A DNA stretch of 64,000 bases from Candidatus Latescibacterota bacterium (lineage in GTDB: Bacteria; Latescibacterota; UBA2968; GCA-2709665). Below, piece after piece: positions 1 through 64,000 of the stretch. How positions within the stretch are numbered: the stretch's first letter is position 1; every line of letters starts with the position of its first letter. The notes under the pieces are model-generated. The model saw only the letters and a program-made list of their open reading frames with translations. It did no database searches and was not told the origin of the DNA. The stretch spans positions 3,968,001 to 4,032,000 of the forward strand of contig OZ252100.1 in assembly GCA_965248435.1 (NCBI GenBank), read 5' to 3'. Both the position numbers and the translations under genes were made by a program.

Positions 1-1
1 G

Positions 2-1291
2 TTCTGGGTCGGGTTCGGGCTGGTTATGGCGCTCAAGCTGTGGAACATACTCTCCTACTTCACCCCGGCGTTTCCCGAGATTCCGTTCGAAACGGGCACC
101 TTCGAGCCCCTCACGGACTTCCCCTCACTCCCTCAACGCATCAGCTTCTACGCCATCGGGTTCGGCTACTTCGCCCGAAAGGACGTGCTTTTCAGCGTCT
201 GGTTCTTCATCCTGCTGACGGGGTGCGAGGTCTTCGCCTTCAACCGGCTCGGCTACCCGCTGGGGGCAGCGGGCACGCACTGGGAGAGTGAAGTGCTGAG
301 ATGGCAGGGTGTAGGGGCGCTGTTGTTCCTGGCCGGTTGGAGCCTCTGGATGGCCCGGCGGCACCTCCGGGCGGTCTGGCGCAAGGCCCTGCAACCGAAC
401 TCGGCGACTGATGACAGCGGGGAACTCCTCTCCTACCGCACGGCCGTCTTCGGTCTTGTGGGATCGCTTGTGTTCGTGGGCGCCTGGCTGCACGCGGCGG
501 GGATGGAGCTCTGGGTCGTGCTCACGTTTCTTTCGGCGTCGCTCCTCATCCCTCTGGGCCTCGCAAGGGTGGTCGCCGAGGTCGGCCTGGCCTATGTCTA
601 CTACCGGGTCCATCCTTACGATTTTGTGCTGCAGATGATGGGCACCCGCCTGATGGGGCCAGCGAGCGCGACCGCGGTCGCGACGATGGGGGCGCTCAGC
701 AGCGGGGGGCTCAAGAGCGGCAAGGGCTTCCTGCTTCCGGCGTTCACCCAGGCAGCGAAGGCCGTGGACGGCCTCGTCACCCCCAGGCGGATCGCGTGGG
801 TCATCTGCCTGGGGCTCGGCGTTGGATTCGCCATCTCCCTGGCCGACACTCTGTTTCTGGGGTATCGCTACGGGGCCTACAACCTGAGGGCCCACCTGGT
901 GTGGGTCTCCAAATACGCATTCAACCAGGCAGTCTCCTCCATCCGGAACCCCATGCCGATGGGGGGAAACGGGCGCGCGATGTGGGCCGGGATGGGCGCG
1001 GCGGTGATGGCGGCGCTGACGCTCGTGCGCTACCGGCTGCCCTGGTGGCCGCTGCACCCGATCGGGCTGGCCGTACAGGGTAACTACGGGGTGACCAAGA
1101 CGGGGCAGTCGATCCTTCTGGTCTGGGCGATCAAGTCCGTGGTCCTGCGCCTCGGAGGGGTCGCCCTCTACGACCGGGGCAAACCCTTCTTCGTCGGGCT
1201 GCTGGCCGCACAGGCGCTGAGCGCGGCTCTGGTGTCGGGCATCGACTTTCTTTGGTTTCCGCTGCACGGGCACAATGTCCACAACTATTGA
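2..1291 (+). CDS. DUF6785/DUF6784-type polytopic membrane protein, putative transporter (5' partial)
   Basis: Frame is open from the window edge (FWVGFGLVMALK...). Many hydrophobic helices; WWPLHPIG and LRLGGVALY..KPFF motifs shared with the six paralogs at 24.9-37.9 kb. Confidence 0.75.
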   Translation, partial: FWVGFGLVMALKLWNILSYFTPAFPEIPFETGTFEPLTDFPSLPQRISFYAIGFGYFARKDVLFSVWFFILLTGCEVFAFNRLGYPLGAAGTHWESEVLRWQGVGALLFLAGWSLWMARRHLRAVWRKALQPNSATDDSGELLSYRTAVFGLVGSLVFVGAWLHAAGMELWVVLTFLSASLLIPLGLARVVAEVGLAYVYYRVHPYDFVLQMMGTRLMGPASATAVATMGALSSGGLKSGKGFLLPAFTQAAKAVDGLVTPRRIAWVICLGLGVGFAISLADTLFLGYRYGAYNLRAHLVWVSKYAFNQAVSSIRNPMPMGGNGRAMWAGMGAAVMAALTLVRYRLPWWPLHPIGLAVQGNYGVTKTGQSILLVWAIKSVVLRLGGVALYDRGKPFFVGLLAAQALSAALVSGIDFLWFPLHGHNVHNY

Positions 1292-1305
1292 CCTGGAGGG
1301 AATCG

Positions 1306-2799
1306 ATGGAACCGCTCCTCAGCTACGCACGCGTCTTCGCCGGAGCGTCACGGTATGATGAAGCCGGCAATGCGCACCCCTTTCATGCACCGGAAGGGAT
1401 TTGTCTGAAGCTTACGCCTGCCGAGAAGTCGGACGTCGTGGTGGCTATGGACCGCCCGTGGGAAAGGGAGGTCATTGGCCACGTCACAGTTTACCGTGAT
1501 CAAGGCAAGTACCGGATGTGGTACGGGGCGCGCAGCGGGCCCCTTCCAGACGAGCGGTTCACGTGCTACGCTGAAAGCGAAGACGGATTTCAGTGGGAGA
1601 AACCGGAGCTGGGCCTGTATGAGTTCGAAGGGTCAAAGAAAAACAACATCTGCCTTGTAGGCCCCTATGCCATGCAAGGCTCCGTGTTCATCGACGAGAA
1701 CCCTGATGCGACGGAACGCTACAAGAGGCTTGGTCATTGTCCGCAGTGGTACGACGAAGAGGGTAAGGAGATTTCGAACAAAGTAGGCCTGGCGCGGTGG
1801 AAGGAGCTGGGCGAACAGGGCTACGACCGTGACGAGGTGAGGCAGATGGTGCGGTTGGTAGGCACGCACCGGGCAATGACGTCTCCGGACGGAATCCACT
1901 GGACAGTGCTAAAAGAACCCATTTTTGAGGGCTTCTGCGACACTCAAACGGTGGCGTATTTCGATGTGGAAAAGAAGAAGTACATCGGCTACTTCCGGAC
2001 CACTATCGACGGCCGGCGGGCGGTGGGGATGTCGGAGACCGAGGACTTCTCGGCGTGGCCGGTACCAAAGCCGATATTCGCGCCGGATGCGCTGGATGGT
2101 CCGAGTGACTCGTTTTACACGAATGCGTACTCCCGCTATCCGGGAGCGGACCTGCATCTGATGTTTCCGGCCGTGTTCCACCAGGTTACCGACAATACAG
2201 ACATCCAACTCGCCGTGAGTAGTGACGGGCGGAATTGGTCGAGGCCGTCCAGGGAAAGCATACTTGATTGTGGGGATTTGGAAAGTGGCGAACCTGGTGG
2301 AGTCTACGTCAACGCTGCTCTTTTCACCCTGCCTGATGGTAGATTTGCGATTCCGTACTTGGGACGGAGATCACGCCATCATCAAGTGTACTACACAACC
2401 ATCACCAAAGATGCGCAGGTCCGGCTTGCGCTGTGGCCCGAGCACCGACTCGGCGGCATACGGGCCGATAATCGCGGGGAGTTTACGCTCGAGAGTCGGA
2501 TGATCTCCGGCGGGGAGCTTGTGCTGAACTGCCAGGCGGACAGAGGCGGATGGATTCGGGCTGCGCTCTACGAGAACATCCCGCACCCCCCGCAGCCGGG
2601 GGAGCCGCTTCCCGGCTATTCCTTCGAAGATTGCGAACCGGTTTCGGGAAATCATTTTCGGCAGCCGATGAAGTGGAAGGGCAGCTCCGATCTGTCGTCT
2701 CTGTCGGGGAAGAAGATCAACCTCCGGTTTCAGATGAACCGGGCGATTCTGTATGCGCTTGAGCTCGGAAAAGCGACCGACGAACGTCACAGTACGTGA
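1306..2799 (+). CDS. Beta-propeller glycoside hydrolase-like protein, paralog A (497 aa)
   Basis: ATG after GGAGGG RBS. Repeated propeller/Asp-box-like motifs (YAESEDGFQW, TSPDGIHW, VSSDGRNW) and a C-terminal beta-sandwich-like tail. No signal peptide. Confidence 0.7.
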   Translation: MEPLLSYARVFAGASRYDEAGNAHPFHAPEGICLKLTPAEKSDVVVAMDRPWEREVIGHVTVYRDQGKYRMWYGARSGPLPDERFTCYAESEDGFQWEKPELGLYEFEGSKKNNICLVGPYAMQGSVFIDENPDATERYKRLGHCPQWYDEEGKEISNKVGLARWKELGEQGYDRDEVRQMVRLVGTHRAMTSPDGIHWTVLKEPIFEGFCDTQTVAYFDVEKKKYIGYFRTTIDGRRAVGMSETEDFSAWPVPKPIFAPDALDGPSDSFYTNAYSRYPGADLHLMFPAVFHQVTDNTDIQLAVSSDGRNWSRPSRESILDCGDLESGEPGGVYVNAALFTLPDGRFAIPYLGRRSRHHQVYYTTITKDAQVRLALWPEHRLGGIRADNRGEFTLESRMISGGELVLNCQADRGGWIRAALYENIPHPPQPGEPLPGYSFEDCEPVSGNHFRQPMKWKGSSDLSSLSGKKINLRFQMNRAILYALELGKATDERHST

Positions 2800-2821
2800 A
2801 GAATGAAACAATAATCAATAT

Positions 2822-3841
2822 GCTGGATTCAATGACTAAGTGCAACACTTGGACTTGAAGACTTCAGCTGGTGTTTTGAAGTTAAGACATTTTCTTGGTC
2901 GGTTGTTGATCCGGTTCTGAATTTTCTTTAACTCGTGTTTGCTGACCTTTGAGAAGTCTGTCTTCTTGGGGAGGTATCTGCGGACCAGACCGATAGCGTT
3001 TTCCACAGCGCCTCGCTCCCAGCTGTGGAACGGTTTGCAGAAATAGGATTTGGTGCCAAGCACCTCGTTGACCCGTTGATGTTGGCCGTTTTCGGATCCG
3101 TTGTCATATGTGATGCTCTTCCTCATGTGGGGAGGATGTCGCCCAAGGCGTCGATTAATCGCTTCGGCGACCTCCGAGGGTCCGTTCTTTGCCAGCTTAG
3201 CCAGGTGTAGGTATCTCGACGATCGCTCAAGACAAGCGCCAACGGCCTGTTTGCTCTCACGAGAGATGATGGTGTCGGATTCCCAGTGGCCAGGTTGTTT
3301 CCGTTTTTCGATGTAACGGGGACGTCGATCGATCGAAATACGGCCTGGAATGTGGCTTTCCCGGTGTTTTCGGGTATGCCACCGCGGCTTTCGTTTTTTG
3401 TGAGCTCGGGATAAGCAAGCAACCAGATCCCGCTGCTTGTGCACCTTTGGATCGTAGATATACTGGTAGATGGCTTCGTGGCTGATACCCGCGCTCGGAC
3501 GCTCCTCGGGAAGCCTCCCAGCGATCAACTCGGGAGACCATCCTTGCTTGAGTTTGGTCTCGACATATCGCCGGATAACCGGATTCTTCAGCCGTTTCCG
3601 CTTGCCGGCCTCCCGCTTACGTTTCTCAGCCCTTCTGTGAGCCTGGAGGCCCGAGTAACTCTCAGCTATCGGGGACGGATTACGTTTCAACTCTCTTGAA
3701 ATCGTGCTGGCGCTCCGGTCAAGGGCCTTGGCAATATCTCTAAGGCTTGCACCAGTGGCTCGACTGCTTGTAATTGTTTCCCATACACTTAGGATAGGAC
3801 AGTTGCTACCCTAAGTGTTGCACTTCCTTATTGAACTCGGG
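2822..3841 (-). mobile_element. IS30-family insertion sequence, copy 1 (35-bp internal deletion)
   Basis: Same sequence as 10148-11202 apart from a 35-bp deletion. Imperfect terminal IRs (TTCAAT....AAGTGCAACACTT). 3-bp TSD TAT at 2819-2821 and 3842-3844. Confidence 0.92.
2836..3784 (-). pseudogene. IS30 transposase, frameshifted near the N-terminus
   Basis: ATG at 3784 corresponds to the start of the intact copy. A 35-bp deletion at 3764/3765 breaks the frame in the N-terminal HTH. The DDE region (GHWESDT, TYDNGSE, WERGAVEN) is intact downstream. Confidence 0.85.
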
Positions 3842-3950
3842 TATCCAATATCGAATATCCAATGATCAAGGGCGATGAGAAACGCGTGGTTCACGAGTCG
3901 GTGAGCCCAATGCAACAATAGAGATTTGGTCCAAAAACCGGAGGGAATCG

Positions 3951-5444
3951 ATGGAACCGCTACTCAGCTATGCACGCGTCTTCGCCGGAGCGTCACGGTA
4001 TGATGAAGCAGGCAATGCGCACCCCTTTCATGCACCGGAAGGGATTTGCCTGAAGCTTACGCCTGCCGAGAAGTCGGACGTCGTGGTGGCGATGGACCGC
4101 CCGTGGGAAAGGATGATGATTTGCCACGTGACAGTGCGCCGTGATCAAGGCAAGTACCGGATGTGGTACGGGGCACGCAGCGGGCCCCCTCCTGACGAGC
4201 AGTTCTTGTGCTACGCCGAGAGCGAAGACGGATTTCAGTGGGAGAAACCGGAGCTGGGCCTGTATGAGTTCGAAGGGTCCAAGAAGAACAACATCTGTCT
4301 TGTAGGCCCCCATGCCATGCGAGGCTCCGTGTTCATCGACGAGAACCCTGAGGCCGAGGAACGGTACAAGAAGCTCGGTCATTCTCCCCGGTGGTACGAC
4401 GAAGAGGGCAAGGAGATCTCGAACAAAGAAGGCCTGGCGCGGTGGAAGGAACTGGGCGAGCAGGGCTACAACCGTGACGAGGTGAGGCAGAAGGTGCGTT
4501 TGGTGGGCACGCACCGGGCAATGACGTCTTCGGACGGAATCCACTGGACAGTGTTGAAAGAACCCATTTTTGAGGGCTTCTGCGACTCCCAAACGGTGGC
4601 GTATTTCGACGTCGAAAAGAAGAAGTACATCGGTTACTTCCGGACCACAATCGACGGCCGGAGGGCGGTGGGAATGTCGGAGACCAAAGACTTCTCGGCG
4701 TGGCCGGTACCAAAACCGATATTCGCGCCGGATGCGCTGGATGGTCCGAGTGACTCGTTATACACGAACGCGTACTCCCGCTATCCGGGAGCGGACTTGC
4801 ATCTGATGTTTCCGGCCGTGTTCCACCAGGTTACCGACAATACAGACATCCAGCTCGCCGTGAGTAGTGACGGGCGGAATTGGTCGAGGCCGTCCAGGGC
4901 AAGCATACTTGATTGTGGGGATTCGGAAAGCGGCGATGGCGGTGGAGTCTACGCCTCCGCTGCTCTCTTCATCTTGCCTGATGGTAGATTTGCGATTCCG
5001 TACCTGGCACAGAGATCACGCCATCATGAAGCGTTCTACCCAACCACCGACAAGGAAACACAGCTCCGTCTTGCGTTGTGGCCCGAGCATCGGCTCGGAG
5101 GCATACGGGCCGACAATCGCGGGGAGTTTACGCTCGAGAGTCGGATGATCGCCGGAGGGGAGCTTGTGCTGAACTCCCAGGCGGACAGAGGCGGATGGAT
5201 TCGGGCTGCGTTCTACGAGAACATCCCGCACCCCCCGGAGCCGGGGGAGCCGCTTCCCGGCTATTCCTTCGAAGATTGCGAACCGGTTTCGGGAAATCAT
5301 TTTCGGCAGCCGATGAAGTGGAAGGGCAGCTCCGATCTGTCGTCTCTGTCGGGGAAGAAGATCAACGTCCGGTTTCAGATGAACCGGGCGACCCTGTATG
5401 CGCTTGAGCTCGGAAAAGCGACCGACGAACGTCACAGTACGTGA
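3951..5444 (+). CDS. Beta-propeller glycoside hydrolase-like protein, paralog B (497 aa)
   Basis: Near-identical to 1306-2799 and 7049-8542; GGAGGG RBS. Confidence 0.72.
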   Translation: MEPLLSYARVFAGASRYDEAGNAHPFHAPEGICLKLTPAEKSDVVVAMDRPWERMMICHVTVRRDQGKYRMWYGARSGPPPDEQFLCYAESEDGFQWEKPELGLYEFEGSKKNNICLVGPHAMRGSVFIDENPEAEERYKKLGHSPRWYDEEGKEISNKEGLARWKELGEQGYNRDEVRQKVRLVGTHRAMTSSDGIHWTVLKEPIFEGFCDSQTVAYFDVEKKKYIGYFRTTIDGRRAVGMSETKDFSAWPVPKPIFAPDALDGPSDSLYTNAYSRYPGADLHLMFPAVFHQVTDNTDIQLAVSSDGRNWSRPSRASILDCGDSESGDGGGVYASAALFILPDGRFAIPYLAQRSRHHEAFYPTTDKETQLRLALWPEHRLGGIRADNRGEFTLESRMIAGGELVLNSQADRGGWIRAAFYENIPHPPEPGEPLPGYSFEDCEPVSGNHFRQPMKWKGSSDLSSLSGKKINVRFQMNRATLYALELGKATDERHST

Positions 5445-5531
5445 AAAAAGAAACAATATCCAATAATCAAGGGCGATAAGAAACGCCTGGTTGACATTCG
5501 CCGGCGGCAACCCATAGATGGAGTTCCATTC

Positions 5532-6992
5532 GTGTCCGATCCCGATTGCCCAAACATCGTCCTGCTGATGACGGATCAGCAGAAGGCGTCGGCCGTCGGT
5601 TGCTACGGCAACCGTCACGTGCCGTCGCCGTTTCAGGATCGCATGGCGGCCGAAGGTATTGCGTTCACACAATGCTTCGCGAACTCATCGGTGTGTACGC
5701 CTTCCCGGGCCTCGATCATGACCGGGGTCAATCCGCTGGTGCATCAGTCTACGGCCGTGCAACATCGCGTGCCTTGGAACCTGCCGCAGTTTCCCGAACT
5801 GCTCAGCTGGCACGGCTATTTAAATGCCGCTTTCGGCCATTGTGAAGGTCCGCGCGGACTCGACCGCGGTTATCACCGGCAGAAGGATGGCAGCTCGGTG
5901 GGGCCGCTGCTCAATGCCAAGCGCACGTGGATGGACGCCGGCCGGGCCGACGTCGCGTGGGGGTACGGCCCCGTCGATTTGCCGGTCGAGGCGTCGCACG
6001 CCGCGCTGTTGACCGATGAAGCGATCCGAGCCCTGCGGGAGGCGAAGCATGCCGAGGCGCCATTCTTTCTGCAGCTATCCTTCGACGATCCGCATCAGCC
6101 TTATTGCGCGCCGCGTCCCTTCGATACGCTCGTCGATCCGATGGCCGTCGACCTTCCGCCACGCAAACCCACCGCAGGCCGGCCGGCGTGGCAGGAGAAG
6201 GTTGCGCGCGAGTGCGGGTCGCATCTCGCGTCGGACATGGACATGCGCAAAGCCATAAGCCACTACTACGGCATGATCGCGCATGCCAATGCCCAGATGG
6301 AACGGCTGTACGACGCCATGGATGCGCTTGGCCAACTGGACAACACCTGGTTCATCCTTACCTCCGACCACGGCGATTTCACCGGCGAGAAGAACCTCTA
6401 CGCCAAGTGCGAAACGACCTACGAATGTCTGCTCCGGGTACCCCTGATCATCCGACCTCCGGATTCGGTGCAAATGAAGAGGGGCATGCGTGTCGAGCAC
6501 CTCACGCAACTTGTCGACCTCATGCCCACCGTGCTCGGCCTCGCCGGCGTCAACGCCCCGCATTATATGCAGGGATACGATCTCATAGAATGGATCGCGC
6601 ATGGCGCAACGAAGCCGCTGCGCGACACGGCCTTCGCACAAGTGGGCGCCTACGAAGGCGATCTCAAAACCACCTGGCCCGGCGGGATGCCCGAGTCGGG
6701 GCGACATCCTTCCCTCGTGCAGCACGCACGCACCCTTGGCATCGCCTACACCCGGGATCCGGACTATGGCGATGAAGCCTACGACCTGCGCGCCGATCCT
6801 CATGAGTTGGACAACCTGCTCAATCCCGGCAAAGCCGCCCCGCCCGCGGAAGTGGAGGACCTGCGGGGCCGGCTCGATGGATTCGAAGCCACGTGCCTTG
6901 CGCTGCGTGACGAGTTGAAAATTCGCCCCGGGGACCGCGGGTATCACGAAGGCACCAGATGGCTCGAAGCGCAGGCACGTAGTTATCCGTGA
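5532..6992 (+). CDS. Sulfatase (Cys-type)
   Basis: PNIVLLMTDQ, CTPSRASIMTG (CxPxR), SDHG metal-binding motif; GTG start. Confidence 0.9.
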   Translation: MSDPDCPNIVLLMTDQQKASAVGCYGNRHVPSPFQDRMAAEGIAFTQCFANSSVCTPSRASIMTGVNPLVHQSTAVQHRVPWNLPQFPELLSWHGYLNAAFGHCEGPRGLDRGYHRQKDGSSVGPLLNAKRTWMDAGRADVAWGYGPVDLPVEASHAALLTDEAIRALREAKHAEAPFFLQLSFDDPHQPYCAPRPFDTLVDPMAVDLPPRKPTAGRPAWQEKVARECGSHLASDMDMRKAISHYYGMIAHANAQMERLYDAMDALGQLDNTWFILTSDHGDFTGEKNLYAKCETTYECLLRVPLIIRPPDSVQMKRGMRVEHLTQLVDLMPTVLGLAGVNAPHYMQGYDLIEWIAHGATKPLRDTAFAQVGAYEGDLKTTWPGGMPESGRHPSLVQHARTLGIAYTRDPDYGDEAYDLRADPHELDNLLNPGKAAPPAEVEDLRGRLDGFEATCLALRDELKIRPGDRGYHEGTRWLEAQARSYP

Positions 6993-7048
6993 TTTTGTCG
7001 TAGATTACCGGACCAAACGAGATTTGGTCCGAAAACCGGAGGGAATCG

Positions 7049-8542
7049 ATGGAACCGCTCCTCAGCTATGCGCGCGTCTTCGCCGGAGCGTCACGGTATG
7101 ATGAAGCAGGCAATGCGCACCCCTTTCATGCACCGGAAGGGATTTGTCTGAAGTTTACGCCTGCCGAGAAGTCGGACGTCGTGGTGGCGATGGACCGCCC
7201 GTGGGAAAGGATGATGATTAGCCACGTGACAGTGCGCCGTGATCAAGGCAAGTACCGGATGTGGTACGGGGCGCGCAGCGGGCCCCCTCCTGACGAGCAG
7301 TTCTTGTGCTACGCTGAAAGCGAAGACGGATTTCAGTGGGAGAAACCGGAGCTGGGCCTGTATGAGTTCGAAGGGTCCAAGAAGAACAACATCTGTCTTG
7401 TTGGCCCCCATGCTATGCGAGGCTCCGTGTTTATCGACGAGAACCCTGATGCGACGGAACGGTACAAGAAGCTCGGTCATTGTCCTCAGTGGTACAACGA
7501 AGAGGGCAAGGAGATCTCGAACAAAGAAGGCCTGGCGCGGTGGAAGGAACTGGGCGAGCAGGGCTACAACCGTGACGAGGTGAGGCAGAAGGTGCGTTTG
7601 GTGGGCACGCACCGGGCAATGGCGTCTTCGGACGGAATCCACTGGACAGTGTTGAAAGAACCCATTTTCGAGGGCTTCTGTGACACCCAAACGGTGGCGT
7701 ATTTCGATGTGGAAAAGAGGAAGTACATCGGCTACTTTCGGACCACAATCGACGGCCGGAGGGCGGTGGGAATGTCGGAGACCAAAGACTTCTCGGCGTG
7801 GCCGGTACCAAAACCGATATTCGCGCCGGATGCGCTGGATGGTCCGAGTGACTCGTTTTACTCGAACTCGTGCTCCCGCTATCCGGGAGCGGATCTACAC
7901 ATCATGTTTCCGGCTGTTTTCCACCAGGTCGACTGCAGCGTGGACATTCAACTAGCGGTTAGCAGCGACGGTGTCAACTGGTCAAGGCCTTCGCGAGAAC
8001 CGATCGTGCGTTGCCTCGGCGAAAACGGCAGTGGCGACGAAATGGTACGCGGCGGAGCGGGACTGGTCGTACTGACTGACGGGCGATTCGCGCTGCCGTA
8101 CGTCGGAACAATGGGTCGCCATCACGAAACGTATTATCGGGAAATTAAACCGGGCAGCCAGTTCCGGCTTGCGATCTGGCCCGAGCATCGGCTCGGCGGC
8201 ATACGGGCTGACAATCGCGGTGAATTTACGCTTGAGAGTCGGATGATCGCCGGCGGGGAGCTTGTACTGAACTGCCAGGCGGACCGAGGCGGATGGATTC
8301 GGGCTGCGCTCTACGAGAACATCCCGCACCCCCCGGAGCCGGGGGAACCGCTTCCCGGCTATTCCTTCGAAGATTGCGAACCGGTTTCGGGAAATCAGGT
8401 TCGGCAGCCAATGAAGTGGAAGGGCAGCTCCGATCTGTCATCTCTCTCGGGGAAGAAGATCAACGTCCGGTTTCAGATGAACCGGGCGACCCTGTATGCG
8501 CTTGAGCTCGGAAAAGCGACCGACGAACGCCACAGTATTTGA
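7049..8542 (+). CDS. Beta-propeller glycoside hydrolase-like protein, paralog C (497 aa)
   Basis: Near-identical to paralogs A and B except for a divergent segment around residues 290-375. Confidence 0.72.
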   Translation: MEPLLSYARVFAGASRYDEAGNAHPFHAPEGICLKFTPAEKSDVVVAMDRPWERMMISHVTVRRDQGKYRMWYGARSGPPPDEQFLCYAESEDGFQWEKPELGLYEFEGSKKNNICLVGPHAMRGSVFIDENPDATERYKKLGHCPQWYNEEGKEISNKEGLARWKELGEQGYNRDEVRQKVRLVGTHRAMASSDGIHWTVLKEPIFEGFCDTQTVAYFDVEKRKYIGYFRTTIDGRRAVGMSETKDFSAWPVPKPIFAPDALDGPSDSFYSNSCSRYPGADLHIMFPAVFHQVDCSVDIQLAVSSDGVNWSRPSREPIVRCLGENGSGDEMVRGGAGLVVLTDGRFALPYVGTMGRHHETYYREIKPGSQFRLAIWPEHRLGGIRADNRGEFTLESRMIAGGELVLNCQADRGGWIRAALYENIPHPPEPGEPLPGYSFEDCEPVSGNQVRQPMKWKGSSDLSSLSGKKINVRFQMNRATLYALELGKATDERHSI

Positions 8543-8662
8543 CCACAAGAAGGAATTGACATTGAAATAAATCCCCCCTGCCCCCCTTTTTCAAAGGGGG
8601 GACATTGCTCTAAATGATGTGGATTCTCTATTCAGAAAGCTAATACTTCCCCCTTTGTTAAA

Positions 8663-9984
8663 GGTTCTTCGTCAAATGTTGGGGTAGAAAATAGACGAGA
8701 CAACGGCATCCGACCTATCTTCAGAGTATCCTCTATAAACCTGAAGGTAGAAAGGAGAGCGCGTTGTCTCAGGTGCAAAGTATATCCTTACTGGGTAGGT
8801 GGCAAGGGTTTGTGGTAGTTGGCATTCAACGTCAGGAAGCAGACGTTGTTGGAGTCGAGTTACGTCCCAAGACAGGCCGCCTTCCTCGGTGTGGTGGTTG
8901 CGGGAAGAAGGCGTACCGGGTTCATGATTGGGCAGTGCGATTTGCTCAGGATTTGCCGATCTGGGGGTCTCGAACCAGGCTGATCGTGCACTCCCGGCGC
9001 GTCCTATGTCCCCGATGTGGCTGCCGGACGGAGCAGATTGACTGGCTGGATCGGTATTCACGGGTCACTCAACGCCTGGCTGAAAGTGTTGTTCGATTGT
9101 GCGAAGTCCTGCCCATCCAGCACGTGGCACAGCACTATGGGATGAGCTGGAATACCGTGAAGCGCATTCACAAGACCCATCTCCAGCAAGAGCTGGAACC
9201 GCCGGATTTTGCCAGGGTCACGGTGATCGGCATGGACGAATTTGCGATCCAAAAGGGCCATCGCTACGCCACAGTGATTGTTGACATGGAGACCAAGCGT
9301 GTCCTATGGGTGGGTCGCGGCCGAAGTCGAGAGGACATCCGCCCGTTTTTCCACCTCCTTGGAGAAGAAGGCTGCAAGCAACTTGAGGCCGTGGCGATGG
9401 ACATGAACGGTGCCTACGAAGAGGAGGTGCGATCCCATTGTCCGGATGTGGACATCATCTATGACCTGTATCACGTTAAAGCCAAGTACAACCGCGACGT
9501 CGTCGAGCGAGTACGCATCGACGAACTGGGTCGGGTGCGCGGTGGCCGACCCGATCGCAAAGTGACTCAGAACCAACGGTGGTTGCTCCTGCGCAGCAAA
9601 GCAAATGTCACGAGCAAAGAAGACAGAGTGTCGCTAAGAGAATTGCTTTCTGCAAACAAACGCCTCTACACGGTATACCTCCTCAAAGAGGATCTCAATC
9701 ATCTCTGGTCTTATCGATCCAGAGCTGCGGCCAACAGATTCTGGAATCAGTGGTATCGACGCGCCATCTACAGCAAGATCGAGCCACTCAAGAAATTCGC
9801 ACGCAATCTGAAGACGTATATGCCAGGAATCCTAGCTCACTGTGACTATCCCATCGGGACAAGCCTGATTGAGGGAATTAACAACAAAATCAAGGTCATC
9901 AAGCGGATGGCATATGGCTTCAGGGATGATAATTATTTCTTTCTTAGAATCCGCCACGCCTTCCCCGGAAATCGGTGATGAACC
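8663..9984 (+). mobile_element. ISL3-family insertion sequence (1322 bp)
   Basis: Ends GGTTCTTCGTCAAATGTTGGGG and CCCCGGAAATCGGTGATGAACC form an imperfect IR. 8-bp TSD TTGTTAAA at 8655-8662 and 9985-9992. Confidence 0.93.
8764..9978 (+). CDS. ISL3 family transposase
   Basis: Zinc finger CxxC...CPRC; IGMDEF, AMDM and YDLYHV; EGINNKIKVIKRMAYGFRD motif typical of ISL3. Confidence 0.93.
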   Translation: MSQVQSISLLGRWQGFVVVGIQRQEADVVGVELRPKTGRLPRCGGCGKKAYRVHDWAVRFAQDLPIWGSRTRLIVHSRRVLCPRCGCRTEQIDWLDRYSRVTQRLAESVVRLCEVLPIQHVAQHYGMSWNTVKRIHKTHLQQELEPPDFARVTVIGMDEFAIQKGHRYATVIVDMETKRVLWVGRGRSREDIRPFFHLLGEEGCKQLEAVAMDMNGAYEEEVRSHCPDVDIIYDLYHVKAKYNRDVVERVRIDELGRVRGGRPDRKVTQNQRWLLLRSKANVTSKEDRVSLRELLSANKRLYTVYLLKEDLNHLWSYRSRAAANRFWNQWYRRAIYSKIEPLKKFARNLKTYMPGILAHCDYPIGTSLIEGINNKIKVIKRMAYGFRDDNYFFLRIRHAFPGNR

Positions 9985-10147
9985 TTGTTAAAGGGGGATT
10001 GAGGGGGATTTCAAGATGCATCACTGCAGTGATGGTTAGGCGCGATATTTTTTGCGAGTTTCACAGACAGCATGCAACTTCAAGGTGGATTGTTCTTATT
10101 CGCCCCAAATGAGAAGAATCGCTTAATTTACGATCCAATATCGAATA

Positions 10148-11202
10148 GCTGGATTCAATGACTAAGTGCAACACTTGGACTTGAAGACTTCAGCTGGTGT
10201 TTTGAAGTTAAGACATTTTCTTGGTCGGTTGTTGATCCGGTTCTGAATTTTCTTTAACTCGTGTTTGCTGACCTTTGAGAAGTCTGTCTTCTTGGGGAGG
10301 TATCTGCGGACCAGACCGATAGCGTTTTCCACAGCGCCTCGCTCCCAGCTGTGGAACGGTTTGCAGAAATAGGATTTGGTGCCAAGCACCTCGTTGACCC
10401 GTTGATGTTGGCCGTTTTCGGATCCGTTGTCATATGTGATGCTCTTCCTCATGTGGGGAGGATGTCGCCCAAGGCGTCGATTAATCGCTTCGGCGACCTC
10501 CGAGGGTCCGTTCTTTGCCAGCTTAGCCAGGTGTAGGTATCTCGACGATCGCTCAAGACAAGCGCCAACGGCCTGTTTGCTCTCACGAGAGATGATGGTG
10601 TCGGATTCCCAGTGGCCAGGTTGTTTCCGTTTTTCGATGTAACGGGGACGTCGATCGATCGAAATACGGCCTGGAATGTGGCTTTCCCGGTGTTTTCGGG
10701 TATGCCACCGCGGCTTTCGTTTTTTGTGAGCTCGGGATAAGCAAGCAACCAGATCCCGCTGCTTGTGCACCTTTGGATCGTAGATATACTGGTAGATGGC
10801 TTCGTGGCTGATACCCGCGCTCGGACGCTCCTCGGGAAGCCTCCCAGCGATCAACTCGGGAGACCATCCTTGCTTGAGTTTGGTCTCGACATATCGCCGG
10901 ATAACCGGATTCTTCAGCCGTTTCCGCTTGCCGGCCTCCCGCTTACGTTTCTCAGCCCTTCTGTGAGCCTGGAGGCCCGAGTAACTCTCAGCTATCGGGG
11001 ACGGATTACGTTTCAACTCTCTTGAAATCGTGCTGGCGCTCCGGTCAAGGGCCTTGGCAATATCTCTAAGGCTTGCACCAGTGGCTCGACAAAGCGCAAT
11101 CTGCTCGCGTTCGTCTATCGTAAGATGCTTGTAATTGTTTCCCATACACTTAGGATAGGACAGTTGCTACCCTAAGTGTTGCACTTCCTTATTGAACTCG
11201 GG
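10148..11202 (-). mobile_element. IS30-family insertion sequence, copy 2 (intact, 1055 bp)
   Basis: Terminal IRs as in copy 1. 3-bp TSD ATA at 10145-10147 and 11203-11205. Confidence 0.93.
10162..11145 (-). CDS. IS30 family transposase
   Basis: N-terminal YKHLTIDER...IAKALDRSASTISRELKRN HTH, WSPELIAG, DDE motifs, NNRPRKCLNFKTP. Confidence 0.95.
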   Translation of the reverse strand: MGNNYKHLTIDEREQIALCRATGASLRDIAKALDRSASTISRELKRNPSPIAESYSGLQAHRRAEKRKREAGKRKRLKNPVIRRYVETKLKQGWSPELIAGRLPEERPSAGISHEAIYQYIYDPKVHKQRDLVACLSRAHKKRKPRWHTRKHRESHIPGRISIDRRPRYIEKRKQPGHWESDTIISRESKQAVGACLERSSRYLHLAKLAKNGPSEVAEAINRRLGRHPPHMRKSITYDNGSENGQHQRVNEVLGTKSYFCKPFHSWERGAVENAIGLVRRYLPKKTDFSKVSKHELKKIQNRINNRPRKCLNFKTPAEVFKSKCCT

Positions 11203-11244
11203 ATATCGAATGATCAAGGGCGATGAGAAAGGCAAGGACAGTTC

Positions 11245-12042
11245 ATGGAGAAAGAACTGCTGCACATGGAGGTCAACGGCTGGTGCATCCTCGAAGGTGT
11301 GATCCCACGAGATGACGTGGCCGCCGTGCGCCGGAGCGTCGAGGAAACCATCGCCCGGCACGGCCGGTCCGACGCGCCGGAGAACCTCGGCCACCTTCGC
11401 TCGATCATCAATTACGACCAGTCGTTTGCGCCCTACCTGGCCGACGAGCGCCTCCTCGGCATCGCGAGCGCCCTGCTCGGCCAGCACGTCCGGATCTCCT
11501 TCACAACCGCGATGGTCAACGGCCCCGGTGTAAAGCGGGGCGGCTGGCACGCCGACTGGCCCTTCAATCAGAAGAACGCGGGGCACATCCCCGCGCCCTA
11601 TCCCGACGCCGTGATGCACCTGACCACCCTCTGGATGCTTTCGGATTTCACCGGAGAAAACGGCGGCACTTTCATCCTGCCCGGCAGCCATCGCTCAGCA
11701 AACAACCCGACAGGAAACAACGGCGTCGACCCTGAGGCCTCCCTGCCGGGCGAGTTCCAGGTCACGGGGAATGCCGGTAGCATACTGGTCATGGACAGCC
11801 GGCTGTGGCACGCCATCGCCCCGAACACCTCAGACCGTCCACGCGTCGGTATGGCGATCCGGTATGCCCCCTGGTGGCTCAACCTGGACGTGCTATTACA
11901 CGGCTCGGACGAGCGGGCCCGGATGGTGGACGAACCGGGAGAGAAGGAAAACCTCAACTTTCCCGTGTCTCAGGAAGTCTTTGAAACTCTGCCCGACAAG
12001 GTGAAACCCCTATACCGACATTGTGTTGAAAGGAAGGATTGA
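11245..12042 (+). CDS. Phytanoyl-CoA dioxygenase (PhyH) family Fe(II)/2-oxoglutarate dioxygenase
   Basis: WHAD...ENGGTFILPGSH...AGSILVMDSRLWH...PNTSDRPR facial-triad pattern. Confidence 0.88.
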   Translation: MEKELLHMEVNGWCILEGVIPRDDVAAVRRSVEETIARHGRSDAPENLGHLRSIINYDQSFAPYLADERLLGIASALLGQHVRISFTTAMVNGPGVKRGGWHADWPFNQKNAGHIPAPYPDAVMHLTTLWMLSDFTGENGGTFILPGSHRSANNPTGNNGVDPEASLPGEFQVTGNAGSILVMDSRLWHAIAPNTSDRPRVGMAIRYAPWWLNLDVLLHGSDERARMVDEPGEKENLNFPVSQEVFETLPDKVKPLYRHCVERKD

Positions 12043-12043
12043 G

Positions 12044-13585
12044 ATGGATGGCGTCATCGACATCGGAAACCAGAAGCAGCTGTTCATCGACGACAAATGG
12101 TTCGCCTCCCAACGGGGCATGACCCTCACGGCCAACCCGCCCGTCAAAGCGGAACGGGTGCTTCGTTCGGAGAGACCGTGGGAGGTCCAGAGCATCTCCA
12201 CTGCCACCGTCCTTGAAGACGGCGGCGTCTACAAGATGTGGTACCGCTGCTCGGGCCCGGGCAGCAAGCAGACGGCCCCGCACGCCTGGACGATGATCTG
12301 CTACGCCGTGAGTGAGGACGGGCTCCACTGGGAACGGCAGAACGTCAACCTGTTCGAGTGGGAGGGGATCGCAGAGAACAACATCCTGATGCCGGGCGCG
12401 CACGGGGGCGTCACGATCGACCCGAACGGCCCGGACGAACACCGCTACAAGGCTTTGATCCGCGTCGTGGAAAACGACGTCTGGCCGGGCTCCAAGGGCG
12501 CGGTCTTCACCCTGCACGAGGGCAAGATGTGGTCCGAGCTCTACCTTGCCACGAGCCCGGACGGCATCCGCTGGCAGCGCCAGGAGCCCTCCGCGCTCCC
12601 GTTCTTTCACGACACGAACAACCAGCTCTTCTTCGACACGCGCCTGGGCAAATACGTCGCCTATGTCCGCACGCAGGCCAGGAAGCGGACGGTCGGCCGC
12701 GTCGAATTCGACGACCCGATGGACCTGCCCTGGCCGTATCGCGACAACCCCGACGCCCCGCGCGGTCCGGGACGCTCCCGCAGGGCGGCCGGCGGGGAGA
12801 TCCCGGTCGCCATCACTTGCGACGAGTCCGACCCGCCCGACACCGACCTCTACACCCCCTGCGTGCATCCATACCCATGGGCGGCGGACGCCTACTTCGC
12901 CTTCCCCTCGCCCTACCGGCACTACCCCGTCGGCGAGGTCTCCCTGAAACCGGGCAATCCGCCCGACCCGACGCTGAAGGGCCCCCTGGGAGACGAGCGG
13001 GGCGTCTACAGCAACTCCGGCCCGGTCGAGGTGCAGATGGCGGTCAGCCGGGATGGGATCGTGTTCTCCCGCCCCGACCGCCGCCCCTACGTTCCTCTCG
13101 GCCTGGTCGGGTCCTGGGACGGCGGCCAGACCTTCATGGGGCTCGGTATGATCCGAAAGGGAGATGAAATCTGGCAGTATTACCACGGCACAAAACGCCT
13201 CCACGGGGTGAAGGACAACCGCTCCGCGGACGGTGATGGTAGCATCTTCCGCCTCGTCCAGCGCCTGGACGGGTTCGTCTCCGCCGATGCCGACTACACG
13301 GGCGCGGAGTTCACCACGCCTCTGTTGGAGTTCTCCGGTTCCCACCTGCAACTGAACGCCGACTGCTCGGCGATGGGCGAGATCTGGGTCGAGATCCGGG
13401 ACGATCGGAATGTCCCGGTACCGGGCTACACGATGGAGGACACGATCAGCGTGGAACGCAACCAGACGGCTGCGCCCGTCGTCTGGCGGGAACGGGAGGA
13501 CGTCGCCGAACTGGTCGGCCGTCCCGTGCGCTTGCATTTCAAGCTGCGCGCGTGTAAGCTCTACGCGTTTCAATTTGCGGGGTAG
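12044..13585 (+). CDS. Beta-propeller glycoside hydrolase-like protein, second family, copy 1
   Basis: IGNQKQLFIDD N-terminus, YAVSEDGLHW, TSPDGIRW, VSRDGIVF, RLDGFVS and GRPVRLHF..KLYAFQF C-terminus; AAGGA RBS. Confidence 0.72.
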   Translation: MDGVIDIGNQKQLFIDDKWFASQRGMTLTANPPVKAERVLRSERPWEVQSISTATVLEDGGVYKMWYRCSGPGSKQTAPHAWTMICYAVSEDGLHWERQNVNLFEWEGIAENNILMPGAHGGVTIDPNGPDEHRYKALIRVVENDVWPGSKGAVFTLHEGKMWSELYLATSPDGIRWQRQEPSALPFFHDTNNQLFFDTRLGKYVAYVRTQARKRTVGRVEFDDPMDLPWPYRDNPDAPRGPGRSRRAAGGEIPVAITCDESDPPDTDLYTPCVHPYPWAADAYFAFPSPYRHYPVGEVSLKPGNPPDPTLKGPLGDERGVYSNSGPVEVQMAVSRDGIVFSRPDRRPYVPLGLVGSWDGGQTFMGLGMIRKGDEIWQYYHGTKRLHGVKDNRSADGDGSIFRLVQRLDGFVSADADYTGAEFTTPLLEFSGSHLQLNADCSAMGEIWVEIRDDRNVPVPGYTMEDTISVERNQTAAPVVWREREDVAELVGRPVRLHFKLRACKLYAFQFAG

Positions 13586-13655
13586 AGACGAGCGCGCGTC
13601 CCAACATCCTGTTTATGATCGCGCACGATCATCTGCGTGGAAAGGAGGGATTGAG

Positions 13656-15206
13656 ATGGGTAGCGTTATCGACATCGGAAACCAGAAGCAGCTCTTCATC
13701 GACAACAAATGGTTCTCCTCCCAGCGGGGCATGACGCTCACGGCCAACCCGCCCGTGAAGGCCGAACGCGTCTTCGTTCCGGAGAAGCCGTGGGAGTCCT
13801 CGAGAATCTCTCTCTCACCCACGATTCTCGAGGACGGTGGCATTTACAAGATGTGGTACCGCTGCTCGGGCCCGGGCAGCAAGGAGACGTCCCCGCACGG
13901 CTGGTCGATGATCTGCTACGCCGTGAGTGATGACGGGATCCACTGGGAGCGGCAGAACGTCAACCTGTTCGAGTGGGAGGGGATCGCAGAGAACAACATC
14001 CTGATGCCAGGCGCGCACGGGGGCGTCACGATCGACCCGAACGGCCCGGACGAACACAGATACAAGGCTTTGATCCGCGTCGTGGAAAACGACGTCTGGC
14101 CGGGCTCCAAGGGCGCGGTCTTCACCCGGCGCGAGGGGTGGGGGTGGTCGGAGCTCTATCTTGCCACGAGCCCGGACGGCATTCACTGGACGCGCCAGGA
14201 GCCCTCCGCGCTCCCGTTCTTTCACGACACGCACAACCACTTCTTCTTCGACGCCCGCCTGGACAAATACGTCGCCTATGTCCGCACGCACGCCAGGAAG
14301 CGGACCGTTGGCCGCGTCGAATTCGACGACCCGATGGACCTGCCCTGGCCCTATCACGACAACCCCGACGCCCCGCGCGGTCCCGGCCGCACCCGCAGGG
14401 AGGCCGGCGGCGAAATCCCGATCGCGCTTACCTGCGACGAGTCCGACCCGCCCGACACCGACCTCTACACCCCCTTCGTGCATCTATACCCCTGGGCGGC
14501 GGACGCCTATTTCGCATTTCCCTCCCCCTACCGGCACTACCCCGTCGGCGAGGTCTCCCTGAAGCCGGGCGATCCGCCAGACCCGACGCTGAAGGGCCCT
14601 TTGGGCGATGAGCGGGGCGTCTACAGCAACTCCGGCCCGGTGGAGGTGCACATGGCAGTCAGCCGGGACGGGATCGTGTTCTCCCGCCCCGACCGCCGAC
14701 CCTATGTTCCCCTCGGTTTGGTTGGCTCTTGGGATGCTGGCCAGACTTATATGGGACTCGGCATGATCCGGAAAGGGGACGAAATCTGGCAGTATTATCT
14801 TGCCATGGATCACGTTCACGGCCTGTTCGACAGGAACTCTGCGGACAGGGCTGGAGGCATCTGCCGCCTCGTCCAGCGCCTGGACGGGTTCATTTCCGCC
14901 GACGCGGACTACACCGGCGCGGAGTTCACCACTCCGCTCTTGGAGTTCTCCGGTTCCCACCTGCAACTGAACGCCGACTGCTCGGCGATGGGGGAGATCT
15001 GGGTGGAGATCCGGGACGATCGAAACGTCCCGGTGCCAGGCTACACGATGGAAGACTCAGTCAGCGTTGAGCGCAACCAGACGGCCGCACCCGTCGTCTG
15101 GCGGGAGCGGGAGGACGTAGCAGAACTGGTCGGCCGTCCCGTACGCCTGCATTTTAAGCTCCGGGCCTCCAAACTCTACGCGTTTCACTTTGCGGAGAAG
15201 AGATGA
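13656..15206 (+). CDS. Beta-propeller glycoside hydrolase-like protein, second family, copy 2
   Basis: Tandem near-identical paralog of 12044-13585; AGGAGG RBS before the ATG at 13656. Confidence 0.72.
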   Translation: MGSVIDIGNQKQLFIDNKWFSSQRGMTLTANPPVKAERVFVPEKPWESSRISLSPTILEDGGIYKMWYRCSGPGSKETSPHGWSMICYAVSDDGIHWERQNVNLFEWEGIAENNILMPGAHGGVTIDPNGPDEHRYKALIRVVENDVWPGSKGAVFTRREGWGWSELYLATSPDGIHWTRQEPSALPFFHDTHNHFFFDARLDKYVAYVRTHARKRTVGRVEFDDPMDLPWPYHDNPDAPRGPGRTRREAGGEIPIALTCDESDPPDTDLYTPFVHLYPWAADAYFAFPSPYRHYPVGEVSLKPGDPPDPTLKGPLGDERGVYSNSGPVEVHMAVSRDGIVFSRPDRRPYVPLGLVGSWDAGQTYMGLGMIRKGDEIWQYYLAMDHVHGLFDRNSADRAGGICRLVQRLDGFISADADYTGAEFTTPLLEFSGSHLQLNADCSAMGEIWVEIRDDRNVPVPGYTMEDSVSVERNQTAAPVVWREREDVAELVGRPVRLHFKLRASKLYAFHFAEKR

Positions 15207-16564
15207 GTGCCCGTCCCAACATCCTGTTTGTCATTGCAGACGATCACCGTTTCAACGCGATCCGCGCCTTTGGGGATCCGACGGTCCAGACTCCGGTTCT
15301 GGACCGCCTTGCCGGAGACGGCGTGGCCTTCCGGAAGGCGCACATGATGGGCGGGCCTCTGGGGGCCGTGTGCGTCCCCAGCCGAGCCTGCCTGCACACG
15401 GGTGCGAACGTCTTCCGGGCCTCCTGCAGCCGCGAGGTCGATGACGACCAGAACGTCAAGATCCTCAATCCAGACCTGGCGCTCCTGCCTGAGGTCTTTC
15501 GTCAGGCTGGCTATCACACCTTTGCCACCGGCAAGTGGCACAACGACAAACAGAGCTTTGCGAGAGGGTTTTGCAGCGGGGGGCGCGTCTTCTTCGGCGG
15601 TATGAGCGACCACCTGAAAGTGCCCGTCCACGACTTCGACACAGAGGGCATCTACCCTGACGAAAGCATATACACAGGTGAAAAATTCTCGACCGAACTG
15701 TTCACCGACGCTGCGATTGAATTTCTCCAGGGGTACGATAAGAGCGATCCGTTCTTCTTATATCTGGCTTTTACCTCACCGCACGACCCGCGGATGGCCC
15801 CTGACGAATACGCCAAGCTCTACGACCCGGAGGCCATCCCCCTCCCCGAAAACTTCCTGCCCGAACACCCGTTCGACAACGGCGAGCTGAAGATCCGCGA
15901 CGAGGAACTCGCCCCCTTCCCCCGCAGCCCTGACGTGATCCGTCGGCACATCGCGGACTACTACGCGATGATCACCCATCACGACGCCCACATCGGCCAT
16001 CTGCTGGATACCCTGGAGGCGTCCGGTCGCGCCGACGACACGCTGATCGTTTATACCGCCGACCACGGCCTTGCGGTGGGCCAGCACGGCCTGATGGGGA
16101 AACAGAACATGTACGACCACAGCGTCCGCATCCCCCAGATCCTCCACGGTCCGGGCGTCCCTCAGGGCAAAGAGATCCACGCGCTCACCTACCTTTACGA
16201 CCTCTATCCCACCCTTTGCGAGCTGTCCGGGATCCCGATCCCGGACAGCGTCGAAGGCCACAGCCTGGTCCCCGTGCTGACCGGCGAGCGGGAACGCATC
16301 CGTGACAGTGTATGCTCCGTCTACAAGGACCTTCAGCGCATGGTCAGCGACGGCCGCTGGAAGCTGATTCGATACTACAGGTCCGGCGATGCGGGGACTG
16401 ACCGCATCCAGCTCTTCGACCTGGAATCGGACCCCTGGGAGACCCGGGACCTCTCGGAGGCGCCAAAACAGCAGGAACGCATCCGGGGACTTGCGGACAA
16501 GCTCGCCGCCTGGCAGGCAGAGGTCGACGACCCCCTGGCTGGACTCCAGATCATTCCCGATTGA
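15203..16564 (+). CDS. Sulfatase (Cys-type, choline-sulfatase-like)
   Basis: RPNILFVIADD, CVPSRACLHTG, GKWH, ADHG. Overlaps the upstream stop (ATGA). Confidence 0.9.
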   Translation: MSARPNILFVIADDHRFNAIRAFGDPTVQTPVLDRLAGDGVAFRKAHMMGGPLGAVCVPSRACLHTGANVFRASCSREVDDDQNVKILNPDLALLPEVFRQAGYHTFATGKWHNDKQSFARGFCSGGRVFFGGMSDHLKVPVHDFDTEGIYPDESIYTGEKFSTELFTDAAIEFLQGYDKSDPFFLYLAFTSPHDPRMAPDEYAKLYDPEAIPLPENFLPEHPFDNGELKIRDEELAPFPRSPDVIRRHIADYYAMITHHDAHIGHLLDTLEASGRADDTLIVYTADHGLAVGQHGLMGKQNMYDHSVRIPQILHGPGVPQGKEIHALTYLYDLYPTLCELSGIPIPDSVEGHSLVPVLTGERERIRDSVCSVYKDLQRMVSDGRWKLIRYYRSGDAGTDRIQLFDLESDPWETRDLSEAPKQQERIRGLADKLAAWQAEVDDPLAGLQIIPD

Positions 16565-16637
16565 TCACGGCATTTCTGCTCTCTTCTCCAAAAAAGCCGT
16601 CTGACACGAGGACGGAATTGCGTATTTTGACCCCTAT

Positions 16638-18083
16638 ATGAATACAGACAGACCTAACATCATCCTCATCATGTGCGACGATCTCGGGTATGGAGATACC
16701 GGGTTCAACGGCAGCGAGGTGATCCGAACGCCTTGTCTGGACTCGATGCGGGTGGAGGGGGCCCGCTTTACCCGGTTTTACGCCGGGGGTCCGGTCTGCT
16801 CCCCCACACGCGGCACGTGCCTGACCGGACGCCATTATTCGAGGTACGGGGTGACACACGCAAACGCGGGCCGTCTGCCGACACAGGAGATCGGCCTGGC
16901 TCGCGTGTGCAAGGACCGGGGCTATGAAACGGGACATTTCGGAAAGTGGCATTTAGGCACCCTGACCACTCGCGAACGGGACAGCAACAGAGGGAGTCCT
17001 CAGAATCGGAACGAATTTTCGCCCCCGTGGATTCACGGATTCGACCGATGCTTCTCGTCTGAGGCCAAGGTGCCGACGTGGGATCCCATGATCACGCCAG
17101 ATGAGAGGGGACCCAGCGGTTACGTGTGGGGTAGCCCCGGCTCGCCCTTCGGGACGGCCTACTGGAACGAGGAAGGTGAAAAGGTGTCCGACAATCTCGA
17201 AGGAGACGATTCACGCGTTATCGTGGATCGAGCGGATCCGTTCATCCGGGACTGCGTCCGCAAGGGCGTGCCGTTCCTGGCGGTGGTGTGGTTCCACACG
17301 CCCCACGCCCCCGTGGTCGCCGGGCCACAGTATCGCGAGATCTACTCTCAGTTTTCCGAGGACGAGCAGCACTACTACGGTTGTGTTACCGCAATGGATG
17401 AGCAGGTTGGCCGCGTGAACGGCCTTGTGAAGGAACTGGGCGTGGAAGGTAACACCGCGATCTTGTTCTGTTCCGACAACGGCCCGGAAGGTTCCGAGGA
17501 CCTCGCCAGGAACGGCAGGGACCGCGGTTCTACGCGGGGGCTGCGGGGGCGAAAGCGGAGCCTGTTCAACGGCGGCGTGGGCGTTCCGGCGCTTGTGAAA
17601 TGGCCCAAGTACGTGAACCCGGGCGCGGAATACAAGACGGCGTGCAGCACCCTGGACTATTTCCCCACGATTGCCGAGGAACTGGGCTACAGCATGCCTG
17701 ACGACCGGCCGCTCGACGGGGTGAGTCTGCTGCCGCTGCTTCGGAACGAAATGGAAGAGAGACCCTCCGCAATCCCGTACCGGTTTCTCGAGGGAAAGAA
17801 TGCGATGTTCGGTTCCCCCACGCTGGCGCTGATGGGCAATCGCTACAAGTATCTGACGAACCTGTCTGAAGACGGGGCCGAGGACATGATGTTCGACATC
17901 CTCGAAGATCCATTCGAGACGACCAACCTGATCCACGAGCAAAAGGAAACCGCCGAACAGATGAGGGCGCAGCTCGAAGCGTTTATGGCCTCGTGCAGGC
18001 AGAGCCACTTCGGCGCGGATTATTCAGAACCCTACGAGCCCGTGAACGATTTCCAGGAAACCACGGGGACGTGGCTGAGGTAG
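16638..18083 (+). CDS. Sulfatase (Cys-type, arylsulfatase/GalNAc-6-sulfatase-like)
   Basis: RPNIILIMCDDLGYGD, CSPTRGTCLTG, GKWHLG, SDNG. Confidence 0.9.
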   Translation: MNTDRPNIILIMCDDLGYGDTGFNGSEVIRTPCLDSMRVEGARFTRFYAGGPVCSPTRGTCLTGRHYSRYGVTHANAGRLPTQEIGLARVCKDRGYETGHFGKWHLGTLTTRERDSNRGSPQNRNEFSPPWIHGFDRCFSSEAKVPTWDPMITPDERGPSGYVWGSPGSPFGTAYWNEEGEKVSDNLEGDDSRVIVDRADPFIRDCVRKGVPFLAVVWFHTPHAPVVAGPQYREIYSQFSEDEQHYYGCVTAMDEQVGRVNGLVKELGVEGNTAILFCSDNGPEGSEDLARNGRDRGSTRGLRGRKRSLFNGGVGVPALVKWPKYVNPGAEYKTACSTLDYFPTIAEELGYSMPDDRPLDGVSLLPLLRNEMEERPSAIPYRFLEGKNAMFGSPTLALMGNRYKYLTNLSEDGAEDMMFDILEDPFETTNLIHEQKETAEQMRAQLEAFMASCRQSHFGADYSEPYEPVNDFQETTGTWLR

Positions 18084-18211
18084 ACCGGGAAGGCAGAAGA
18101 CGGGTACCGGGAAATCGTAGATCGTCGATCGCAGAATCAAAGCACGGTGCTCTCGTCCTGAAAAAGTGGATGAATTGCGGATTTCGGATTGCGAAACTCG
18201 GAGAAAGTAGC

Positions 18212-19336
18212 ATGAACAAAGATTCTGACCCCGACCCGCCTGAACTTATCCAGTACTCGGGCCATATGGGCCACGTCGCTCGGCTCCCGGACGGCCTTCT
18301 TCTCTCCCACTACACGCTCGGCCGGCCGAAAGATGAGACCGCGCTCCCGGGTCCGGCACAGCCCGCCTACATCCGACACTCCTCTGACGGCGGCCTGATC
18401 TGGTCGGAGCCGGAGATCGCTTATGCGTATCCTCCCGGCAGGGGACGGCTCCCGTCTATCACGCAATCGCAGGGCACCTATCTCCTGGTAGACAGGGATG
18501 GCAACATCCACGCGTTCGCCTTGCGGTATCATTACCACCACACCCCGAAACACGGAGATCCGACCGCCCCGGCGCTCACTGAACTGCTGCACAACGTCTC
18601 CCGGGACGGAGGAAAGTCCTGGACGGAGCCAGGGCGGGTGGACTACGGACACTGGTACACGGGGGAGATCATGTCCGTCATCCAGCTGGAGAGCGGACGG
18701 ATCCTCATCCCCCTGGGCTACAACACGGACAACTACATTCGCGAGCGCGGCGAATACGAGCGACGGATCGTCACGGTGTATTCCGAAGACGGCGGCGAAA
18801 CCTGGGAGATCGGATCGGACAACATTGCGACGCCCATCGGCCTGCTGATGGGGCATACAGGGGCCATGGAGCCCGTGGTCGTCGAATTGGGGGACGGACG
18901 CGTATGGATGATCATCCGCACCCAGACGCCCTGCTTCTACGAGTCGTTTTCCGAAGACGGCGGCAAGACCTGGGCCCATCCTGCGCCCACGCAGTTCCAG
19001 GCGCCCAACGCTCCCGCGGCTGTCCTGCGCCTGACCGACGGGCGACTGGTCCTGTGCTGGAACGATGTCTCAGAATACCCCGGGGAAGTCATCCGGTCGG
19101 GCCGTCAATACCTCCACATCGCCGTGTCGAGTGACGATGGCAAATCGTGGAGCCGATCCAAGTTGATCGCCCAGAGAGAAGAGGGAGAACACGAGAACAT
19201 AAACGTGCGATACCCTTTTCTCTGCGAAACGGCGGACGGGTCGCTGCTCGTGAGGTATCACCGAACTGGAGGGGGTGGGGGGATCAACCGTCGTGAGCTG
19301 GTACGCATCGACCCGGACTGGATTGCCGAACGATGA
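18212..19336 (+). CDS. Sialidase-like BNR/Asp-box repeat protein
   Basis: Five Asp-boxes (SSDGGLIW, SRDGGKSW, SEDGGETW, SEDGGKTW, SSDDGKSW), EPVVVEL and RYP. Start placed at ATG 18212. Confidence 0.8.
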   Translation: MNKDSDPDPPELIQYSGHMGHVARLPDGLLLSHYTLGRPKDETALPGPAQPAYIRHSSDGGLIWSEPEIAYAYPPGRGRLPSITQSQGTYLLVDRDGNIHAFALRYHYHHTPKHGDPTAPALTELLHNVSRDGGKSWTEPGRVDYGHWYTGEIMSVIQLESGRILIPLGYNTDNYIRERGEYERRIVTVYSEDGGETWEIGSDNIATPIGLLMGHTGAMEPVVVELGDGRVWMIIRTQTPCFYESFSEDGGKTWAHPAPTQFQAPNAPAAVLRLTDGRLVLCWNDVSEYPGEVIRSGRQYLHIAVSSDDGKSWSRSKLIAQREEGEHENINVRYPFLCETADGSLLVRYHRTGGGGGINRRELVRIDPDWIAER

Positions 19337-19533
19337 CGACCGACAGGGTCTGGAAACATTACACTCCGGAAACTCGTTGCGATCGACTTCAGTCGAGTTG
19401 AAAGCCCACGCTCGAGAGATCATCATATCTAAATCCTGCGCTCCGAGAACGGCCGGGATTGGACCAACCCTGGTACGCAGTTCCATCCTCCCGGCCTCCC
19501 CTGATCCTCTCCTAACACCTAAGGAGACGAAGC

Positions 19534-20256
19534 GTGAAGGTTCTGGTGATCACCGACATTCACAGCAATATTCGCGCGCTTGAAGCCATCTGGGACCGTG
19601 AAAAAGACAGCGATATCGTGTATTGCACCGGAGATCTGGTGGACTACGGGCCGCGCCCAAAAGAGGTGATCGATTGGGTCAGGGAATGCGAGGCAATTTG
19701 CGTAAAGGGCAACCACGACACGGAGGTGGTATCGTGCTACAGGGATTGTGACCTCGGACGCCTGCCGGTAGAAGAAACCAGGTGGCAGCATCACAATGCA
19801 ATACGCTTGAGCGAGGAAGACATTATATTCCTTGAGCAGTTGCCTGCGGGCGTGGATTTCCGAGCAGACGGCATAAAGTACGGCATGACGCATCTATACA
19901 GAGAGCTCGAAGTGATCACGAGCCCACACGCGTTCGATCTCTTTGTCAAAGAGATGTTTTCTGGCGATCAGGACGGGTTCCCTGCGCGCTTGATTTTAGG
20001 GCACACCCATCGGGCCGGCGTCACCTATCTTGACGACACCAAACTCTGGATGAACGCAGGCAGCGTCTCTTACCGCGGGCAGCGCGACATACCCACTGAC
20101 CCATCGCAGGATGCGCAGTATATCACGATTGTAGACGGGGAGATTCAGATCAAGCGTGTTGCCTATGATGTAGCAAGCGTATACGGCGAAATGAAGAAGC
20201 AAAGCGTCATGGATACCGAGATGGAGACGGCCATCAGACTGTTTGGTCCGCGGTGA
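19534..20256 (+). CDS. Calcineurin-like metallophosphoesterase
   Basis: DIHSN, GDLVDYG, GNHD, GHTH and NAGSV motifs; AAGGAG RBS, GTG start. Confidence 0.88.
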   Translation: MKVLVITDIHSNIRALEAIWDREKDSDIVYCTGDLVDYGPRPKEVIDWVRECEAICVKGNHDTEVVSCYRDCDLGRLPVEETRWQHHNAIRLSEEDIIFLEQLPAGVDFRADGIKYGMTHLYRELEVITSPHAFDLFVKEMFSGDQDGFPARLILGHTHRAGVTYLDDTKLWMNAGSVSYRGQRDIPTDPSQDAQYITIVDGEIQIKRVAYDVASVYGEMKKQSVMDTEMETAIRLFGPR

Positions 20257-20329
20257 GCTCGACAGATTAGGGAATCCTTGTCCGTAAGAACGGGATCTGA
20301 TCACGTTTCCCACGCCAAAGGGAGGATGC

Positions 20330-21670
20330 ATGGCAGACAGCGAACGAGGGATCGTCGAGATCACACGGGGCGGTCCGGATCTGAGGACCCCACCGGATAC
20401 GCCTTCGGGCCGGACGTGGATCTACCAGATTACACACGTTTTTCAGGTGGCGGATGGTTTGGCGGGCGTTTTCTGTAATATTCGCGAAGGAAAGGTGAAG
20501 GGCGTGGATTTCGAGCAGGGGGGCGACGTGATCCTGTTCGACGACCTGTCTCGGGTGAGTGCCGAAGGCGCAGTGCCCGTGACCCGGAATCACGAAGAGG
20601 CGAATCCCAACTCGCACCCACCGGGGAAGCCGGGGAACATGGTAAAGTATCCGACGCACGGCGGTTTTGTGCCGCTGGGCGCGAAGCGGAGCGACGGCTC
20701 GCCTCATCCTCACGAAGGCACCGGGTTCAGCATCAGTCAAGTCATCGCCTGGCGCACGGACGATCCAGGCGAGCCCCCATATGGCCTGGGTTATTTCACC
20801 GGTGAGGAATCTTACGCCTACTTCGAATGCTTCCAGTACGCCTATGACGGCGCATCGTTCCGCGTTGTCAAAACGGAACGCCTTTCACACGAAGACCTCC
20901 TTCCGGGATGGAAGGTGAACGGTCAGGGGATGGCGGTCGCTATTCCGGACGGTGAGGATCTGCTGATGGCCTTTACGGCGACAAATCCGGACGCCGGTCT
21001 CGGGGCAGGTGTGATGCGCTGGCGCCGCAGCGGCGAGGACTGGCGCCCCGTTTCGTTCGTGCAAATCGCACCCAATTCGAGAGAGGCGAGCCTGATACGC
21101 GACCTCGATGGATCGTTCCTCTTTTCCACCCGCGGGGGCCCGGAACCGGACTACAACGATATCTGCGTCTGGCACTCTACGGACGGCGGAGAGACGTGGA
21201 CGAAGGTGATTCACGTTCGCGGCGTGATTTCGAGCGCACCGATCACGCTAAATCGCGCGGCAGATGGGACGCCGTACATCGTGGCCAATCTTTACGAGGT
21301 GTTCGTGCATCCAGCCGATGGGGTCAAGATGAAGGTCGATGCCGAGGGACAGCTGCGCGGAGGCGGGTGGACCCGGAAGACGCTGTGCATCTGGCCGTTG
21401 AACGAAGAACGAACCGGGCTGCTGACGCCGATCATTGCCAGGGACTGCCGGGAGGAATGGGGGCCGCCGCCGGGGGGATCGACGTGGCGGATCGATCATC
21501 CCTCAGGCACGACGGTGAAGCTCGCGGATGGGCAGTGGCACCACATCCTCGGGGCCCGCGTTGTGGAATACGCGGAGTTGACGCACGCAATGGGGCCTAC
21601 GCCTCAGACGGGTGCCTATCTGGAGGAAGTGATTTCGGCCGGGGAGCCGATACCGGCCTGGAATTTCTGA
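20330..21670 (+). CDS. Hypothetical protein, probable beta-propeller (one Asp-box)
   Basis: Long ORF with GGAGG RBS; STDGGETW motif. Confidence 0.65.
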   Translation: MADSERGIVEITRGGPDLRTPPDTPSGRTWIYQITHVFQVADGLAGVFCNIREGKVKGVDFEQGGDVILFDDLSRVSAEGAVPVTRNHEEANPNSHPPGKPGNMVKYPTHGGFVPLGAKRSDGSPHPHEGTGFSISQVIAWRTDDPGEPPYGLGYFTGEESYAYFECFQYAYDGASFRVVKTERLSHEDLLPGWKVNGQGMAVAIPDGEDLLMAFTATNPDAGLGAGVMRWRRSGEDWRPVSFVQIAPNSREASLIRDLDGSFLFSTRGGPEPDYNDICVWHSTDGGETWTKVIHVRGVISSAPITLNRAADGTPYIVANLYEVFVHPADGVKMKVDAEGQLRGGGWTRKTLCIWPLNEERTGLLTPIIARDCREEWGPPPGGSTWRIDHPSGTTVKLADGQWHHILGARVVEYAELTHAMGPTPQTGAYLEEVISAGEPIPAWNF

Positions 21671-21728
21671 CCAAAAAAGGCAAATGGTGTTGACATTGAG
21701 AGAAATCCCCCCTGCCCCCCTTTGTAAA

Positions 21729-22238
21729 GGTTCTTCGCCGAATGTTGGGGTTAGGCCATCAAGCTCTATTTGTAGAACTCGCCAGCTAGCCAGCGTCCCT
21801 GTAACTCAGGAGATGCATAGCTCAAAGCCATCAGGGCCGCGGTGTGCGACTTACCGTGCAACAAGGGGATTTCACCTCCCGGCGGGTTGGTTTTCAGTGA
21901 TCGCGAGCGTGTGGTGAGGATGTGGCCCACCTGCCATGATTGTTTTTTCCACTGAGGGTAAGGTGCCGCGGCCCGAGCCCCCCCGGCGTTTGAGGGGCGC
22001 CTTTCTTTTGCCTACTTTTCTTGTGGCGTGACAAGAAAAGTAGGCCGCCGGAGGCATGGTCTTATTTCTGGTTCTCGCGATACAACCCACCCCGCCCCTT
22101 CGGGGCACCCCTCCCAGGAGGGGACGGATTGTGCAGCCCCGGAGACATCGTCATTGCAGAGCGGAGCAAACGGCTTTGGAGTCAGAGAACATCGTCTCGA
22201 GATACGCCACGCCTTCCCCCGGAAATCGGTGATGAACC
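21729..22238 (+). mobile_element. Non-autonomous ISL3-derived element (510 bp) with structured non-coding cargo
   Basis: Left end GGTTCTTCGCCGAATGTTGGGGT. Right end CGCCACGCCTTCCCCCGGAAATCGGTGATGAACC is almost identical to the ISL3 end at ~9952-9984. No transposase ORF. Confidence 0.85.
21770..22059 (+). ncRNA. Candidate structured RNA inside the ISL3-ended element (copy 1)
   Basis: Nested stems conserved with 31204-31505; 15-bp hairpin at 22010-22045. Expression is not shown. Confidence 0.5.
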
Positions 22239-22406
22239 TTTACAAAGGGGGAGGTTGCTCTTTCTGAAAGAATACCTATCCATGAATAGATTCTTCACCC
22301 TTTGGAAAGGGGGATTGAGGGGGATTTCAAAACGCATCGAATCCTTTTTCCACGACACACCACAGCCCTAAATATTTTCGCCACAGTACGTTAGGAGAAA
22401 CGAATC

Positions 22407-23621
22407 GTGTCTGAGCTGGATGGTCTGCTTCAAACCGCTGAATTCGAACAGAATCCTTATCCTGTCTATCACGAGCTTCGTGAAAGGGACCCTGTCTACT
22501 GGAGCGATCTCTGGGGCTGCTGGGTGCTCACGCGGTATGACGACGTCGTCTCCACGATGCAGGACCACAAGCGTTTTTCGAGCAAGGGTCGATTCACCCG
22601 GGTGATCGAAGGTGAGCTGCCGGAGCCGGTGCTCGAGAAGATCGCGCCGCTCATCCGTCACTATTCCACCGGGCTGATCAACGTGGATCCGCCAGATCAC
22701 ACCCGCATGAGGGCACTCGTGCACAAGGCCTTTTCCCCCCGCGTACTCGAGCGTCTGCGGTCCCACATCCAGGAGATCACGGACGAGCTGTTGGACGAGG
22801 TGCAACCAAGGGGCGAGATGGAGGTGATCCGGGAGTTCGCTTACCCGCTTCCCGTCATCGTGATCGCCGAGCTGATGGGGGTGCCGCAGGAGGACCGAGA
22901 CAGGCTGAAGGGATGGTCTGGGAGGATCATCGAATTCATGGCTACGCCCCGTCCAACGGCTGAGGTAATGCTGCGATCTCAGGAAGCCCTGCTCGAATTG
23001 AGGGAGTATTTCCGCGGTATCTACGACCAGCGCCGAAAGGAGCCTCGCGAGGACCTGATCGGCAATCTCGTAGAAGTGGAAGAGGCGGGCGACAAGCTGA
23101 CGGAAGAAGAGCTGCTGTCCACCTGTGTCACGATCTTGATCGGCGGCCACGAGACGACAACAAACCTGATCTCGAGCGGGCTGTATGCCCTGCTGCAGCA
23201 CCAGGACGCGCTCCTTAAGCTGAAGCGCGATCCGTCGCTGATCGAAACGGCCGTGGAGGAGTTCCTCAGATACGAGGGCCCCTTCCAGCGAAACCGGCGT
23301 GTGGTGATGGAAGATCTGGAACTACGCGGAAGACAGATCCAGAAGGGTCAGCTCGTGTTCCAGCTCGTCGGCGCGGCGAATCGGGACCCGGAAGAGTTTC
23401 CGGATCCCGATCGGTTGGACATCGAGCGCAAGCCGAACCGCCACGTCGCGTTCGGATACGGGGTCCACTTCTGTCTGGGGGCGGCGCTGTCACGGATCGA
23501 GGCCCCGATCGCGATCAACACGATCCTCAATCGCATGCCTGATCTGAAACTCGCGACGGATGCCGTGACCTGGAACAATGCTGTGTTCAGGGGGTTAGAG
23601 GCGCTGCCTGTGGCCTTTTGA
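22407..23621 (+). CDS. Cytochrome P450
   Basis: DPPDHTRMR, GGHETT (I-helix), EEFLRY (ExxR), FGYGVHFCLG heme-ligand loop. Confidence 0.95.
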   Translation: MSELDGLLQTAEFEQNPYPVYHELRERDPVYWSDLWGCWVLTRYDDVVSTMQDHKRFSSKGRFTRVIEGELPEPVLEKIAPLIRHYSTGLINVDPPDHTRMRALVHKAFSPRVLERLRSHIQEITDELLDEVQPRGEMEVIREFAYPLPVIVIAELMGVPQEDRDRLKGWSGRIIEFMATPRPTAEVMLRSQEALLELREYFRGIYDQRRKEPREDLIGNLVEVEEAGDKLTEEELLSTCVTILIGGHETTTNLISSGLYALLQHQDALLKLKRDPSLIETAVEEFLRYEGPFQRNRRVVMEDLELRGRQIQKGQLVFQLVGAANRDPEEFPDPDRLDIERKPNRHVAFGYGVHFCLGAALSRIEAPIAINTILNRMPDLKLATDAVTWNNAVFRGLEALPVAF

Positions 23622-23624
23622 AAG

Positions 23625-23814
23625 GGCCCTCACCCTGCCTCGCGGAGTTTATCCCGAGCCTGTCGAGGGGCTCGGCATCCCTCTCCCATAAATGGGAGAG
23701 GGAAGAAGCATGCTGCGTAACCCTCTCCCCTCTCCCACGTGTGGGTGAGAGTACATACTGATGAAACAGTTATGCGAGCACTGAAACGAGGGAGCGGGGC
23801 CGGGGGTGAGGGCC
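23625..23814. repeat. Palindromic repeat GGCCCTCACCC...CCCTCTCCC-n-GGGAGAGGG...GGGTGAGGGCC
   Basis: Same family as 33692-33763 and 35770-35875; carries extra nested sequence. Confidence 0.8.
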
Positions 23815-23906
23815 TTCAGCAATACCCAATATCTAATAATCAAAGAAGAGGTTACCGTGACACTAGCCGTGAAGAGATGTCAGTTTTCATCACAAGGAGG
23901 ATAACA

Positions 23907-24662
23907 ATGAGCACAGAACCGATCAAACAGGACACAGACGGGAACGGGATTCCAACCTACACGCTGTTTCCTCCGGCGGAAGATCGGCCGAAATATTCTA
24001 CTGAGGTGGAATCGGAGGCGGAGTTTCTGGGAGAAATCCGCGAGCCGCAGGTCTTCGAGACGGAGCACCACGTCTACACGGTTCCGTTCCGATACCGGAA
24101 CGTGAAGGTGGAAAACTTCCTGACACGAGGCGGCGGGAAGGGGATCGAACTGGCCGCGGAGATGGGGGCGATTACGATAGAGGAGGAGAAGCCGATCGTC
24201 TCAGTAACGGTCGTCGGATCGGGATGCTCCGGGAAGAACTACAACATCGTGGAGTGGTGGGGACCCGGAGAGGACATCAATAATTTGCGCAAGCTCCAGA
24301 AACTGGTGAAGAGACAGCGCGTGGACAACATGAACGGGCAACACAATGCCTGGATCCAGACGGCGCTGACCGAGGAGCCGCCTGAGTTCGAGACCGCAGA
24401 GGAGGGCAGAGATTACATCAAGAAGATCCAGAAGATCTTCTACAACATGACGAGCGGCTACAGCGTGCCAGGCAGCGTGATGAGCGGACTGTATGAGAAC
24501 ACGGCCTATTTCAGGATCGGGGACACGTCGCGTCCCGAGAATACGGTCACTCGGGTCGTCATCCGTGGAGGAGGCCTGGACTACGAAGATCCGGGCGGCA
24601 AGATCGCGCGATATCCCGCGGACTACACGTTCAGGCTGATCGATCTTGTTGTCAGAAAATAG
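23907..24662 (+). CDS. Hypothetical protein (251 aa)
   Basis: AAGGAGG RBS before ATG 23907, acidic soluble composition, followed by a terminator. No family recognised. Confidence 0.7.
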   Translation: MSTEPIKQDTDGNGIPTYTLFPPAEDRPKYSTEVESEAEFLGEIREPQVFETEHHVYTVPFRYRNVKVENFLTRGGGKGIELAAEMGAITIEEEKPIVSVTVVGSGCSGKNYNIVEWWGPGEDINNLRKLQKLVKRQRVDNMNGQHNAWIQTALTEEPPEFETAEEGRDYIKKIQKIFYNMTSGYSVPGSVMSGLYENTAYFRIGDTSRPENTVTRVVIRGGGLDYEDPGGKIARYPADYTFRLIDLVVRK

Positions 24663-24697
24663 GAGAGAATCGCTCCTAAAGTAAGACAGAGGGGAAA

Positions 24698-24747
24698 AGA
24701 AATCGCCGGGAGAGGCTGACGCAAACCTCCCGGCGATTTTCTTTTTT
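24698..24747 (+). terminator. Rho-independent terminator
   Basis: AAATCGCCGGGAG...CTCCCGGCGATTT stem followed by TCTTTTTT. Confidence 0.8.
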
Positions 24748-24917
24748 CGCCAACTGTAGATCGAGGATATATTACCTTGCTTCGCACCACAGACACACTC
24801 CGACCTTGTGTGTGATCCCCACCCTGTTGGTCAGCGGAGAGAGTTTCACAACTTGATACTAAACAGCAACTTATATCTTTATCTCTCAGCCCGCCAACTC
24901 TGAGTTTGGGAGAAAAA

Positions 24918-26903
24918 GTGGCATCCAACATCCCTGAAGCGATCCGGCCCAAAACGGAGGTCGCAACTGACCATCCTCCAGAGCGAGTGACACCGCGTGC
25001 GTTCGTTTTGGGGCTCGTGACGATCGTTGCGATGTGCATCTTCTCGGAGAACTATGGGAGAGGCCTAGTAAGAAGCTTCATGCCGATGCCGGCGCTGCTG
25101 ATGTTCATGGTGTGGATCGCGATCAACCTGGTGCTCAAGAGCGCCTACCCGCGCGTCGCGCTGTCCCGCACTGAAGTGCTGACGATCTTCGGCATGGCGT
25201 GGCTGGTCGGCACGCTCCCGGGCCTTGGCCTGGTCGGCTATCTGATGCGCAATGTCGCGGGTCCGGCTTACTACTCGACCCCTGAAGACCGGTTCTGGGA
25301 GGTCGTGGGGTTTTACGTCCCAAGGTTCCTATTGTTCGAACAGGATAACCCGGCCGTAAGGCCCTACTATCTCGGGCTGCGTGCGGGCGAGGTGATTGCC
25401 TGGGAAGCGTGGTTCGTCCGGCTTTACTGGTGGTTCGTGGGGATCTTGAGTGTGGTGATGGCCGGATTCTTCGCAAGCGTGATCTTTTACAGACAGTGGG
25501 CGGACAAAGAGCGACTCGTCTTTCCTCTGGCGACCTTTCCGGTGGAGTTGCTGCAGGAATCAGAGGCGAGTCGATTACCCGACTTTGTCAGGAATCCGGT
25601 CTTTTGGCTCGGGTTTGCCACGACGTTCGGGCTCCTCGCGTGGAACGTGGCGGGTTGGTTCGTTCTCACTTTGCCCCGGATCAGCCTCTATGACCATTAT
25701 ATCTTCAAGAATGTCTTGATTGCCCGGGATTTCCCTCCGTTGAACGTTCGCTTCCACGCCTTCATCATTGGCCTGGCCTATCACTGTCCTCTGAACATCC
25801 TGTTCAACATCTGGTTTTTCTACCTCTTGAATATTTTAAAAGAAGGGATCATGAACAGGACCGGGTTCTCTGTCGGTCTGGAAGGCCAACCCGCCGACCC
25901 AAGAGACATCTTGACGCTGGAGAGCCACGGGGCCCTGGTGGTGCTGGTGCTCTGGTCTGTGTGGGTCGCAAGAGGTCATCTGAAAGAGACGTTTCAAAAG
26001 GCTTTTCTAAGTCGCCGTCACGAGGATGATGGGGCCCCGGTCTCTTATCGAACGGCTTACCTGGGTTTCCTCGGGGCCGCGATCTTTCTACTGGGCTGGC
26101 TGATGGCGGTTGGCTTCAGTCTGCCCGTAGCCCTCCTCCAGATGTCCCTGTTGTTTATCATCTACTTCGCAATGGCGAAGTATGCCGCAGCAACGGGGTT
26201 CATCTTCCTCCGGGTCCCCGGGAGTAAGGGCACGTTGATCCTGAAGTCCATCCTCGGGACGGAGAACTTCTCGTCATCCAACCTGGTGGGTTTTGTGATC
26301 GTGGAGCGAAATTCGTTCGCCGGGGCGACGGCCCGGATGCTGGCGATTCCAGGGATTTGCCACGTGTTTCGAATGCTGGGTAACGCACTCCGACGGCATC
26401 CGCTGATTTCGCTTGCACTTCCTGCCGCGCTGATCACTGGCTACACCGCCCAGTGCTGGACGCACCTCTACAACAGCCACACGGAAGGCGGGATGAACGT
26501 CGCCTTCAGCGGGGCCGGAGCCGCCATGCTGGGCCTGGTACCACAGATAGAGGGGAGCGATCGGACGGTCTTCGATACGGAGAAGCTGATCGTCTGGGGG
26601 GTCGGGGTTGCTGAGGCCGCCCTGTTCATATTGTTGGGAACGCGATTTTCCAGCTGGCCGATTCATCCGGTGGGGTTGGCTTTTCCAACCCGCTACGGGT
26701 TCAGCGTGTTCCTGACCTGGCTGCCGAAGTTCATCATCCTCCGGTTCGGCGGGGTGGCCATGTATCGAAAATCTGTTCCCTTCTTTTATGGCCTCATCGT
26801 CGGGTATATCATGGCCGTTTGGTTCTATGCAATCGTCGACATCATCTTCTTTCCCTTCGTACGCGGATACGGGACCGCTCACGGCCTGCCACATCACTGG
26901 TAA
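24918..26903 (+). CDS. DUF6785/DUF6784-type membrane protein, array copy 1
   Basis: ~660 aa polytopic protein; RQWADKERLVFPL, WPIHPVG, RFGGV..YRK motifs. GTG start after GGGAG. Confidence 0.78.
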   Translation: MASNIPEAIRPKTEVATDHPPERVTPRAFVLGLVTIVAMCIFSENYGRGLVRSFMPMPALLMFMVWIAINLVLKSAYPRVALSRTEVLTIFGMAWLVGTLPGLGLVGYLMRNVAGPAYYSTPEDRFWEVVGFYVPRFLLFEQDNPAVRPYYLGLRAGEVIAWEAWFVRLYWWFVGILSVVMAGFFASVIFYRQWADKERLVFPLATFPVELLQESEASRLPDFVRNPVFWLGFATTFGLLAWNVAGWFVLTLPRISLYDHYIFKNVLIARDFPPLNVRFHAFIIGLAYHCPLNILFNIWFFYLLNILKEGIMNRTGFSVGLEGQPADPRDILTLESHGALVVLVLWSVWVARGHLKETFQKAFLSRRHEDDGAPVSYRTAYLGFLGAAIFLLGWLMAVGFSLPVALLQMSLLFIIYFAMAKYAAATGFIFLRVPGSKGTLILKSILGTENFSSSNLVGFVIVERNSFAGATARMLAIPGICHVFRMLGNALRRHPLISLALPAALITGYTAQCWTHLYNSHTEGGMNVAFSGAGAAMLGLVPQIEGSDRTVFDTEKLIVWGVGVAEAALFILLGTRFSSWPIHPVGLAFPTRYGFSVFLTWLPKFIILRFGGVAMYRKSVPFFYGLIVGYIMAVWFYAIVDIIFFPFVRGYGTAHGLPHHW

Positions 26904-26907
26904 AAGG

Positions 26908-27035
26908 CCGGGTACCGGGTACCGTAAAACACAGAATTCTAAAAGTCATGATTTTTGTTGGTTTTCGAACCCCGGTACCCTGTACCCGGTACCCGGATTT
27001 CAAGGGGTAAATTGGAATCGAGCATTGCACATAGG
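26908..27035. repeat. Intergenic element with inverted (CGGGTAC)n / (GTACCCG)n heptamer arms
   Basis: Near-identical to 29021-29147. Partial copies near 31678-31738, 37878-37906, 18100 and 43424. Confidence 0.8.
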
Positions 27036-28994
27036 GAGATGCATCCCGAGACGGACACCGTTCCAGGGCGACCTCGGGAGCGGGTGACAGGCCGGGCCTT
27101 CGTGCTCGGCCTGATCACGATTGTGGCCATGTGTCTCTTAAGCGAGAACTATGGTAGGGGCCTGATCAGAAGCAATATGCCCGTTCCGGCGCTGCTCATG
27201 TTTACGCTTTGGTTCGGGATCTACATTCTGCTCAAGTTGACTCTTCCACGGCTGGCACTGTCCCAAACCGAGCTTTTGACCATTTTCGGGATGGCCTGGC
27301 TCGTCGGGACGCTGCCGGGCCTCGGTGTGGTGGGCTACTTGATGTTCGAGGTCACGGCTCCGGCCTATTTCTCGACGCCCGAGGACCGGTTCTGGGAGGT
27401 GGTGGGGCTCTATCTACCCAGATTCCTTTTGTTCGATCAGGGTAACCCGGCCGTGGCGACCTACTACCTCGGACTTCGCCCGGGAGAGGCGATTGTCTGG
27501 AGCGAGTGGTTTTTTCGGCTCTACTGGTGGTTTGTCGGGCTCTCGAGTCTGGCGCTGGCGGGGTTTTTTGCCAGTGTCGTCTTCTACAGGCAGTGGGCGG
27601 ATAAGGAGCGGCTCGTGTTTCCGCTGGCGACCTTTCCGGTCGAGCTCCTTAAGGAATCCGCGGGGAATCGACTGCCTGATGTGCTCAGAAACCTGGTGTT
27701 CTGGGCGGGGTTTGCTTTTACGTTCGGGATTCTCGCGTGGAATGTGGCGAGGTACTTCATCCTTGACCTACCCCGAATCACCTTGTTCGATCATGAGACC
27801 TTTAAGAACATCACTCTCGCTCGAGACTTTCCGCCCCTCAATGTGCGCGTTCACCCATTTATCATCGGACTGGCCTATCATGCTCCCCTAAACATCCTGT
27901 TCAACATCTGGTTTTTCTATGTTCTGAATATTTTGAAAATAGGACTGATGAATGTAACCGGATTCTCTGTCGGCCTCGAAGGCCAACCGGCAGCGCCAAG
28001 AGATATCACGACGTTGGAGAGTCACGGCGCGCTCGTAGTCCTTGTGATCTGGTCTGTGTGGATCGGAAGGGGCCATCTGAGGGAGACGTTCCAGAAGGCC
28101 TTCTTTTTCCGTCGTGCCGAAGACGACGGTGCTCCAGTGACCTACCGAACGGCCTACCTCGGTTTTGTCTGCGCTGCCATTTTTCTGTTGGGATGGCTAG
28201 TGTCGACCGGGTTCAGCCTGCCGTTTGCCCTTCTGCAAATGGCCCTGCTTTTCGTTATCTACTTCGGGACGGCAAAATATCTCGCGGCCACCGGGTTCAT
28301 CTCCCTGAGGGTTCCGGGGAACAAAGGCGCCGTGATTCTTCGGTCCATTATCGGGATTAGAAATCTCTCCCCGTCCAACCTTGTGGGCGTGAAGATGGTC
28401 GATATAAATGGCTTCGCGGGCACGACCTCCCGGATGCTGTCGATTCCCGGGATCCCGCACCTTTTTCGTATGCTCGGGACGGCTTTGAAGCGGCATCCCC
28501 TGATTTCACTCGCGCTGCCTGCGGCACTCATCACCGGTTTCACCGCCCAGTGTTGGGCACATCTAGACCTCAGCCACAGGGAAGGCGGCATGAATGTCGC
28601 CTTCACCGGGATGCGAATGCTGGACCTGGTCTCTCAAATCGGCGGGAGCGGCCAGTCTACCTTCGATGTCCAGAAGCTGCTCGTCTGGATCGTGGGGGCG
28701 GCTGAAGCCTGTCTGTTCACCTTCCTTGGGACGAGGTTCACAGGATGGCCGATTCATCCCGTGGGCCTGGCCTTCCCCACCTACTACGGATTCAGCGTTT
28801 TCCTCGTCTGGCTGCCCAAGATCATCATCCTTAGACTCGGCGGGGTGCTGCTCTATCGCAGGTCGGTTCCCTTCTTTTATGGGATGATCGTCGGGTACCT
28901 AGTGGGTATCTTGTACGCGGCCGCTGTGGATATCATTTTCTTTCCCTCCGTCCGCGGATATGGGACCTTCCACGGCTTGCCTCACCATGACTAA
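27012..28994 (+). CDS. DUF6785/DUF6784-type membrane protein, array copy 2
   Basis: Paralog. TTG start inferred from the MESS N-terminus of copies 4-6 and a GGGGT RBS. Confidence 0.78.
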   Translation: MESSIAHREMHPETDTVPGRPRERVTGRAFVLGLITIVAMCLLSENYGRGLIRSNMPVPALLMFTLWFGIYILLKLTLPRLALSQTELLTIFGMAWLVGTLPGLGVVGYLMFEVTAPAYFSTPEDRFWEVVGLYLPRFLLFDQGNPAVATYYLGLRPGEAIVWSEWFFRLYWWFVGLSSLALAGFFASVVFYRQWADKERLVFPLATFPVELLKESAGNRLPDVLRNLVFWAGFAFTFGILAWNVARYFILDLPRITLFDHETFKNITLARDFPPLNVRVHPFIIGLAYHAPLNILFNIWFFYVLNILKIGLMNVTGFSVGLEGQPAAPRDITTLESHGALVVLVIWSVWIGRGHLRETFQKAFFFRRAEDDGAPVTYRTAYLGFVCAAIFLLGWLVSTGFSLPFALLQMALLFVIYFGTAKYLAATGFISLRVPGNKGAVILRSIIGIRNLSPSNLVGVKMVDINGFAGTTSRMLSIPGIPHLFRMLGTALKRHPLISLALPAALITGFTAQCWAHLDLSHREGGMNVAFTGMRMLDLVSQIGGSGQSTFDVQKLLVWIVGAAEACLFTFLGTRFTGWPIHPVGLAFPTYYGFSVFLVWLPKIIILRLGGVLLYRRSVPFFYGMIVGYLVGILYAAAVDIIFFPSVRGYGTFHGLPHHD

Positions 28995-29020
28995 CGAGCG
29001 CGTACCGGGAAACCAAAACA

Positions 29021-29147
29021 CGGGTACCGGGTACCGTAAAAGACAGAATTTTAAGAGTCAGGATTTTTGTTGGTTTTCGAACCCCGGTACCCTGTACCCG
29101 GTACCCGGATTTCAAGGGGTAAATTGGAATCGAGCATTGCACATAGG
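29021..29147. repeat. Second copy of the heptamer-armed intergenic element and leader
   Basis: Direct repeat of 26908-27035. Confidence 0.8.
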
Positions 29148-31027
29148 GTGATGCAACCCGAGCCGGTCGCCGATCCAGGGCGACCTCCCGAGCGCGTGAC
29201 GCCACGTGCGTTCGTCCTGGGGCTCGTGACGATCGTCGTGATGTGCATCTTCTCGGAGCACTACGGGAGGGGCCTTGTCAGGAGCTTCATGCCGATGCCG
29301 GCTCTGCTGATGTTCATGGTGTGGATCGCGATCAATCTGGTGCTCAAGAGCGCATATCCGCGCGTGGCGCTGTCTCGTACAGAGATCCTTATGATCTTTG
29401 GCATGACCTGGCTGGTCGGAACGCTCCCGGGTCTTGGTCTGGTCGGCTACCTGATGCATTACGTCACGGGTCCGGCCTATTTCTCCACGCCCGAAGACCG
29501 CTTCTGGGAGGTCGTGGGGCTCTACGTCCCGGAATTTCTCCTGTTCGAGCAGGGTAGCCCGGTCGTGGGGCCCTACTATCTCGGACTGCGCGTAGGTGAG
29601 GTAATTTCCTGGGAAGCGTGGTTCGTTCGCCTCTACTGGTGGTTCGTGGGGATCTTGAGCGTGGTGATGGCAGGATTCTTTGCAAGCGTGATCTTTTACA
29701 GGCAATGGGCGGACAAAGAGCGGCTTGTCTTCCCTCTGGCGACTTTTCCTGTGGAGCTGCTTCAGGAATCAGAGGAGAGTCGGCTGCCGGGCTTCGTCAG
29801 GAATCCCATCTTCTGGATCGGGTTTGCGACGACGTTTGGGCTCCTCGCCTGGAACGTGGCGGGCTGGTTCATTCTCGATTTGCCCCGGATGTCACTCTAC
29901 GATCATCGTGACTTCAAGTATATCCTGATTGCCCGTGATTTCCCTCCCCTGAACGTTCGCGTACACCCCTTTATCATTGGCCTGGCTTATCACTGTCCGT
30001 TGAACATCCTTTTCAACATCTGGTTCTTCTATCTCTTGAGTATTCTCAAACAAGGGATCATGAACCGGACCGGGGTCTCTGTCGGGGTGGAAGGCCAACC
30101 CGCCGACCCGAGAGACATCCTGACACTGGAGAGCCACGGGGCCCTGGTGGTGCTGGTGCTCTGGTCCGTGTGGGTCGCGAGAGGTCACCTGAAAGAGACG
30201 TTTCAAAAGGCCTTCCTGAGTCGCCGTCACGAGGATGATGGGGCTCCGGTATCCTACCGAACGGCCTACCTCGGTTTCCTCGGGGCCGCGATTTTTCTCC
30301 TGGGCTGGCTGATGACGGTCGGCTTCAGCCTGCCCGTGGCCCTTCTGCAGATGTCCCTGTTGTTCATCATCTACTTCGGGATGGCGAAGTACGCGGCAGC
30401 AACGGGGTTCATCTTCCTCCGGGTCCCGGGAGGAAAGGGCACGTTGATCCTGAAGTCAATCCTCGGGACGGAGAAATTCTCGCCATCCAACCTGGTGGGT
30501 TTGGTGGTCGTGGAGCAAAACGCGTTTGTAGGTTCCACGGCGCGGATGCTGGCGATTCCCGGGATCTCCCACGTCTTTCGAATGCTGGGTAGTGCCCTGC
30601 GTCGGCATCCACTGATCTGGCTTGCCCTGCCTGCCGCTCTCATCACGGGCTACACCACCCAGTGCTGGACACACCTCTACAACAGCCACACGGAAGGCGG
30701 GATGAACGTCGCCTTCAGCGGGATCCCGGGGGCCATGCTGGGCCTGGTCTCAGATATCGAGGGGACCGACCCCACGGTCTTCGACGTCGAGAAGCTGACC
30801 GTCTGGGGGGTCGGAGTCACGGAGGCCGCCCTGTTCATACCTGGCTGCCGAAGATTATCATCCTCCGATTCGGCGGGGTGGCCCTGTATCGAAAGTCTGT
30901 TCCTTTCTTTTACGGCCTTATCGTCGGATATATCATGGCCGTCTGGTTTTATGCCACCGTCGACATCATGTTCTTTCCTTACGTGCGCGGATACGGGACC
31001 GCTCACGGCCTGCCTCATCACTGGTAG
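29124..31027 (+). pseudogene. DUF6785/DUF6784-type membrane protein, array copy 3 (frameshifted)
   Basis: Relative to copy 1, ~85 bp are missing at 30839/30840 (equivalent to 26631-26715), removing WPIHPVG. The true C-terminus (TWLPK...GLPHHW) is in another frame ending at 31027. Confidence 0.8.
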
Positions 31028-31161
31028 AAAGCCGTCGTTCGTCGGTAATCAATTTCTGATCATTATCGGGAAATCCCCCTCAGTCCCCCTTTGTTAAAGG
31101 GGGAGGATTCTACTCCGGAGGTGAGTACTCTTTCAGCTAAGTAATGTTCCCCCTTTGGAAA

Positions 31162-31602
31162 GGTTCTTCGCCGAATGTTGGGGTTAAGGTATTAAGCTCT
31201 AATTGTAGACTCGCCCGCTTGCCGGCGTCTCTGTAACTCGCGAGATGCATCGCTCAAAGTCATCAGGGCCGCGGTGTGCGACTCCGATGCAACCTCGTTC
31301 TTTCACCTCCCACGCGGTTAGGCCCTCTGGGCCGGTCCCATAGTGGGCGTTCTGTGGGGCAGGAGTCCCGCCCTGATTGCCGCCCCCGTCCTTTCCACTG
31401 AGGGTGAGGTGCCGCGGCCCGAGCCCCCGCGGCGTTTGAGCGGCGCCCTTCTTTTGTCTACTTTTCTTGTGGCGAGACAAGAAAAGTAGACCGCCGGAGG
31501 CATGGGGTTCTTGGGTGGGGCGAACAGCCTAGGGAGCAAGGAGAGATAGCCACTTTTTTCTCGAAATCTGCTCATGACCTCCCCTAAATTCGGTGAAGAG
31601 CC
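31162..31602 (+). mobile_element. Non-autonomous ISL3-derived element (441 bp) with structured non-coding cargo
   Basis: Left end GGTTCTTCGCCGAATGTTGGGGT, right end CCCCTAAATTCGGTGAAGAGCC. Perfect 8-bp TSD TTTGGAAA at 31154-31161 and 31603-31610. Confidence 0.87.
31204..31505 (+). ncRNA. Candidate structured RNA inside the ISL3-ended element (copy 2)
   Basis: Blocks and stems conserved with 21770-22059; 15-bp hairpin at 31456-31491. Confidence 0.5.
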
Positions 31603-31715
31603 TTTGGAAAAGGGGGGTAGCGGGGATTTGAATTTCGGGAAGAGCGGTGACGCCTAATTCGTTTGATGGGTGTGGCAGAACCCCGGTACCCGGTACCCGG
31701 ATTTCAAGAGGTGAA

Positions 31716-33689
31716 ATGGAATCGAGTATCGCACATATAGAGATGCAAGATCAGGCGCTTGAACCAGGTAGAGAGCGCGTGACAGGCCGTGCCTTCCTGC
31801 TCGGCTTGATCTCTATCGTGGGGATGTGCCTGTTCGCCGAGAACTACGGCAGGGGGCTGGTCCGAACATTCATGCCTGTGACGGCCCTGCTCGTGCTGGT
31901 GGCCTGGATCGGGATCAACATCCTGCTAAAATGTTCGTTCCCGCGCCTGGCGTTGTCGCGGATCGAGTTGCTGACGATCTTCGGGATGACCTGGCTGGTG
32001 GGGACGCTGCCAGGAATCGGTATGATCGGCAGTATGTTCTCGTCGATCGCAAGCCCGGCCTATTTTTCCACCCAGGAAGACCGGTTCTGGGAGGTCGCGG
32101 GTCCTTACTTTCCTATGCATTTGTTTTTCGAGCAGGGGAGTCCGGTCATCGAACAGTACTACCTTGGGCTGAGGCCAGGAGAGGCGATGCCCTGGCAGCC
32201 GTGGGTCGGGCGGATTTTCTGGTGGTTTACCGCTACAGCGGCTATGGTGATGGCGGGGTTCTTCGCCAGTGTGTTGTTCTACAGGCAGTGGTCCGAAAAG
32301 GAACGATTGAACTTTCCTCTGTCCACCTTCCCGACAGAACTACTCCAGGAGTCCGAAGGCAGTCGGGTTCCGGACGCCTTCAAAAAGCCGATCTTCTGGG
32401 TGGGATTTGCGTGCACAGCCGGGGTGATCTTCTGGAACATCGCGGGATACTTCATCCTCACGCTGCCGGCGATCACGCTCTACTACCATCCCATGTTCAA
32501 GAACATCGATCTCGGTCGGTACTTCCCTCCTTTCAATGTGAGGGTGCATCCGCTGTATATGGGCCTGGCCTACCATTGTCCGCTCAACATCCTGTTCAGT
32601 TTCTGGGTCTTTTATGTATTGAGGATCTTCAAGACTGGAATGATGAACCGAATTGGATTTACCGTCGGTCTTGCGGGACAGACGGCCGAACCCAGAGAGA
32701 TTCTGATGCTGGAGGCCCACGGTGCAATGGTCTTCCTGGTGGCCTGGTCACTCTGGGTGGCCCGGAACCACCTGAAGGAGACCTTCCGAAAGGCCTTTCG
32801 AGAGACCCACAGAGATGACGGCCTGCCGGTCAGATACCGCATCGCCTGGCTCGGATTTCTGTGGTCGACGTTGTTCTTGACCGGCTGGTTAATTGCCGCG
32901 GGCTTCAGCCTGCACGTTGCGCTCCTTCAACTCGCCCTCTACTTTGTCATGTATTTGGGGATGGCCAAGTATACAGCCGCGAGCGGGTTTGTTTTCCTGC
33001 AGGTTCGGGGTCGAACGGGCGGACCGATTCTGAAGTCGATTCTGGGGACCCGGGGGTTTTCGCCCCGCAACCTCGTAGGAATCTTGATCGGGGATTTTAG
33101 CGGGCTTGCGGGGGGCTATTCCAGGCCGCTCGCGGTCCCGGCAATCGTTCACTTTTTCCGACTGATCGGAAACGCCTTTCGGCGAGTTCCGCTGGTCTGG
33201 GGTGCGTTGCCCGCAGCCCTGCTTGTGGGCTACATTGCCCAAAGCTGGGCGCACATGGATCTCAACTATGCCGAGGGAGCCATGAATACCGGGTTCGGAG
33301 GTGTCGGACGTCACCTGCGTGGGCTCGTATCCGACATCGAGGCGACCAGTCCGTCCGTCTTCGATCCCCAGCGGCTGGGGGTCTGGATGATTGGAGGGGT
33401 AGAGGCAGGTCTGTTGAGCCTCCTCGGGTCCCGATTTACCGGGTGGCCGCTCCACCCGATCGCGCTGGCCTTTCCCACCGGCTACGGATTCAGCATATTC
33501 TTGATCTGGCTGCCCAAGTACCTCATCCTCAGGTTCGGCGGCGTGTCCCTGTATCGCCGCTCCGTACCGTTCTGGTATGGCGTTGTTGTCGGCTATCTGG
33601 TCGGGCTGATGGTTTCGACCGCGGTGGATGTCATCTGGTTTCCGACCTTGCGGGGCTACGGGACGATGCACATGCTGCATTCGAAGTAA
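31716..33689 (+). CDS. DUF6785/DUF6784-type membrane protein, array copy 4
   Basis: Paralog; GAGGTG RBS, ATG at 31716. Confidence 0.8.
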   Translation: MESSIAHIEMQDQALEPGRERVTGRAFLLGLISIVGMCLFAENYGRGLVRTFMPVTALLVLVAWIGINILLKCSFPRLALSRIELLTIFGMTWLVGTLPGIGMIGSMFSSIASPAYFSTQEDRFWEVAGPYFPMHLFFEQGSPVIEQYYLGLRPGEAMPWQPWVGRIFWWFTATAAMVMAGFFASVLFYRQWSEKERLNFPLSTFPTELLQESEGSRVPDAFKKPIFWVGFACTAGVIFWNIAGYFILTLPAITLYYHPMFKNIDLGRYFPPFNVRVHPLYMGLAYHCPLNILFSFWVFYVLRIFKTGMMNRIGFTVGLAGQTAEPREILMLEAHGAMVFLVAWSLWVARNHLKETFRKAFRETHRDDGLPVRYRIAWLGFLWSTLFLTGWLIAAGFSLHVALLQLALYFVMYLGMAKYTAASGFVFLQVRGRTGGPILKSILGTRGFSPRNLVGILIGDFSGLAGGYSRPLAVPAIVHFFRLIGNAFRRVPLVWGALPAALLVGYIAQSWAHMDLNYAEGAMNTGFGGVGRHLRGLVSDIEATSPSVFDPQRLGVWMIGGVEAGLLSLLGSRFTGWPLHPIALAFPTGYGFSIFLIWLPKYLILRFGGVSLYRRSVPFWYGVVVGYLVGLMVSTAVDVIWFPTLRGYGTMHMLHSK

Positions 33690-33691
33690 AT

Positions 33692-33763
33692 GGCCCTCAC
33701 CCTGCCTCGCTTCCGCTCGGCATCCCTCTCCCATAAATGGGAGAGGGGCCGGGGGTGAGGGCC
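33692..33763. repeat. Palindromic CCCTCTCCC-n-GGGAGAGGG repeat
   Basis: GGCCCTCACCC...GGGTGAGGGCC inverted arms. Confidence 0.8.
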
Positions 33764-33781
33764 TGTCTTCAGTGAGGTAAT

Positions 33782-35767
33782 GTGGAATCCAGCGTCGCAT
33801 ATAAACGGATAGATGCCGAGACGGGGATCGACGCAGCGCGTCCGCCTGAACGTCTGACCGTGCGCGCTTTCGTGCTCGGCCTGATCACGATCGCGGCCAT
33901 GTGCGTGTTCGCTGAGAATTACGGTCGAGGGTTGGTCAGGACGTTCATGCCGGTCACGGCTCTGCTCGCGCTGATGCTCTGGAGCGGAATCAACATCCTT
34001 CTGAGGCTGACGGTCCCCCGCCTGGCCCTGTCGCGCCTCGAGGTGATGACGATCTTCGGTCTGACCTGGCTGATCGGCGCGATTCCAGGTATCGGCATGG
34101 TCGGCTACATGTTCTGGGACATAGCGGGCCCGGCCTCCTTTTCCTCTCCCGAAGACCGGTTCTGGGAGGTCGCAGGACCCTACTTCCCGGATTTCCTCTA
34201 CCTCCAGCCGGGAAGTCGGGCCGCGGAGCAGTATATGCTGGGCCTGATGGCGGGAGAGTCCATCGTTTGGTTGGAATGGCTCAGGCCGCTGTTCTGGTGG
34301 TTTGCGGGAACGGCGGGGCTGATCTTTGCCGGCTTCTTTGCAAGCGTCCTGTTCTACCGGCAGTGGGCGGAGCGGGAGCGCCTCACGTTCCCCCTGGCGA
34401 CGTTTCCTCTGGACCTTATGCGAGAGTCGGGCAGCAGCCCGATTCCCGAGGCCTTCAAGAAACCGGTATTCTGGCTCGGATTCGCCTGCACCTTTGGCGT
34501 GATTGGTTGGAACATCGTGGGCTACTTCGTCCTGACACTGCCCGAGATCACACTGTATTACCATCCGATGTTCAAGAACATCGACCTCGGGCCCCACTTC
34601 CCGTCCTTTAACGTGAGGGTGCATCCGCTCTACATGGGGTTGGCGTATCACTGTCCGCTGAACATTCTTTTTAGTTTCTGGGTCTTCTACTGTCTGAACA
34701 TCCTGAAGATGGGGCTGATGAACCGGACGGGTTTCGTCGTCGGACTGGAGGGACAGCCTGCGACGCCCGGGGTCGCGATGGCTCTGGAGGCGCACGGTGC
34801 GATGGTCTTCCTGGTGGTCTGGTCGATCTGGGTCGCCCGGCGTCACATTAAGGAGACCCTGCAAAAGGCGTTCTCCGGACCCCGTTCGTATGACGACGGG
34901 CTGCCGGTGACCTACAGGACGGCCTGGATCGGATTTTTCGTGTGTACGATCTTCCTGATGGGCTGGTTCAGGTCGGTCGGCTTCGGCGTGGGCGCGACGC
35001 TGCTTCAGCTTTCGCTCCTATTTGTCGCCTACTTCGCCGTTTCAAAGTATGCCGCCGCGACAGGGTTCGTGTCTCTGGTCCCTCCGGGCCGAAAAGGCTG
35101 GCTGATCATGAAATCGATCGTGGGAACAGTGAACTTTTCGCCGAGGGACCTGACCGGCATACAGGTCGTTCACGGCTGGGGATTCAACGGGGGGACCAAC
35201 CGGATGGTTGCGATTCCGGCCATTGCACACTTCTTCCGATTGATCGGAGACGCCTTACGACGCCATCCCCTGGTGGTCGGGGCGCTGCCTGCCGCGCTGG
35301 TGACTGGGTACGTGGTACAGTGCTGGGCGCACCTGGATCTCAACCATACGGAGGGCGGGTTGAACATAGGCTGGCCGGGGTTCAGCGGGAGGTTGAGAAC
35401 CCTCGTTGCGGACATCGAAGCGACAAATCCGTCGGTGTTCGACCCGAAAAAATTGGCTGTCTGGATCCTCGGAGCCGCAGAGGCAGGTTTTCTGATGTTC
35501 CTCGGAAGTCGGTTCATGTCCTGGCCGATTCACCCGGTCGGGCTGGCCTTCCCACACGGGTACGGTTTCAGCATGATGATCCTCTGGCTGTTCAAGACCA
35601 TCATACTCAGGCTGGGCGGCGTGAGCCTGTACGAGCGCTCGAAACCGTTCTGGTACGGTGTCATCATCGGATATCTGTTTGGACTTGCGATCTCCACGGT
35701 CGTGGATGTCATCTGGTTTCCGACCTTGCGGGGCTACGGGACGATGCACATGGTTCATTCGAAGTAA
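33782..35767 (+). CDS. DUF6785/DUF6784-type membrane protein, array copy 5
   Basis: Paralog; GAGGT RBS, GTG start. Confidence 0.8.
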   Translation: MESSVAYKRIDAETGIDAARPPERLTVRAFVLGLITIAAMCVFAENYGRGLVRTFMPVTALLALMLWSGINILLRLTVPRLALSRLEVMTIFGLTWLIGAIPGIGMVGYMFWDIAGPASFSSPEDRFWEVAGPYFPDFLYLQPGSRAAEQYMLGLMAGESIVWLEWLRPLFWWFAGTAGLIFAGFFASVLFYRQWAERERLTFPLATFPLDLMRESGSSPIPEAFKKPVFWLGFACTFGVIGWNIVGYFVLTLPEITLYYHPMFKNIDLGPHFPSFNVRVHPLYMGLAYHCPLNILFSFWVFYCLNILKMGLMNRTGFVVGLEGQPATPGVAMALEAHGAMVFLVVWSIWVARRHIKETLQKAFSGPRSYDDGLPVTYRTAWIGFFVCTIFLMGWFRSVGFGVGATLLQLSLLFVAYFAVSKYAAATGFVSLVPPGRKGWLIMKSIVGTVNFSPRDLTGIQVVHGWGFNGGTNRMVAIPAIAHFFRLIGDALRRHPLVVGALPAALVTGYVVQCWAHLDLNHTEGGLNIGWPGFSGRLRTLVADIEATNPSVFDPKKLAVWILGAAEAGFLMFLGSRFMSWPIHPVGLAFPHGYGFSMMILWLFKTIILRLGGVSLYERSKPFWYGVIIGYLFGLAISTVVDVIWFPTLRGYGTMHMVHSK

Positions 35768-35769
35768 AT

Positions 35770-35875
35770 GGCCCTCACCCTGCCTCGCTTCCCTCTCCCA
35801 TAAATGGGAGAGGGAAGAAGCGTCTTGATTTTCTCCCCTCTCCCACGTGTGGGAGAGGGGCCGGGGGTGAGGGCC
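35770..35875. repeat. Palindromic CCCTCTCCC-n-GGGAGAGGG doublet repeat
   Basis: Two hairpins within GGCCCTCACCC...GGGTGAGGGCC. Confidence 0.8.
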
Positions 35876-35893
35876 TGTCTTCAGTGAGGTAAC

Positions 35894-37873
35894 GTGGAAT
35901 CAAGCGTCGCATATAGACGAATAGAGCCGGAGGTTGACGCAACGCGTCCGCCTGAAAGGCTGACGGTGCGCGCGTTCGTGCTCGGCCTGATCACGATCGC
36001 GGCGATGTGCGTGTTCGCGGAGAATTACGGGCGCGGGCTGGTCCGCACCTTCATGCCTGTCACGGCGCTGCTCGCGCTGATGCTCTGGAGCGGCATCAAC
36101 ATCCTGCTGAGGCTGACGATCCCCCGCCTGGCCCTGTCACGCACCGAGGTGATGACGATCTTCGGTCTGACCTGGCTGATCGGTCAGATTCCCGGGATCG
36201 GCATGGTCGGCTACATGTTCTGGGACATGACGGGCCCGGCCTACTTTTCCTCTCCCGAAGACCGGTTCTGGGAGGTCGCTGGACCCTACATTCCGGATTT
36301 CCTCTACCTCCAGCAGGGAAGTCGGGCCGCGGACCAGTATATGCTGGGACTGAAGCCGGGGGAGTCCGTCCTATGGTTGGAATGGCTCAGGCCGCTGTTC
36401 TGGTGGTTTGCGGGAACGGCGGGGTTGATCTTTGCGGGTTTCTTTGCCAGCGTCCTGTTCTACCGACAGTGGGCTGAACGGGAGCGTCTGAATTTCCCCC
36501 TGGCGGCATTTCCGCTGGACCTTATGCGAGAGTCGGGCAGCAGCCCGATTCCCGAGGCCTTCAAGAAACCGGTTTTTTGGCTCGGATTCGCCTGCACGTT
36601 TGGCGTGATCGGCTGGAACATCGTGGGTTACTTCGTCCTCACGCTGCCCAAGATCACGCTCTATTACCATCCGATGTTCAAGGACATCGACCTCGGGCCC
36701 TACTTCCCGCCCTACAACGTGAGGGTGCATCCGCTCTTCATGGGGCTTGCCTACCATTGTCCCCTGAACATCCTGTTCAGTTTCTGGGTCTTTTATGTTC
36801 TGAACATCGTGAAAGAGGGATTCATGAACCGGACGGGATTCGTTCTCGGGCTGGAGGGACAGCCTGCGACGCCCAGGGACGCGATGGCTCTGGAGGCACA
36901 CGGTGCGATGGTCTTCCTGGTGGTCTGGTCCCTCTGGGTGGCCCGGCGTCACCTGATGGAGACCTTTCAAAAGGCGTTTTCAGGACTCCGATCGAATGAC
37001 GACGGGCTGCCGGTGACTTACAGGACGGCCTGGATCGGATTTTTCGTGTGTACGATCTTCCTGATGGGCTGGTTCAAATCAGTCGGATTCGGACTGTCAG
37101 CGACGCTGCTCCAGCTCACTCTGCTGTTTATTGCCTACTTCGCAGTCTCAAAGTATGCTGCGGCGACAGGGTTCGTGTTTCTGGTTCCTCCGGGCCGCAA
37201 GGGCTGGATGATCATGAAATCGATTTTTGGCACAGCAAGCTATACGCCACGGGACCTCACCGGTATACAGGTCGTACACGGGTCGGGATTCAACGGGGGG
37301 ACCTCCCGGATGGTGGCGATTCCGGCCATTGCACACTTCTTCCGATTGATCGGAGATGCCTTACGACGCCATCCCCTGGTGGTCGGAGCGCTGCCCGCCG
37401 CGCTGGTGACCGGCTACGTGGTACAGTGCTGGACGCACCTGGATCTCAACCTTACAGAGGGCGGGATGAACGTGGGCTGGCCGGGGTTCAGCGGGAGGTT
37501 AGTGACCCTCGTTACGGACATAGAAGCGACAGATCCATCGGTCTTCGACCCACAAAAGCTTCTTGTCTGGCTTATCGGTGCGGCGGAGGGGGGTCTGCTG
37601 ATGTTCCTGGGGAGTCGATTCACTTCCTGGCCGATTCACCCCGTCGGGCTGGCGTTCCCACACCGGTTCGGTTTCAGTATGATGCTCCTCTGGCTGTTCA
37701 AGACGATCGTCCTCAGGTTGGGCGGCGTGCGCCTGTATGAGCGCTCGAAGCCGTTCTGGTACGGTGTGATCATCGGATATCTGGTGGGGCTTGCTGTCTC
37801 CACGATTGTAGATGTCATCTGGTTTCCTTACCTCCGGGGCTACGGGACGATGCACGGCGTTCACTCGAAATGA
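35894..37873 (+). CDS. DUF6785/DUF6784-type membrane protein, array copy 6
   Basis: Closest paralog of copy 5; GTG start. Confidence 0.8.
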   Translation: MESSVAYRRIEPEVDATRPPERLTVRAFVLGLITIAAMCVFAENYGRGLVRTFMPVTALLALMLWSGINILLRLTIPRLALSRTEVMTIFGLTWLIGQIPGIGMVGYMFWDMTGPAYFSSPEDRFWEVAGPYIPDFLYLQQGSRAADQYMLGLKPGESVLWLEWLRPLFWWFAGTAGLIFAGFFASVLFYRQWAERERLNFPLAAFPLDLMRESGSSPIPEAFKKPVFWLGFACTFGVIGWNIVGYFVLTLPKITLYYHPMFKDIDLGPYFPPYNVRVHPLFMGLAYHCPLNILFSFWVFYVLNIVKEGFMNRTGFVLGLEGQPATPRDAMALEAHGAMVFLVVWSLWVARRHLMETFQKAFSGLRSNDDGLPVTYRTAWIGFFVCTIFLMGWFKSVGFGLSATLLQLTLLFIAYFAVSKYAAATGFVFLVPPGRKGWMIMKSIFGTASYTPRDLTGIQVVHGSGFNGGTSRMVAIPAIAHFFRLIGDALRRHPLVVGALPAALVTGYVVQCWTHLDLNLTEGGMNVGWPGFSGRLVTLVTDIEATDPSVFDPQKLLVWLIGAAEGGLLMFLGSRFTSWPIHPVGLAFPHRFGFSMMLLWLFKTIVLRLGGVRLYERSKPFWYGVIIGYLVGLAVSTIVDVIWFPYLRGYGTMHGVHSK

Positions 37874-38023
37874 CCGTGTACCGGGAAACCAAAATACGGG
37901 TACCGTAGAACAGTGGATCGTGGTTCGTGGATCGTAAATAGCTGGGTCACGAGTAGACACAAAGGATCATCACGAAAGGACAAACATTCGGAAGCATATG
38001 GATAGCGTCTACCGTGCTCCACC

Positions 38024-38175
38024 TTGTCATTCCGAGCGTCAGCGAGGAATCTCAACAGCCGTTACATCAAGACTTGATTCAGTGAGTACCTCACTCTTGA
38101 GATCCCTCGTCGGCTGGATGCTCTGAATTTTATCGAAACATTCGTAATGACTTGAAGGGCTCCTCGGGATGACAA
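38024..38175. repeat. Palindromic miniature element TTGTCATTCCGAG...GGAATCTC ... GAGATCCC...CTCGGGATGACAA
   Basis: Terminal and internal inverted repeats; flanked by CGTGGAT/CGTGGTT heptamer runs at ~37912-37935 and ~38213-38235. Confidence 0.7.
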
Positions 38176-38336
38176 ATTTTGGCTGTTGAATACGTTATGC
38201 ATTGTTAGAACCCGTGGATCGTCGTTCGTGGCTCGAATCACCCAACTAATCGGGGTCCCGATCGGTCGACTGGGTCTTGGGGGCGGTCCGCAGTGAACTA
38301 TGGATGGGGAAACTCATAAAACTGGGGTAGATCATC

Positions 38337-39704
38337 ATGAGTGATTCAAGGCGGCCGAACATCGTGCTTATCATGACGGATCACTTCAGACGTGATGCCG
38401 TCGGCCCCAGCACGCCGAACCTGCGGCGCCTCGCCGAGCGCGGTACGCAATTCTTGAATGCCTACTGCTCGGCCCCTCTGTGCCAGCCTTCCCGGACCTC
38501 CCTCATCACAGGGCTGTATCCCTCGCAGAACGACATTTGCGGGAATATGTCCGGTCCGCTTCGTCCTGAACTGCGGGATGATACCTTCATGCATCACCTG
38601 CAATCGGCCGGGTATCACACGGCGATGATCGGCAAGCATCACTACATCGACTGTTACGGCCTTAACGTGGATGTGACTGACAATGATGACGAGATCAAGC
38701 GCTACGGTTTCGACACCGTGTTTCAGGTGGCGGACGCCGATGAGAACCTGCACAATGACGATGAGTACACGCATGACTTGAGGAAAAAGGGAAAGCTGGA
38801 TGAGTATCGCAAGATCCAGGCAAAGCACGCCGAGGCGTGCGGCCCCTATCCCTTCGGCGAAGAGGAATGCGAAGACGGCTTTATCGGGCGCCGGGGCTGT
38901 GAGTTCGTGGACGGCTATCGGGAAGATCGGCCGTTCTACCTGAATCTCTCCTTTATTGGACCGCATCCCCCATACTGGCACCCTGGGGATCTGCAGCACG
39001 AGCCAGAAGACATGCCCGAGCCGATCGGAGTGCCCGACAGCGACCGGACCCGGGTGCTGCGGGCACACTACATGGACAAATGCAGTATTATCGATCGTGC
39101 CGTCGGTCGCCTGGTCGAATCCCTCGAGGAGAGAGGGATTCTGGAAGATACGGTGATCGTCTTTATCTCTGACCACGGGGACATGCTGGGCGATTTCGGG
39201 CTGTGGGACAAACGGTTCTTCTACGAGGCGAGCGTGGGTGTGCCGTTCATTGTGTGCGGCCCCGGCATCCCGACAGGAAGTCGACTCGTGCCCGGCGTCA
39301 GCCAGGCCCTGGTTTCACTCCTGGACCTGTATCCGACCCTCCTCAACCTCGCGGGCGTCGATCCCGCGCCCCTGATGGAGCGCCGTGACGGAAGGGACAT
39401 TCTCTCGATTGTGGAGGGACGGAGGGGGTCCGTGCGTGCGGCGATCTTCGCAGAACTCGCCACGGCCGCCATGATCCGAACCGGGAACTGGAAACTCGTG
39501 TTCGACCCGGAACAGGGGGGAGTAGAACAGCTCTTCAACCTCGCCAGAGATCCCCGAGAACTCGAAAACCTCGCAGGTGTGGCAGGCTATGAACAGGTGT
39601 CGAGTGAGCTGGTTCAGAAGATGCTTGCCCATCGCATTCGGCTGACTCAGACCACCCAGGCCAAAGAGGAGCAGCGGCTTCAGAGGGTGCGGGTCGGAGG
39701 CTAG
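38337..39704 (+). CDS. Sulfatase (Cys-type)
   Basis: RPNIVLIMTDH, CQPSRTSLITG, GKHH, SDHG. Confidence 0.9.
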   Translation: MSDSRRPNIVLIMTDHFRRDAVGPSTPNLRRLAERGTQFLNAYCSAPLCQPSRTSLITGLYPSQNDICGNMSGPLRPELRDDTFMHHLQSAGYHTAMIGKHHYIDCYGLNVDVTDNDDEIKRYGFDTVFQVADADENLHNDDEYTHDLRKKGKLDEYRKIQAKHAEACGPYPFGEEECEDGFIGRRGCEFVDGYREDRPFYLNLSFIGPHPPYWHPGDLQHEPEDMPEPIGVPDSDRTRVLRAHYMDKCSIIDRAVGRLVESLEERGILEDTVIVFISDHGDMLGDFGLWDKRFFYEASVGVPFIVCGPGIPTGSRLVPGVSQALVSLLDLYPTLLNLAGVDPAPLMERRDGRDILSIVEGRRGSVRAAIFAELATAAMIRTGNWKLVFDPEQGGVEQLFNLARDPRELENLAGVAGYEQVSSELVQKMLAHRIRLTQTTQAKEEQRLQRVRVGG

Positions 39705-39798
39705 TGGAGTGATGGTGGTTTCAGACGTCCCGTCACTTTGTGCATGGATGGTAGCAGATCGTGGAACTCAGTAGATCGAGAGAAAGGAGTCTGGGAGC

Positions 39799-41211
39799 GT
39801 GATTGACATCGGCAGCCGACTGGAGTTACTCGTGGACGATTTTTTGATCGATCGCGTGTCCGGAGTTTCCTCACGGCTCCACAGACCCACACCTCGGGAG
39901 ATTGTCCTGGAGCATCAGGAGCCGTGGGAGGGAAATGCCAGTATCTACGACACCGTTTTCCAGGACGACGGCCTTTACAGGCTCTACTACGCCGGCAACC
40001 AGGTGGACGAAGAGACCGGCGAGGAGCCTCATCCGGAGTTCGCCTGCTATGCTGAAAGCCAGGACGGCATCCACTGGACCAAACCGCGGCTTGAGCTTGT
40101 AGCCTTCAACGGCAGCAGGGACAATAACATCATCATCGAGGGAATCGGAACCCACTGCTTTACTCCATTCAAGGACACGAACCCGGATTGTGAGCCAGAC
40201 GCGCGATACAAAGGTCTGGGCAGGGGCATCGGCGAGCAAAGACTCACTTTGTTCGCGTTCAAATCTCCTGACGCCATTCACTGGTCACTGATGAGCGACG
40301 CGCCGGTGATTACGGATGGCTACTTCGATTCCCAGAACCTGGCCTTCTGGGACGACCTCCGCGGAGAATATCGCGCCTACTTCCGGGACTTCAAGGAAGG
40401 AATCCGCGATATAAAGACAGGCACTTCAAAAGACTTCCTGAACTGGACTCCAGGCGCGTGGCTGGAATACCCGGGTGCTCCCGTGGAACATCTCTACACG
40501 AACCAGGTGATTCCCTACTATCGCGCACCTCACATTTTTCTGGGATTCCCTTCGCGCTACGTTCACGACCGAGGTGTACTGACGGATTTCAACCGGATGC
40601 TGGCTGAGAAACAGACGCGGCGCACCGGTACGAGTTATACCGACGGGCTGTTCATGAGCAGCCGAGACGCCCACAGCTTCCGGCGCTGGGACGAGGCCTT
40701 CATCCGACCCGGACCACAGGGCATCGGACGCTGGGTCTACGGGGACAATTTCCAGAACTGGGGGCTGGTCGAAACGGCGTCTGACATCTCCGGTGCACCG
40801 AACGACCTCTCGATCTACGTCAGCGAAGGCTATCGCCGGGGAAGGGGCAGCAAGCTGCGCCGACATACGCTCAGGATCGACGGCTTCGTCTCCGTGCAGG
40901 CGCCTTTGAGCGGAGGTGAGATGGTAACGAAGCCGTTCACGTTTCAAGGGCGCCAGCTGGCCATCAACTTCTCCACCTCCGCCGCAGGGGGAATTAGGGT
41001 GGAGGTCCAATCCGGTGACGGCAAACCCATAACAGGATATACCGAGAAGGATTGCGACGACATCTTCGGAGACCAGATCGAGCGAGTGATCAGTTGGTCG
41101 GGCGAGACAGATATGTCCAGACTTGCGGGCGAACCGGTTCGGCTCCGGTTCGTGATGAAGGATGCTGACCTATATGCCTTCCAGTTTCGACCTGAAACAG
41201 GTGGAGACTGA
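39799..41211 (+). CDS. Beta-propeller glycoside hydrolase-like protein
   Basis: IGSRLELLVDD, YAESQDGIHW, SPDAIHW, FDSQN, RIDGFVS, LAGEPVRLRF...LYAFQF. Confidence 0.72.
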   Translation: MIDIGSRLELLVDDFLIDRVSGVSSRLHRPTPREIVLEHQEPWEGNASIYDTVFQDDGLYRLYYAGNQVDEETGEEPHPEFACYAESQDGIHWTKPRLELVAFNGSRDNNIIIEGIGTHCFTPFKDTNPDCEPDARYKGLGRGIGEQRLTLFAFKSPDAIHWSLMSDAPVITDGYFDSQNLAFWDDLRGEYRAYFRDFKEGIRDIKTGTSKDFLNWTPGAWLEYPGAPVEHLYTNQVIPYYRAPHIFLGFPSRYVHDRGVLTDFNRMLAEKQTRRTGTSYTDGLFMSSRDAHSFRRWDEAFIRPGPQGIGRWVYGDNFQNWGLVETASDISGAPNDLSIYVSEGYRRGRGSKLRRHTLRIDGFVSVQAPLSGGEMVTKPFTFQGRQLAINFSTSAAGGIRVEVQSGDGKPITGYTEKDCDDIFGDQIERVISWSGETDMSRLAGEPVRLRFVMKDADLYAFQFRPETGGD

Positions 41212-42611
41212 TGTCAAAACAGCTGATCCACAAGTTGGCCGTGGACGAACACTGGGTGGAGCGGATGTCCGGCGTCTGGCGAACGCTGAACCACCCCACG
41301 AAGCATCCCGGAAACCCGATCCTGAAGGCTGACCGGCCGTGGGAAGGATATCTCGCGATGCAGCCGGGCACGGTCATCTATGACGAAGATGACCGGCTTT
41401 TCAAGATGTGGTACAATGCGCAGCCCTCGACCGAAAAGCCTGATGTCGATAATTATCTCTGCTATGCCGTCTCGGAGGATGGAACCACGTGGGGAAAACC
41501 GGAGCTCGGAATCCACGACCACAATGGATCGACCGCGAACAACATTGTCCTGAGGGGCGTGGACTGGACGCACAGCGTGATCAAGGATGATGAAGCGGGT
41601 CCACAGCGCTACAAGCTCGCATACTGGTCGCGAAAAGGAGATTTGGAGGGAGTATATGTCGCCTTCTCCGCCGACGGCATTCACTGGGTGGATCACGGAC
41701 AGGTCCCGGTCGTTCCCGCATGGGCCAGCGGCGACACGTTCAGTGTGATGCGAGATCCGAGCTCAGGATCGTATCTTCTATATCACAAGACGCCGGGACA
41801 ATCGATTCGCACGGTGTCACGGGCGATCAGCGAGGATTTCGTCGAATGGCGGGAGAGCCGGCTGGTGCTCGCCCCAGACGTGAACGACGGCCCGGACACC
41901 CAGTTTTACGGGATGTCGGCCTTTCCATACGCCGGGCTCTATCTGGGTCTGATCTGGGTCTATCACACCTACCCGCAGACCGTCGATATACAGCTCGCCT
42001 ACAGCCACGACGGGCTGAACTGGCACAGGGCGTGCGAGCGCAGGCTGTTCATGCACCTTGTTCCCACGAACCGCTACTTCGGTTCGAGCTTCGACAGCAT
42101 GATGGTCTATCCGGCCTCTTCACCAGTAGAGAAGGACGGATTGCTTTGGTTCTACTACTCCGGGTTCAGCGTTCCTCACAACGCACTTCCCGAGGCACAC
42201 GACGGCCAGATCGGTGTCGCCTGCGTCCCGCGTGACGCGTTCTGCAGGCTGGATGCGACGGGTGAGGGGGTTGTGGTTTCCCGGCCGTTCCAGGTGCGTG
42301 GCTCAAAACTCATCGTGAACGGGGCCGTCCGTGGCCCAGACGAGGCCGACGAAACATTGCCGGCCTGGAGCGGCTTGTTCGACGGATGTCCGTCCGGTCG
42401 CGGAAGCATCGTGGCAGAGGTGCAGGACGAGAATGAAAATCCAATATCCGGATACCTGGCTGAAGATTGTCGAGCGTTTACGGGCTCCGGATCGGATACA
42501 GAGATCCGCTGGAAGGAAGGGTCCGATCTGTCGTCTTTGGAGGGTCGACGCGTACGTCTCAGATTCCTGATGCGAAACGCGAGTCTTTATTCATGGTGCG
42601 TACAAGCGTAG
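41211..42611 (+). CDS. Beta-propeller glycoside hydrolase-like protein
   Basis: KHPGNPIL, YAVSEDGTTW, SADGIHW, SHDGLNW; 1-bp overlap with the upstream gene. Confidence 0.72.
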   Translation: MSKQLIHKLAVDEHWVERMSGVWRTLNHPTKHPGNPILKADRPWEGYLAMQPGTVIYDEDDRLFKMWYNAQPSTEKPDVDNYLCYAVSEDGTTWGKPELGIHDHNGSTANNIVLRGVDWTHSVIKDDEAGPQRYKLAYWSRKGDLEGVYVAFSADGIHWVDHGQVPVVPAWASGDTFSVMRDPSSGSYLLYHKTPGQSIRTVSRAISEDFVEWRESRLVLAPDVNDGPDTQFYGMSAFPYAGLYLGLIWVYHTYPQTVDIQLAYSHDGLNWHRACERRLFMHLVPTNRYFGSSFDSMMVYPASSPVEKDGLLWFYYSGFSVPHNALPEAHDGQIGVACVPRDAFCRLDATGEGVVVSRPFQVRGSKLIVNGAVRGPDEADETLPAWSGLFDGCPSGRGSIVAEVQDENENPISGYLAEDCRAFTGSGSDTEIRWKEGSDLSSLEGRRVRLRFLMRNASLYSWCVQA

Positions 42612-42639
42612 GCGTAAGCCCGTGCGGGGAGTTAGTCAA

Positions 42640-43419
42640 ATGAGGGACCTCAGCTATCTGATTATCGTGTGCCTGGTCTTCGCAGGCGCTTGGCCGGGGA
42701 CGACCATCGCGCGCGACAGGAATCCGCCTGCGGCAGGGTTCAACCTCGCAGAGTCGGATGCAAGGGCGATCGAGATTGCGGATGCCGTGATGGAGAAGAT
42801 GGGCGGGCGGCAGAACTGGGACCTAACGCGCTACATCAGCTGGAGATTTTTTGGGCGGAGGCTGCACGTGTGGGACAAATGGACGGGGAATATCCGATTC
42901 GAAGAGAAGGACCGAGTCACGTTGATGAACATCCACGCCCGGAAGGGTCGTGTCTGGCACAACGGTCTGGAAGTGACAGAACCGGATTCGTTGCAGAAAT
43001 ACCTGGATCGAGGCTACCGTGCCTGGATCAATGATTCGTACTGGCTGGTGATGCCGTATAAGCTTAAAGACTCAGGAGTTACGCTGAAATACAAGGGTGA
43101 GGGAATGATGGAGAACGGCAGGGCCGCACACATCTTGACCCTCACCTTCCTGGATGTGGGTGTGACCCCTGAGAACAGGTATGACGTTTATGTAGATAAA
43201 GAGAGGATGCAGGTGGAAGAGTGGTCATTTTATCGGAACGCATCCGACGTTGAGCCACGATTCCATACGCCCTGGGCCGTCTGGAAGCGCTGTGGGAAGA
43301 TCATGCTCTCGGCCGACCGCGGCAAGAGGAGTCATACTGAAGTTGCAGTTTTCGAGGATCTGCCGTCCTGGGTGTTTGACAATCCCGAGCCAGTGAATAT
43401 CATGGAGCTAGGAAGGTAG
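42640..43419 (+). CDS. Exported hypothetical protein
   Basis: Signal-peptide-like N-terminus (MRDLSYLIIVCLVFAGAW...); WINDSYWLVMPYKLKDSGV motif. Confidence 0.7.
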   Translation: MRDLSYLIIVCLVFAGAWPGTTIARDRNPPAAGFNLAESDARAIEIADAVMEKMGGRQNWDLTRYISWRFFGRRLHVWDKWTGNIRFEEKDRVTLMNIHARKGRVWHNGLEVTEPDSLQKYLDRGYRAWINDSYWLVMPYKLKDSGVTLKYKGEGMMENGRAAHILTLTFLDVGVTPENRYDVYVDKERMQVEEWSFYRNASDVEPRFHTPWAVWKRCGKIMLSADRGKRSHTEVAVFEDLPSWVFDNPEPVNIMELGR

Positions 43420-43555
43420 AAGGCCGGGTACCGGGAAGGCAAAACGGTACTGTGTACCGTGGATAATTGCGGATTGCGGATTTAGGATTGTGGAATGAAA
43501 GACCAAGCTCACCGCAGATCGGGTCGAGAACTTAATTTGGGGGAGAGGTTATAAG

Positions 43556-44518
43556 ATGAGCGCCAGACGGATCGTTGCAACCGCACCGATAGACCAGATC
43601 GCGATCGATATCCTTGAAGAGGCCGCACCGGTCCAGATTTCGCCCGCGACTGACGAGGAGACGATGATGGGGTTGCTGGAGGGCACGATTGGCATCGTTG
43701 TCCGTGGGGAGGGAAAAGCGACCGCCAGGATGATCGAATCGGCCGCGGACCTGGCGGTGCTCGGCAGACCCGGCGTCGGATATGATTCCGTCGACGTAGA
43801 GGCCGCGACGGCCAGGAAGATTCCTCTCGTCTACGCACCGATTGGAGGGTTCGCGGTGGCAGAGGGGGCGCTCGCCTTCCTGTTGACCCTGGTCAAGAAG
43901 CTTCCCCTATGCGACGAGATCGTGAAAAGCGGCGAGTGGCAGAGGCGCTACGACGTGAAGACCGGAGATATGGCGGACCATACGCTGGGCATCATCGGGC
44001 TGGGCAGGATCGGAAGGCAGCTCGCTCGACTCGCTTCTCCGTTCGGGATGAAGATCCTGGGATCCGATCCATACGTGGAGCCGGGTGCGCTGGATGAAGA
44101 AGGGATCGAGGTGGTGTCGCTCGACGAGCTATTGAAACGAAGCGACTACATCTCCACACATACCCCTCTCACTGACGAGACGCGTGGACTCATCAACCGA
44201 GACTTCGTCACCAAAATGAAACGCGGAGCGATCCTGATCAACACTTCACGGGGAGACGTGGTGGAAAACCTCGATATCCTGGCCGACGCGCTTGAGGAGG
44301 GACAACTGAGCGGGCTGGGGCTGGATGTGTTTCCCGCTGAACCTCCGGATTCAAACCATCGCATCTTCAGAGACCCGCGCTGCGTCTGCGCGCCGCACCT
44401 GGTGGGGATGAGCGAAGTCTCTATGGACCGGATATTTCGCTCCATGGCGAAGGATATGGTCGCCGTGCTGCAGGGAAGGCGTCCCGAGTTTTGTGTGAAT
44501 ACCGAAGTGCTGGAATAG
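43556..44518 (+). CDS. D-isomer-specific 2-hydroxyacid dehydrogenase (SerA-like, no ACT domain)
   Basis: GVGYDSVD, GIIGLGRIG Rossmann motif, INTSRG, LDVFPAEP, PH. Confidence 0.88.
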   Translation: MSARRIVATAPIDQIAIDILEEAAPVQISPATDEETMMGLLEGTIGIVVRGEGKATARMIESAADLAVLGRPGVGYDSVDVEAATARKIPLVYAPIGGFAVAEGALAFLLTLVKKLPLCDEIVKSGEWQRRYDVKTGDMADHTLGIIGLGRIGRQLARLASPFGMKILGSDPYVEPGALDEEGIEVVSLDELLKRSDYISTHTPLTDETRGLINRDFVTKMKRGAILINTSRGDVVENLDILADALEEGQLSGLGLDVFPAEPPDSNHRIFRDPRCVCAPHLVGMSEVSMDRIFRSMAKDMVAVLQGRRPEFCVNTEVLE

Positions 44519-44550
44519 CAGTGTGAATCCGTTCTAGAAGGATCATCACA

Positions 44551-45726
44551 ATGTCAAAACAGGAAATCAGTCTCCGATACGGATGTAATCCGCATCAATC
44601 CCCCGCAAGGGCTTACAGGAAGGAAGGCGACCTTCCGTTCGAGGTCCTGAACGGGGATCCAGGATATATCAACCTGTTGGACGCGCTGAATTCGTGGCAG
44701 CTCGTCAAGGAGCTGCGCCAGGTCCTGGACCTTCCCGCAGCCGCCTCGTTTAAACACGTGAGTCCGGCCGGGGCCGCCGTCTCCGTTCCATTGAATGACG
44801 CGATCAGAGAGGCCTACTTCGTCGGGGACGTGGAGCTGTCTCCCCTCGCCGTGGCCTATGCCCGCGCTCGCGGAGCAGACCGCCTTTCCTCTTTCGGAGA
44901 TTGGGCGGCGCTGAGCGATCCCGTGGATGTTTCCACAGCCCGCCTGCTGAGCCGGGAAGTGTCTGACGGCGTGATCGCTCCCGACTATGATCCCGAAGCC
45001 CTGGACATCCTCAAGAAGAAGAAAAAAGGAAGCTACCCTATCCTCCAGATGGACGCTGGGTATGAACCTGACGAGACGGAGTCCCGGGAGGTCTTCGGCA
45101 TTACCCTGGTGCAAAAGAGGAACGACCGAATCATCGGTCGTGAACTTCTCGAGAACGTGGTTACGGAGCGGAAGGGGATTCCGGCAGAGGCGAAGCGGGA
45201 TCTTCTTGTGGCCACAGTTTCGCTGAAATACACGCAGTCCAATTCGGTCTGTTTCGCCATCGATGGACAGGTGATCGGTCTAGGAGCAGGCCAGCAGAAT
45301 CGCGTTGCCTGCGTTCACCTGGCTGCGACGAAGGCGGAAGCATGGCATCTTCGCCAACATCCGGCCGCGCTTGAACTGAAGTTCCGCAAGGGGTTGAAGC
45401 GCCCCGCGAAGATCAACGCGATCGAGCTTTTTCTGAGGGGGGAGATGACAGCAGTGGAGCGTGAGGCGTGGGAGGGAGCGTTCGAAACCGTCCCGGAAGA
45501 CATGGCAGCCCAGACGAGGCAGGACTGGATCGGGGGTCTGACCGGAGTCTCCCTGAGCTCGGACGCGTTCTTCCCGTTCCGGGACAACATCGACCGGGCT
45601 GCACGGAGCGGGGCGGAATACGTCGTCCAGGCGGGTGGGTCAATAGGGGATGAAAGCGTGATTTCTGCTGCAAACGAGTATAATATGGTCATGGTGCACT
45701 CGGGCCTGCGTCTTTTCCATCATTAG
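44551..45726 (+). CDS. purH: AICAR formyltransferase (short PurH lacking the IMP cyclohydrolase domain)
   Basis: [42 protein letters not shown]-terminus. Confidence 0.88.
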
Positions 45727-45776
45727 TATAGTTGTATATGCAATTGTTTTATTGGTTGTTATGACGATTACTCCAT

Positions 45777-45836
45777 AAAACTTTAACGTAACGTTAAAGT
45801 TTTGGCTTGACTTTGACGTTACGTAAAGTATATTGT
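45777..45836 (+). promoter_or_regulatory. MerR-type promoter with two dyad operators
   Basis: Perfect palindrome AAAACTTTAACGT-A-ACGTTAAAGTTTT at 45777-45803. -35 TTGACT at 45807-45812, second dyad TTGACGT-T-ACGTAAA in the spacer, -10 TATATT or TATTGT. Confidence 0.7.
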
Positions 45837-45883
45837 GGGAAGAACCAAGGGAGCAGGTCCCTCAACTCACCAAGGACTATCGT

Positions 45884-46348
45884 ATGATGCATATCGGCAG
45901 CTTGGCGCAACAGGCCGGGACGACAACTCGAACGGTCCGCTACTACGAAGAAATGGGGTTGATCAAACCCGAATGTCGGACCCCGGGGGGATTTCGGTGT
46001 TACTGTCAGGACCAGCTGAGCAGGCTGCACACGATTCTTAGTTTGAAGGAGATGGGGTTCGATTTGGAGCGAATCAAGGTTATTCTGGACAAGAGGAATC
46101 ACAATGGCACTGGAGGCGAACTGGCTGAGTCTATGCTAGACGACCTGAGTCATCGTCTCGAGGAAGTCACGGGTCAAATAAGGCATTATCAGCAGCTCGA
46201 GTCAAAACTCAGACGGGTCATAGACAGCGTTTGCAGATGTAGGCCTTGCGAGTTGAGACTGGAAGAGAGGTTCTGTCCAGACTGCCACGTGTTAAACGAT
46301 GAACCGAAGGAGCCGATTCCCTTTTTTCATTCCATCCCTCAGAATTGA
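45884..46348 (+). CDS. MerR family transcriptional regulator
   Basis: IGSLAQQAGTTTRTVRYYEEMGLI..RTPGGFRCY HTH; C-terminal CxCxxC...CxxC. Confidence 0.9.
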   Translation: MMHIGSLAQQAGTTTRTVRYYEEMGLIKPECRTPGGFRCYCQDQLSRLHTILSLKEMGFDLERIKVILDKRNHNGTGGELAESMLDDLSHRLEEVTGQIRHYQQLESKLRRVIDSVCRCRPCELRLEERFCPDCHVLNDEPKEPIPFFHSIPQN

Positions 46349-46368
46349 TCTGTCCTCGATTCTGAAAT

Positions 46369-46474
46369 AAAAAAACCGCCGGTTCCGAACCTCCTACAGC
46401 GCGAAAACCGACGGTCAGTCGGAAGAGGTATCCCTCAAGTAGACAAAGAGGAGACACAGCTTCCCTTTCCAATT
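46369..46474 (-). ncRNA. Candidate ~105-nt small RNA
   Basis: Minus-strand promoter TTGACA-N17-TATATT at 46509-46481 and terminator ACCGTCGGTTTT...GGAACCGGCGGT plus U7 ending near 46369. Confidence 0.5.
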
Positions 46475-46530
46475 TGAGAAAATATAACTGAGAGCTGCGG
46501 GGTTGTCAACCGCATCGAGGTAGGTCAAAA

Positions 46531-47379
46531 ATGGGTAAGCGAAGCAAGACAGGTGGAGAAAAGCTCAGGCTTGAATCGGCCGATCTCTACTTGAAGGATA
46601 TTCGAAAGTACACGCCCCTGAGCCGGGAGCAAGAGGGCAAGGTGCTCAGGGCCGCGCGGAAGGGAGATCAAAACGCGCTGAATCGCCTGATTACCGCAAA
46701 CCTAAGGTTTGTGGTCAGAGTGGCGGGTGAGTATACTGGGCGAGGGTTGTCGCTTTCGGACTTGATAGCAGAAGGAAACGTCGGGCTTATTCGGGCGACG
46801 GAGACGTTCGATGTGAGCCGAGGACTGAAGTTCATTACCTATGCCGTGTGGTGGATCAGGCAGGCCATTCTGTCGGCCCTCAATCGTCAGACTCGCATGG
46901 TGGCTTTCCCCGTCAATCAGATCGACGACTCCGACAGACTGAATCGTGCGAGGAGTCGATTGTCTCACAAACTGGGTCGGCCGCCGCATATGGATGAACT
47001 TATCAAGACGACCGACATGAATCCCCGGAGGCTCAGGCGGGCTCTGGAGGCGAACCAATCCACGTTATCTCTTGACAGTCCTGTTTATGACGACGGGAAT
47101 GTAGAATATGGTGATACGCTTCCTGACTCGGATCCCGGACCCGATGAGCTACTAGATGAGGCCCGGCAACGACGCCTGCTGCGGGAGAGCCTGAACCACC
47201 TTCCTGAGAGAGAAGCCAAGATTTTGAACCTCTATTACGGGTTGGATACGGATGAGCCGGAATCACTCGAGGAGGTGGGTAAGCGGTTTCACATCAGTCG
47301 TGAACGTGTCAGACAGATCAAGGACCGCGCCCTGCACAGACTCCGGGAAAGGATGGCACCTGAGAAGTTTCTGAACTAG
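46531..47379 (+). CDS. RNA polymerase sigma-70 family factor (RpoD/RpoS-like, no region 1.1)
   Basis: YLKDI, NLRFVV, DLIAEGNVGLI, KFITYAVWWIRQ, SLEEVG...SRERVRQI. Confidence 0.9.
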   Translation: MGKRSKTGGEKLRLESADLYLKDIRKYTPLSREQEGKVLRAARKGDQNALNRLITANLRFVVRVAGEYTGRGLSLSDLIAEGNVGLIRATETFDVSRGLKFITYAVWWIRQAILSALNRQTRMVAFPVNQIDDSDRLNRARSRLSHKLGRPPHMDELIKTTDMNPRRLRRALEANQSTLSLDSPVYDDGNVEYGDTLPDSDPGPDELLDEARQRRLLRESLNHLPEREAKILNLYYGLDTDEPESLEEVGKRFHISRERVRQIKDRALHRLRERMAPEKFLN

Positions 47380-47400
47380 GGTTTCAGGAGGCAGGAGACA

Positions 47401-47439
47401 AAAAGAAGCGGGGAGCGATCGTTCACTCCCCGCTTTTCT
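47401..47439. terminator. Bidirectional terminator
   Basis: AAGCGGGGAG...CTCCCCGCTT stem with A/T tails between convergent genes. Confidence 0.75.
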
Positions 47440-47452
47440 GTGGCTGTTCATT

Positions 47453-47478
47453 GAGACGCCCCACCGGGACGTCTCTAC
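47453..47478 (-). repeat. GTAG-type REP
   Basis: Reverse strand GTAGAGACGTCCCGGTGGGGCGTCTC; copies at 55950-55975 and 56786-56812. Confidence 0.75.
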
Positions 47479-47496
47479 AGACATAGTTGGAAGAAA

Positions 47497-48219
47497 CTAT
47501 TTGCTGAATCCGATGCTGACCCCGCCCCAGACTTCGCTGTTGTCGTTGTTCACACTGTCGTCCGCATAGCTGTATCCGAATGTAGGGCTGATCGTCCACA
47601 TCCCCTGACTGAAACCGATACTCGCGGTGAGGGTGACATCGTTGAATCCGAAATCACGGGTGGCATCGCTTAGCCCGACGCTCGCCCCGAGTCCAAGACT
47701 GGCCTTGCCTTCGCTGTCCAGCGGAAACTCGGGTCCGATGCCGAATGAGATGTACCAGGCGTTGGCCAGACCGAAGTCGTAATAGGCGGTCAGACTCGGC
47801 GCTGCCGCGTTGTCGAGACTGATTCCGCCGTAGAACTCCTCCGAATGCGTACCGCTGTCTACGCTTGGAAAGGTATACTGAATGTAGCCGACGGAGATTC
47901 CGACGCCACTCTCTTCGCTGAGGGTACGGTCGTAGCTGAGGGTAAAATCGAGCTCGTCCGCACCGTCGAGGTTGGCCGGGGCGCCGCGATCCTGCATCGC
48001 TGCGGACCCCCAAATGTTGAAGGCGACCCCGCTTTCACCCAGACCCAATGTAAGGCTGGGCTGTATCGAGACTTTGTCTGCCAAATTGTAACCGCGCCAA
48101 ATGTACTGGGAGTAGGCATCGACGGACCCATCGACGGAGATCTGCATATCCTGGGCGGCCACGTTTCCCGAAAGCGCGAGTGTCAAGCCGGTTACTAAAA
48201 TGTAATAGGCGTTCCGCAT
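47497..48219 (-). CDS. TorF/TIGR02001-like putative outer-membrane beta-barrel, copy 2
   Basis: Signal peptide; SQYIWRG, ELDFTLSY, GYIQYTFP; alternating C-terminal strand. Confidence 0.75.
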   Translation of the reverse strand: MRNAYYILVTGLTLALSGNVAAQDMQISVDGSVDAYSQYIWRGYNLADKVSIQPSLTLGLGESGVAFNIWGSAAMQDRGAPANLDGADELDFTLSYDRTLSEESGVGISVGYIQYTFPSVDSGTHSEEFYGGISLDNAAAPSLTAYYDFGLANAWYISFGIGPEFPLDSEGKASLGLGASVGLSDATRDFGFNDVTLTASIGFSQGMWTISPTFGYSYADDSVNNDNSEVWGGVSIGFSK

Positions 48220-48384
48220 GGTCCCTCCTTGGGTTTGCTGGCCAACTGACTCAATCCTGTCTGATCGCAGAAATTACACTCACCCGAAGCGGGTGTCAAC
48301 AACATTGAACCGTAAGAATAGAAGCCGCCGGTGCCCATGATGGCCGCCGGCGGCTTCAGTGTTAAAGAGCGAATCCAGCCCAGC

Positions 48385-49110
48385 CTACTTGCTGAAGCTG
48401 ATGCTCAGTCCTCCCCACGCCTCCGAGTTCTCAGGATTTACGTCCTTGTCTGCGTAGCTGTATCCCAAAACAGGACTGATGGTGAAGGCCCCTGCGGTGA
48501 TCCCGAGACTCGCAGAGACGGTGACATCATTAAACGCCATAGATCCTGTTCCATCGCTCATGCCGACACTCGCACCGATTCCTAGACTCGTGTTTCCTTC
48601 TGGGCCTAAAGCGAACTCGGGTCCGATACCGAACGTGACATACCAGGCGTCGGCCAGGCCAAAGTCGTAGTAGGCTGTCAGGCTGGGCGCGGCGGCGTTG
48701 TCCAGACTGAGCCCGGCGTAGAACTCCTCGGAATGCGTGCCGCTGTCTAAACTGGGAAAAGTATATTGAATATAGCCGAGGGAGAGCCCCACGCCACTCT
48801 CCTCACTGAGGGTTCTGTCATAGCTGAGAGTAAAGTCAAGCTCGTCGAAGTCTTTCAGATTGTCGGGTTCACTTCTGTCTACTACGGACGCCGAGCCCCA
48901 TATGTTCAGACTCATGCCGGTTTCCCCGAACCCGAGCGTCAGGCTGGGCTGCATCGCGACTTTGTTCCCGAGGTTGAAACCGCGCCAGATATACTGGGAG
49001 TAAGTGTCGATTGAGCCATCAACAGAGATGTTCATCTCCTCTTGTGCCCTTGCAGTGCTCGAGGTGAAAAGGACAGCAGCTGCCAATAGAACTCCGAAGA
49101 TCCTCAACAT
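48385..49110 (-). CDS. TorF/TIGR02001-like putative outer-membrane beta-barrel, copy 1
   Basis: Tandem paralog of 47497-48219, directly downstream of amtB. Confidence 0.75.
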   Translation of the reverse strand: MLRIFGVLLAAAVLFTSSTARAQEEMNISVDGSIDTYSQYIWRGFNLGNKVAMQPSLTLGFGETGMSLNIWGSASVVDRSEPDNLKDFDELDFTLSYDRTLSEESGVGLSLGYIQYTFPSLDSGTHSEEFYAGLSLDNAAAPSLTAYYDFGLADAWYVTFGIGPEFALGPEGNTSLGIGASVGMSDGTGSMAFNDVTVSASLGITAGAFTISPVLGYSYADKDVNPENSEAWGGLSISFSK

Positions 49111-49185
49111 GCTTCCTCCTTTATGGTGTAGTGTCTACGGTCAGGACCCGAGGAAACCCTCGGGCCTTCCTGACCCCCTTCGATT

Positions 49186-50586
49186 CTAGCTCTGACCTTG
49201 CTTACTCAATTTCTCTATTTCTTCGTAGGGCACGGCCACCACGTGACCCGACAGCCCGCTTCCAGGCGAGGATGACGTCATGACGAAATTGGCATAGGCC
49301 GTGACGCCGTGTTCGAAGATGTCGAGACCCGCTTCTTCCTCTTCTTCGCTGACTCTCAATCCCACCGTATGCTTGATCGCCGTGAAGAGAATCAGGGACG
49401 CGGCGAAGGTAAAGCCGAAGACCGCCGCGATTCCAGAGAGCTGGGTTAGATAGCTCCCAGCCTCTCCGGGTCGGCAGAAGAAGGGGATGGCGCAAGCAAA
49501 CGTGCCCCAAGCCCCGGCGACGCCGTGCACGGAAATCGCACCCACGGGATCGTCCACTCGGATCTTATCGAAGAAGATAACGGAGAAGACCACCAGTAGA
49601 CCGGCGACGGCCCCCGTGAGAATGGCGCCTAAAGGGGTCATTGTGTAGCAGCCGGCGGTGATGCCGACCAACCCTGCGAGCGCGCCGTTCAAGGTCATAG
49701 CGATATCGGGCTTGCCGAACTTCGCCCAGCTGGTGAACATCGCCACCAGGGCCCCTGCAGCCGCAGCAAGGTTCGTCACGACGGCGATGCGGGCGAAGGA
49801 ACCACCGTCCATGGAAGTCGTGGAACCCGCGTTAAATCCGAACCAGCCCAACCAGAGGATGAAGACCCCGAGGGCGGCCAACGGCATGCTGTGTCCGACC
49901 AGGGCGTTCATCGAGCCGTCGGCATTGTACTTGTTCCTTCTGGGCCCCAGGACCAGGGCGCCTGCCAGGGCTGCCCAGCCGCCGACGCTGTGAACGACCG
50001 TGGAACCTGCAAAATCGACGAAGCCTTTTCCTTCCAGCCATCCACCGCCGTGCCAGAGCCCGCCCCAGGCCCACGAGCCCGTGATCGGATAGATGACAGC
50101 GGTGATCACCACGCTGTAGATGAGGTAGGAAGAAAACTTCGTTCGTTCGGCCATCGCGCCCGACACGATCGTGGCTGCCGTGGCGGCGAAGACCGTCTGG
50201 AAGATGATGAACGAATACATCCAGTTTGGATCCTCCCCGAAGGCGTCCACGTCCGGGTTCGGAAACCACTCAAAGACGACCCCACTGAACATGATGGCGA
50301 ACCCGATCGCCCAGAATGCGATGGCGCCGATAGAGAAGTCGCAGATGTTCTTCATCAGGATGTTGACGGCGTTCTTGGCCCGAGTGAAGCCTGATTCTAC
50401 AAGAGCAAAACCTGCCTGCATAAAGAAGACGAGAAAGGCCGCTACGCAGGTCCAGAACCAGTCGACCTGACTCGAGAGGTCGGAAAGCTGTTTCGGCAGT
50501 GGAATGTCTTCTTGGGCCGCTGCAGATGTGGGGAGCAATAGGATTCCCAAAAGATAGGGAACCATCCGCTTCCAACGATCGGGCAT
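49186..50586 (-). CDS. amtB: Ammonium transporter
   Basis: FFMQAGFA, VDFAGSTVVH, WFGFNAGS, NGALAGLVGIT, DDPVGAISVHG. Start placed at ATG 50586 with a GGAGG RBS. Confidence 0.93.
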   Translation of the reverse strand: MPDRWKRMVPYLLGILLLPTSAAAQEDIPLPKQLSDLSSQVDWFWTCVAAFLVFFMQAGFALVESGFTRAKNAVNILMKNICDFSIGAIAFWAIGFAIMFSGVVFEWFPNPDVDAFGEDPNWMYSFIIFQTVFAATAATIVSGAMAERTKFSSYLIYSVVITAVIYPITGSWAWGGLWHGGGWLEGKGFVDFAGSTVVHSVGGWAALAGALVLGPRRNKYNADGSMNALVGHSMPLAALGVFILWLGWFGFNAGSTTSMDGGSFARIAVVTNLAAAAGALVAMFTSWAKFGKPDIAMTLNGALAGLVGITAGCYTMTPLGAILTGAVAGLLVVFSVIFFDKIRVDDPVGAISVHGVAGAWGTFACAIPFFCRPGEAGSYLTQLSGIAAVFGFTFAASLILFTAIKHTVGLRVSEEEEEAGLDIFEHGVTAYANFVMTSSSPGSGLSGHVVAVPYEEIEKLSKQGQS

Positions 50587-50911
50587 GTCTTTCCTCCGTA
50601 AGAAGGGGTTGAAGTAAAGGGAGGAGTCTACTCTTGACAGATAAAAAGATAGGATAAACATATTTCACCTAGATTTCGCCCAAGTGAAATGATGATGAAG
50701 AGTTTGTTAAAATTGTGTGAACTGAGTAGGGGTTTCGTATGTGCAAAAAGGAAGGGTGGGGAGGAGTAACGGCCCTAGGTAGCAGGTATTTAACGCAATG
50801 GAAGGATTCGGTGCCCGGGCTGGGCAGATTGTCGGAGGGGTCTCATGTTTCGAAAAGATGAACGGATTGTAAAGTTGAGGTGGAGGCGATACACTTTCTG
50901 TTCTGAAACGG

Positions 50912-50945
50912 AAAAGGGGAGTCGGCCATTCTCCGACTCCCCTTT
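50912..50945 (-). terminator. Rho-independent terminator of the ECF operon
   Basis: AAAGGGGAGTCGG...CCGACTCCCCTTT stem. Confidence 0.75.
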
Positions 50946-50966
50946 GAAGCATGATCGAGCGCTTTG

Positions 50967-52118
50967 TTATTGCTTCTGAAGCTGAAGGCGCAGCGCCGAC
51001 ATCTCCTTTTCCAGCTTCTGCATTCTGTTGAAAAGGACCTCCCTGTTCTGATCGATCGAGAGGGCCTCAGGTGGTTCGCTTTGGAGAACGGCCACGTTTG
51101 CCAGGCGGCCCACCTCAACCCGAGGCGTGATCGGCTTCGTCCCTCGTCGGACCCTCATTCGAACCGATGTGCCAGGTTGAGTTGAAAGCACAAGGCTCTT
51201 CAGGTGCTCGCCACTCCTGATGTTGGTGCTTTGATAGGAAACGATCAGGTCGCCCGGCTGAAGGCCGGTTTCCTGTGCAGGTCCGTCGGATTCAACGTTC
51301 GTCACAGAGAATCCCTTCCCTGGTTCGAACTCTCCTTCGATCCCCAGCCAACCGTAACCCGTCTCGTGCTCCGCGATCAGCCTCCGCGCCGTGTGAATCG
51401 CCCGATTGATCGGAATGACAAACACCGATCTGGGAAAGTCCTGCACAAAGGGGACTTTCTTCTCATCACTTCCGGCCGTTTGAGGCGAACCCCAGGCGTC
51501 CGTCGCACTCCAGACGACGCCAATGACGTCCCCCGTGCTGCAAAAAACGGGTGCGCCGCCATACCCCGGGTGCACCCGCGAGACGATCTGGAACAAGCTT
51601 CCGTCGGGATTTATGTTGTGGGTCGATCCAAATGAAGGGGTGAGGTTTCCAAAGGTGTTTCCGAGGATAAATGTATAATGGCCGACTTTTACCCGGTCAG
51701 AATTCCCGGGCGTAATCGGATGGAGGTTGTTTCTCTCAACCCGAATGACGGCCACCTCAGAAGCCGGATCAGAAGCAATGAAACGGGCAAGGAGTTGCTC
51801 TCCTGTAGCCAGGGTCACGCGAATTTCTTCCGCCATCCGCACGGCTTTGTCTACGGTGAGGATATGTCCATCTGAGTCTATGAAGAAGCCTGTTCCGTGT
51901 ACAAATCCCTTTCCGTACTGCAGTCCCTGATCACTACCAGGATTTTTGTAAAGTGAATGAATGCGGACGACACCATCCCGGTTCTCCTCGAGGATGGAAG
52001 CAATTTCGTTCTCGATCATGTTCAGGATGGATTCGTCTCCTGTCCATCCCGGTCCAACCCAGGCGAGGAGGCAGACCAAGGTCAAGCTGAGGGAGCGCTT
52101 GATTCCATTACCGTTCAT
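50967..52118 (-). CDS. HtrA/DegP-like trypsin + PDZ protein, catalytic triad apparently degenerate
   Basis: Signal peptide; GTGFFIDSDGHILT, GNSDRVKVG, GWLGI PDZ entry. TVDKAV and PGYGGAP replace TNxHV and PGNSGGP. Confidence 0.8.
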   Translation of the reverse strand: MNGNGIKRSLSLTLVCLLAWVGPGWTGDESILNMIENEIASILEENRDGVVRIHSLYKNPGSDQGLQYGKGFVHGTGFFIDSDGHILTVDKAVRMAEEIRVTLATGEQLLARFIASDPASEVAVIRVERNNLHPITPGNSDRVKVGHYTFILGNTFGNLTPSFGSTHNINPDGSLFQIVSRVHPGYGGAPVFCSTGDVIGVVWSATDAWGSPQTAGSDEKKVPFVQDFPRSVFVIPINRAIHTARRLIAEHETGYGWLGIEGEFEPGKGFSVTNVESDGPAQETGLQPGDLIVSYQSTNIRSGEHLKSLVLSTQPGTSVRMRVRRGTKPITPRVEVGRLANVAVLQSEPPEALSIDQNREVLFNRMQKLEKEMSALRLQLQKQ

Positions 52119-52146
52119 CGTTCGTTACGTCCTCTCTCTCCCAAGA

Positions 52147-52710
52147 TCAGAATCGGACCATCACCCGGCGAACAGGGGGGGCCTGCCTGGCGGGACGAAC
52201 AGGTTGTTTTGCAGCGGGCTGCAAACTGTCTCCCTGACCAAGATAGAACTTGCTGGAAATTGTGTAGGATTCCTCGTGGGAAAGCGTTTTCAGAGCACCC
52301 TGATCGGTTGCAGCAGGGTTGGATTGGGCAATTTCCGGCGCCTGCTTTCCAACCCACTCGGACTGCTGCCTCCACCCCAGGGTGATGCCCAGCGCAAGGA
52401 GGACGATCGCGGCGGCGGACATGAAGGCCCTGGGTAGGGTGGGAAACAGAAGAAGCTGAACCTTCCTGCCCAGATGCTCTTCTTTTGTCATTTCGAGGAG
52501 CAGGCGGCTCCGAAGGGCAAAGTCGAATCCAGCGGTTGGCTGCATTTGGGGCAGTTGGGAAAGCTGCTGCGTGAGGTCCTGAAGATCCTTCAGGACCTTC
52601 GCACACGACGGACAGTCTGAGGCATGTCGTTTCACCAGACTGTGCGCTTGCTCCCCAAGTTCGCCGTCGATGTAATCAGAAACCCTTTTGGAAAAATCGT
52701 TGCAATTCAT
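52147..52710 (-). CDS. Anti-sigma factor (zf-HC2 zinc finger plus TM helix)
   Basis: MNC...YIDGEL...HASDCPSC and one TM segment; follows an ECF sigma. Confidence 0.85.
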   Translation of the reverse strand: MNCNDFSKRVSDYIDGELGEQAHSLVKRHASDCPSCAKVLKDLQDLTQQLSQLPQMQPTAGFDFALRSRLLLEMTKEEHLGRKVQLLLFPTLPRAFMSAAAIVLLALGITLGWRQQSEWVGKQAPEIAQSNPAATDQGALKTLSHEESYTISSKFYLGQGDSLQPAAKQPVRPARQAPPVRRVMVRF

Positions 52711-52761
52711 CGATTTGTTTCTCCTATTCCTGAAAGCTGCTGAATGAGTCTCCCGATTTCG

Positions 52762-53373
52762 TCAGATCTCAAGGCCCACATCACGGCCTTCGTTTCTGAG
52801 TTTCTGCTGCAGTTTCAGCCGTGCCCGGCTTACTCTTGATTTCACGGTGCCGACTGGACAATTCACGACCTCCGAGATTTCCTGATAAGAGAGTCCTTCA
52901 ACGTCGCGCAACAGAACGACCTGGCGATAGTTGTCGGACAGCGAGCCGATGGCTCGTTGAATCTGCACATCTGTGATGGACGACTCTGTCATCTTGTCTG
53001 GCCGGAAAGTCTCATCGGGCAGATCCAATCCTGTGTCGGATTCCTCGTCGCGGTCGAGTGAGAACAGACGCCAGCGTTTGCGCCGACGCAGCTCGCTCTT
53101 GGCCAGATTGCCCGCGATGGTGAAGAGCCATGTCGAAAAGTTCGCGATGGCCTTATAATCTTCACGCTTTCGGAAGGCCCGAAGAAAGGTCTCCTGAACG
53201 ATGTCCTCCGCCGTCTCAGGCTCTCCGACGAATCGAAAAACAAAGTTGTAGAGTCGCCCCCTGTATCGATGGACCAGTTTCCCGTAAGCTTCGATGTCCC
53301 CGCCAGCAACATCGGACAGGATTTCACTGTCCGACACCCCGCCTGCTGTAGAGGTAGAATCGACCATAACCAT
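52762..53373 (-). CDS. ECF sigma factor (RpoE-like)
   Basis: AEDIVQETFLRA, FSTWLFTIA, GLSYQEIS...GTVKSRVSRAR. Confidence 0.92.
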   Translation of the reverse strand: MVMVDSTSTAGGVSDSEILSDVAGGDIEAYGKLVHRYRGRLYNFVFRFVGEPETAEDIVQETFLRAFRKREDYKAIANFSTWLFTIAGNLAKSELRRRKRWRLFSLDRDEESDTGLDLPDETFRPDKMTESSITDVQIQRAIGSLSDNYRQVVLLRDVEGLSYQEISEVVNCPVGTVKSRVSRARLKLQQKLRNEGRDVGLEI

Positions 53374-53549
53374 TCGAGCTCCTCCCCATCATCTTCCGTC
53401 CGGAGCGCTTGGCCGGACGCGTGGAACCATAATTCTAGATGCTGCTCGCTGGCCGACTGCGGTTACTGCTACAATATGTTGTGCTTCTAGTTCTCTCCGA
53501 AGCCGTATGTAGACCGGCTCGCGGATCTAGCACGTTGGGTGTCATCACT

Positions 53550-53577
53550 TTAGACCCTCTACTGCTTCCAGGGTTCC
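53550..53577 (-). promoter_or_regulatory. ECF (sigmaE-type) autoregulatory promoter
   Basis: Minus strand GGAACC-N16-GTCTAA upstream of the ECF sigma gene. Confidence 0.65.
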
Positions 53578-53655
53578 CAAAAATAGCGTAAATCCCCCAC
53601 TAATTATAACAAAAAGCGGGTCCCCTGGAACCAAAATCCGGCCAACTTTCTCTGC

Positions 53656-53684
53656 TTGACAGGTTTTTACGCTTGTGTTAATCT
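53656..53684 (+). promoter_or_regulatory. Sigma-70 promoter of acs
   Basis: TTGACA-N17-TAATCT with TG extension. Confidence 0.65.
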
Positions 53685-53830
53685 GTATGCTGAAAGTGAT
53701 CGATATATTAATGAATCTTCAAGTATTTCGCGACAATCAGTAGATGTATTTGGTGCTATGACTTCGGGCGTGCCCCCGCTGTCACCCACCGGTCCAGCGG
53801 GCACTGAACGAGAGGAAAGAAGGTGACATC

Positions 53831-55861
53831 ATGAGCGAAAAAGAGGCTCTGGAAGTAAGCGAAGCGGAAATCGCCGTTCACTGGCGGGAAGAGGACTATT
53901 ATCCGCCATCCCCGAAATTCATCGCCCAGGCGAACATGACCGATGCCGACATCTATCAGCGCCTCGGGCTGGACAATTTTCCAGATTGCTTCAAAGAGTA
54001 CGCCGATCTCCTAACCTGGTACAAGTACTGGGACACGACGCTGGACACAAGCGACGCTCCCTGCTGGAAGTGGTTCGTCGGCGGAAAGATAAATGCCTGC
54101 TACAACTGTGTCGATCGCCACCTCGAGCAGTTCAAGAACAAGGCGGCCATCATATATGTGCCCGAGCCAGAGGATGAAGACCACATCGTAATCACCTATC
54201 AGGAGCTTTATGTAAGGGTAAACGAACTGGCAGCGCTTCTCCAGGGGTTCGCCGGACTCAAGGCCGGAGATCGTGTCACCCTTCATATGCCGATGGTTCC
54301 GGAACTTCCGATTACGATGCTGGCCTGTGCAAGGCTGGGCGTCGTCCACTCTGAGGTGTATGGTGGTTTCAGCGGCCGAGCGTGCGGGGACAGGATATGG
54401 GACTCCGGGAGTAACGTTTTGATCACCAGCGATAGTTATTACCGGTCCGGCACCCTGCTCGATCACAAGGTCAAAGCAGACGAGGCGGTGGAAGTGGCCG
54501 AACAGGCAGGCCAGAAAGTCGACAAGGTTCTGGTTTGGAGGCGCTACCGTGGGAAGTTTGGTTCGGAAACACCCATGGTCGAAGGCCGAGATTATTTCGT
54601 AGATGAAGTGCTCAAGGATTTCAAGGGTAGCCGGGTGGCGCCTGTTCAACTGCCTGCGGAGGACCCGCTCTTTATTATGTATACGAGCGGGACGACCGGG
54701 AGGCCCAAGGGCTGTCAGCACGGCACAGGCGGTTACATGTCTTACGTTGCGGGCACATCAAAGTTTGTGCAGGACATTCACCCCGAAGATGTCTACTGGT
54801 GCATGGCTGATATCGGATGGATCACTGGACACTCCTACATTGTCTACGGCCCACTGTCCCTGGCCGCGACGAGCGTGATCTACGAAGGTGTGCCGACTTT
54901 TCCAGACGCGGGTCGCCCGTGGCGGATCGCTCAGCAGCTCGACGTGAATATTTTCCACACGGCCCCCACCGCCGTTCGCATGCTGAGGAAGGCCGGACCG
55001 GATGAGCCGGAAAAGTACGACTATCACTTCAAACACATGACGACCGTGGGAGAACCGATAGAGCCGGAAGTGTGGAAATGGTACTACCACGCAGTAGGCA
55101 AGGGCGAGGCCGCGATTGTGGACACGTGGTGGCAGACCGAGACGGGCGGGTTTCTCTGCAGCACGATGCCGGCACTTCATCCGATGAAGCCAGGGAGCGC
55201 CGGCCCGAGCATGCCGGGTATTCACCCGATCATCTATGATGAGGAAGGGAACGAAATTGAAGGAGGATCCGGGAAGGCGGGCAACATATGCATCACGAAC
55301 CCGTGGCCTGGAGGGTTTCAAACCATATGGGGAGATCGGGATCGATACGTTTCACAGTACTATGAAAAGTACTGTAAGGACAAGGACAGCAAGGACTGGC
55401 GCGACTGGCCCTACTTTACGGGTGACGCTGCCGTGCAGGCAGAGGATGGCTATTACCGGATCCTGGGAAGGGTCGACGACGTCATCAACGTTGCAGGACA
55501 TCGGTTGGGCACCAAGGAGCTCGAGTCGGCGTGCCTGATCGTTGAAGAGATTGCAGAGGCATCCGTTGTCCCTCTTTCGGATGAGATCAAGGGTAAGGTG
55601 CCAGATATTTATGTCTCTCTCAAATCAGGCTATGACGCGACCCAGGTACCGGACAAGGTTATCAAGGCTATCGAGTCGGAAATCGGCAAGATCGCCAGGC
55701 CGAAGCACGTCTACGTCGTACCTGACATGCCGAAGACGCGTTCAGGGAAGATCATGCGCCGCGTTCTCGCAGCCATATCGAACGGGTCTGACGTTGGTGA
55801 TGTAACGACCCTGGCGAACCCGGATGTCGTAGACGAGATTCAAAAGATGGTTCAGGGCTAA
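53831..55861 (+). CDS. acs: Acetyl-CoA synthetase
   Basis: YTSGTTGRPKG, ADIGWITGHSY, DTWWQTETGG, GRVDDVINVAGHR, PKTRSGKIMRR. Confidence 0.95.
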   Translation: MSEKEALEVSEAEIAVHWREEDYYPPSPKFIAQANMTDADIYQRLGLDNFPDCFKEYADLLTWYKYWDTTLDTSDAPCWKWFVGGKINACYNCVDRHLEQFKNKAAIIYVPEPEDEDHIVITYQELYVRVNELAALLQGFAGLKAGDRVTLHMPMVPELPITMLACARLGVVHSEVYGGFSGRACGDRIWDSGSNVLITSDSYYRSGTLLDHKVKADEAVEVAEQAGQKVDKVLVWRRYRGKFGSETPMVEGRDYFVDEVLKDFKGSRVAPVQLPAEDPLFIMYTSGTTGRPKGCQHGTGGYMSYVAGTSKFVQDIHPEDVYWCMADIGWITGHSYIVYGPLSLAATSVIYEGVPTFPDAGRPWRIAQQLDVNIFHTAPTAVRMLRKAGPDEPEKYDYHFKHMTTVGEPIEPEVWKWYYHAVGKGEAAIVDTWWQTETGGFLCSTMPALHPMKPGSAGPSMPGIHPIIYDEEGNEIEGGSGKAGNICITNPWPGGFQTIWGDRDRYVSQYYEKYCKDKDSKDWRDWPYFTGDAAVQAEDGYYRILGRVDDVINVAGHRLGTKELESACLIVEEIAEASVVPLSDEIKGKVPDIYVSLKSGYDATQVPDKVIKAIESEIGKIARPKHVYVVPDMPKTRSGKIMRRVLAAISNGSDVGDVTTLANPDVVDEIQKMVQG

Positions 55862-55949
55862 GCCTCTTTATCGAAGAACCCGATTCAGGGTGCGGAGGGA
55901 GCCGCTGTCAGGCTCCCTCATTTATTTTGTGAGATGTTATCCTGGGGAT

Positions 55950-55975
55950 GAGACGCCCCACCGGGGCGTCTCTAC
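55950..55975 (-). repeat. GTAG-type REP
   Basis: GAGACGCCCCACCGGGGCGTCTCTAC. Confidence 0.75.
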
Positions 55976-55986
55976 AGGGATTCGAG

Positions 55987-56670
55987 ATGTCTGACGTAGA
56001 AAAAGCGTTGTTAGTCTTTTCGGGCGGGATGGATTCCGCGACCCTCTTGTGGTGGATGGGCGCTGAAGGCATTCCAGAGATTCATACCGTATCCATCGAT
56101 TATGGTCAGCGGCATTCTGTGGAGCTTGGTTGCGCCGCTACGCTCTCCAAACTGTCGGGCGTTCGCTCACACCGGTGCCTGAAACTGGACCTGGGACAGA
56201 TCGGGGGAAACCCCCTGACGGATCTGAAGGTGGAGATGCCCACCGCTGCAGAAGGGGAGCAAATTCGCACGGTCGTTCCCTATAGAAACATGCTTTTCGT
56301 AACGATGACAGCCGCCCTGGCTGAGACCGAGGAGATTGAGGATATCTTCATCTCTCCTGTGCGGGACGACCATCGCGCCTATCGGGACTGCCGCCGCGAA
56401 TTCTATGATGCGCTCGAGAAGGCGCTTCTACTTGGATCTACCCGCGAAGGGGACCTTACCATTCATACGCCTTTTGTGGACAAGTGGAAAAGAGAGGTTG
56501 TTCAGATCGGACTGGAGTTGGGCGTGCCGTATGAGCAAACGCACACCTGTTATGAAGGATCCCGACCCGCCTGTGGGGTGTGCGATGCGTGCGCGGAACG
56601 AATCGAGGCATTTCAGGCGAACCGAGCTCGGGATCCACTGAGCTACGTTCGGGAAGTTGACTGGGTGTGA
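55987..56670 (+). CDS. queC: 7-cyano-7-deazaguanine synthase
   Basis: FSGGMDS, DYGQRH, VPYRN, YRDCR, TCY...CGVCDAC. Confidence 0.9.
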   Translation: MSDVEKALLVFSGGMDSATLLWWMGAEGIPEIHTVSIDYGQRHSVELGCAATLSKLSGVRSHRCLKLDLGQIGGNPLTDLKVEMPTAAEGEQIRTVVPYRNMLFVTMTAALAETEEIEDIFISPVRDDHRAYRDCRREFYDALEKALLLGSTREGDLTIHTPFVDKWKREVVQIGLELGVPYEQTHTCYEGSRPACGVCDACAERIEAFQANRARDPLSYVREVDWV

Positions 56671-56730
56671 TTCGTATCGGGTGGGGGAGACAGCCCCACC
56701 GGGAAGGGTTATGGGTCGGACGAAGACGCA

Positions 56731-56762
56731 AAGAGGCCCCTGGTCGAAACCGGGGGCCTCTT
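56731..56762. terminator. Hairpin terminator between convergent genes
   Basis: AAGAGGCCCC...GGGGCCTCTT. Confidence 0.65.
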
Positions 56763-56785
56763 GTCTTGCTTATTAGTGATTGATG

Positions 56786-56812
56786 GAGACGCCCCGCCGG
56801 GGTCGTCTATAC
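56786..56812 (-). repeat. GTAG-type REP (degenerate)
   Basis: GAGACGCCCCGCCGGGGTCGTCTATAC. Confidence 0.6.
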
Positions 56813-56834
56813 AGTGATGGGTCGGGGTGAGAAT

Positions 56835-57512
56835 CTATGGGTTTTTCAGGGAAGCAACGGCGTCGATCAGACGTCGGTCGGCCTTGTGTCTCAGATCAAG
56901 CATCTGCTCAACGCCTTTAAGATCCCCATTTTCCGCACGGATTCGATAGACATCGATCCGATCGGCGAGGGCGTTCATGACCGCATCCAGGACGATGACG
57001 TCGGTTACGTCATCCTGCACCATGCATTCCTCGGCAAGCACCTTTCTGATGTCTTTCAGGCGCTCCCGAAGCTCCTCTGCATCGATTTCGGGTGGCGGGA
57101 TGGTCGAACGCAAAGGGACTGCGAGGGAGGCCAGGAAACCTTCCGAGAGGATTTTGCGTGCCGTATCTTCATTCCAGGGTTTCGAGAGGACTTTCGAAAT
57201 ACTGTCTTCCTGACGCGCTGGTTGAGAGGATCGGCGGGGTGCGCGCCGGCCGTAACGAGAACCGCTCCCAGTTGAGGACTGCGATTTGGGAGCTGCCTCT
57301 GGTTGCGTCGCGCCTTCTGAAACGGGTTCATCTGCTTTGGGAGGCTTGGGAGGAGTATGGGACGTCCGCCTCCTCTTCGCTGGGGGTCGGGAGACGACCT
57401 TTCGCTCAAGCGTCTGTTTCCTAGTCGTTGTCTTCGCCGGCTTCCTCTCTGTGGCGGCTCGCCTCGAACTCATTGTGGCTTTGGGAGTTGTATCGGTTGC
57501 GGCTTTGGCCAT
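56835..57512 (-). CDS. Hypothetical protein with basic low-complexity N-terminus and helical C-terminal domain
   Basis: ORF co-oriented with groEL; K/R/T/P-rich first half. Start placed at MAKAAT. Confidence 0.6.
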   Translation of the reverse strand: MAKAATDTTPKATMSSRRAATERKPAKTTTRKQTLERKVVSRPPAKRRRTSHTPPKPPKADEPVSEGATQPEAAPKSQSSTGSGSRYGRRAPRRSSQPARQEDSISKVLSKPWNEDTARKILSEGFLASLAVPLRSTIPPPEIDAEELRERLKDIRKVLAEECMVQDDVTDVIVLDAVMNALADRIDVYRIRAENGDLKGVEQMLDLRHKADRRLIDAVASLKNP

Positions 57513-57710
57513 TTGATCACCCTGGGGTTGAAATCGCTGCTTGCTCCCTCCGTGCCGCGTCGCGTTGTGCGGACGTGCACTTGAAACCAAATATAGAACA
57601 ATCGGTGTTAGAATTCAAGGAAACGATTTTGTTCATTGTCTGTGTGCATCAAAGAATAAGGGGCCACCCCGAAGGGCAGCCCCCATTTTTTTGCGTCATT
57701 CAGAGTGAGA

Positions 57711-59366
57711 CTAGAAATGGCTGTGACCGTGGCCGTGTCCGTGACCGTGGTGGTCGTGGCCCGCCGCCTCTTTCTCTTCTTCCTGGGGCTTCTCGGTGAT
57801 CAGCGCCTCGGTGGTCAACAGAAGGCCGGCGATGCTGCTGGCGTTTTCGATGGCCGTCCGAACGACCTTGGTCGGGTCTATTACGCCGGCCTTTTCCAGA
57901 TCTTCGTAGGTTTCGGTCTGAGCGTTGAAACCGAAGCTGCCGCTGTTCTCCAGCACCTCCTGTACGACCAGACTGCCTTCGATTCCGGCGTTGTTGGCGA
58001 TCTGCCGCAAAGGTTCTTCCAGGCTGCGCCTGATGATGTCGACCCCAGTCTTCTGATCGCTGCCGCGCAGCTGACTCCGGGCCTTGTCGAGGGCGCCAAT
58101 GCATCTCAGGAGGGCCACCCCTCCTCCCGGCACGATGCCCTCTTCAACGGCCGCGCGGGTCGCGTGCAGCGCATCCTCGACGCGGGCCTTCTTTTCCTTC
58201 ATTTCGGTCTCTGTCGCTGCCCCGACGTCGATCACGGCCACGCCGCCTGCCAGCTTGGCGAGCCGCTCCTGGAGTTTCTCACGGTCGTAGTCTGAGGTGG
58301 TTTCCTCAATCTGAAGCCGGATCTGGTTGACTCGCCCCTGGATGTCGCTCGCGGATCCGCCGCCTTCCACGATCGTGGTGTTGTCTTTATCGATGACAAT
58401 CCGCTTGGCGTGCCCCAAATCTTCGAGCTGAACATTTTCCAGTTTGATCCCCAGGTCTTCGCTCTGGACGCGGGCGCCGGTGAGGATCGCAATGTCTTCG
58501 AGCATCTCCTTGCGCCGGTCTCCGTAGCCCGGGGCTTTTACGGCGGCTATCTTGAGGGTCCCTCGCACTTTGTTGACGACGAATGTCGCCAACGCCTCAC
58601 CCTCCACGTCTTCAGCGATCACGAGCAGCGGTTTGCCTGTTTGAGCAACCTTCTCGAGGATCGGAAGCATATCCTTCATGTTGGAAAGTTTCGTTTCGTG
58701 GATCAATATAGAGACGTCTTCCAGGACCGCTTCCATGTTGTCGGGATCGGTTACAAAGTAAGGGGACAGATAACCCCGGTCGAACTGCATGCCTTCCACG
58801 ACGTCCAGGGTGGTCTCGATGCTTTTGGCTTCTTCTACGGTGATGGTTCCATCCTTGCCCACTCTTTCCATTGCATCTGCGATAATCTCGCCGATGCTGG
58901 GATCGTTGTTGGCCGAGATGGTCCCTATCTGAGAGATCTCTTTGCGCCCCTTCACTTCCCGGCTCAGCTTTTTCAGTTCACCCACAACGCCCAGCACGGC
59001 ATAGTCGATGCCCCGCTTGATGTCCATTGGACTGGCTCCGGCGGTCACGTTTTTGAGCCCTTCTCTGTAGATCGACTCTGCCAGGAGCGTTGCCGTCGTG
59101 GTTCCGTCACCTGCGACGTCAGAGGTCTTCGAGGCCACCTCCTTGACCATCTGGGCCCCCATGTTCTCATAGGGATCTTTCAACTCGATCTCCTTCGCCA
59201 CTGTGACGCCGTCTTTCGTGACGGTGGGGGATCCCCACTTCTTGCCCAGCACGACGTTACGACCCCGCGGTCCGAGCGTGGCTTTTACGGCCTTGCTGAG
59301 CAAGGTTACGCCGTCCAGAATCTTATCGCGCGCATCGACTCCATAGGCCAGCTGTTTTGCCGCCAT
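57711..59366 (-). CDS. groEL: Chaperonin GroEL with His-rich C-terminus
   Basis: [41 protein letters not shown]. Confidence 0.98.
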
Positions 59367-59392
59367 TTTTCAATCCTCCTCTCGGTTTCCTC

Positions 59393-59680
59393 TTATTCCA
59401 GTATGCCCATGACATCGTCTTCGTGAACGATCGCGTATTCTTCTCCATCGATTTCCACTTCAGTGCCCGCATACTTTCCGATGAGGACACGGTTGCCGAC
59501 TTTCACACTCAGCGGGATCTGTTTGCTCCCGTCATTCGCTTTTCCCGGGCCGACGGCGATGACTTCGGCTTCCAAAGGTTTCTCTTTTGCCGTATCCGGA
59601 ATGATGATGCCGCCTCTTACCTGCTCTTCGACATCGATCCGTTTAAGCAGAATACGGTCCGCCAAAGGCCGGATCTTCAT
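59393..59680 (-). CDS. groES: Co-chaperonin GroES
   Basis: [28 protein letters not shown]; GGAGG RBS. Confidence 0.97.
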
Positions 59681-59721
59681 AGACTTCCTCCAGAGAATGG
59701 GGTGTCGTCGGTCGGGGAATG

Positions 59722-59748
59722 TTAGCACTCTCACCTATAGAGTGCTAA
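59722..59748. promoter_or_regulatory. CIRCE element (HrcA operator)
   Basis: Exact TTAGCACTC-N9-GAGTGCTAA upstream of groES. Minus-strand promoter TTGCAG-N17-TATATT at 59786-59758. Confidence 0.96.
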
Positions 59749-59810
59749 AATCAGCCTAATATAAGCCCTTTTCCTGGGAGCTGCAAGGAGATTCTTCAAG
59801 ATTCGGGAGG

Positions 59811-60302
59811 TTACGAGGATCTCTTCTGTTCTCGAAGTCGGGACTGTTTTCGTGCTAACACCTGCTTGAGGTGTTCGATTTCCTTTTCCAGGAGATCCGG
59901 GTCCGAGGGCGCATCCTCCTCTTCCGGAGGCGGAGGTTTAGCAGTGGGCAACCCAGCCTCTTCCCAGTCATCATATCCGCCATCCATTGAGATCACGCGT
60001 TCGTAGCCCAGCTCCTTCAGAGATTCCCCAGCGAGGAGAGATCTAATGCCCCCGGCACAGTAGACGACGACCTCTCTGGACTTGTCGGGGATTTTGGACT
60101 CCGCCTGTTCCTCCAAGTGCCCGCGGGGGACATGAATCGCCCCATCCAGATGGCCGCGTTCCCACTCGTCGAGACCCCTCACATCGAGGAGTACAGGATC
60201 CTCACCTTTCTCGAGGTAATCGTGGACCTCGTGAATGGACATCTCCTTGACCGTCTGTCTGGCCTCTTTCAGCAGATCATCTCGGGATTTCATGTGTGCC
60301 AT
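59811..60302 (-). CDS. Rhodanese-domain protein
   Basis: LLDVR...EWERGHLDGAIHVP, YCAGGIRS, MDGGYDDW. Start at 60302 or 60293. Confidence 0.85.
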   Translation of the reverse strand: MAHMKSRDDLLKEARQTVKEMSIHEVHDYLEKGEDPVLLDVRGLDEWERGHLDGAIHVPRGHLEEQAESKIPDKSREVVVYCAGGIRSLLAGESLKELGYERVISMDGGYDDWEEAGLPTAKPPPPEEEDAPSDPDLLEKEIEHLKQVLARKQSRLREQKRSS

Positions 60303-60339
60303 CCTGTCAGGTGTTATGCCTTGAACCGTATCACACGCG

Positions 60340-63300
60340 TTATCCTCGTCCGTGACATTTCTTGTACTTCTTACCGCTACCACACGGGCAGGGGTCATTT
60401 CGACCCACCTTGGGCCCCTGCCTCTTTACCGGCGCACGCACCGGGGCGTCGCCTTCCGATGTGTTCGCGAACACCTCCCCCTGAGCCTGAGGTTCGGGAG
60501 CGCCGGCAAAACCCATGCCCATCGCGTCTTGATGGACCAGGGCCAACCGTTCGGGTCGCCGTCCCCTGCCCCTTATCGGCACCTCATCGATCGGAATTCG
60601 ATAGAGGGTCTTTACGGTCTCCCGGTTGATCTCGTCCAGAAGATCTACGAACATCTCGAACCCCTCACGTTTGTATTCTACGAGCGGGTCCTTCTGGCCG
60701 TAGCCCCTCAGCCCGATGCCCTCCTTGAGATCGTCCATCTCCCTCAAGTGCTCTTTCCACTTTTCATCGATGATTCCAAGGTAGACCATTCGCTCGATTT
60801 CTCTCAGCCGATCCTGACCGATCAGCGCTTCCCGTCGAAGATAGGTATCACTGATCCTATCCAGGATCTGATCGCGCAACCCCTCTCGCCTGAGCGAAGG
60901 AAGATCGTCCACCGGGATCTCGGGAACCTGCAGGAATATGTTCCGCAGATCTGCCGTGAGGCCCTCGAAGTTCCAGTCCTCGGGATGCCCCTCTTCAGGA
61001 ATATGGGCGTCAAAGACGGCGTCTATCGTGTCTTCCGTGATCTCCCGGATTTGATCCGAGATGTCTTTCTGTTCCAGGGCGTGTCGGCGCCGGTCATAAA
61101 CGACTTCCCGCTGTTGATTCATCACATCGTCGTACTCCAGCAAGTGCTTCCTGATCTCGAAGTTTCGATCCTCGACACGCTTCTGGGCGCGTTCGATAGA
61201 CTTTGTGACCATTCGGTGCTCGATGACCTCACCCTCTTCGGCGCCGAGTTTGTCCATAATCCGCGCGATCCGTTCTGATCCGAAAAGCCGCATCAGGTCG
61301 TCTTCAAGAGAGGTAAAGAACCTGGAGCTTCCCGGGTCCCCCTGCCTGCCGGATCGTCCGCGGAGCTGGCGATCGATTCGACGGGCCTCGTGCCGCTCGG
61401 TGCCGATGATGTGGAGCCCGCAAGGCACGTCAGCACGACAGTTGTATTCCTCCAAATGGGGACAGAGCGGTCGGGGATCCTGGGCATTGACGAGGAGGGC
61501 ACAGCAATGGCCTTCGGGTGCCTTTACGACGTCCGGACCCAGCTTTATATCTGTGCCCCGTCCTGCCATGTTGGTGGCGATCGTCACGGCTCCGGGTTGA
61601 CCGGCCTGTGTCACGACCTGCGCCTCCTGCTGATGATGTCTGGCGTTGAGCACTCGGTGTTTGATGCCCCTGCGGCCGAGCATTCGAGCGAGGAGTTCTG
61701 ACACTTCCACACTGATCGTTCCGACGAGTACGGGCAGCTGCTTTTCATTCAACCGGGCAACTTCGTCGATTATGGCGTTGTATTTCTCTCGTTTCGTCCG
61801 AAAGATCTGATCTTCGAAGTCGGGACGGCGCACGGGTTCGTTCGTAGGGATGACGATCACATCCAGCTGGTAGATCTGAAACAGCTCTGAGCTTTCGGTT
61901 TCCGCCGTACCGGTCATTCCGGCGAGTTTATGGTAGAGCCTGAAATAGTTCTGGAGGGTTATCGTCGCAACCGTCTGAGTGTCTCGTTCCACTCTGACGC
62001 GTTCCTTGGCTTCCAATGCCTGATGGAGGCCGTCTGAAAATCTCCTGCCCGGCTGTGGCCTACCCGTGAACTCGTCGACGATAATCACCCTGCCTTCAGC
62101 CACCATGTACTGCACGTCTTTCTCGTAAAGTGTGTAGGCTTTGAGGAGCTGCTGCACACTGTGGATGGCCTCGCTCCTTTTCGCGTAATTCTGATAGGCC
62201 TCGTCCTGTGCCTTCGCCTTTTCCTGATCGGAGAGGGCACTGTCTCCCTCGATGCGGAGGAGCAGGGCATCGAGGTCGGAGAGGACAAAATCGTCCGGAT
62301 TCTGACTGATCTCCGACCGACCCTTTTCGAGAAGATCCATCACGTGACTCTTCTCATCTATGCTGAAGAAGAGGTCCTCGTCGATTTCGCCGAGGCGCTT
62401 ATCTCGCATGTAGTCCGCCTCAACGCGATTGACCAGCTTTTTCATGCCCTCTTCCTGAATCAATTTCATGAAGCGCTTGTTCTTGGGCGCGCTCCTCTGG
62501 ACCTGGAGCAGCTTGATGCCGGCATCGTACTCTTCATCCTCATTCAAGAGGCGTTCGGCTTGACTCAGTATTTCGTTGCTCAGACGCGTTTGCAGCTTTA
62601 CCAGGCGTTCGACCATGGGTCTCATTTCGTCGAACCGCTGGGTATCCGCTTCAGGAACGGGGCCAGAGATGATGAGGGGTGTCCTTGCTTCATCGATCAA
62701 GATGCTGTCGGCCTCATCGATGATCGCAAAGTGATGCTCGCGCTGCATCAAGTCATCCGGGCGAACCGCCATGTTGTCATACAGATGATCGAAGCCGAAT
62801 TGGTCTTTGGTCCCGTAGATAATGTCCGCACTATAGGCTTCGCCGTGATCACACTCCTTGAGCCTGTAGCCTCCCTGGTCGTCCTCTTCGATCAGGTAGG
62901 CCTCAGACCCCAGCGCGCGGTCCTGTATGATCCCGATGGTCAAACCCAGGTAGAGGTAGAGGGGACCCTGCCACATGGCATCTCGTTTGGCGAGGTAGGA
63001 GTTGACCGTTACGAGATGCGCGGACCGACCGGTTAGACCGTTGAGGTAGAGGGGCATTCCCGCAGTAAGCGTCTTTCCCTCTCCCGTCGCCATTTCAGCG
63101 ATCTTACCCTGATGCAGGACGATCGCGCCGATAAGCTGTACATCGTAAGGGACCATATCCCACGTGATCTGCTCACCCGCGCGATCCCAGCTCCGGCCCT
63201 CTTTTGCCCACCGTCTGCACAGTTCCTTGAAGGTCGCGTAGGCCTCGGGCAGGATTTCGTTCAGGACGTCAGACTCGATTTCAAGAATCTCGGACTGCAG

Positions 63301-63567
63301 GTCGGCGATTTCGTCCAGGAGATCTTGCCGACTTTCCCCGCTCTGCAGCGATTCGAGCTCACTGGTGCGAGCCTGCAGTGTCTCTCGAACTTCCTTTGTG
63401 GCTTCCTGGAGGCGGTCGCGGAACTTCGCGGTCTGACCTCTTAACGCTTCATCAGAAAGGTCTTCATACGAGACACAGAAGCGATTGATTTCATCCACGA
63501 GCGGTTGAATCTGCTTTATGTCTCGACCGTGTTTGGTTCCGAAGATTTTAGTTACGAATTTAAGCAT
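60340..63567 (-). CDS. secA: Preprotein translocase ATPase SecA
   Basis: [69 protein letters not shown]. Confidence 0.97.
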
Positions 63568-63614
63568 TGTGCATTTCCGTAGGTCTCGGTTGGGTGGTCA
63601 CGTGAAGACGGTTT

Positions 63615-64000
63615 TCAGCTGCCGTAGGAGAGCCTTTCTGCGAGGAAATCGGGCAGAAGCGCCTTGCGAATTTTGGCCTGTGCAGCGGCCACATCATATG
63701 CCACGCGACAGAGCTCGAGCTCAGAGGCTTCCTGATCCCACACTACGAAGGCTGCACGGGCATCTCCGTCCCTCGGCTGACCCACGCTGCCTACGTTGAC
63801 CAGGTAGCGTTCCGAGGGTTTGATCTTCAGCCGTCCTTCGTTCACAGTGGACTTACCATTCTTCTCGCGGAAGATAAAGGCCCTGTGGGTATGGCCAACA
63901 AACACGACGTCAGAGTCGGTGTAGGAAAGGCCCTCCCTCGCGTCCTCCGCCGTAGATATATAGTGCCAAGCATCGGGTTGGTAGGGGGAGGCGTGCACGA
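63615..64000 (-). CDS. Metallophosphoesterase (5' partial)
   Basis: VHASP, FVGHTH, NVGSVGQPRDGD motifs; runs off the window edge. Confidence 0.85.
   Translation of the reverse strand, partial: VHASPYQPDAWHYISTAEDAREGLSYTDSDVVFVGHTHRAFIFREKNGKSTVNEGRLKIKPSERYLVNVGSVGQPRDGDARAAFVVWDQEASELELCRVAYDVAAAQAKIRKALLPDFLAERLSYGS

Follow-up and report, generated by a model that had tools for sequence, protein, structure and literature searches.

An ISL3-family insertion sequence and its MITE-like derivatives reside in the apices of a REP-like hairpin family in a Candidatus Latescibacterota genome

All ten full-length copies of an ISL3-family insertion sequence (IS) in a Candidatus Latescibacterota genome, which are at most 3 bases apart, are housed in hairpins of one repeat family, and the transposase very probably directs both the IS and its MITE-like derivatives to an A/T-rich octamer between G/C tracts, here the hairpin apex. 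The window, meaning the whole stretch of DNA analysed, covers 64,000 nt of Candidatus Latescibacterota bacterium (GTDB: Bacteria; Latescibacterota; UBA2968; GCA-2709665; assembly GCA_965248435.1, contig OZ252100.1, positions 3,968,001-4,032,000, forward strand). It contains one 1322-bp ISL3 element (8663-9984) and two derivatives of 510 and 441 bp that lack a transposase. As the original prediction had stated and direct reading of the sites confirmed, each of the three splits a CCCCC/GGGGG hairpin at its TTT-n-AAA centre, the hairpin being part of a two-hairpin repeat of ~110 bp, referred to here as a doublet.

The first doublet, read from the sequence, extends from 8569 to 10011 with the IS included. 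In its left part (8569..8662), the end module AAATCCCCCC-TG is followed by an empty hairpin H1 (CCCCCCTTTTTCAAAGGGGGG, 8581-8601) and, past a spacer, by CCCCC (8649-8653), which is the left arm of the second hairpin H2. The duplication has its first copy, TTGTTAAA, at 8655-8662, and the left flank reads CCCCC-T-TTGTTAAA. The IS (8663..9984, plus strand) begins GGTTCTTC, finishes GATGAACC and carries imperfect terminal inverted repeats (GGTTCTTCGTCAAATGTTGGGG / GGTTCATCACCGATTTCCGGGG). The right part of the doublet (9985..10011) holds the second copy of TTGTTAAA (9985-9992), the H2 right arm GGGGG (TTGTTAAA-GGGGG spans 9985-9997) and the end module ATTGAGGGGGATTT. A single transposase ORF of 404 aa with a TTG start (8764..9978, plus strand) bears the Zn_ribbon_ISL3, HTH_Tnp_ISL3 and DDE_Tnp_ISL3 domains, with profile matches to PF01610 (DDE_Tnp_ISL3; E 6.9e-66 over 240/240 positions), PF13542 (E 3.4e-15) and PF14690 (E 1e-9). 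Elements of the ISL3 family are about 1.2-2 kb long, have terminal inverted repeats and generate 8-bp A/T-rich target duplications; the 1322-bp IS belongs to this family by its domains, size, inverted repeats and 8-bp duplications.

The second doublet (21703-22327 by the same reading, element included) begins with the end module AAATCCCCCC-TG, the H1 left arm CCCCCC and TTTGTAAA (21703..21728), after which comes the 510-bp MITE-like element without a transposase gene (21729..22238, plus strand). Its right part (22239..22327) comprises TTTACAAA-GGGGG, the H1 right arm, followed by a spacer, a degenerate second hairpin CACCCTTTGGAAAGGGGG and an end module. The left end of this element resembles those of other MITEs, its final 37 bases match the IS right end at 95%, and its interior contains a palindromic repeat of ~110 bases, of which related genomes hold many copies. 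There is no direct duplication at this site, the flanks TTTGTAAA and TTTACAAA having their central two bases reverse-complemented between sides. The third doublet (31071-31629, likewise with its element) opens with a left part (31071..31161) in which the end module AAATCCCCC-TCAGT precedes an empty sister hairpin CCCCCTTTGTTAAAGGGGG at 31085-31103. Beyond a spacer come CCCCC at 31149-31153, as left arm, and the first of two duplication copies, TTTGGAAA, at 31154-31161. The empty hairpin stands just where the original prediction had placed it, and H1 of doublet 1 is a second vacant sister. The 441-bp MITE-like element (31162..31602, plus strand), with ends GGTTCTTCGCCGAATGTTGGGG / GGCTCTTCACCGAATTTAGGGG, is followed at 31603..31629 by the second copy of TTTGGAAA (31603-31610), one additional A, the right arm GGGGGG and a variant end module TAGCGGGGATTT. 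One 97%-identical copy of this element and several at 87-91% occur in the genome, and related copies of 429, 422 and 509 bp have perfect target duplications. Both derivatives fit the description of a MITE in having IS-like ends, no transposase gene, duplications of the same length and multiple copies, with the mismatched flanks of the 510-bp element as the exception. Across the whole window, with the interiors of the MITEs, no Rfam family reached its gathering score.

The association holds across the genome. Among 63 recognisable element ends, 38 lie at a hairpin arm under a strict pattern and a further 9 under a loose one; 8 adjoin the terminus of a second ISL3-type element, and the remaining 8, mostly from diverged MITE-like copies, are outside hairpins. 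Such genome-wide mapping had been proposed with the original prediction, for which a majority of copies in non-hairpin sites would have been damaging; the majority is in hairpins. The supply of candidate sites is very different, at 18,700 occurrences of TTNNNNAA and 1,258 of TTTNNAAA vs ~63 family hairpins (an estimate from 43 empty ones counted and about 20 occupied), and the chance probability for nine independent hairpin insertions is about 1e-20 to 1e-23. The original prediction had found every doublet in the window occupied, which holds there (3/3) but not for the genome: of its 15 doublets, 10 have an occupant, an ISL3-type element in 9 and an unrelated IS in one, and 5 stand empty. Two units with a single hairpin likewise lack an insertion. 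A large fraction of copies in one palindromic repeat family is what defines a REP-targeting IS, and for the full copies here that fraction is 10/10.

Such a distribution could have arisen without any targeting if the IS had entered one doublet once and a mobile, MITE-like doublet had then spread with the IS inside it. The doublet family does look mobile, with 68 modules here, at most one in each of 40 relatives and a sporadic occurrence across the phylum, and the IS copies at genome positions 3785098 and 3935173 have identical right flanks. However, the IS copies differ in only 0-3 of 1323 columns (at least 99.8% identical), whereas the 92 bases past the duplication are 43-86% identical between copies (median 59%), that one duplicated pair excepted. 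The repeat end module is next to the IS on its left side in 6 copies and on its right side in 4, nine copies lie in hairpins with 6-base C-runs (A-type) and one in a hairpin with 5-base C-runs (B-type), and the duplications vary among copies (TTTGCAAA, TTTGTAAA, TTTACAAA, TTGTTAAA, TTTCCAAA, TTTGGAAA and CTATCAAA). Near-identical elements with dissimilar flanks, in both orientations and with differing duplications, point to separate recent insertions and not to one amplified event, and a single event later duplicated, which the original prediction had named as a possible undoing, is contradicted for all but the one pair. Even the shared flank of that pair is accounted for by composite transposition: the IS and an adjacent element of 1486 bp, as one unit with a left end on either side, inserted together in another hairpin with their own duplication TTTCCAAA. 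Carriage of the IS by the doublet is therefore extremely improbable, and the hairpin-specific targeting by an ISL3 element that had been proposed gains support from both the 10/10 occupancy and the independence of the insertions.

The duplications themselves are only partly regular. Perfect 8-bp duplications flank 10 of 23 paired elements, all ten in hairpins; five of the 10 full copies have one, and it is absent in the other five and in the 510-bp element. Recombination between IS copies was considered as the source of the mismatches, but the left and right octamers of the five mismatched copies are not permutations of each other, so that a simple crossover is insufficient to explain them fully. 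Gene conversion across homologous doublet flanks, or template-switch inversion of the hairpin loop, can be offered as ideas. One hairpin was struck twice, which left three copies of TTTACAAA. Re-use of a half site is also seen, consisting of the C-run, the octamer and the GG of the element already in place.

Within the hairpin family, the elements discriminate further. A-type modules are occupied in 14 cases and empty in 11, whereas B-type modules are occupied in 3 and empty in 31 (Fisher p = 1.1e-4). An 8-base centre is found at 4 of 10 sites with perfect duplications vs 1 of 52 empty hairpins (p = 0.0017), 40 of the 52 having a 9-base centre. The preferred target is thus a hairpin with 6-base arms and an 8-base centre. 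These preferences bear on whether the IS might insert in any A/T-rich octamer, the survivors being those copies that landed in neutral intergenic hairpins. The hairpins at all three window sites are indeed intergenic, and older, diverged MITE-like copies do occupy other A/T-rich sites. Nevertheless, many of the 18,700 TTNNNNAA sites are intergenic too, near-identical and hence recent copies leave little time for purging, and selection would not tell 6-base from 5-base arms, nor 8-base from 9-base centres. Two unrelated genomes show the same choice as well. Survival as the sole cause is accordingly very unlikely. The independent events, the site preferences and the recurrence of the choice elsewhere, all read from sequence, suggest instead that the target would be chosen by the transposase itself rather than by selection after insertion. 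The intergenic position of the hairpins suggests in addition that they serve as a 'safe harbour', and a harmless landing of this kind would explain the persistence of 10 near-identical copies.

The hairpin repeat has the REP/REPIN trait of a short GC-rich intergenic palindrome present in many copies and often in inverted pairs. The genome holds 43 empty hairpins, 68 modules and 15 doublets, whereas reversed or non-complementary control patterns gave 3, 0 and 0 matches, and folding is strong, with an MFE of -50 to -57 kcal/mol and a z of about -8. As in REP/BIME and REPIN sequences, the palindromes are often paired around a spacer; unlike them, they amount to 68 modules only, and a RAYT link did not appear, since all 5 Y1_Tnp matches of the genome are more than 1.5 kb away from any hairpin or module. 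The same module is present in at least three distant lineages, and this, together with the extended imperfect terminal repeats, makes the repeat units look more MITE-like than REP. The family may already be catalogued among the multicopy sequences of Geobacter bemidjiensis (PMC2996986 supplements).

The hairpin arms could conceivably be the long terminal repeats of the element itself, or the empty hairpins could be scars of IS excision. Such a reading would draw on the flanks that are inverted and not direct (TTTGTAAA / TTTACAAA here, and TTTAGAAA / TTTCTAAA in one metagenome contig) and on the GG/CC termini, which lengthen the palindrome. It is nonetheless exceedingly improbable: relatives with the same GGTTCTTC...GAAGAACC ends are armless and are found in plain A/T runs, the boundary is placed at GG...CC by the direct 8-bp duplications of 10 elements, and the empty centres are mostly of 9 bases, not the 8 or 16 expected from precise or imprecise excision. 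In addition, a 270-contig draft genome (G063) has 52 modules with no match to the IS transposase query and no junctions, and another genome has 97 modules and one IS.

Targeting of the family by the transposase is consistent with what is found in other genomes. In two other hairpin-rich genomes (97 and 35 modules), the lone copy of the clade lies in a family hairpin. Relatives that are 50-60% identical and come from other phyla lie mostly in T-runs beside GC-rich terminator-like hairpins, and five genomes with relatives at T-runs have 0, 0, 0, 1 and 0 modules. At 29 sites of these relatives with a duplication of at most one mismatch, 24 duplications are at least 7/8 A/T, a perfect GC-rich stem adjoins 17 vs 141 of 800 random positions, and positions -8 to -2 are 68-93% G+C vs a background of 63%. 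Of 36 junction matches among metagenome contigs, 8 show the family end module in a flank that the search pattern left unspecified, beside differing ISL3-type termini. Contigs of two further public runs, in small shares, have family hairpins adjoining ISL3-type MITE ends and an unrelated TGTACAG-ended IS, which we note as a lead only. Obligatory co-spread of the hairpin family and the IS was set aside in view of G063, although its draft state leaves the absence of an ISL3 element there unproven.

Empty alleles, which the original prediction had hoped to find in related genomes, did not turn up in precise form. A same-genus genome is syntenic at all three window sites, with flanking genes 79-95% identical, but its orthologous intergenic DNA is unalignable and without doublets, so a precise empty site is unreadable there. 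Joints that skip the IS (8611>9989/9990 and 8661>10002), in public-run contigs from four runs on 8300-10300, were rejected as an empty allele because of their short sides, their differences and the unmatched exact empty-site junction; they are read as contigs from paralogous doublets.

On the favoured reading, the transposase would insert its own element and, in trans, MITE-like derivatives bearing IS ends. Its target would be an A/T-rich octamer between G/C tracts, here the TTT-n-AAA apex of CCCCC(C)/GGGGG(G) hairpins of the REP-like family. Two strand transfers would occur 8 bp apart, in the ideal case precisely where the C-run meets T and where A meets the G-run, and repair would duplicate the octamer. 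The transposase may read a boundary of composition or shape that Rho-independent terminators also offer. A bolder and rather unlikely extension is that transposases of this ISL3 clade read not base sequence but a structural ruler, namely an easily opened 8-bp A/T core held between two G/C tracts or stems, possibly in the form of a hairpin that extrudes at the replication fork. Such a ruler would explain why relatives use terminator T-runs, why the MITE-like copies show a strand bias and why some 'duplications' have an inverted central dinucleotide. If it were true, the AAATCCCCCC-linker-CCCCCC hairpin repeat would be a horizontally spreading landing pad on which elements multiply without harm.

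REP-targeting IS are already known as a kind, and the ISL3 case adds to it. IS1397 and ISKpn1 (IS3 family) insert in REP units of enterobacterial BIMEs, with target choice attributed to the transposase (Tobes & Pareja 2006, PMC1525189). For IS1397 and IS621, choice by the transposase has been shown experimentally. As there, the copies of a DDE transposase are housed in a repeated intergenic palindrome; unlike there, the element is of the ISL3 family, its one ORF encodes a Zn ribbon and an HTH, its 8-bp duplication lies across the hairpin apex, and its target is neither an enterobacterial REP nor linked to a REP-associated Y1 transposase. ISPpu9, ISPpu10, ISPa11 and IS621 (IS110 family) and ISRm22 (IS4 family) are further REP occupants, with all or nearly all copies in one palindromic repeat family (7/7, 7/7, 6/6 and 10/10 in Table 2 of the same source), as here (10/10). 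IS110 elements, in contrast, lack terminal inverted repeats and use another recombination chemistry, whereas the present IS has classic inverted repeats and an 8-bp duplication. Insertion in REP-like palindromes is on record for IS3, IS110, IS4, IS256 and IS5 elements, the five families that PMC1525189 names, with no occurrence of ISL3 in it, and no report of such insertion by an ISL3 element was found in the literature searched.

In its domains, ~1.3 kb size, GGTTCTTC-type ends and 8-bp A/T-rich duplication, the IS is otherwise like ordinary ISL3 elements, the 50-60% identical relatives included; it differs from those relatives in using TTT-n-AAA between C-tracts and G-tracts that belong to a single repeat family, instead of T-runs by terminator-like stems. 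Targeting offers one concrete reason for the position of ISL3 relatives beside terminators, a proximity for which several IS families have recently given statistical evidence (PMC13548323). As a classic cut-or-copy DDE element with near-absolute site choice, natural MITE partners and what looks like an 8-bp ruler between two G/C tracts, the IS would be a tractable system for studying target selection by DDE transposases. The case also shows that the places where mobile DNA gathers can be set by small repeat families. Finally, a strand bias of ISL3 elements against fork movement has been reported (PMC3971601), and the MITE-like copies here are likewise oriented, 51 against the replication fork and 13 with it.

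The intact ISL3 element of the window (8663-9984, 1322 bp) has imperfect terminal inverted repeats (GGTTCTTCGTCAAATGTTGGGG... / ...CCCCGGAAATCGGTGATGAACC) and a sole ORF (8764-9978), whose 404-aa product has the domains expected of an ISL3 transposase (Zn ribbon, HTH and DDE) and matches PF01610 in a domain profile search (E 6.9e-66). CCCCC-T-TTGTTAAA borders the element to the left and TTGTTAAA-GGGGG to the right; what is duplicated is the 8-bp apex of a CCCCCTTTGTTAAAGGGGG hairpin. In the 441-bp element (31162-31602) the ends are of the same kind and the duplication, TTTGGAAA, is direct. The flanks of the 510-bp element (21729-22238), CCCCCC-TTTGTAAA and TTTACAAA-GGGGG, are both arms of one hairpin, yet they form no direct repeat (2 mismatches). 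Direct reading of the three regions bore out the original prediction's anatomy: all three insertions lie at a hairpin apex, each within one hairpin of a two-hairpin unit (3/3). Each junction is also a small hairpin in its own right, the palindrome being continued by the element's GG/CC termini.

The two-hairpin unit, or doublet, has the layout AAATCCCCCC-TG-[C6 TTT..AAA G6]-spacer about 45 bases-[C5 TTT..AAA G5]-ATTGA-GGGGGATTT, its A-type end being defined by a TG or TA linker with 6-base runs and its B-type end by a TCAAT or TCAGT linker with 5-base runs. Genome-wide, the pattern C4+ T3-5 N0-4 A3-5 G4+ recovered 43 empty hairpins, and control patterns with arms reversed or made non-complementary gave 3, 0 and 0 matches. 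The end module (AATCCCC-linker-CCCC-TT) occurs 68 times in the genome, leading to an empty hairpin in 42 cases and to an ISL3-type end in 17, and being otherwise altered in 9. Paired modules delimit 15 doublets and 2 single-hairpin units. ISL3-type elements occupy nine doublets (5 full IS, 4 MITE-like) and an unrelated IS occupies one, whereas five are empty, so that the statement that every doublet is occupied holds for the window's three and fails genome-wide; both single-hairpin units are empty. As single strands, empty units are predicted to form strong folds (-50 to -57 kcal/mol, z about -8, RNA energy parameters). Since no module lies near any of the 5 Y1-transposase hits in the genome, we call the repeat REP-like or MITE-like, not REP.

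The unrelated occupant is a single-copy 1306-bp IS (G000:C1:3641372-3642677, G000 being the host genome and C1 its contig) with TGTACAG...CTGTACA ends and an integrase-core transposase. It is inserted into the 3' arm of the B-type hairpin in a doublet outside the window, and thus a second, unrelated IS has also landed in this repeat family; an end of the same IS lies beside a family hairpin in contigs of another public run. A sub-variant of the family is formed by several hairpins in which an insert of about 27 bases of type GCATGTCCCGAGCTTGCCGAGGGAGGGG, itself a small stem-loop, takes the place of one G/C arm or lengthens it (G000:C1 near 2419729, 2611868 and 4911975, as well as to the right of the IS copies at 3599146 and 3799220).

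The host genome was surveyed whole (5.67 Mb, 2 contigs). BLAST returned 10 full-length IS copies, which differ pairwise at 0-3 of 1323 aligned columns; in the copy at G000:C1:2192096-2193418 one extra base causes a frameshift that splits the transposase into residues 1-130 and 123-404. A C-run/TTT... arm adjoins one side of every full copy (10/10); the opposite side meets an ...AAA/G-run arm, except in two copies, where it meets the end of another element sharing the hairpin. A genome-wide scan by end motifs (<=3 mismatches) found 63 ISL3-type ends. Under a strict pattern 38 of them adjoin a hairpin arm, and a loose pattern adds 9 (by eye, 7 degenerate arms and 2 doubtful); 8 of the 63 adjoin an end of some other ISL3-type element, and the last 8 are found elsewhere. 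Copies beyond the window are thus placed mainly in family hairpins as well. The ends could be paired into 23 elements, with perfect 8-bp duplications in 10, all ten in hairpins, one mismatch in 5 and two or more in 8. Taking about 63 hairpin targets (43 empty plus about 20 occupied, our estimate) with 1-2 registers each, against 18,700 TTNNNNAA and 1,258 TTTNNAAA sites genome-wide, the chance probability of nine independent hairpin matches is about 6e-23 to 3e-20. Site-specific insertion of this ISL3 element is real, non-chance and well delimited.

Separate insertions, rather than one event later duplicated, are indicated by diverged flanks, both orientations and differing duplications. Over the 92 bases past the duplication, IS copies are 43-86% identical (median 59%, 45 pairs), with the exception of one pair whose flank is 100% identical. 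Six copies have the end module at the left end of the IS and four have it at the right, duplication sequences vary from copy to copy, and nine full copies lie in A-type hairpins and one, the window's, in a B-type hairpin. A single hairpin at genome position 3,785,098 contains both the IS and a 1486-bp element, together with three copies of TTTACAAA, which implies that the second insertion used a half site composed of the C-run, the octamer and the resident element's GG. The 1486-bp element (L105, G000:C1:3786428-3787913; copy at 3936503-3937988) is an ISL3-type MITE that includes a gene for an IS30-family transposase (HTH_38 + rve, 327 aa); another gene for this protein lies at 4966092-4967075. 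The 2.8-kb pair, which has a left end on each side, later moved to 3,935,173, into another A-type hairpin, where it made the duplication TTTCCAAA.

Hairpins are not used equally. A-type modules, with 6-base C-runs in 25/27, are occupied in 14 cases and empty in 11, and B-type modules, with 5-base C-runs in 38/41, are occupied in 3 and empty in 31 (Fisher p = 1.1e-4). An 8-base centre, at which cuts would fall exactly at the C/T and A/G boundaries, was found in 4/10 perfect-duplication sites versus 1/52 empty hairpins (p = 0.0017); 40/52 empty hairpins have a 9-base centre. This pattern would fit saturation of the best sites.

Neither the IS nor the repeat is common to the host's close kin. The IS is absent from all 40 nearest genomes, two of which hold ISL3 elements only 33% identical, and B-type modules number at most 1 in each of the 40 versus 37 in the host. 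In a survey of 168 genomes from the phylum, only the host (24) and one distant draft assembly (52) had the A-type module in high number, and in the draft we detected no match to this transposase and no junctions; the repeat thus appears to spread without this IS, which does not create it.

The closest transposases (48-64% identical, from many phyla, in one-genome-per-species contigs) belong to elements that retain GGTTCTTC...GAAGAACC termini. Both flanks were available at 47 loci; at 29 of these the duplication is perfect or has a single mismatch. Of the 29 octamers, 24 are at least 7/8 A/T, for the most part T- or A-runs, and a perfect GC-rich stem of at least 5 bp adjoins 17/29 versus 141/800 random positions in the same loci. 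With sites oriented T-rich, positions -8 to -2 are 68-93% G+C versus a 63% background, and a GC-rich flank followed by a T-rich site is what a Rho-independent terminator looks like. Two loci depart from this: the element of a Geomonas genome is placed as AAATCCCCCCTGTCCCCCC-T-TCGCAAAA / IS / TCGCAAAA-GGGGGGG, and that of an Omnitrophota MAG occupies one of the hairpins in a doublet whose A-type and B-type ends match those described here. These genomes hold 97 and 35 modules, respectively (reversed-pattern control, 0), and a single copy each of this ISL3 clade; five genomes with relatives at T-runs have 0, 0, 0, 1 and 0 modules. In metagenome contigs the junction CCCCCTTTNNAAAGGTTCWTC was matched 36 times, next to 25 distinct termini; some of these matches probably arose by chance, and the end module is present in the pattern-unspecified flank of 8/36.

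This DDE element makes 8-bp staggered insertions at an A/T-rich octamer between C and G tracts, and MITE-like partners use the same sites. The transposase, as a symmetric complex on both ends, could capture rigid G/C tracts around an easily deformed A/T core, ideally of exactly 8 bp; terminators would offer one G/C-A/T boundary and the hairpin family two. Use of a half site, together with a GC context on one side only at the relatives' sites, favours recognition of duplex sequence or shape. The target may instead be an extruded hairpin, given that stem potential is the sole feature common to the relatives' sites and that the MITE-like copies show a strand bias. With origin and terminus placed by GC skew, 51 of these copies oppose fork movement and 13 follow it (p = 1.9e-6; 30 against 13 outside one cluster), whereas full IS copies show no bias (4 against, 6 with). 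An ISL3 bias against fork movement is already reported in a passage of PMC3971601.

The octamers on the two sides do not match at the 510-bp element or at five of the full copies, and no permutation relates the left set to the right. Three cases have a centre that is reverse-complemented between the two sides: TTTGTAAA / TTTACAAA at the 510-bp element, TTTGTAAA / TTTAC-G-AAA at one full copy and TTTAGAAA / TTTCTAAA on one metagenome contig. Loop inversion by template switching, or gene conversion across homologous doublet flanks, might yield such flanks.

IS elements that occupy REP-like palindromes are a known kind, which the ISL3 family joins here. Extracts of Tobes and Pareja (2006; PMC1525189) list REP-targeting elements in the IS3, IS110, IS4, IS256 and IS5 families, and 'ISL3' is absent from the text of that paper. 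No ISL3 element with a specificity for REP-like or hairpin targets was described in the literature searched; in the sections seen of PMC10214660 and PMC10433421, REP work is cited in reference lists only. An excerpt of PMC11702846 describes an ISL3-linked insertion in Enterococcus faecium with an 8-bp duplication about halfway through a terminator, and part of a 2026 survey (PMC13548323) reports terminator-like sequences enriched upstream of several IS families. Additional features here are an apparent 8-bp ruler, an arm-length preference, half-site re-use, MITE partners and the same target choice in distant genomes.

Several minor observations concern the MITE-like elements. At G000:C1:4,927,000-5,038,000, an interior module (positions ~60-340) occurs 26 times in about 110 kb, always on the minus strand, mostly without ISL3 ends and intergenic among ordinary metabolic genes of mixed orientation. 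At two loci, L106 (G000:C1:2244274-2244280) and L107 (G000:C1:3815324-3815330), the right and left ends of ISL3-type MITEs stand head to tail with TGTAA between them, which looks like a tandem dimer or the relic of a circle junction, later copied. In the window, 21942-22059 (the 510-bp interior) and 31420-31500 carry a palindromic repeat of about 110 bases, whose 15-bp stem is perfect (GCCTACTTTTCTTGT...ACAAGAAAAGTAGGC). This repeat is matched about 40 times in a genome of the same genus (G001) and about 10-30 in a related genome (G002), which points to a second, older repeat family of the host lineage, now inside ISL3-type MITEs. Finally, short GGTACCC/GGTTCGG-type heptamer runs (ccccggtacccggtacccgg) occur at window 31680-31700, which is upstream of the gene at 31647, and G001 has a longer heptamer array at the same place in its orthologous spacer (L089).

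What the first reader, a model, noticed from the sequence alone, without database searches (positions are those of the whole stretch)
21729..31602. Two transposase-less ISL3-ended elements carry the same multi-stem structured sequence: candidate undescribed mobile RNA
Seen: 21729-22238 and 31162-31602 both start GGTTCTTCGCCGAATGTTGGGGTTA and end in ISL3-type right ends. Their interiors do not resemble the transposase gene at 8764-9978 but share ordered blocks that pair in a nested way. (i) GGGCCGCGGTGT/GTGCCGCGGCCC (21834-45 with 21963-74; 31266-77 with 31409-20) needs three G-U pairs, which favours a + strand RNA. (ii) CTCAAA/TTTGAG. (iii) TCACCTC/GAGGGT. (iv) A 15-bp hairpin with a compensatory C-G to T-A change (GCCTACTTTTCTTGT..ACAAGAAAAGTAGGC at 22010-45 versus GTCTAC...GTAGAC at 31456-91). 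The loop GGCGAG in copy 2 is complementary to a conserved upstream CTCGCC, a possible pseudoknot. Established: non-autonomous IS derivatives exist, and RNA components are known for IS200/605 and IS110; I know of none for ISL3. Inference: a structured RNA uses ISL3 ends for mobility or acts in its targeting or regulation.
Basis: partly seen in the sequence, partly recalled or inferred. Interest (0 to 1): 0.9.

Follow-up and report, generated by a model that had tools for sequence, protein, structure and literature searches.

The report
ISL3 mini-transposons carrying a clade-wide structured repeat
The two elements are transposase-less ISL3 mini-transposons whose cargo is one copy of a folded, non-coding repeat that occurs in tens of copies per genome across three related bacterial families and matches no catalogued RNA family, so it is a good candidate for an undescribed RNA, although its transcription and function are still unproven.

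Summary
Window 21729-22238 and 31162-31602 are non-autonomous ISL3 elements (MITEs). They have ISL3-type ends and no transposase. A 1322-bp ISL3 partner lies at 8663-9984, one of 10 near-identical copies in the genome. Copy 2 has a perfect 8-bp target duplication.

The interior is not specific to ISL3. It belongs to a repeat family with 101 nhmmer hits (about 70 sites) in this genome, most of them lacking the IS left end. In the sister genome the same core sits inside a MITE with different terminal repeats. In other genera I found no terminal inverted repeats.

A covariance model of the 3' domain hits 51 of 132 genomes of the class (three families yes, the fourth 0 of 76).

Structure is partly supported:
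- The long hairpin is 98.5% paired, with double-sided changes in 9 of 13 pairs.
- A 4-bp helix has a GC/CG swap (76 versus 26).
- The long-range stem changes sequence between lineages but stays complementary.
- G-U pairs and a GC hairpin followed by a U-tract point to the + strand.

There is no Rfam match. Transcription was not shown, so function remains inferred.

The parts
8663..9984 (+). Autonomous ISL3 insertion sequence (1322 bp). Transposase ORF 8764-9978. 8-bp target duplication TTGTTAAA at 8655-8662 and 9985-9992.
   Evidence: Read. Pfam DDE_Tnp_ISL3 / HTH_Tnp_ISL3 / Zn_ribbon_ISL3. 10 full-length copies at 99.8-100% identity in the genome.
21729..22238 (+). MITE copy 1 (510 bp): ISL3-type left end, structured core, a small unrelated repeat module, and the last 37 nt of the IS as right end. 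Flanks are TTTGTAAA and TTTACAAA, not a direct repeat.
   Evidence: Two sister copies in the genome at 94-97% identity, one of them with a perfect 8-bp duplication.
21834..21974 (+). Copy 1: domain closed by the long-range stem P1 (21834-21845 with 21963-21974). The interior varies in length across the family.
   Evidence: 12 pairs, 96.3% of cells paired, none with a double change within this genome. Lineage-specific complementary P1 sequences.
21985..22009 (+). Copy 1: GC-rich hairpin 'a' (21985-22001) followed by the U-tract TTTCTTTT. It is intrinsic-terminator-like on the + strand only. The alternative 4-bp helix 'b' pairs 21981-21984 with 21994-21997.
   Evidence: Terminator-like site. Hairpin a 97.5% paired with UG/CG alternation. 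Helix b 99.3% paired with GC:76 / CG:26.
22010..22045 (+). Copy 1: 15-bp A/U-rich hairpin with loop GGCGTG.
22085..22124 (+). Small independent repeat module (ACCCACCCCGCCCC..GGAGGGGA) nested in copy 1. It also flanks many copies that lack IS ends.
   Evidence: A relative's contig has this module but not the MITE at the orthologous site.
31162..31602 (+). MITE copy 2 (441 bp) with inverted terminal repeats and a perfect 8-bp target duplication TTTGGAAA (31154-31161 and 31603-31610).
   Evidence: Sister copies at 88-97% identity.
31266..31420 (+). Copy 2: P1-closed domain (31266-31277 with 31409-31420), the medium-length variant of the variable interior.
31431..31455 (+). Copy 2: hairpin 'a' (31431-31447) plus the U-tract CTTCTTTT.
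31456..31491 (+). Copy 2: 15-bp hairpin with loop GGCGAG. Its base pair is T-A where copy 1 has C-G.
21700..21728 (.). Left half of the G/C-clamped palindrome (CCCCC TTTGTAAA GGGGG type) whose A/T-rich loop is the insertion target. The right half lies at 22239-22252. The same arrangement is seen at 31148-31161 / 31603-31617 and 8650-8662 / 9985-9997.
   Evidence: Most listed flanks of the IS and MITE copies are of this type.

Best explanation
Both elements are miniature, transposase-less ISL3 transposons (MITEs). The ISL3 transposase encoded by 10 near-identical full-length copies (one at window 8663-9984) presumably moves them in trans. They insert into the A/T-rich loop of CCCCC...GGGGG palindromes.

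Their interior is not decayed IS sequence. It is one copy of an older, clade-wide, non-coding repeat of about 190-310 nt with a fixed architecture:
- a long-range stem P1 closing a variable-length domain;
- a short GC hairpin followed by a U-tract, which can alternatively form a 4-bp helix with the sequence just upstream;
- a 13-15-bp A/U-rich hairpin.

I infer that this core works as a + strand RNA: a small structured transcript with an intrinsic-terminator-like 3' module. The ISL3 ends are one of at least two kinds of transposon ends that have captured it and multiply it.

Shown: MITE anatomy, family size, phylogenetic spread, conserved pairing, and absence from orthologous sites in the sister genome.

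Inferred: that it is transcribed, that the + strand is the active one, and what the RNA does.
For: MITE status:
- Ends and 8-bp duplications. 5 complete MITEs have perfect 8-bp duplications and 1 matches 7 of 8, out of about 13 complete elements listed.
- ISL3 partner.
- Orthologous intergenic regions in same-genus G001 are 164 nt versus 716 nt and 294 nt versus 648 nt, and hold no copy.

The core is independent of ISL3:
- 101 nhmmer hits, of which 32 start at the IS left end.
- G001 carries the core inside a MITE with terminal repeats CCTGAATAATTCATAAA.
- Copies in genus g3 show no terminal inverted repeats that I could find.

Spread:
- Model R1 hits 51 of 132 genomes of the class: f1 20/21, f2 27/31, f3 3/3, f4 0/76.

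Structure:
- Long hairpin: 13 pairs, 9 with changes on both sides, 98.5% paired. 173 double-change cells against 36.8 +/- 4.6 in shuffles (0 of 500 shuffles reach it).
- Helix b: GC:76 / CG:26 / GU:1 / other:1, 99.3% paired overall.
- P1 differs in sequence in five lineages but stays complementary.

Strand:
- The three U-G/G-U pairs of P1 are kept in 29-30 of 30 own copies, and two of them are C-G/G-C in G001.
- Hairpin a alternates U-G and C-G.
- Hairpin a plus the U-tract scores as terminator-like on the + strand in both copies.
- One g6 variant replaces hairpin a with a different GC stem followed by U7.

Non-coding and intergenic.
Against: - Transcription is not shown. In the one RNA library laid (X11, contigs only), depth on the core relative to the flanks (312 versus about 11) is no higher than in the runs whose kind is not on record and that I took to be DNA (about 61x, 124x, 40x).
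- No conserved promoter was found upstream of P1 (reading).
- Single-sequence folding does not favour the + strand: z = -2.34 (+) versus -3.51 (-).
- The best-supported helix, the long hairpin, contains no G-U pairs. It would fold equally well as DNA or on either strand, and it lies downstream of the terminator-like site.
- Covariation was counted on paralogues and on an alignment fitted to the model, so events are not independent.
- The inner structure of the P1 domain could not be resolved.
Confidence: 0.6

Rival explanations
1. Selfish or structural DNA repeat with no RNA function (REP/REPIN-, ERIC-, BOX- or Correia-like). The hairpins matter as DNA, for example as cruciform or single-strand substrates for a host or transposon enzyme, or simply as insertion targets. 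The family persists by hitch-hiking and recombination.
For: - The most strongly covarying helix is a G-U-free palindrome.
- Other small repeats insert into its arms.
- Copies are intergenic, lie in both orientations relative to their neighbours, and are commoner between convergent than divergent genes: 13 versus 7 sites, 10 versus 1 outside the cluster.
- The family is modular, and only the 3' 60-85 nt is shared across the whole clade in BLAST searches.
- About 31 same-orientation copies lie in one 80-kb region.
- Transcription is not shown.
Against: - P1 and hairpin a need G-U (G-T) pairs that are mismatches on the other strand, and these are kept or turned into Watson-Crick pairs.
- The architecture of a closed variable domain followed by a GC hairpin and a U-tract is kept over three families, while P1 changes sequence five times.
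- No Y1 transposase/RAYT gene lies next to any copy.
- No integron integrase scores above cut-off.
Confidence: 0.3
2. Cis-acting regulatory leader (riboswitch- or attenuator-like): a P1-closed aptamer followed by a terminator that controls the gene downstream.
For: - P1-closed domain directly followed by a terminator-like hairpin and U-tract.
- Two mutually exclusive helices (a and b) share nucleotides, and each shows supporting variation.
Against: - No recurrent downstream gene or start codon after the element. The best downstream ORFs differ in offset and length among the 88 matches listed.
- 28 sites are co-directional with both neighbours, 22 are antiparallel to both, and 20 lie between divergent or convergent genes.
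- Both window copies are absent from the orthologous sites in G001.
- Copies occur in tandem.
Confidence: 0.05
3. Transposon-encoded partner RNA: a guide or regulator for ISL3, or an orphan omega/bridge-type RNA of IS200/605 or IS110 elements.
For: - Multi-copy, structured and associated with mobile-element ends.
- IS110-type (4) and Y1 (5) transposase genes exist in the genome.
Against: - The full-length ISL3 has only about 100 nt before its ORF and lacks the core.
- The core occurs without ISL3 ends and with other ends.
- No TnpB in the genome (0 matches, with the control ringing in 8 of 14 genomes).
- No copy lies beside an IS110 or Y1 gene.
- No HEARO or other Rfam match.
- The IscB marker search was uninformative because its control rang nowhere.
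Confidence: 0.04
4. Decayed coding sequence or degenerate IS interior.
For: Short ORFs overlap the elements on both strands.
Against: - The variable domain comes in three length classes and in unrelated sequences.
- The substitutions I read between copies 1 and 2 fall at irregular spacing, not every third base. This was judged by eye and not counted.
- There is no similarity to the transposase gene.
- A 20-codon ORF I read by eye in the short variant is absent from other lineages.
Confidence: 0.01

Closest known systems
ISL3-family MITEs (non-autonomous ISL3 derivatives)
   Same: ISL3-type terminal inverted repeats, 8-bp target duplication, no transposase, multiple copies beside intact ISL3 copies. 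Papers holding both terms 'ISL3' and 'miniature inverted-repeat' exist, for example Microcystis genome papers. I saw only the search listing and the abstract starts.
   Different: The interior is not a deletion derivative of the IS. It is a captured copy of an independent repeat found in three families.
Structured intergenic repeat families: ERIC, BOX, Correia, bcr1, REP/REPIN (named from recall, not from any call)
   Same: Tens of intergenic copies, modular build, stable hairpins, some with terminator activity, spread at genus-to-family level.
   Different: This family has a closed multi-helix domain with lineage-specific compensatory P1 sequences. It rides inside MITEs with at least two different kinds of end. 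No RAYT-like gene lies beside copies.
HEARO/omega RNA of IscB-TnpB elements and IS110 bridge RNA (named from recall)
   Same: Structured RNA of 150-300 nt encoded in mobile-element ends, often present as orphan copies.
   Different: No Rfam HEARO match, no TnpB, no adjacency to IS110 or Y1 genes. No guide-like variable end was identified.
Riboswitch / small RNA with Rho-independent terminator
   Same: P1-closed domain followed by a GC hairpin and a U-tract, with alternative pairings around the terminator.
   Different: No conserved downstream gene, multi-copy, mobile. No promoter found.

Membership tests
ISL3-derived MITE | Terminal inverted repeats like those of an ISL3 element in the same genome | tested here: met
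   The left ends share their first ~24 nt with the IS (18 of the first 20 nt read here). Copy 1's right end equals the IS right end over 37 nt at about 95% identity. Copy 2's ends are inverted repeats of each other.
ISL3-derived MITE | 8-bp direct target duplication | tested here: inconclusive
   Copy 2 has a perfect TTTGGAAA. Copy 1 has TTTGTAAA / TTTACAAA, which is not direct. In the family, 5 complete elements are perfect and 1 matches 7 of 8, out of about 13.
ISL3-derived MITE | No transposase gene inside; autonomous partner present | tested here: met
   The elements are 441 and 510 bp with no similarity to the transposase gene. There are 10 intact ISL3 copies. Pfam DDE_Tnp_ISL3 6.9e-66.
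ISL3-derived MITE | Mobilisation by the ISL3 transposase | not testable with these tools
   Indirect only: empty orthologous sites in G001 and near-identical copies elsewhere in the genome.
Any Rfam 15 family | Covariance-model match at or near the gathering score | tested here: not met
   0 hits in the window at gathering threshold. Only noise at E 1.9-4.9 on copy 1. 0 hits at E<=0.1 in 11 relatives' loci.
Structured RNA (general) | Base pairs kept through compensatory changes | tested here: met
   Long hairpin and helix b. P1 only between lineages, by reading. Caveat: the sequences are paralogues and the alignment was fitted to the model.
Structured RNA (general) | Transcribed, with defined strand and ends | tested here: inconclusive
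   Only contigs of one metatranscriptome could be laid. There was no enrichment over the runs whose kind is not on record and that I took to be DNA.
Intrinsic (Rho-independent) terminator | GC-rich stem-loop followed by a U-run on the transcribed strand | tested here: met
   Pattern scan hits at 21985-22001 and 31431-31447 on the + strand. Conserved in 99 distinct sequences. Terminator activity itself was not tested.
IS200/605 PATE / omega RNA | TnpB, IscB or TnpA partner in the genome and adjacency in some copies | tested here: not met
   TnpB domain 0 hits. Y1 genes are not next to any hairpin copy. The IscB marker search was uninformative.
Integron attC array | Integron integrase next to a same-orientation array; R''/R' core sites | tested here: not met
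   The best integrase-model score is 104 bits against a cut-off of 265. Only a 92-aa recombinase fragment lies 1.8 kb from the cluster. I saw no GTTRRRY core site by eye.
Riboswitch / leader | Conserved position upstream of a recurrent gene class | tested here: not met

The most novel reading that the evidence does not exclude
The core is a functional, previously undescribed class of structured RNA. It could be a trans-acting riboregulator, a ribozyme, or a switch that toggles between hairpin a and helix b. On this reading it is itself the selected cargo: it has been captured repeatedly by unrelated transposon ends (ISL3 in this genome, a different terminal-repeat family in the sister genome) and has spread through three families of an uncultivated phylum. 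That would make it an RNA gene that uses DNA transposons as vehicles.
Probability: 0.25. Interest if true: 0.85.

Novelty: new variant of a known kind. Interest (0 to 1): 0.62.

Why it matters
MITEs are usually treated as gutted transposons. Here the cargo is older and more widespread than the vehicle. Its fold is conserved over three families while its stem sequences turn over, and it is carried by at least two kinds of transposon ends. If it is an RNA, it would add a new multi-copy ncRNA class from a phylum known almost only from metagenomes. It would also be a clear case of a non-coding gene spreading by capture into DNA transposons. If it is only DNA, it is a new REP/ERIC-like family, and it shows that ISL3 elements home to the loops of G/C-clamped palindromes. 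Either way it should be masked or modelled in annotation of these genomes, since it breaks short-read assemblies at each copy.

Tried and rejected
- Group II intron 5' end (GTGCGAC after P1): rejected. The motif is not conserved in G001, type B, f2 or f3 copies.
- RNase P-derived element: rejected. RF00010 finds only the single rnpB gene, although 92 candidates were scored.
- My first guess that the organism was a Geobacter was wrong. Public records holding the same loci are titled Candidatus Latescibacterota, with a few titled Gemmatimonadota.
- Replication-linked (single-strand) mobility. In G000 only 15 of 70 sites lie on the leading strand (15 of 48 outside the cluster, p=0.013; 10 of 33 after thinning, p=0.035). 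In G001 the listed copies in the negative-skew half are 9 to 1 the other way. I therefore dropped this as a property of the core.
- Integron-like cassette array for the 4.956-5.038 Mb cluster. There is no integrase above cut-off, and the genes between copies are ordinary metabolic genes in both orientations.
- Downstream ORF or leader: none recurrent.
- Column-pair scans of the type B alignment to solve the inner domain were swamped by subfamily signal.
- A mixed-lineage MAFFT alignment did not bring the P1 5' strands into register. P1 covariation between lineages therefore rests on reading, not on a count.
- An outer helix joining the U-tract to GGAGG/GAAGG/AAGGG after the long hairpin is plausible (and reading) but was not counted.
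- Read laying:
  - In run X1, a joint 21723->22247 has only a 21-nt side in repeat sequence. I do not count it as an empty site.
  - The RNA run X11 gave no support for transcription, and no evidence against it either.
  - Runs X5 and X8 held small shares and say nothing about habitat.
- Viral contigs (0 hits) and plasmids (no match) for the core.
- Literature: two full-text searches listed nothing that describes this element. I saw only listings and abstract starts and read no paper. No supplements were consulted.

Full report
WHAT IS IN THE WINDOW

Window 21729-22238 (copy 1, 510 bp) and 31162-31602 (copy 2, 441 bp) both begin with GGTTCTTCGCCGAATGTTGGGGTTA. There are 2 exact matches in the window against 0.00 expected.

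A complete insertion sequence lies at 8663-9984 (1322 bp). It starts GGTTCTTCGTCAAATGTTGGGG and ends ..GGAAATCGGTGATGAACC. It is flanked by the 8-bp duplication TTGTTAAA. Its 404-aa ORF carries DDE_Tnp_ISL3 (6.9e-66), HTH_Tnp_ISL3 and Zn_ribbon_ISL3.

The genome is 5.67 Mb in 2 contigs, and the window is C1:3968001-4032000. It holds 10 full-length copies of this IS at 99.8-100% identity.

Copy 1 ends with the last 37 nt of the IS (about 95% identity). Copy 2 ends ..AAATTCGGTGAAGAGCC, an inverted repeat of its own left end, and has a perfect 8-bp duplication TTTGGAAA. Copy 1 is flanked by TTTGTAAA and TTTACAAA, which are reverse complements and not a direct repeat.

Apart from the right end of copy 1, neither element resembles the IS. 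The two copies are 80% identical over 535 alignment columns.

THE INTERIOR IS A LARGE, OLDER FAMILY

- BLAST and two rounds of nhmmer against the organism's own genome find 101 hits. These merge to 89 loci and about 70 sites.
- Only 32 of the 101 hits start at the IS left end. The others begin about 60 nt further in (CTGGCGTCTCTCAAACTC..) or later.
- All 57 copies of the A/U-rich hairpin in the genome lie inside these loci.
- Copies are intergenic. 28 sites are co-directional with both neighbours, 22 are antiparallel to both, 13 lie between convergent genes and 7 between divergent genes.
- About 31 loci, all in the same orientation, lie in C1:4.956-5.038 Mb. They separate modules of 1-5 ordinary metabolic genes that point either way.
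- The family has three length classes of a variable middle (short, +14 nt, +about 60 nt). Other small repeats are nested into the arms of the long hairpin.

OUTSIDE THIS GENOME

- A BLAST survey of 41 genomes (this one plus 40 relatives) hit 33, mostly through the 3' 60-85 nt.
Nearly all are titled Candidatus Latescibacterota MAGs. Several are identical to the unnamed relatives.
- A covariance model of the 92-position 3' domain (R1) hits 51 of 132 genomes of the class at E<=1e-6: family f1 20/21, f2 27/31, f3 3/3, f4 0/76.
- A BLAST survey of the phylum gave 24 of 168 genomes, all in those three families.
- There were no hits in viral contigs or plasmids.
- No Rfam family matches the window, copy 1, or 11 relatives' loci.

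DIFFERENT VEHICLES FOR THE SAME CORE

- In the same-genus genome G001, at least 18 copies of the long variant sit inside a different MITE. Its terminal repeats are CCTGAATAATTCATAAA / TTTATGAATTATTCAGG, and its flanks often read CTAG/CTA.
- In genus g3, similarity between copies stops about 20 nt before P1 and about 45 nt after the hairpin. I found no terminal inverted repeats there.
- Genus g2 and family f2 have their own flanking modules.
- Both window insertions are missing at the orthologous sites of G001. The flanking genes are 79-85% identical, but the intergenic regions are 164 nt versus 716 nt and 294 nt versus 648 nt. Neither holds a copy.
- A contig from a related organism (about 92% identity) also lacks the MITE at the site of copy 1.
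- So the copies are insertions, not conserved local regulators. ISL3 is one of at least two kinds of transposon end that carry the core.

STRUCTURE

- P1. It has 9 Watson-Crick plus 3 G-U pairs and is practically invariant in 30 own copies: 96.3% of cells paired and no double change. Between lineages the sequence is replaced but stays complementary:
  - this genome: GGGCCGCGG(TGT) with (GTG)CCGCGGCCC;
  - G001: GGCCGTGGCG with CGCCACGGCC. Here two of the wobble pairs become C-G/G-C, and one C-G becomes T-A;
  - type B: GGGGCTTTTCCGCG with CGCGGAAAAGC..CCCC. All 14 predicted pairs are kept in at least 48 of 50 sequences;
  - f3: GGGCGCG with CGCGCCC;
  - f2/g6: GCACAGCGC with GCGCTGTGC.
  - These comparisons are by reading. 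A mixed alignment did not put the 5' strands in register.
- Hairpin a. GGCGYY/GGCGCC is 97.5% paired in 99 distinct sequences. Two positions alternate U-G and C-G.
- Helix b. The nucleotides just upstream can instead form a 4-bp helix with part of hairpin a. It is 99.3% paired. One pair is GC in 76 sequences, CG in 26, GU in 1 and unpaired in 1. Another pair is CG in 102 and UA in 1. In g6 the first of these pairs is U-A (reading). Helices a and b exclude each other.
- Long hairpin. It has 13 modelled pairs, of which 9 show changes on both sides, and is 98.5% paired. There are 173 double-change cells against 36.8 +/- 4.6 in shuffles (0 of 500 shuffles reach it). Sliding the partner by 1-3 columns drops pairing to 51-63%.
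- Caveats. Alignment A7 was fitted to the model, and many rows are paralogues, so the counts are not independent events.
- Helices that fail:
  - Helix (iii): one pair is unpaired in 14 of 30 copies, and there is no double change.
  - Helix (ii): 160 of 198 cells are paired, but the two variable pairs break in 14 of 33 copies each, because their variation follows hairpin a instead.
  - The pseudoknot partner CTCGCC belongs to the ISL3 left-end module, which most copies lack.

WHICH STRAND, AND IS IT RNA?

For the + strand:
- the G-U pairs of P1 and hairpin a would be A-C mismatches on the other strand;
- hairpin a is followed by CTTCTTTT(T), and the pattern scan calls this terminator-like on the + strand in both copies;
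- one g6 variant replaces hairpin a with a different GC stem followed by U7.

Against, or neutral:
- folding energies do not discriminate the strands: z = -2.34 for + and -3.51 for -;
- no conserved promoter was found;
- the only RNA library that could be laid (contigs) shows no more depth on the core, relative to the flanks, than the runs I took to be DNA.

OTHER SYSTEMS CONSIDERED

- There is no TnpB.
- Y1 (5) and IS110 (4) transposase genes exist but are not next to copies.
- The IscB marker search was uninformative.
- No integron integrase scores above cut-off.
- RNase P is single-copy and unrelated.
- No recurrent downstream ORF follows the element.
- A strand bias relative to replication in this genome is reversed in G001. 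I do not use it.

CONCLUSION

The two elements are ISL3 MITEs, and their cargo is a member of a clade-wide, structurally conserved, non-coding repeat family that is absent from Rfam. My best reading (about 0.6) is that the core functions as a + strand structured RNA with a terminator-like 3' module and spreads by capture into MITEs. The main rival (about 0.3) is a purely DNA-level selfish repeat. A specific role in ISL3 transposition is unlikely.

Noticed in passing
window 8650-8662/9985-9997, 21714-21728/22239-22252, 31148-31161/31603-31617; genome-wide list: All ten full-length ISL3 copies and most MITE copies sit in the A/T-rich 8-nt loop of a G/C-clamped palindrome (CCCCC TTTGNAAA GGGGG). 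This palindrome is itself part of a REP-like repeat (AAATCCCCCTCAGTCCCCCTTT..AAAGGGGG). It suggests hairpin- or palindrome-targeted insertion by this ISL3.
   Followed up: partly
window 22085-22124; many places in G000: A ~40-nt repeat module ACCCACCCCGCCCC-TTCG-GGGCACCCCTCC-NN-GGAGGGGA (two mini-hairpins) flanks many core copies on both sides and is nested in copy 1. A related organism has it alone at the orthologous site.
   Followed up: partly
G000:C1:4956392-5037610 (outside the window): About 31 core loci, all in the same orientation, are spread over about 80 kb. They separate 1-5-gene modules of assorted metabolic genes pointing both ways. A 92-aa tyrosine-recombinase C-terminal fragment lies 1.8 kb to the left. 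The arrangement looks cassette-like, but no integrase was found.
   Followed up: partly
G001 (same genus), loci L018-L100 subset: A second MITE family carries the same core: terminal repeats CCTGAATAATTCATAAA, about 190 nt of A/T-rich leader, flanks often CTAG/CTA, and at least 18 copies. Its autonomous partner was not sought.
   Followed up: no
G000 copies at C1:1283536, 2244375, 2790481, 2791011, 4956390, 4961894, 4983581, 4991072 and others: Other small repeats (about 90 nt, about 40-60 nt, about 105 nt) are inserted at fixed points in the arms of the long hairpin or just after it. The hairpin is therefore itself an insertion target.
   Followed up: no
window 24906-37873: Six tandem paralogous ORFs of 659-680 aa (24906, 26955, 29067, 31647, 33782, 35894). 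The two I tested are DUF6785 (+DUF6784) proteins. Copy 2 lies between the third and fourth. G001 has many paralogues too.
   Followed up: partly
window 3951-5444 and 7049-8542: Two ORFs of identical length (497 aa), each with the same overlapping antisense ORF pattern. This looks like a recent duplication just upstream of the ISL3 copy.
   Followed up: no
G000:C1:1448658, 2071970, 3850047, 4651479, 4843434, 5171594: Six apparently identical 314-aa tyrosine-recombinase ORFs (equal scores), which points to another multi-copy mobile element. Two of them lie within a few kb of IS110-type transposase genes.
   Followed up: no
G000 whole chromosome: GC skew places the origin near 2.95 Mb and the terminus near 0.25 Mb. 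Core copies lie mostly on the lagging strand here (15 of 70 sites on the leading strand), but the bias is reversed in G001.
   Followed up: yes
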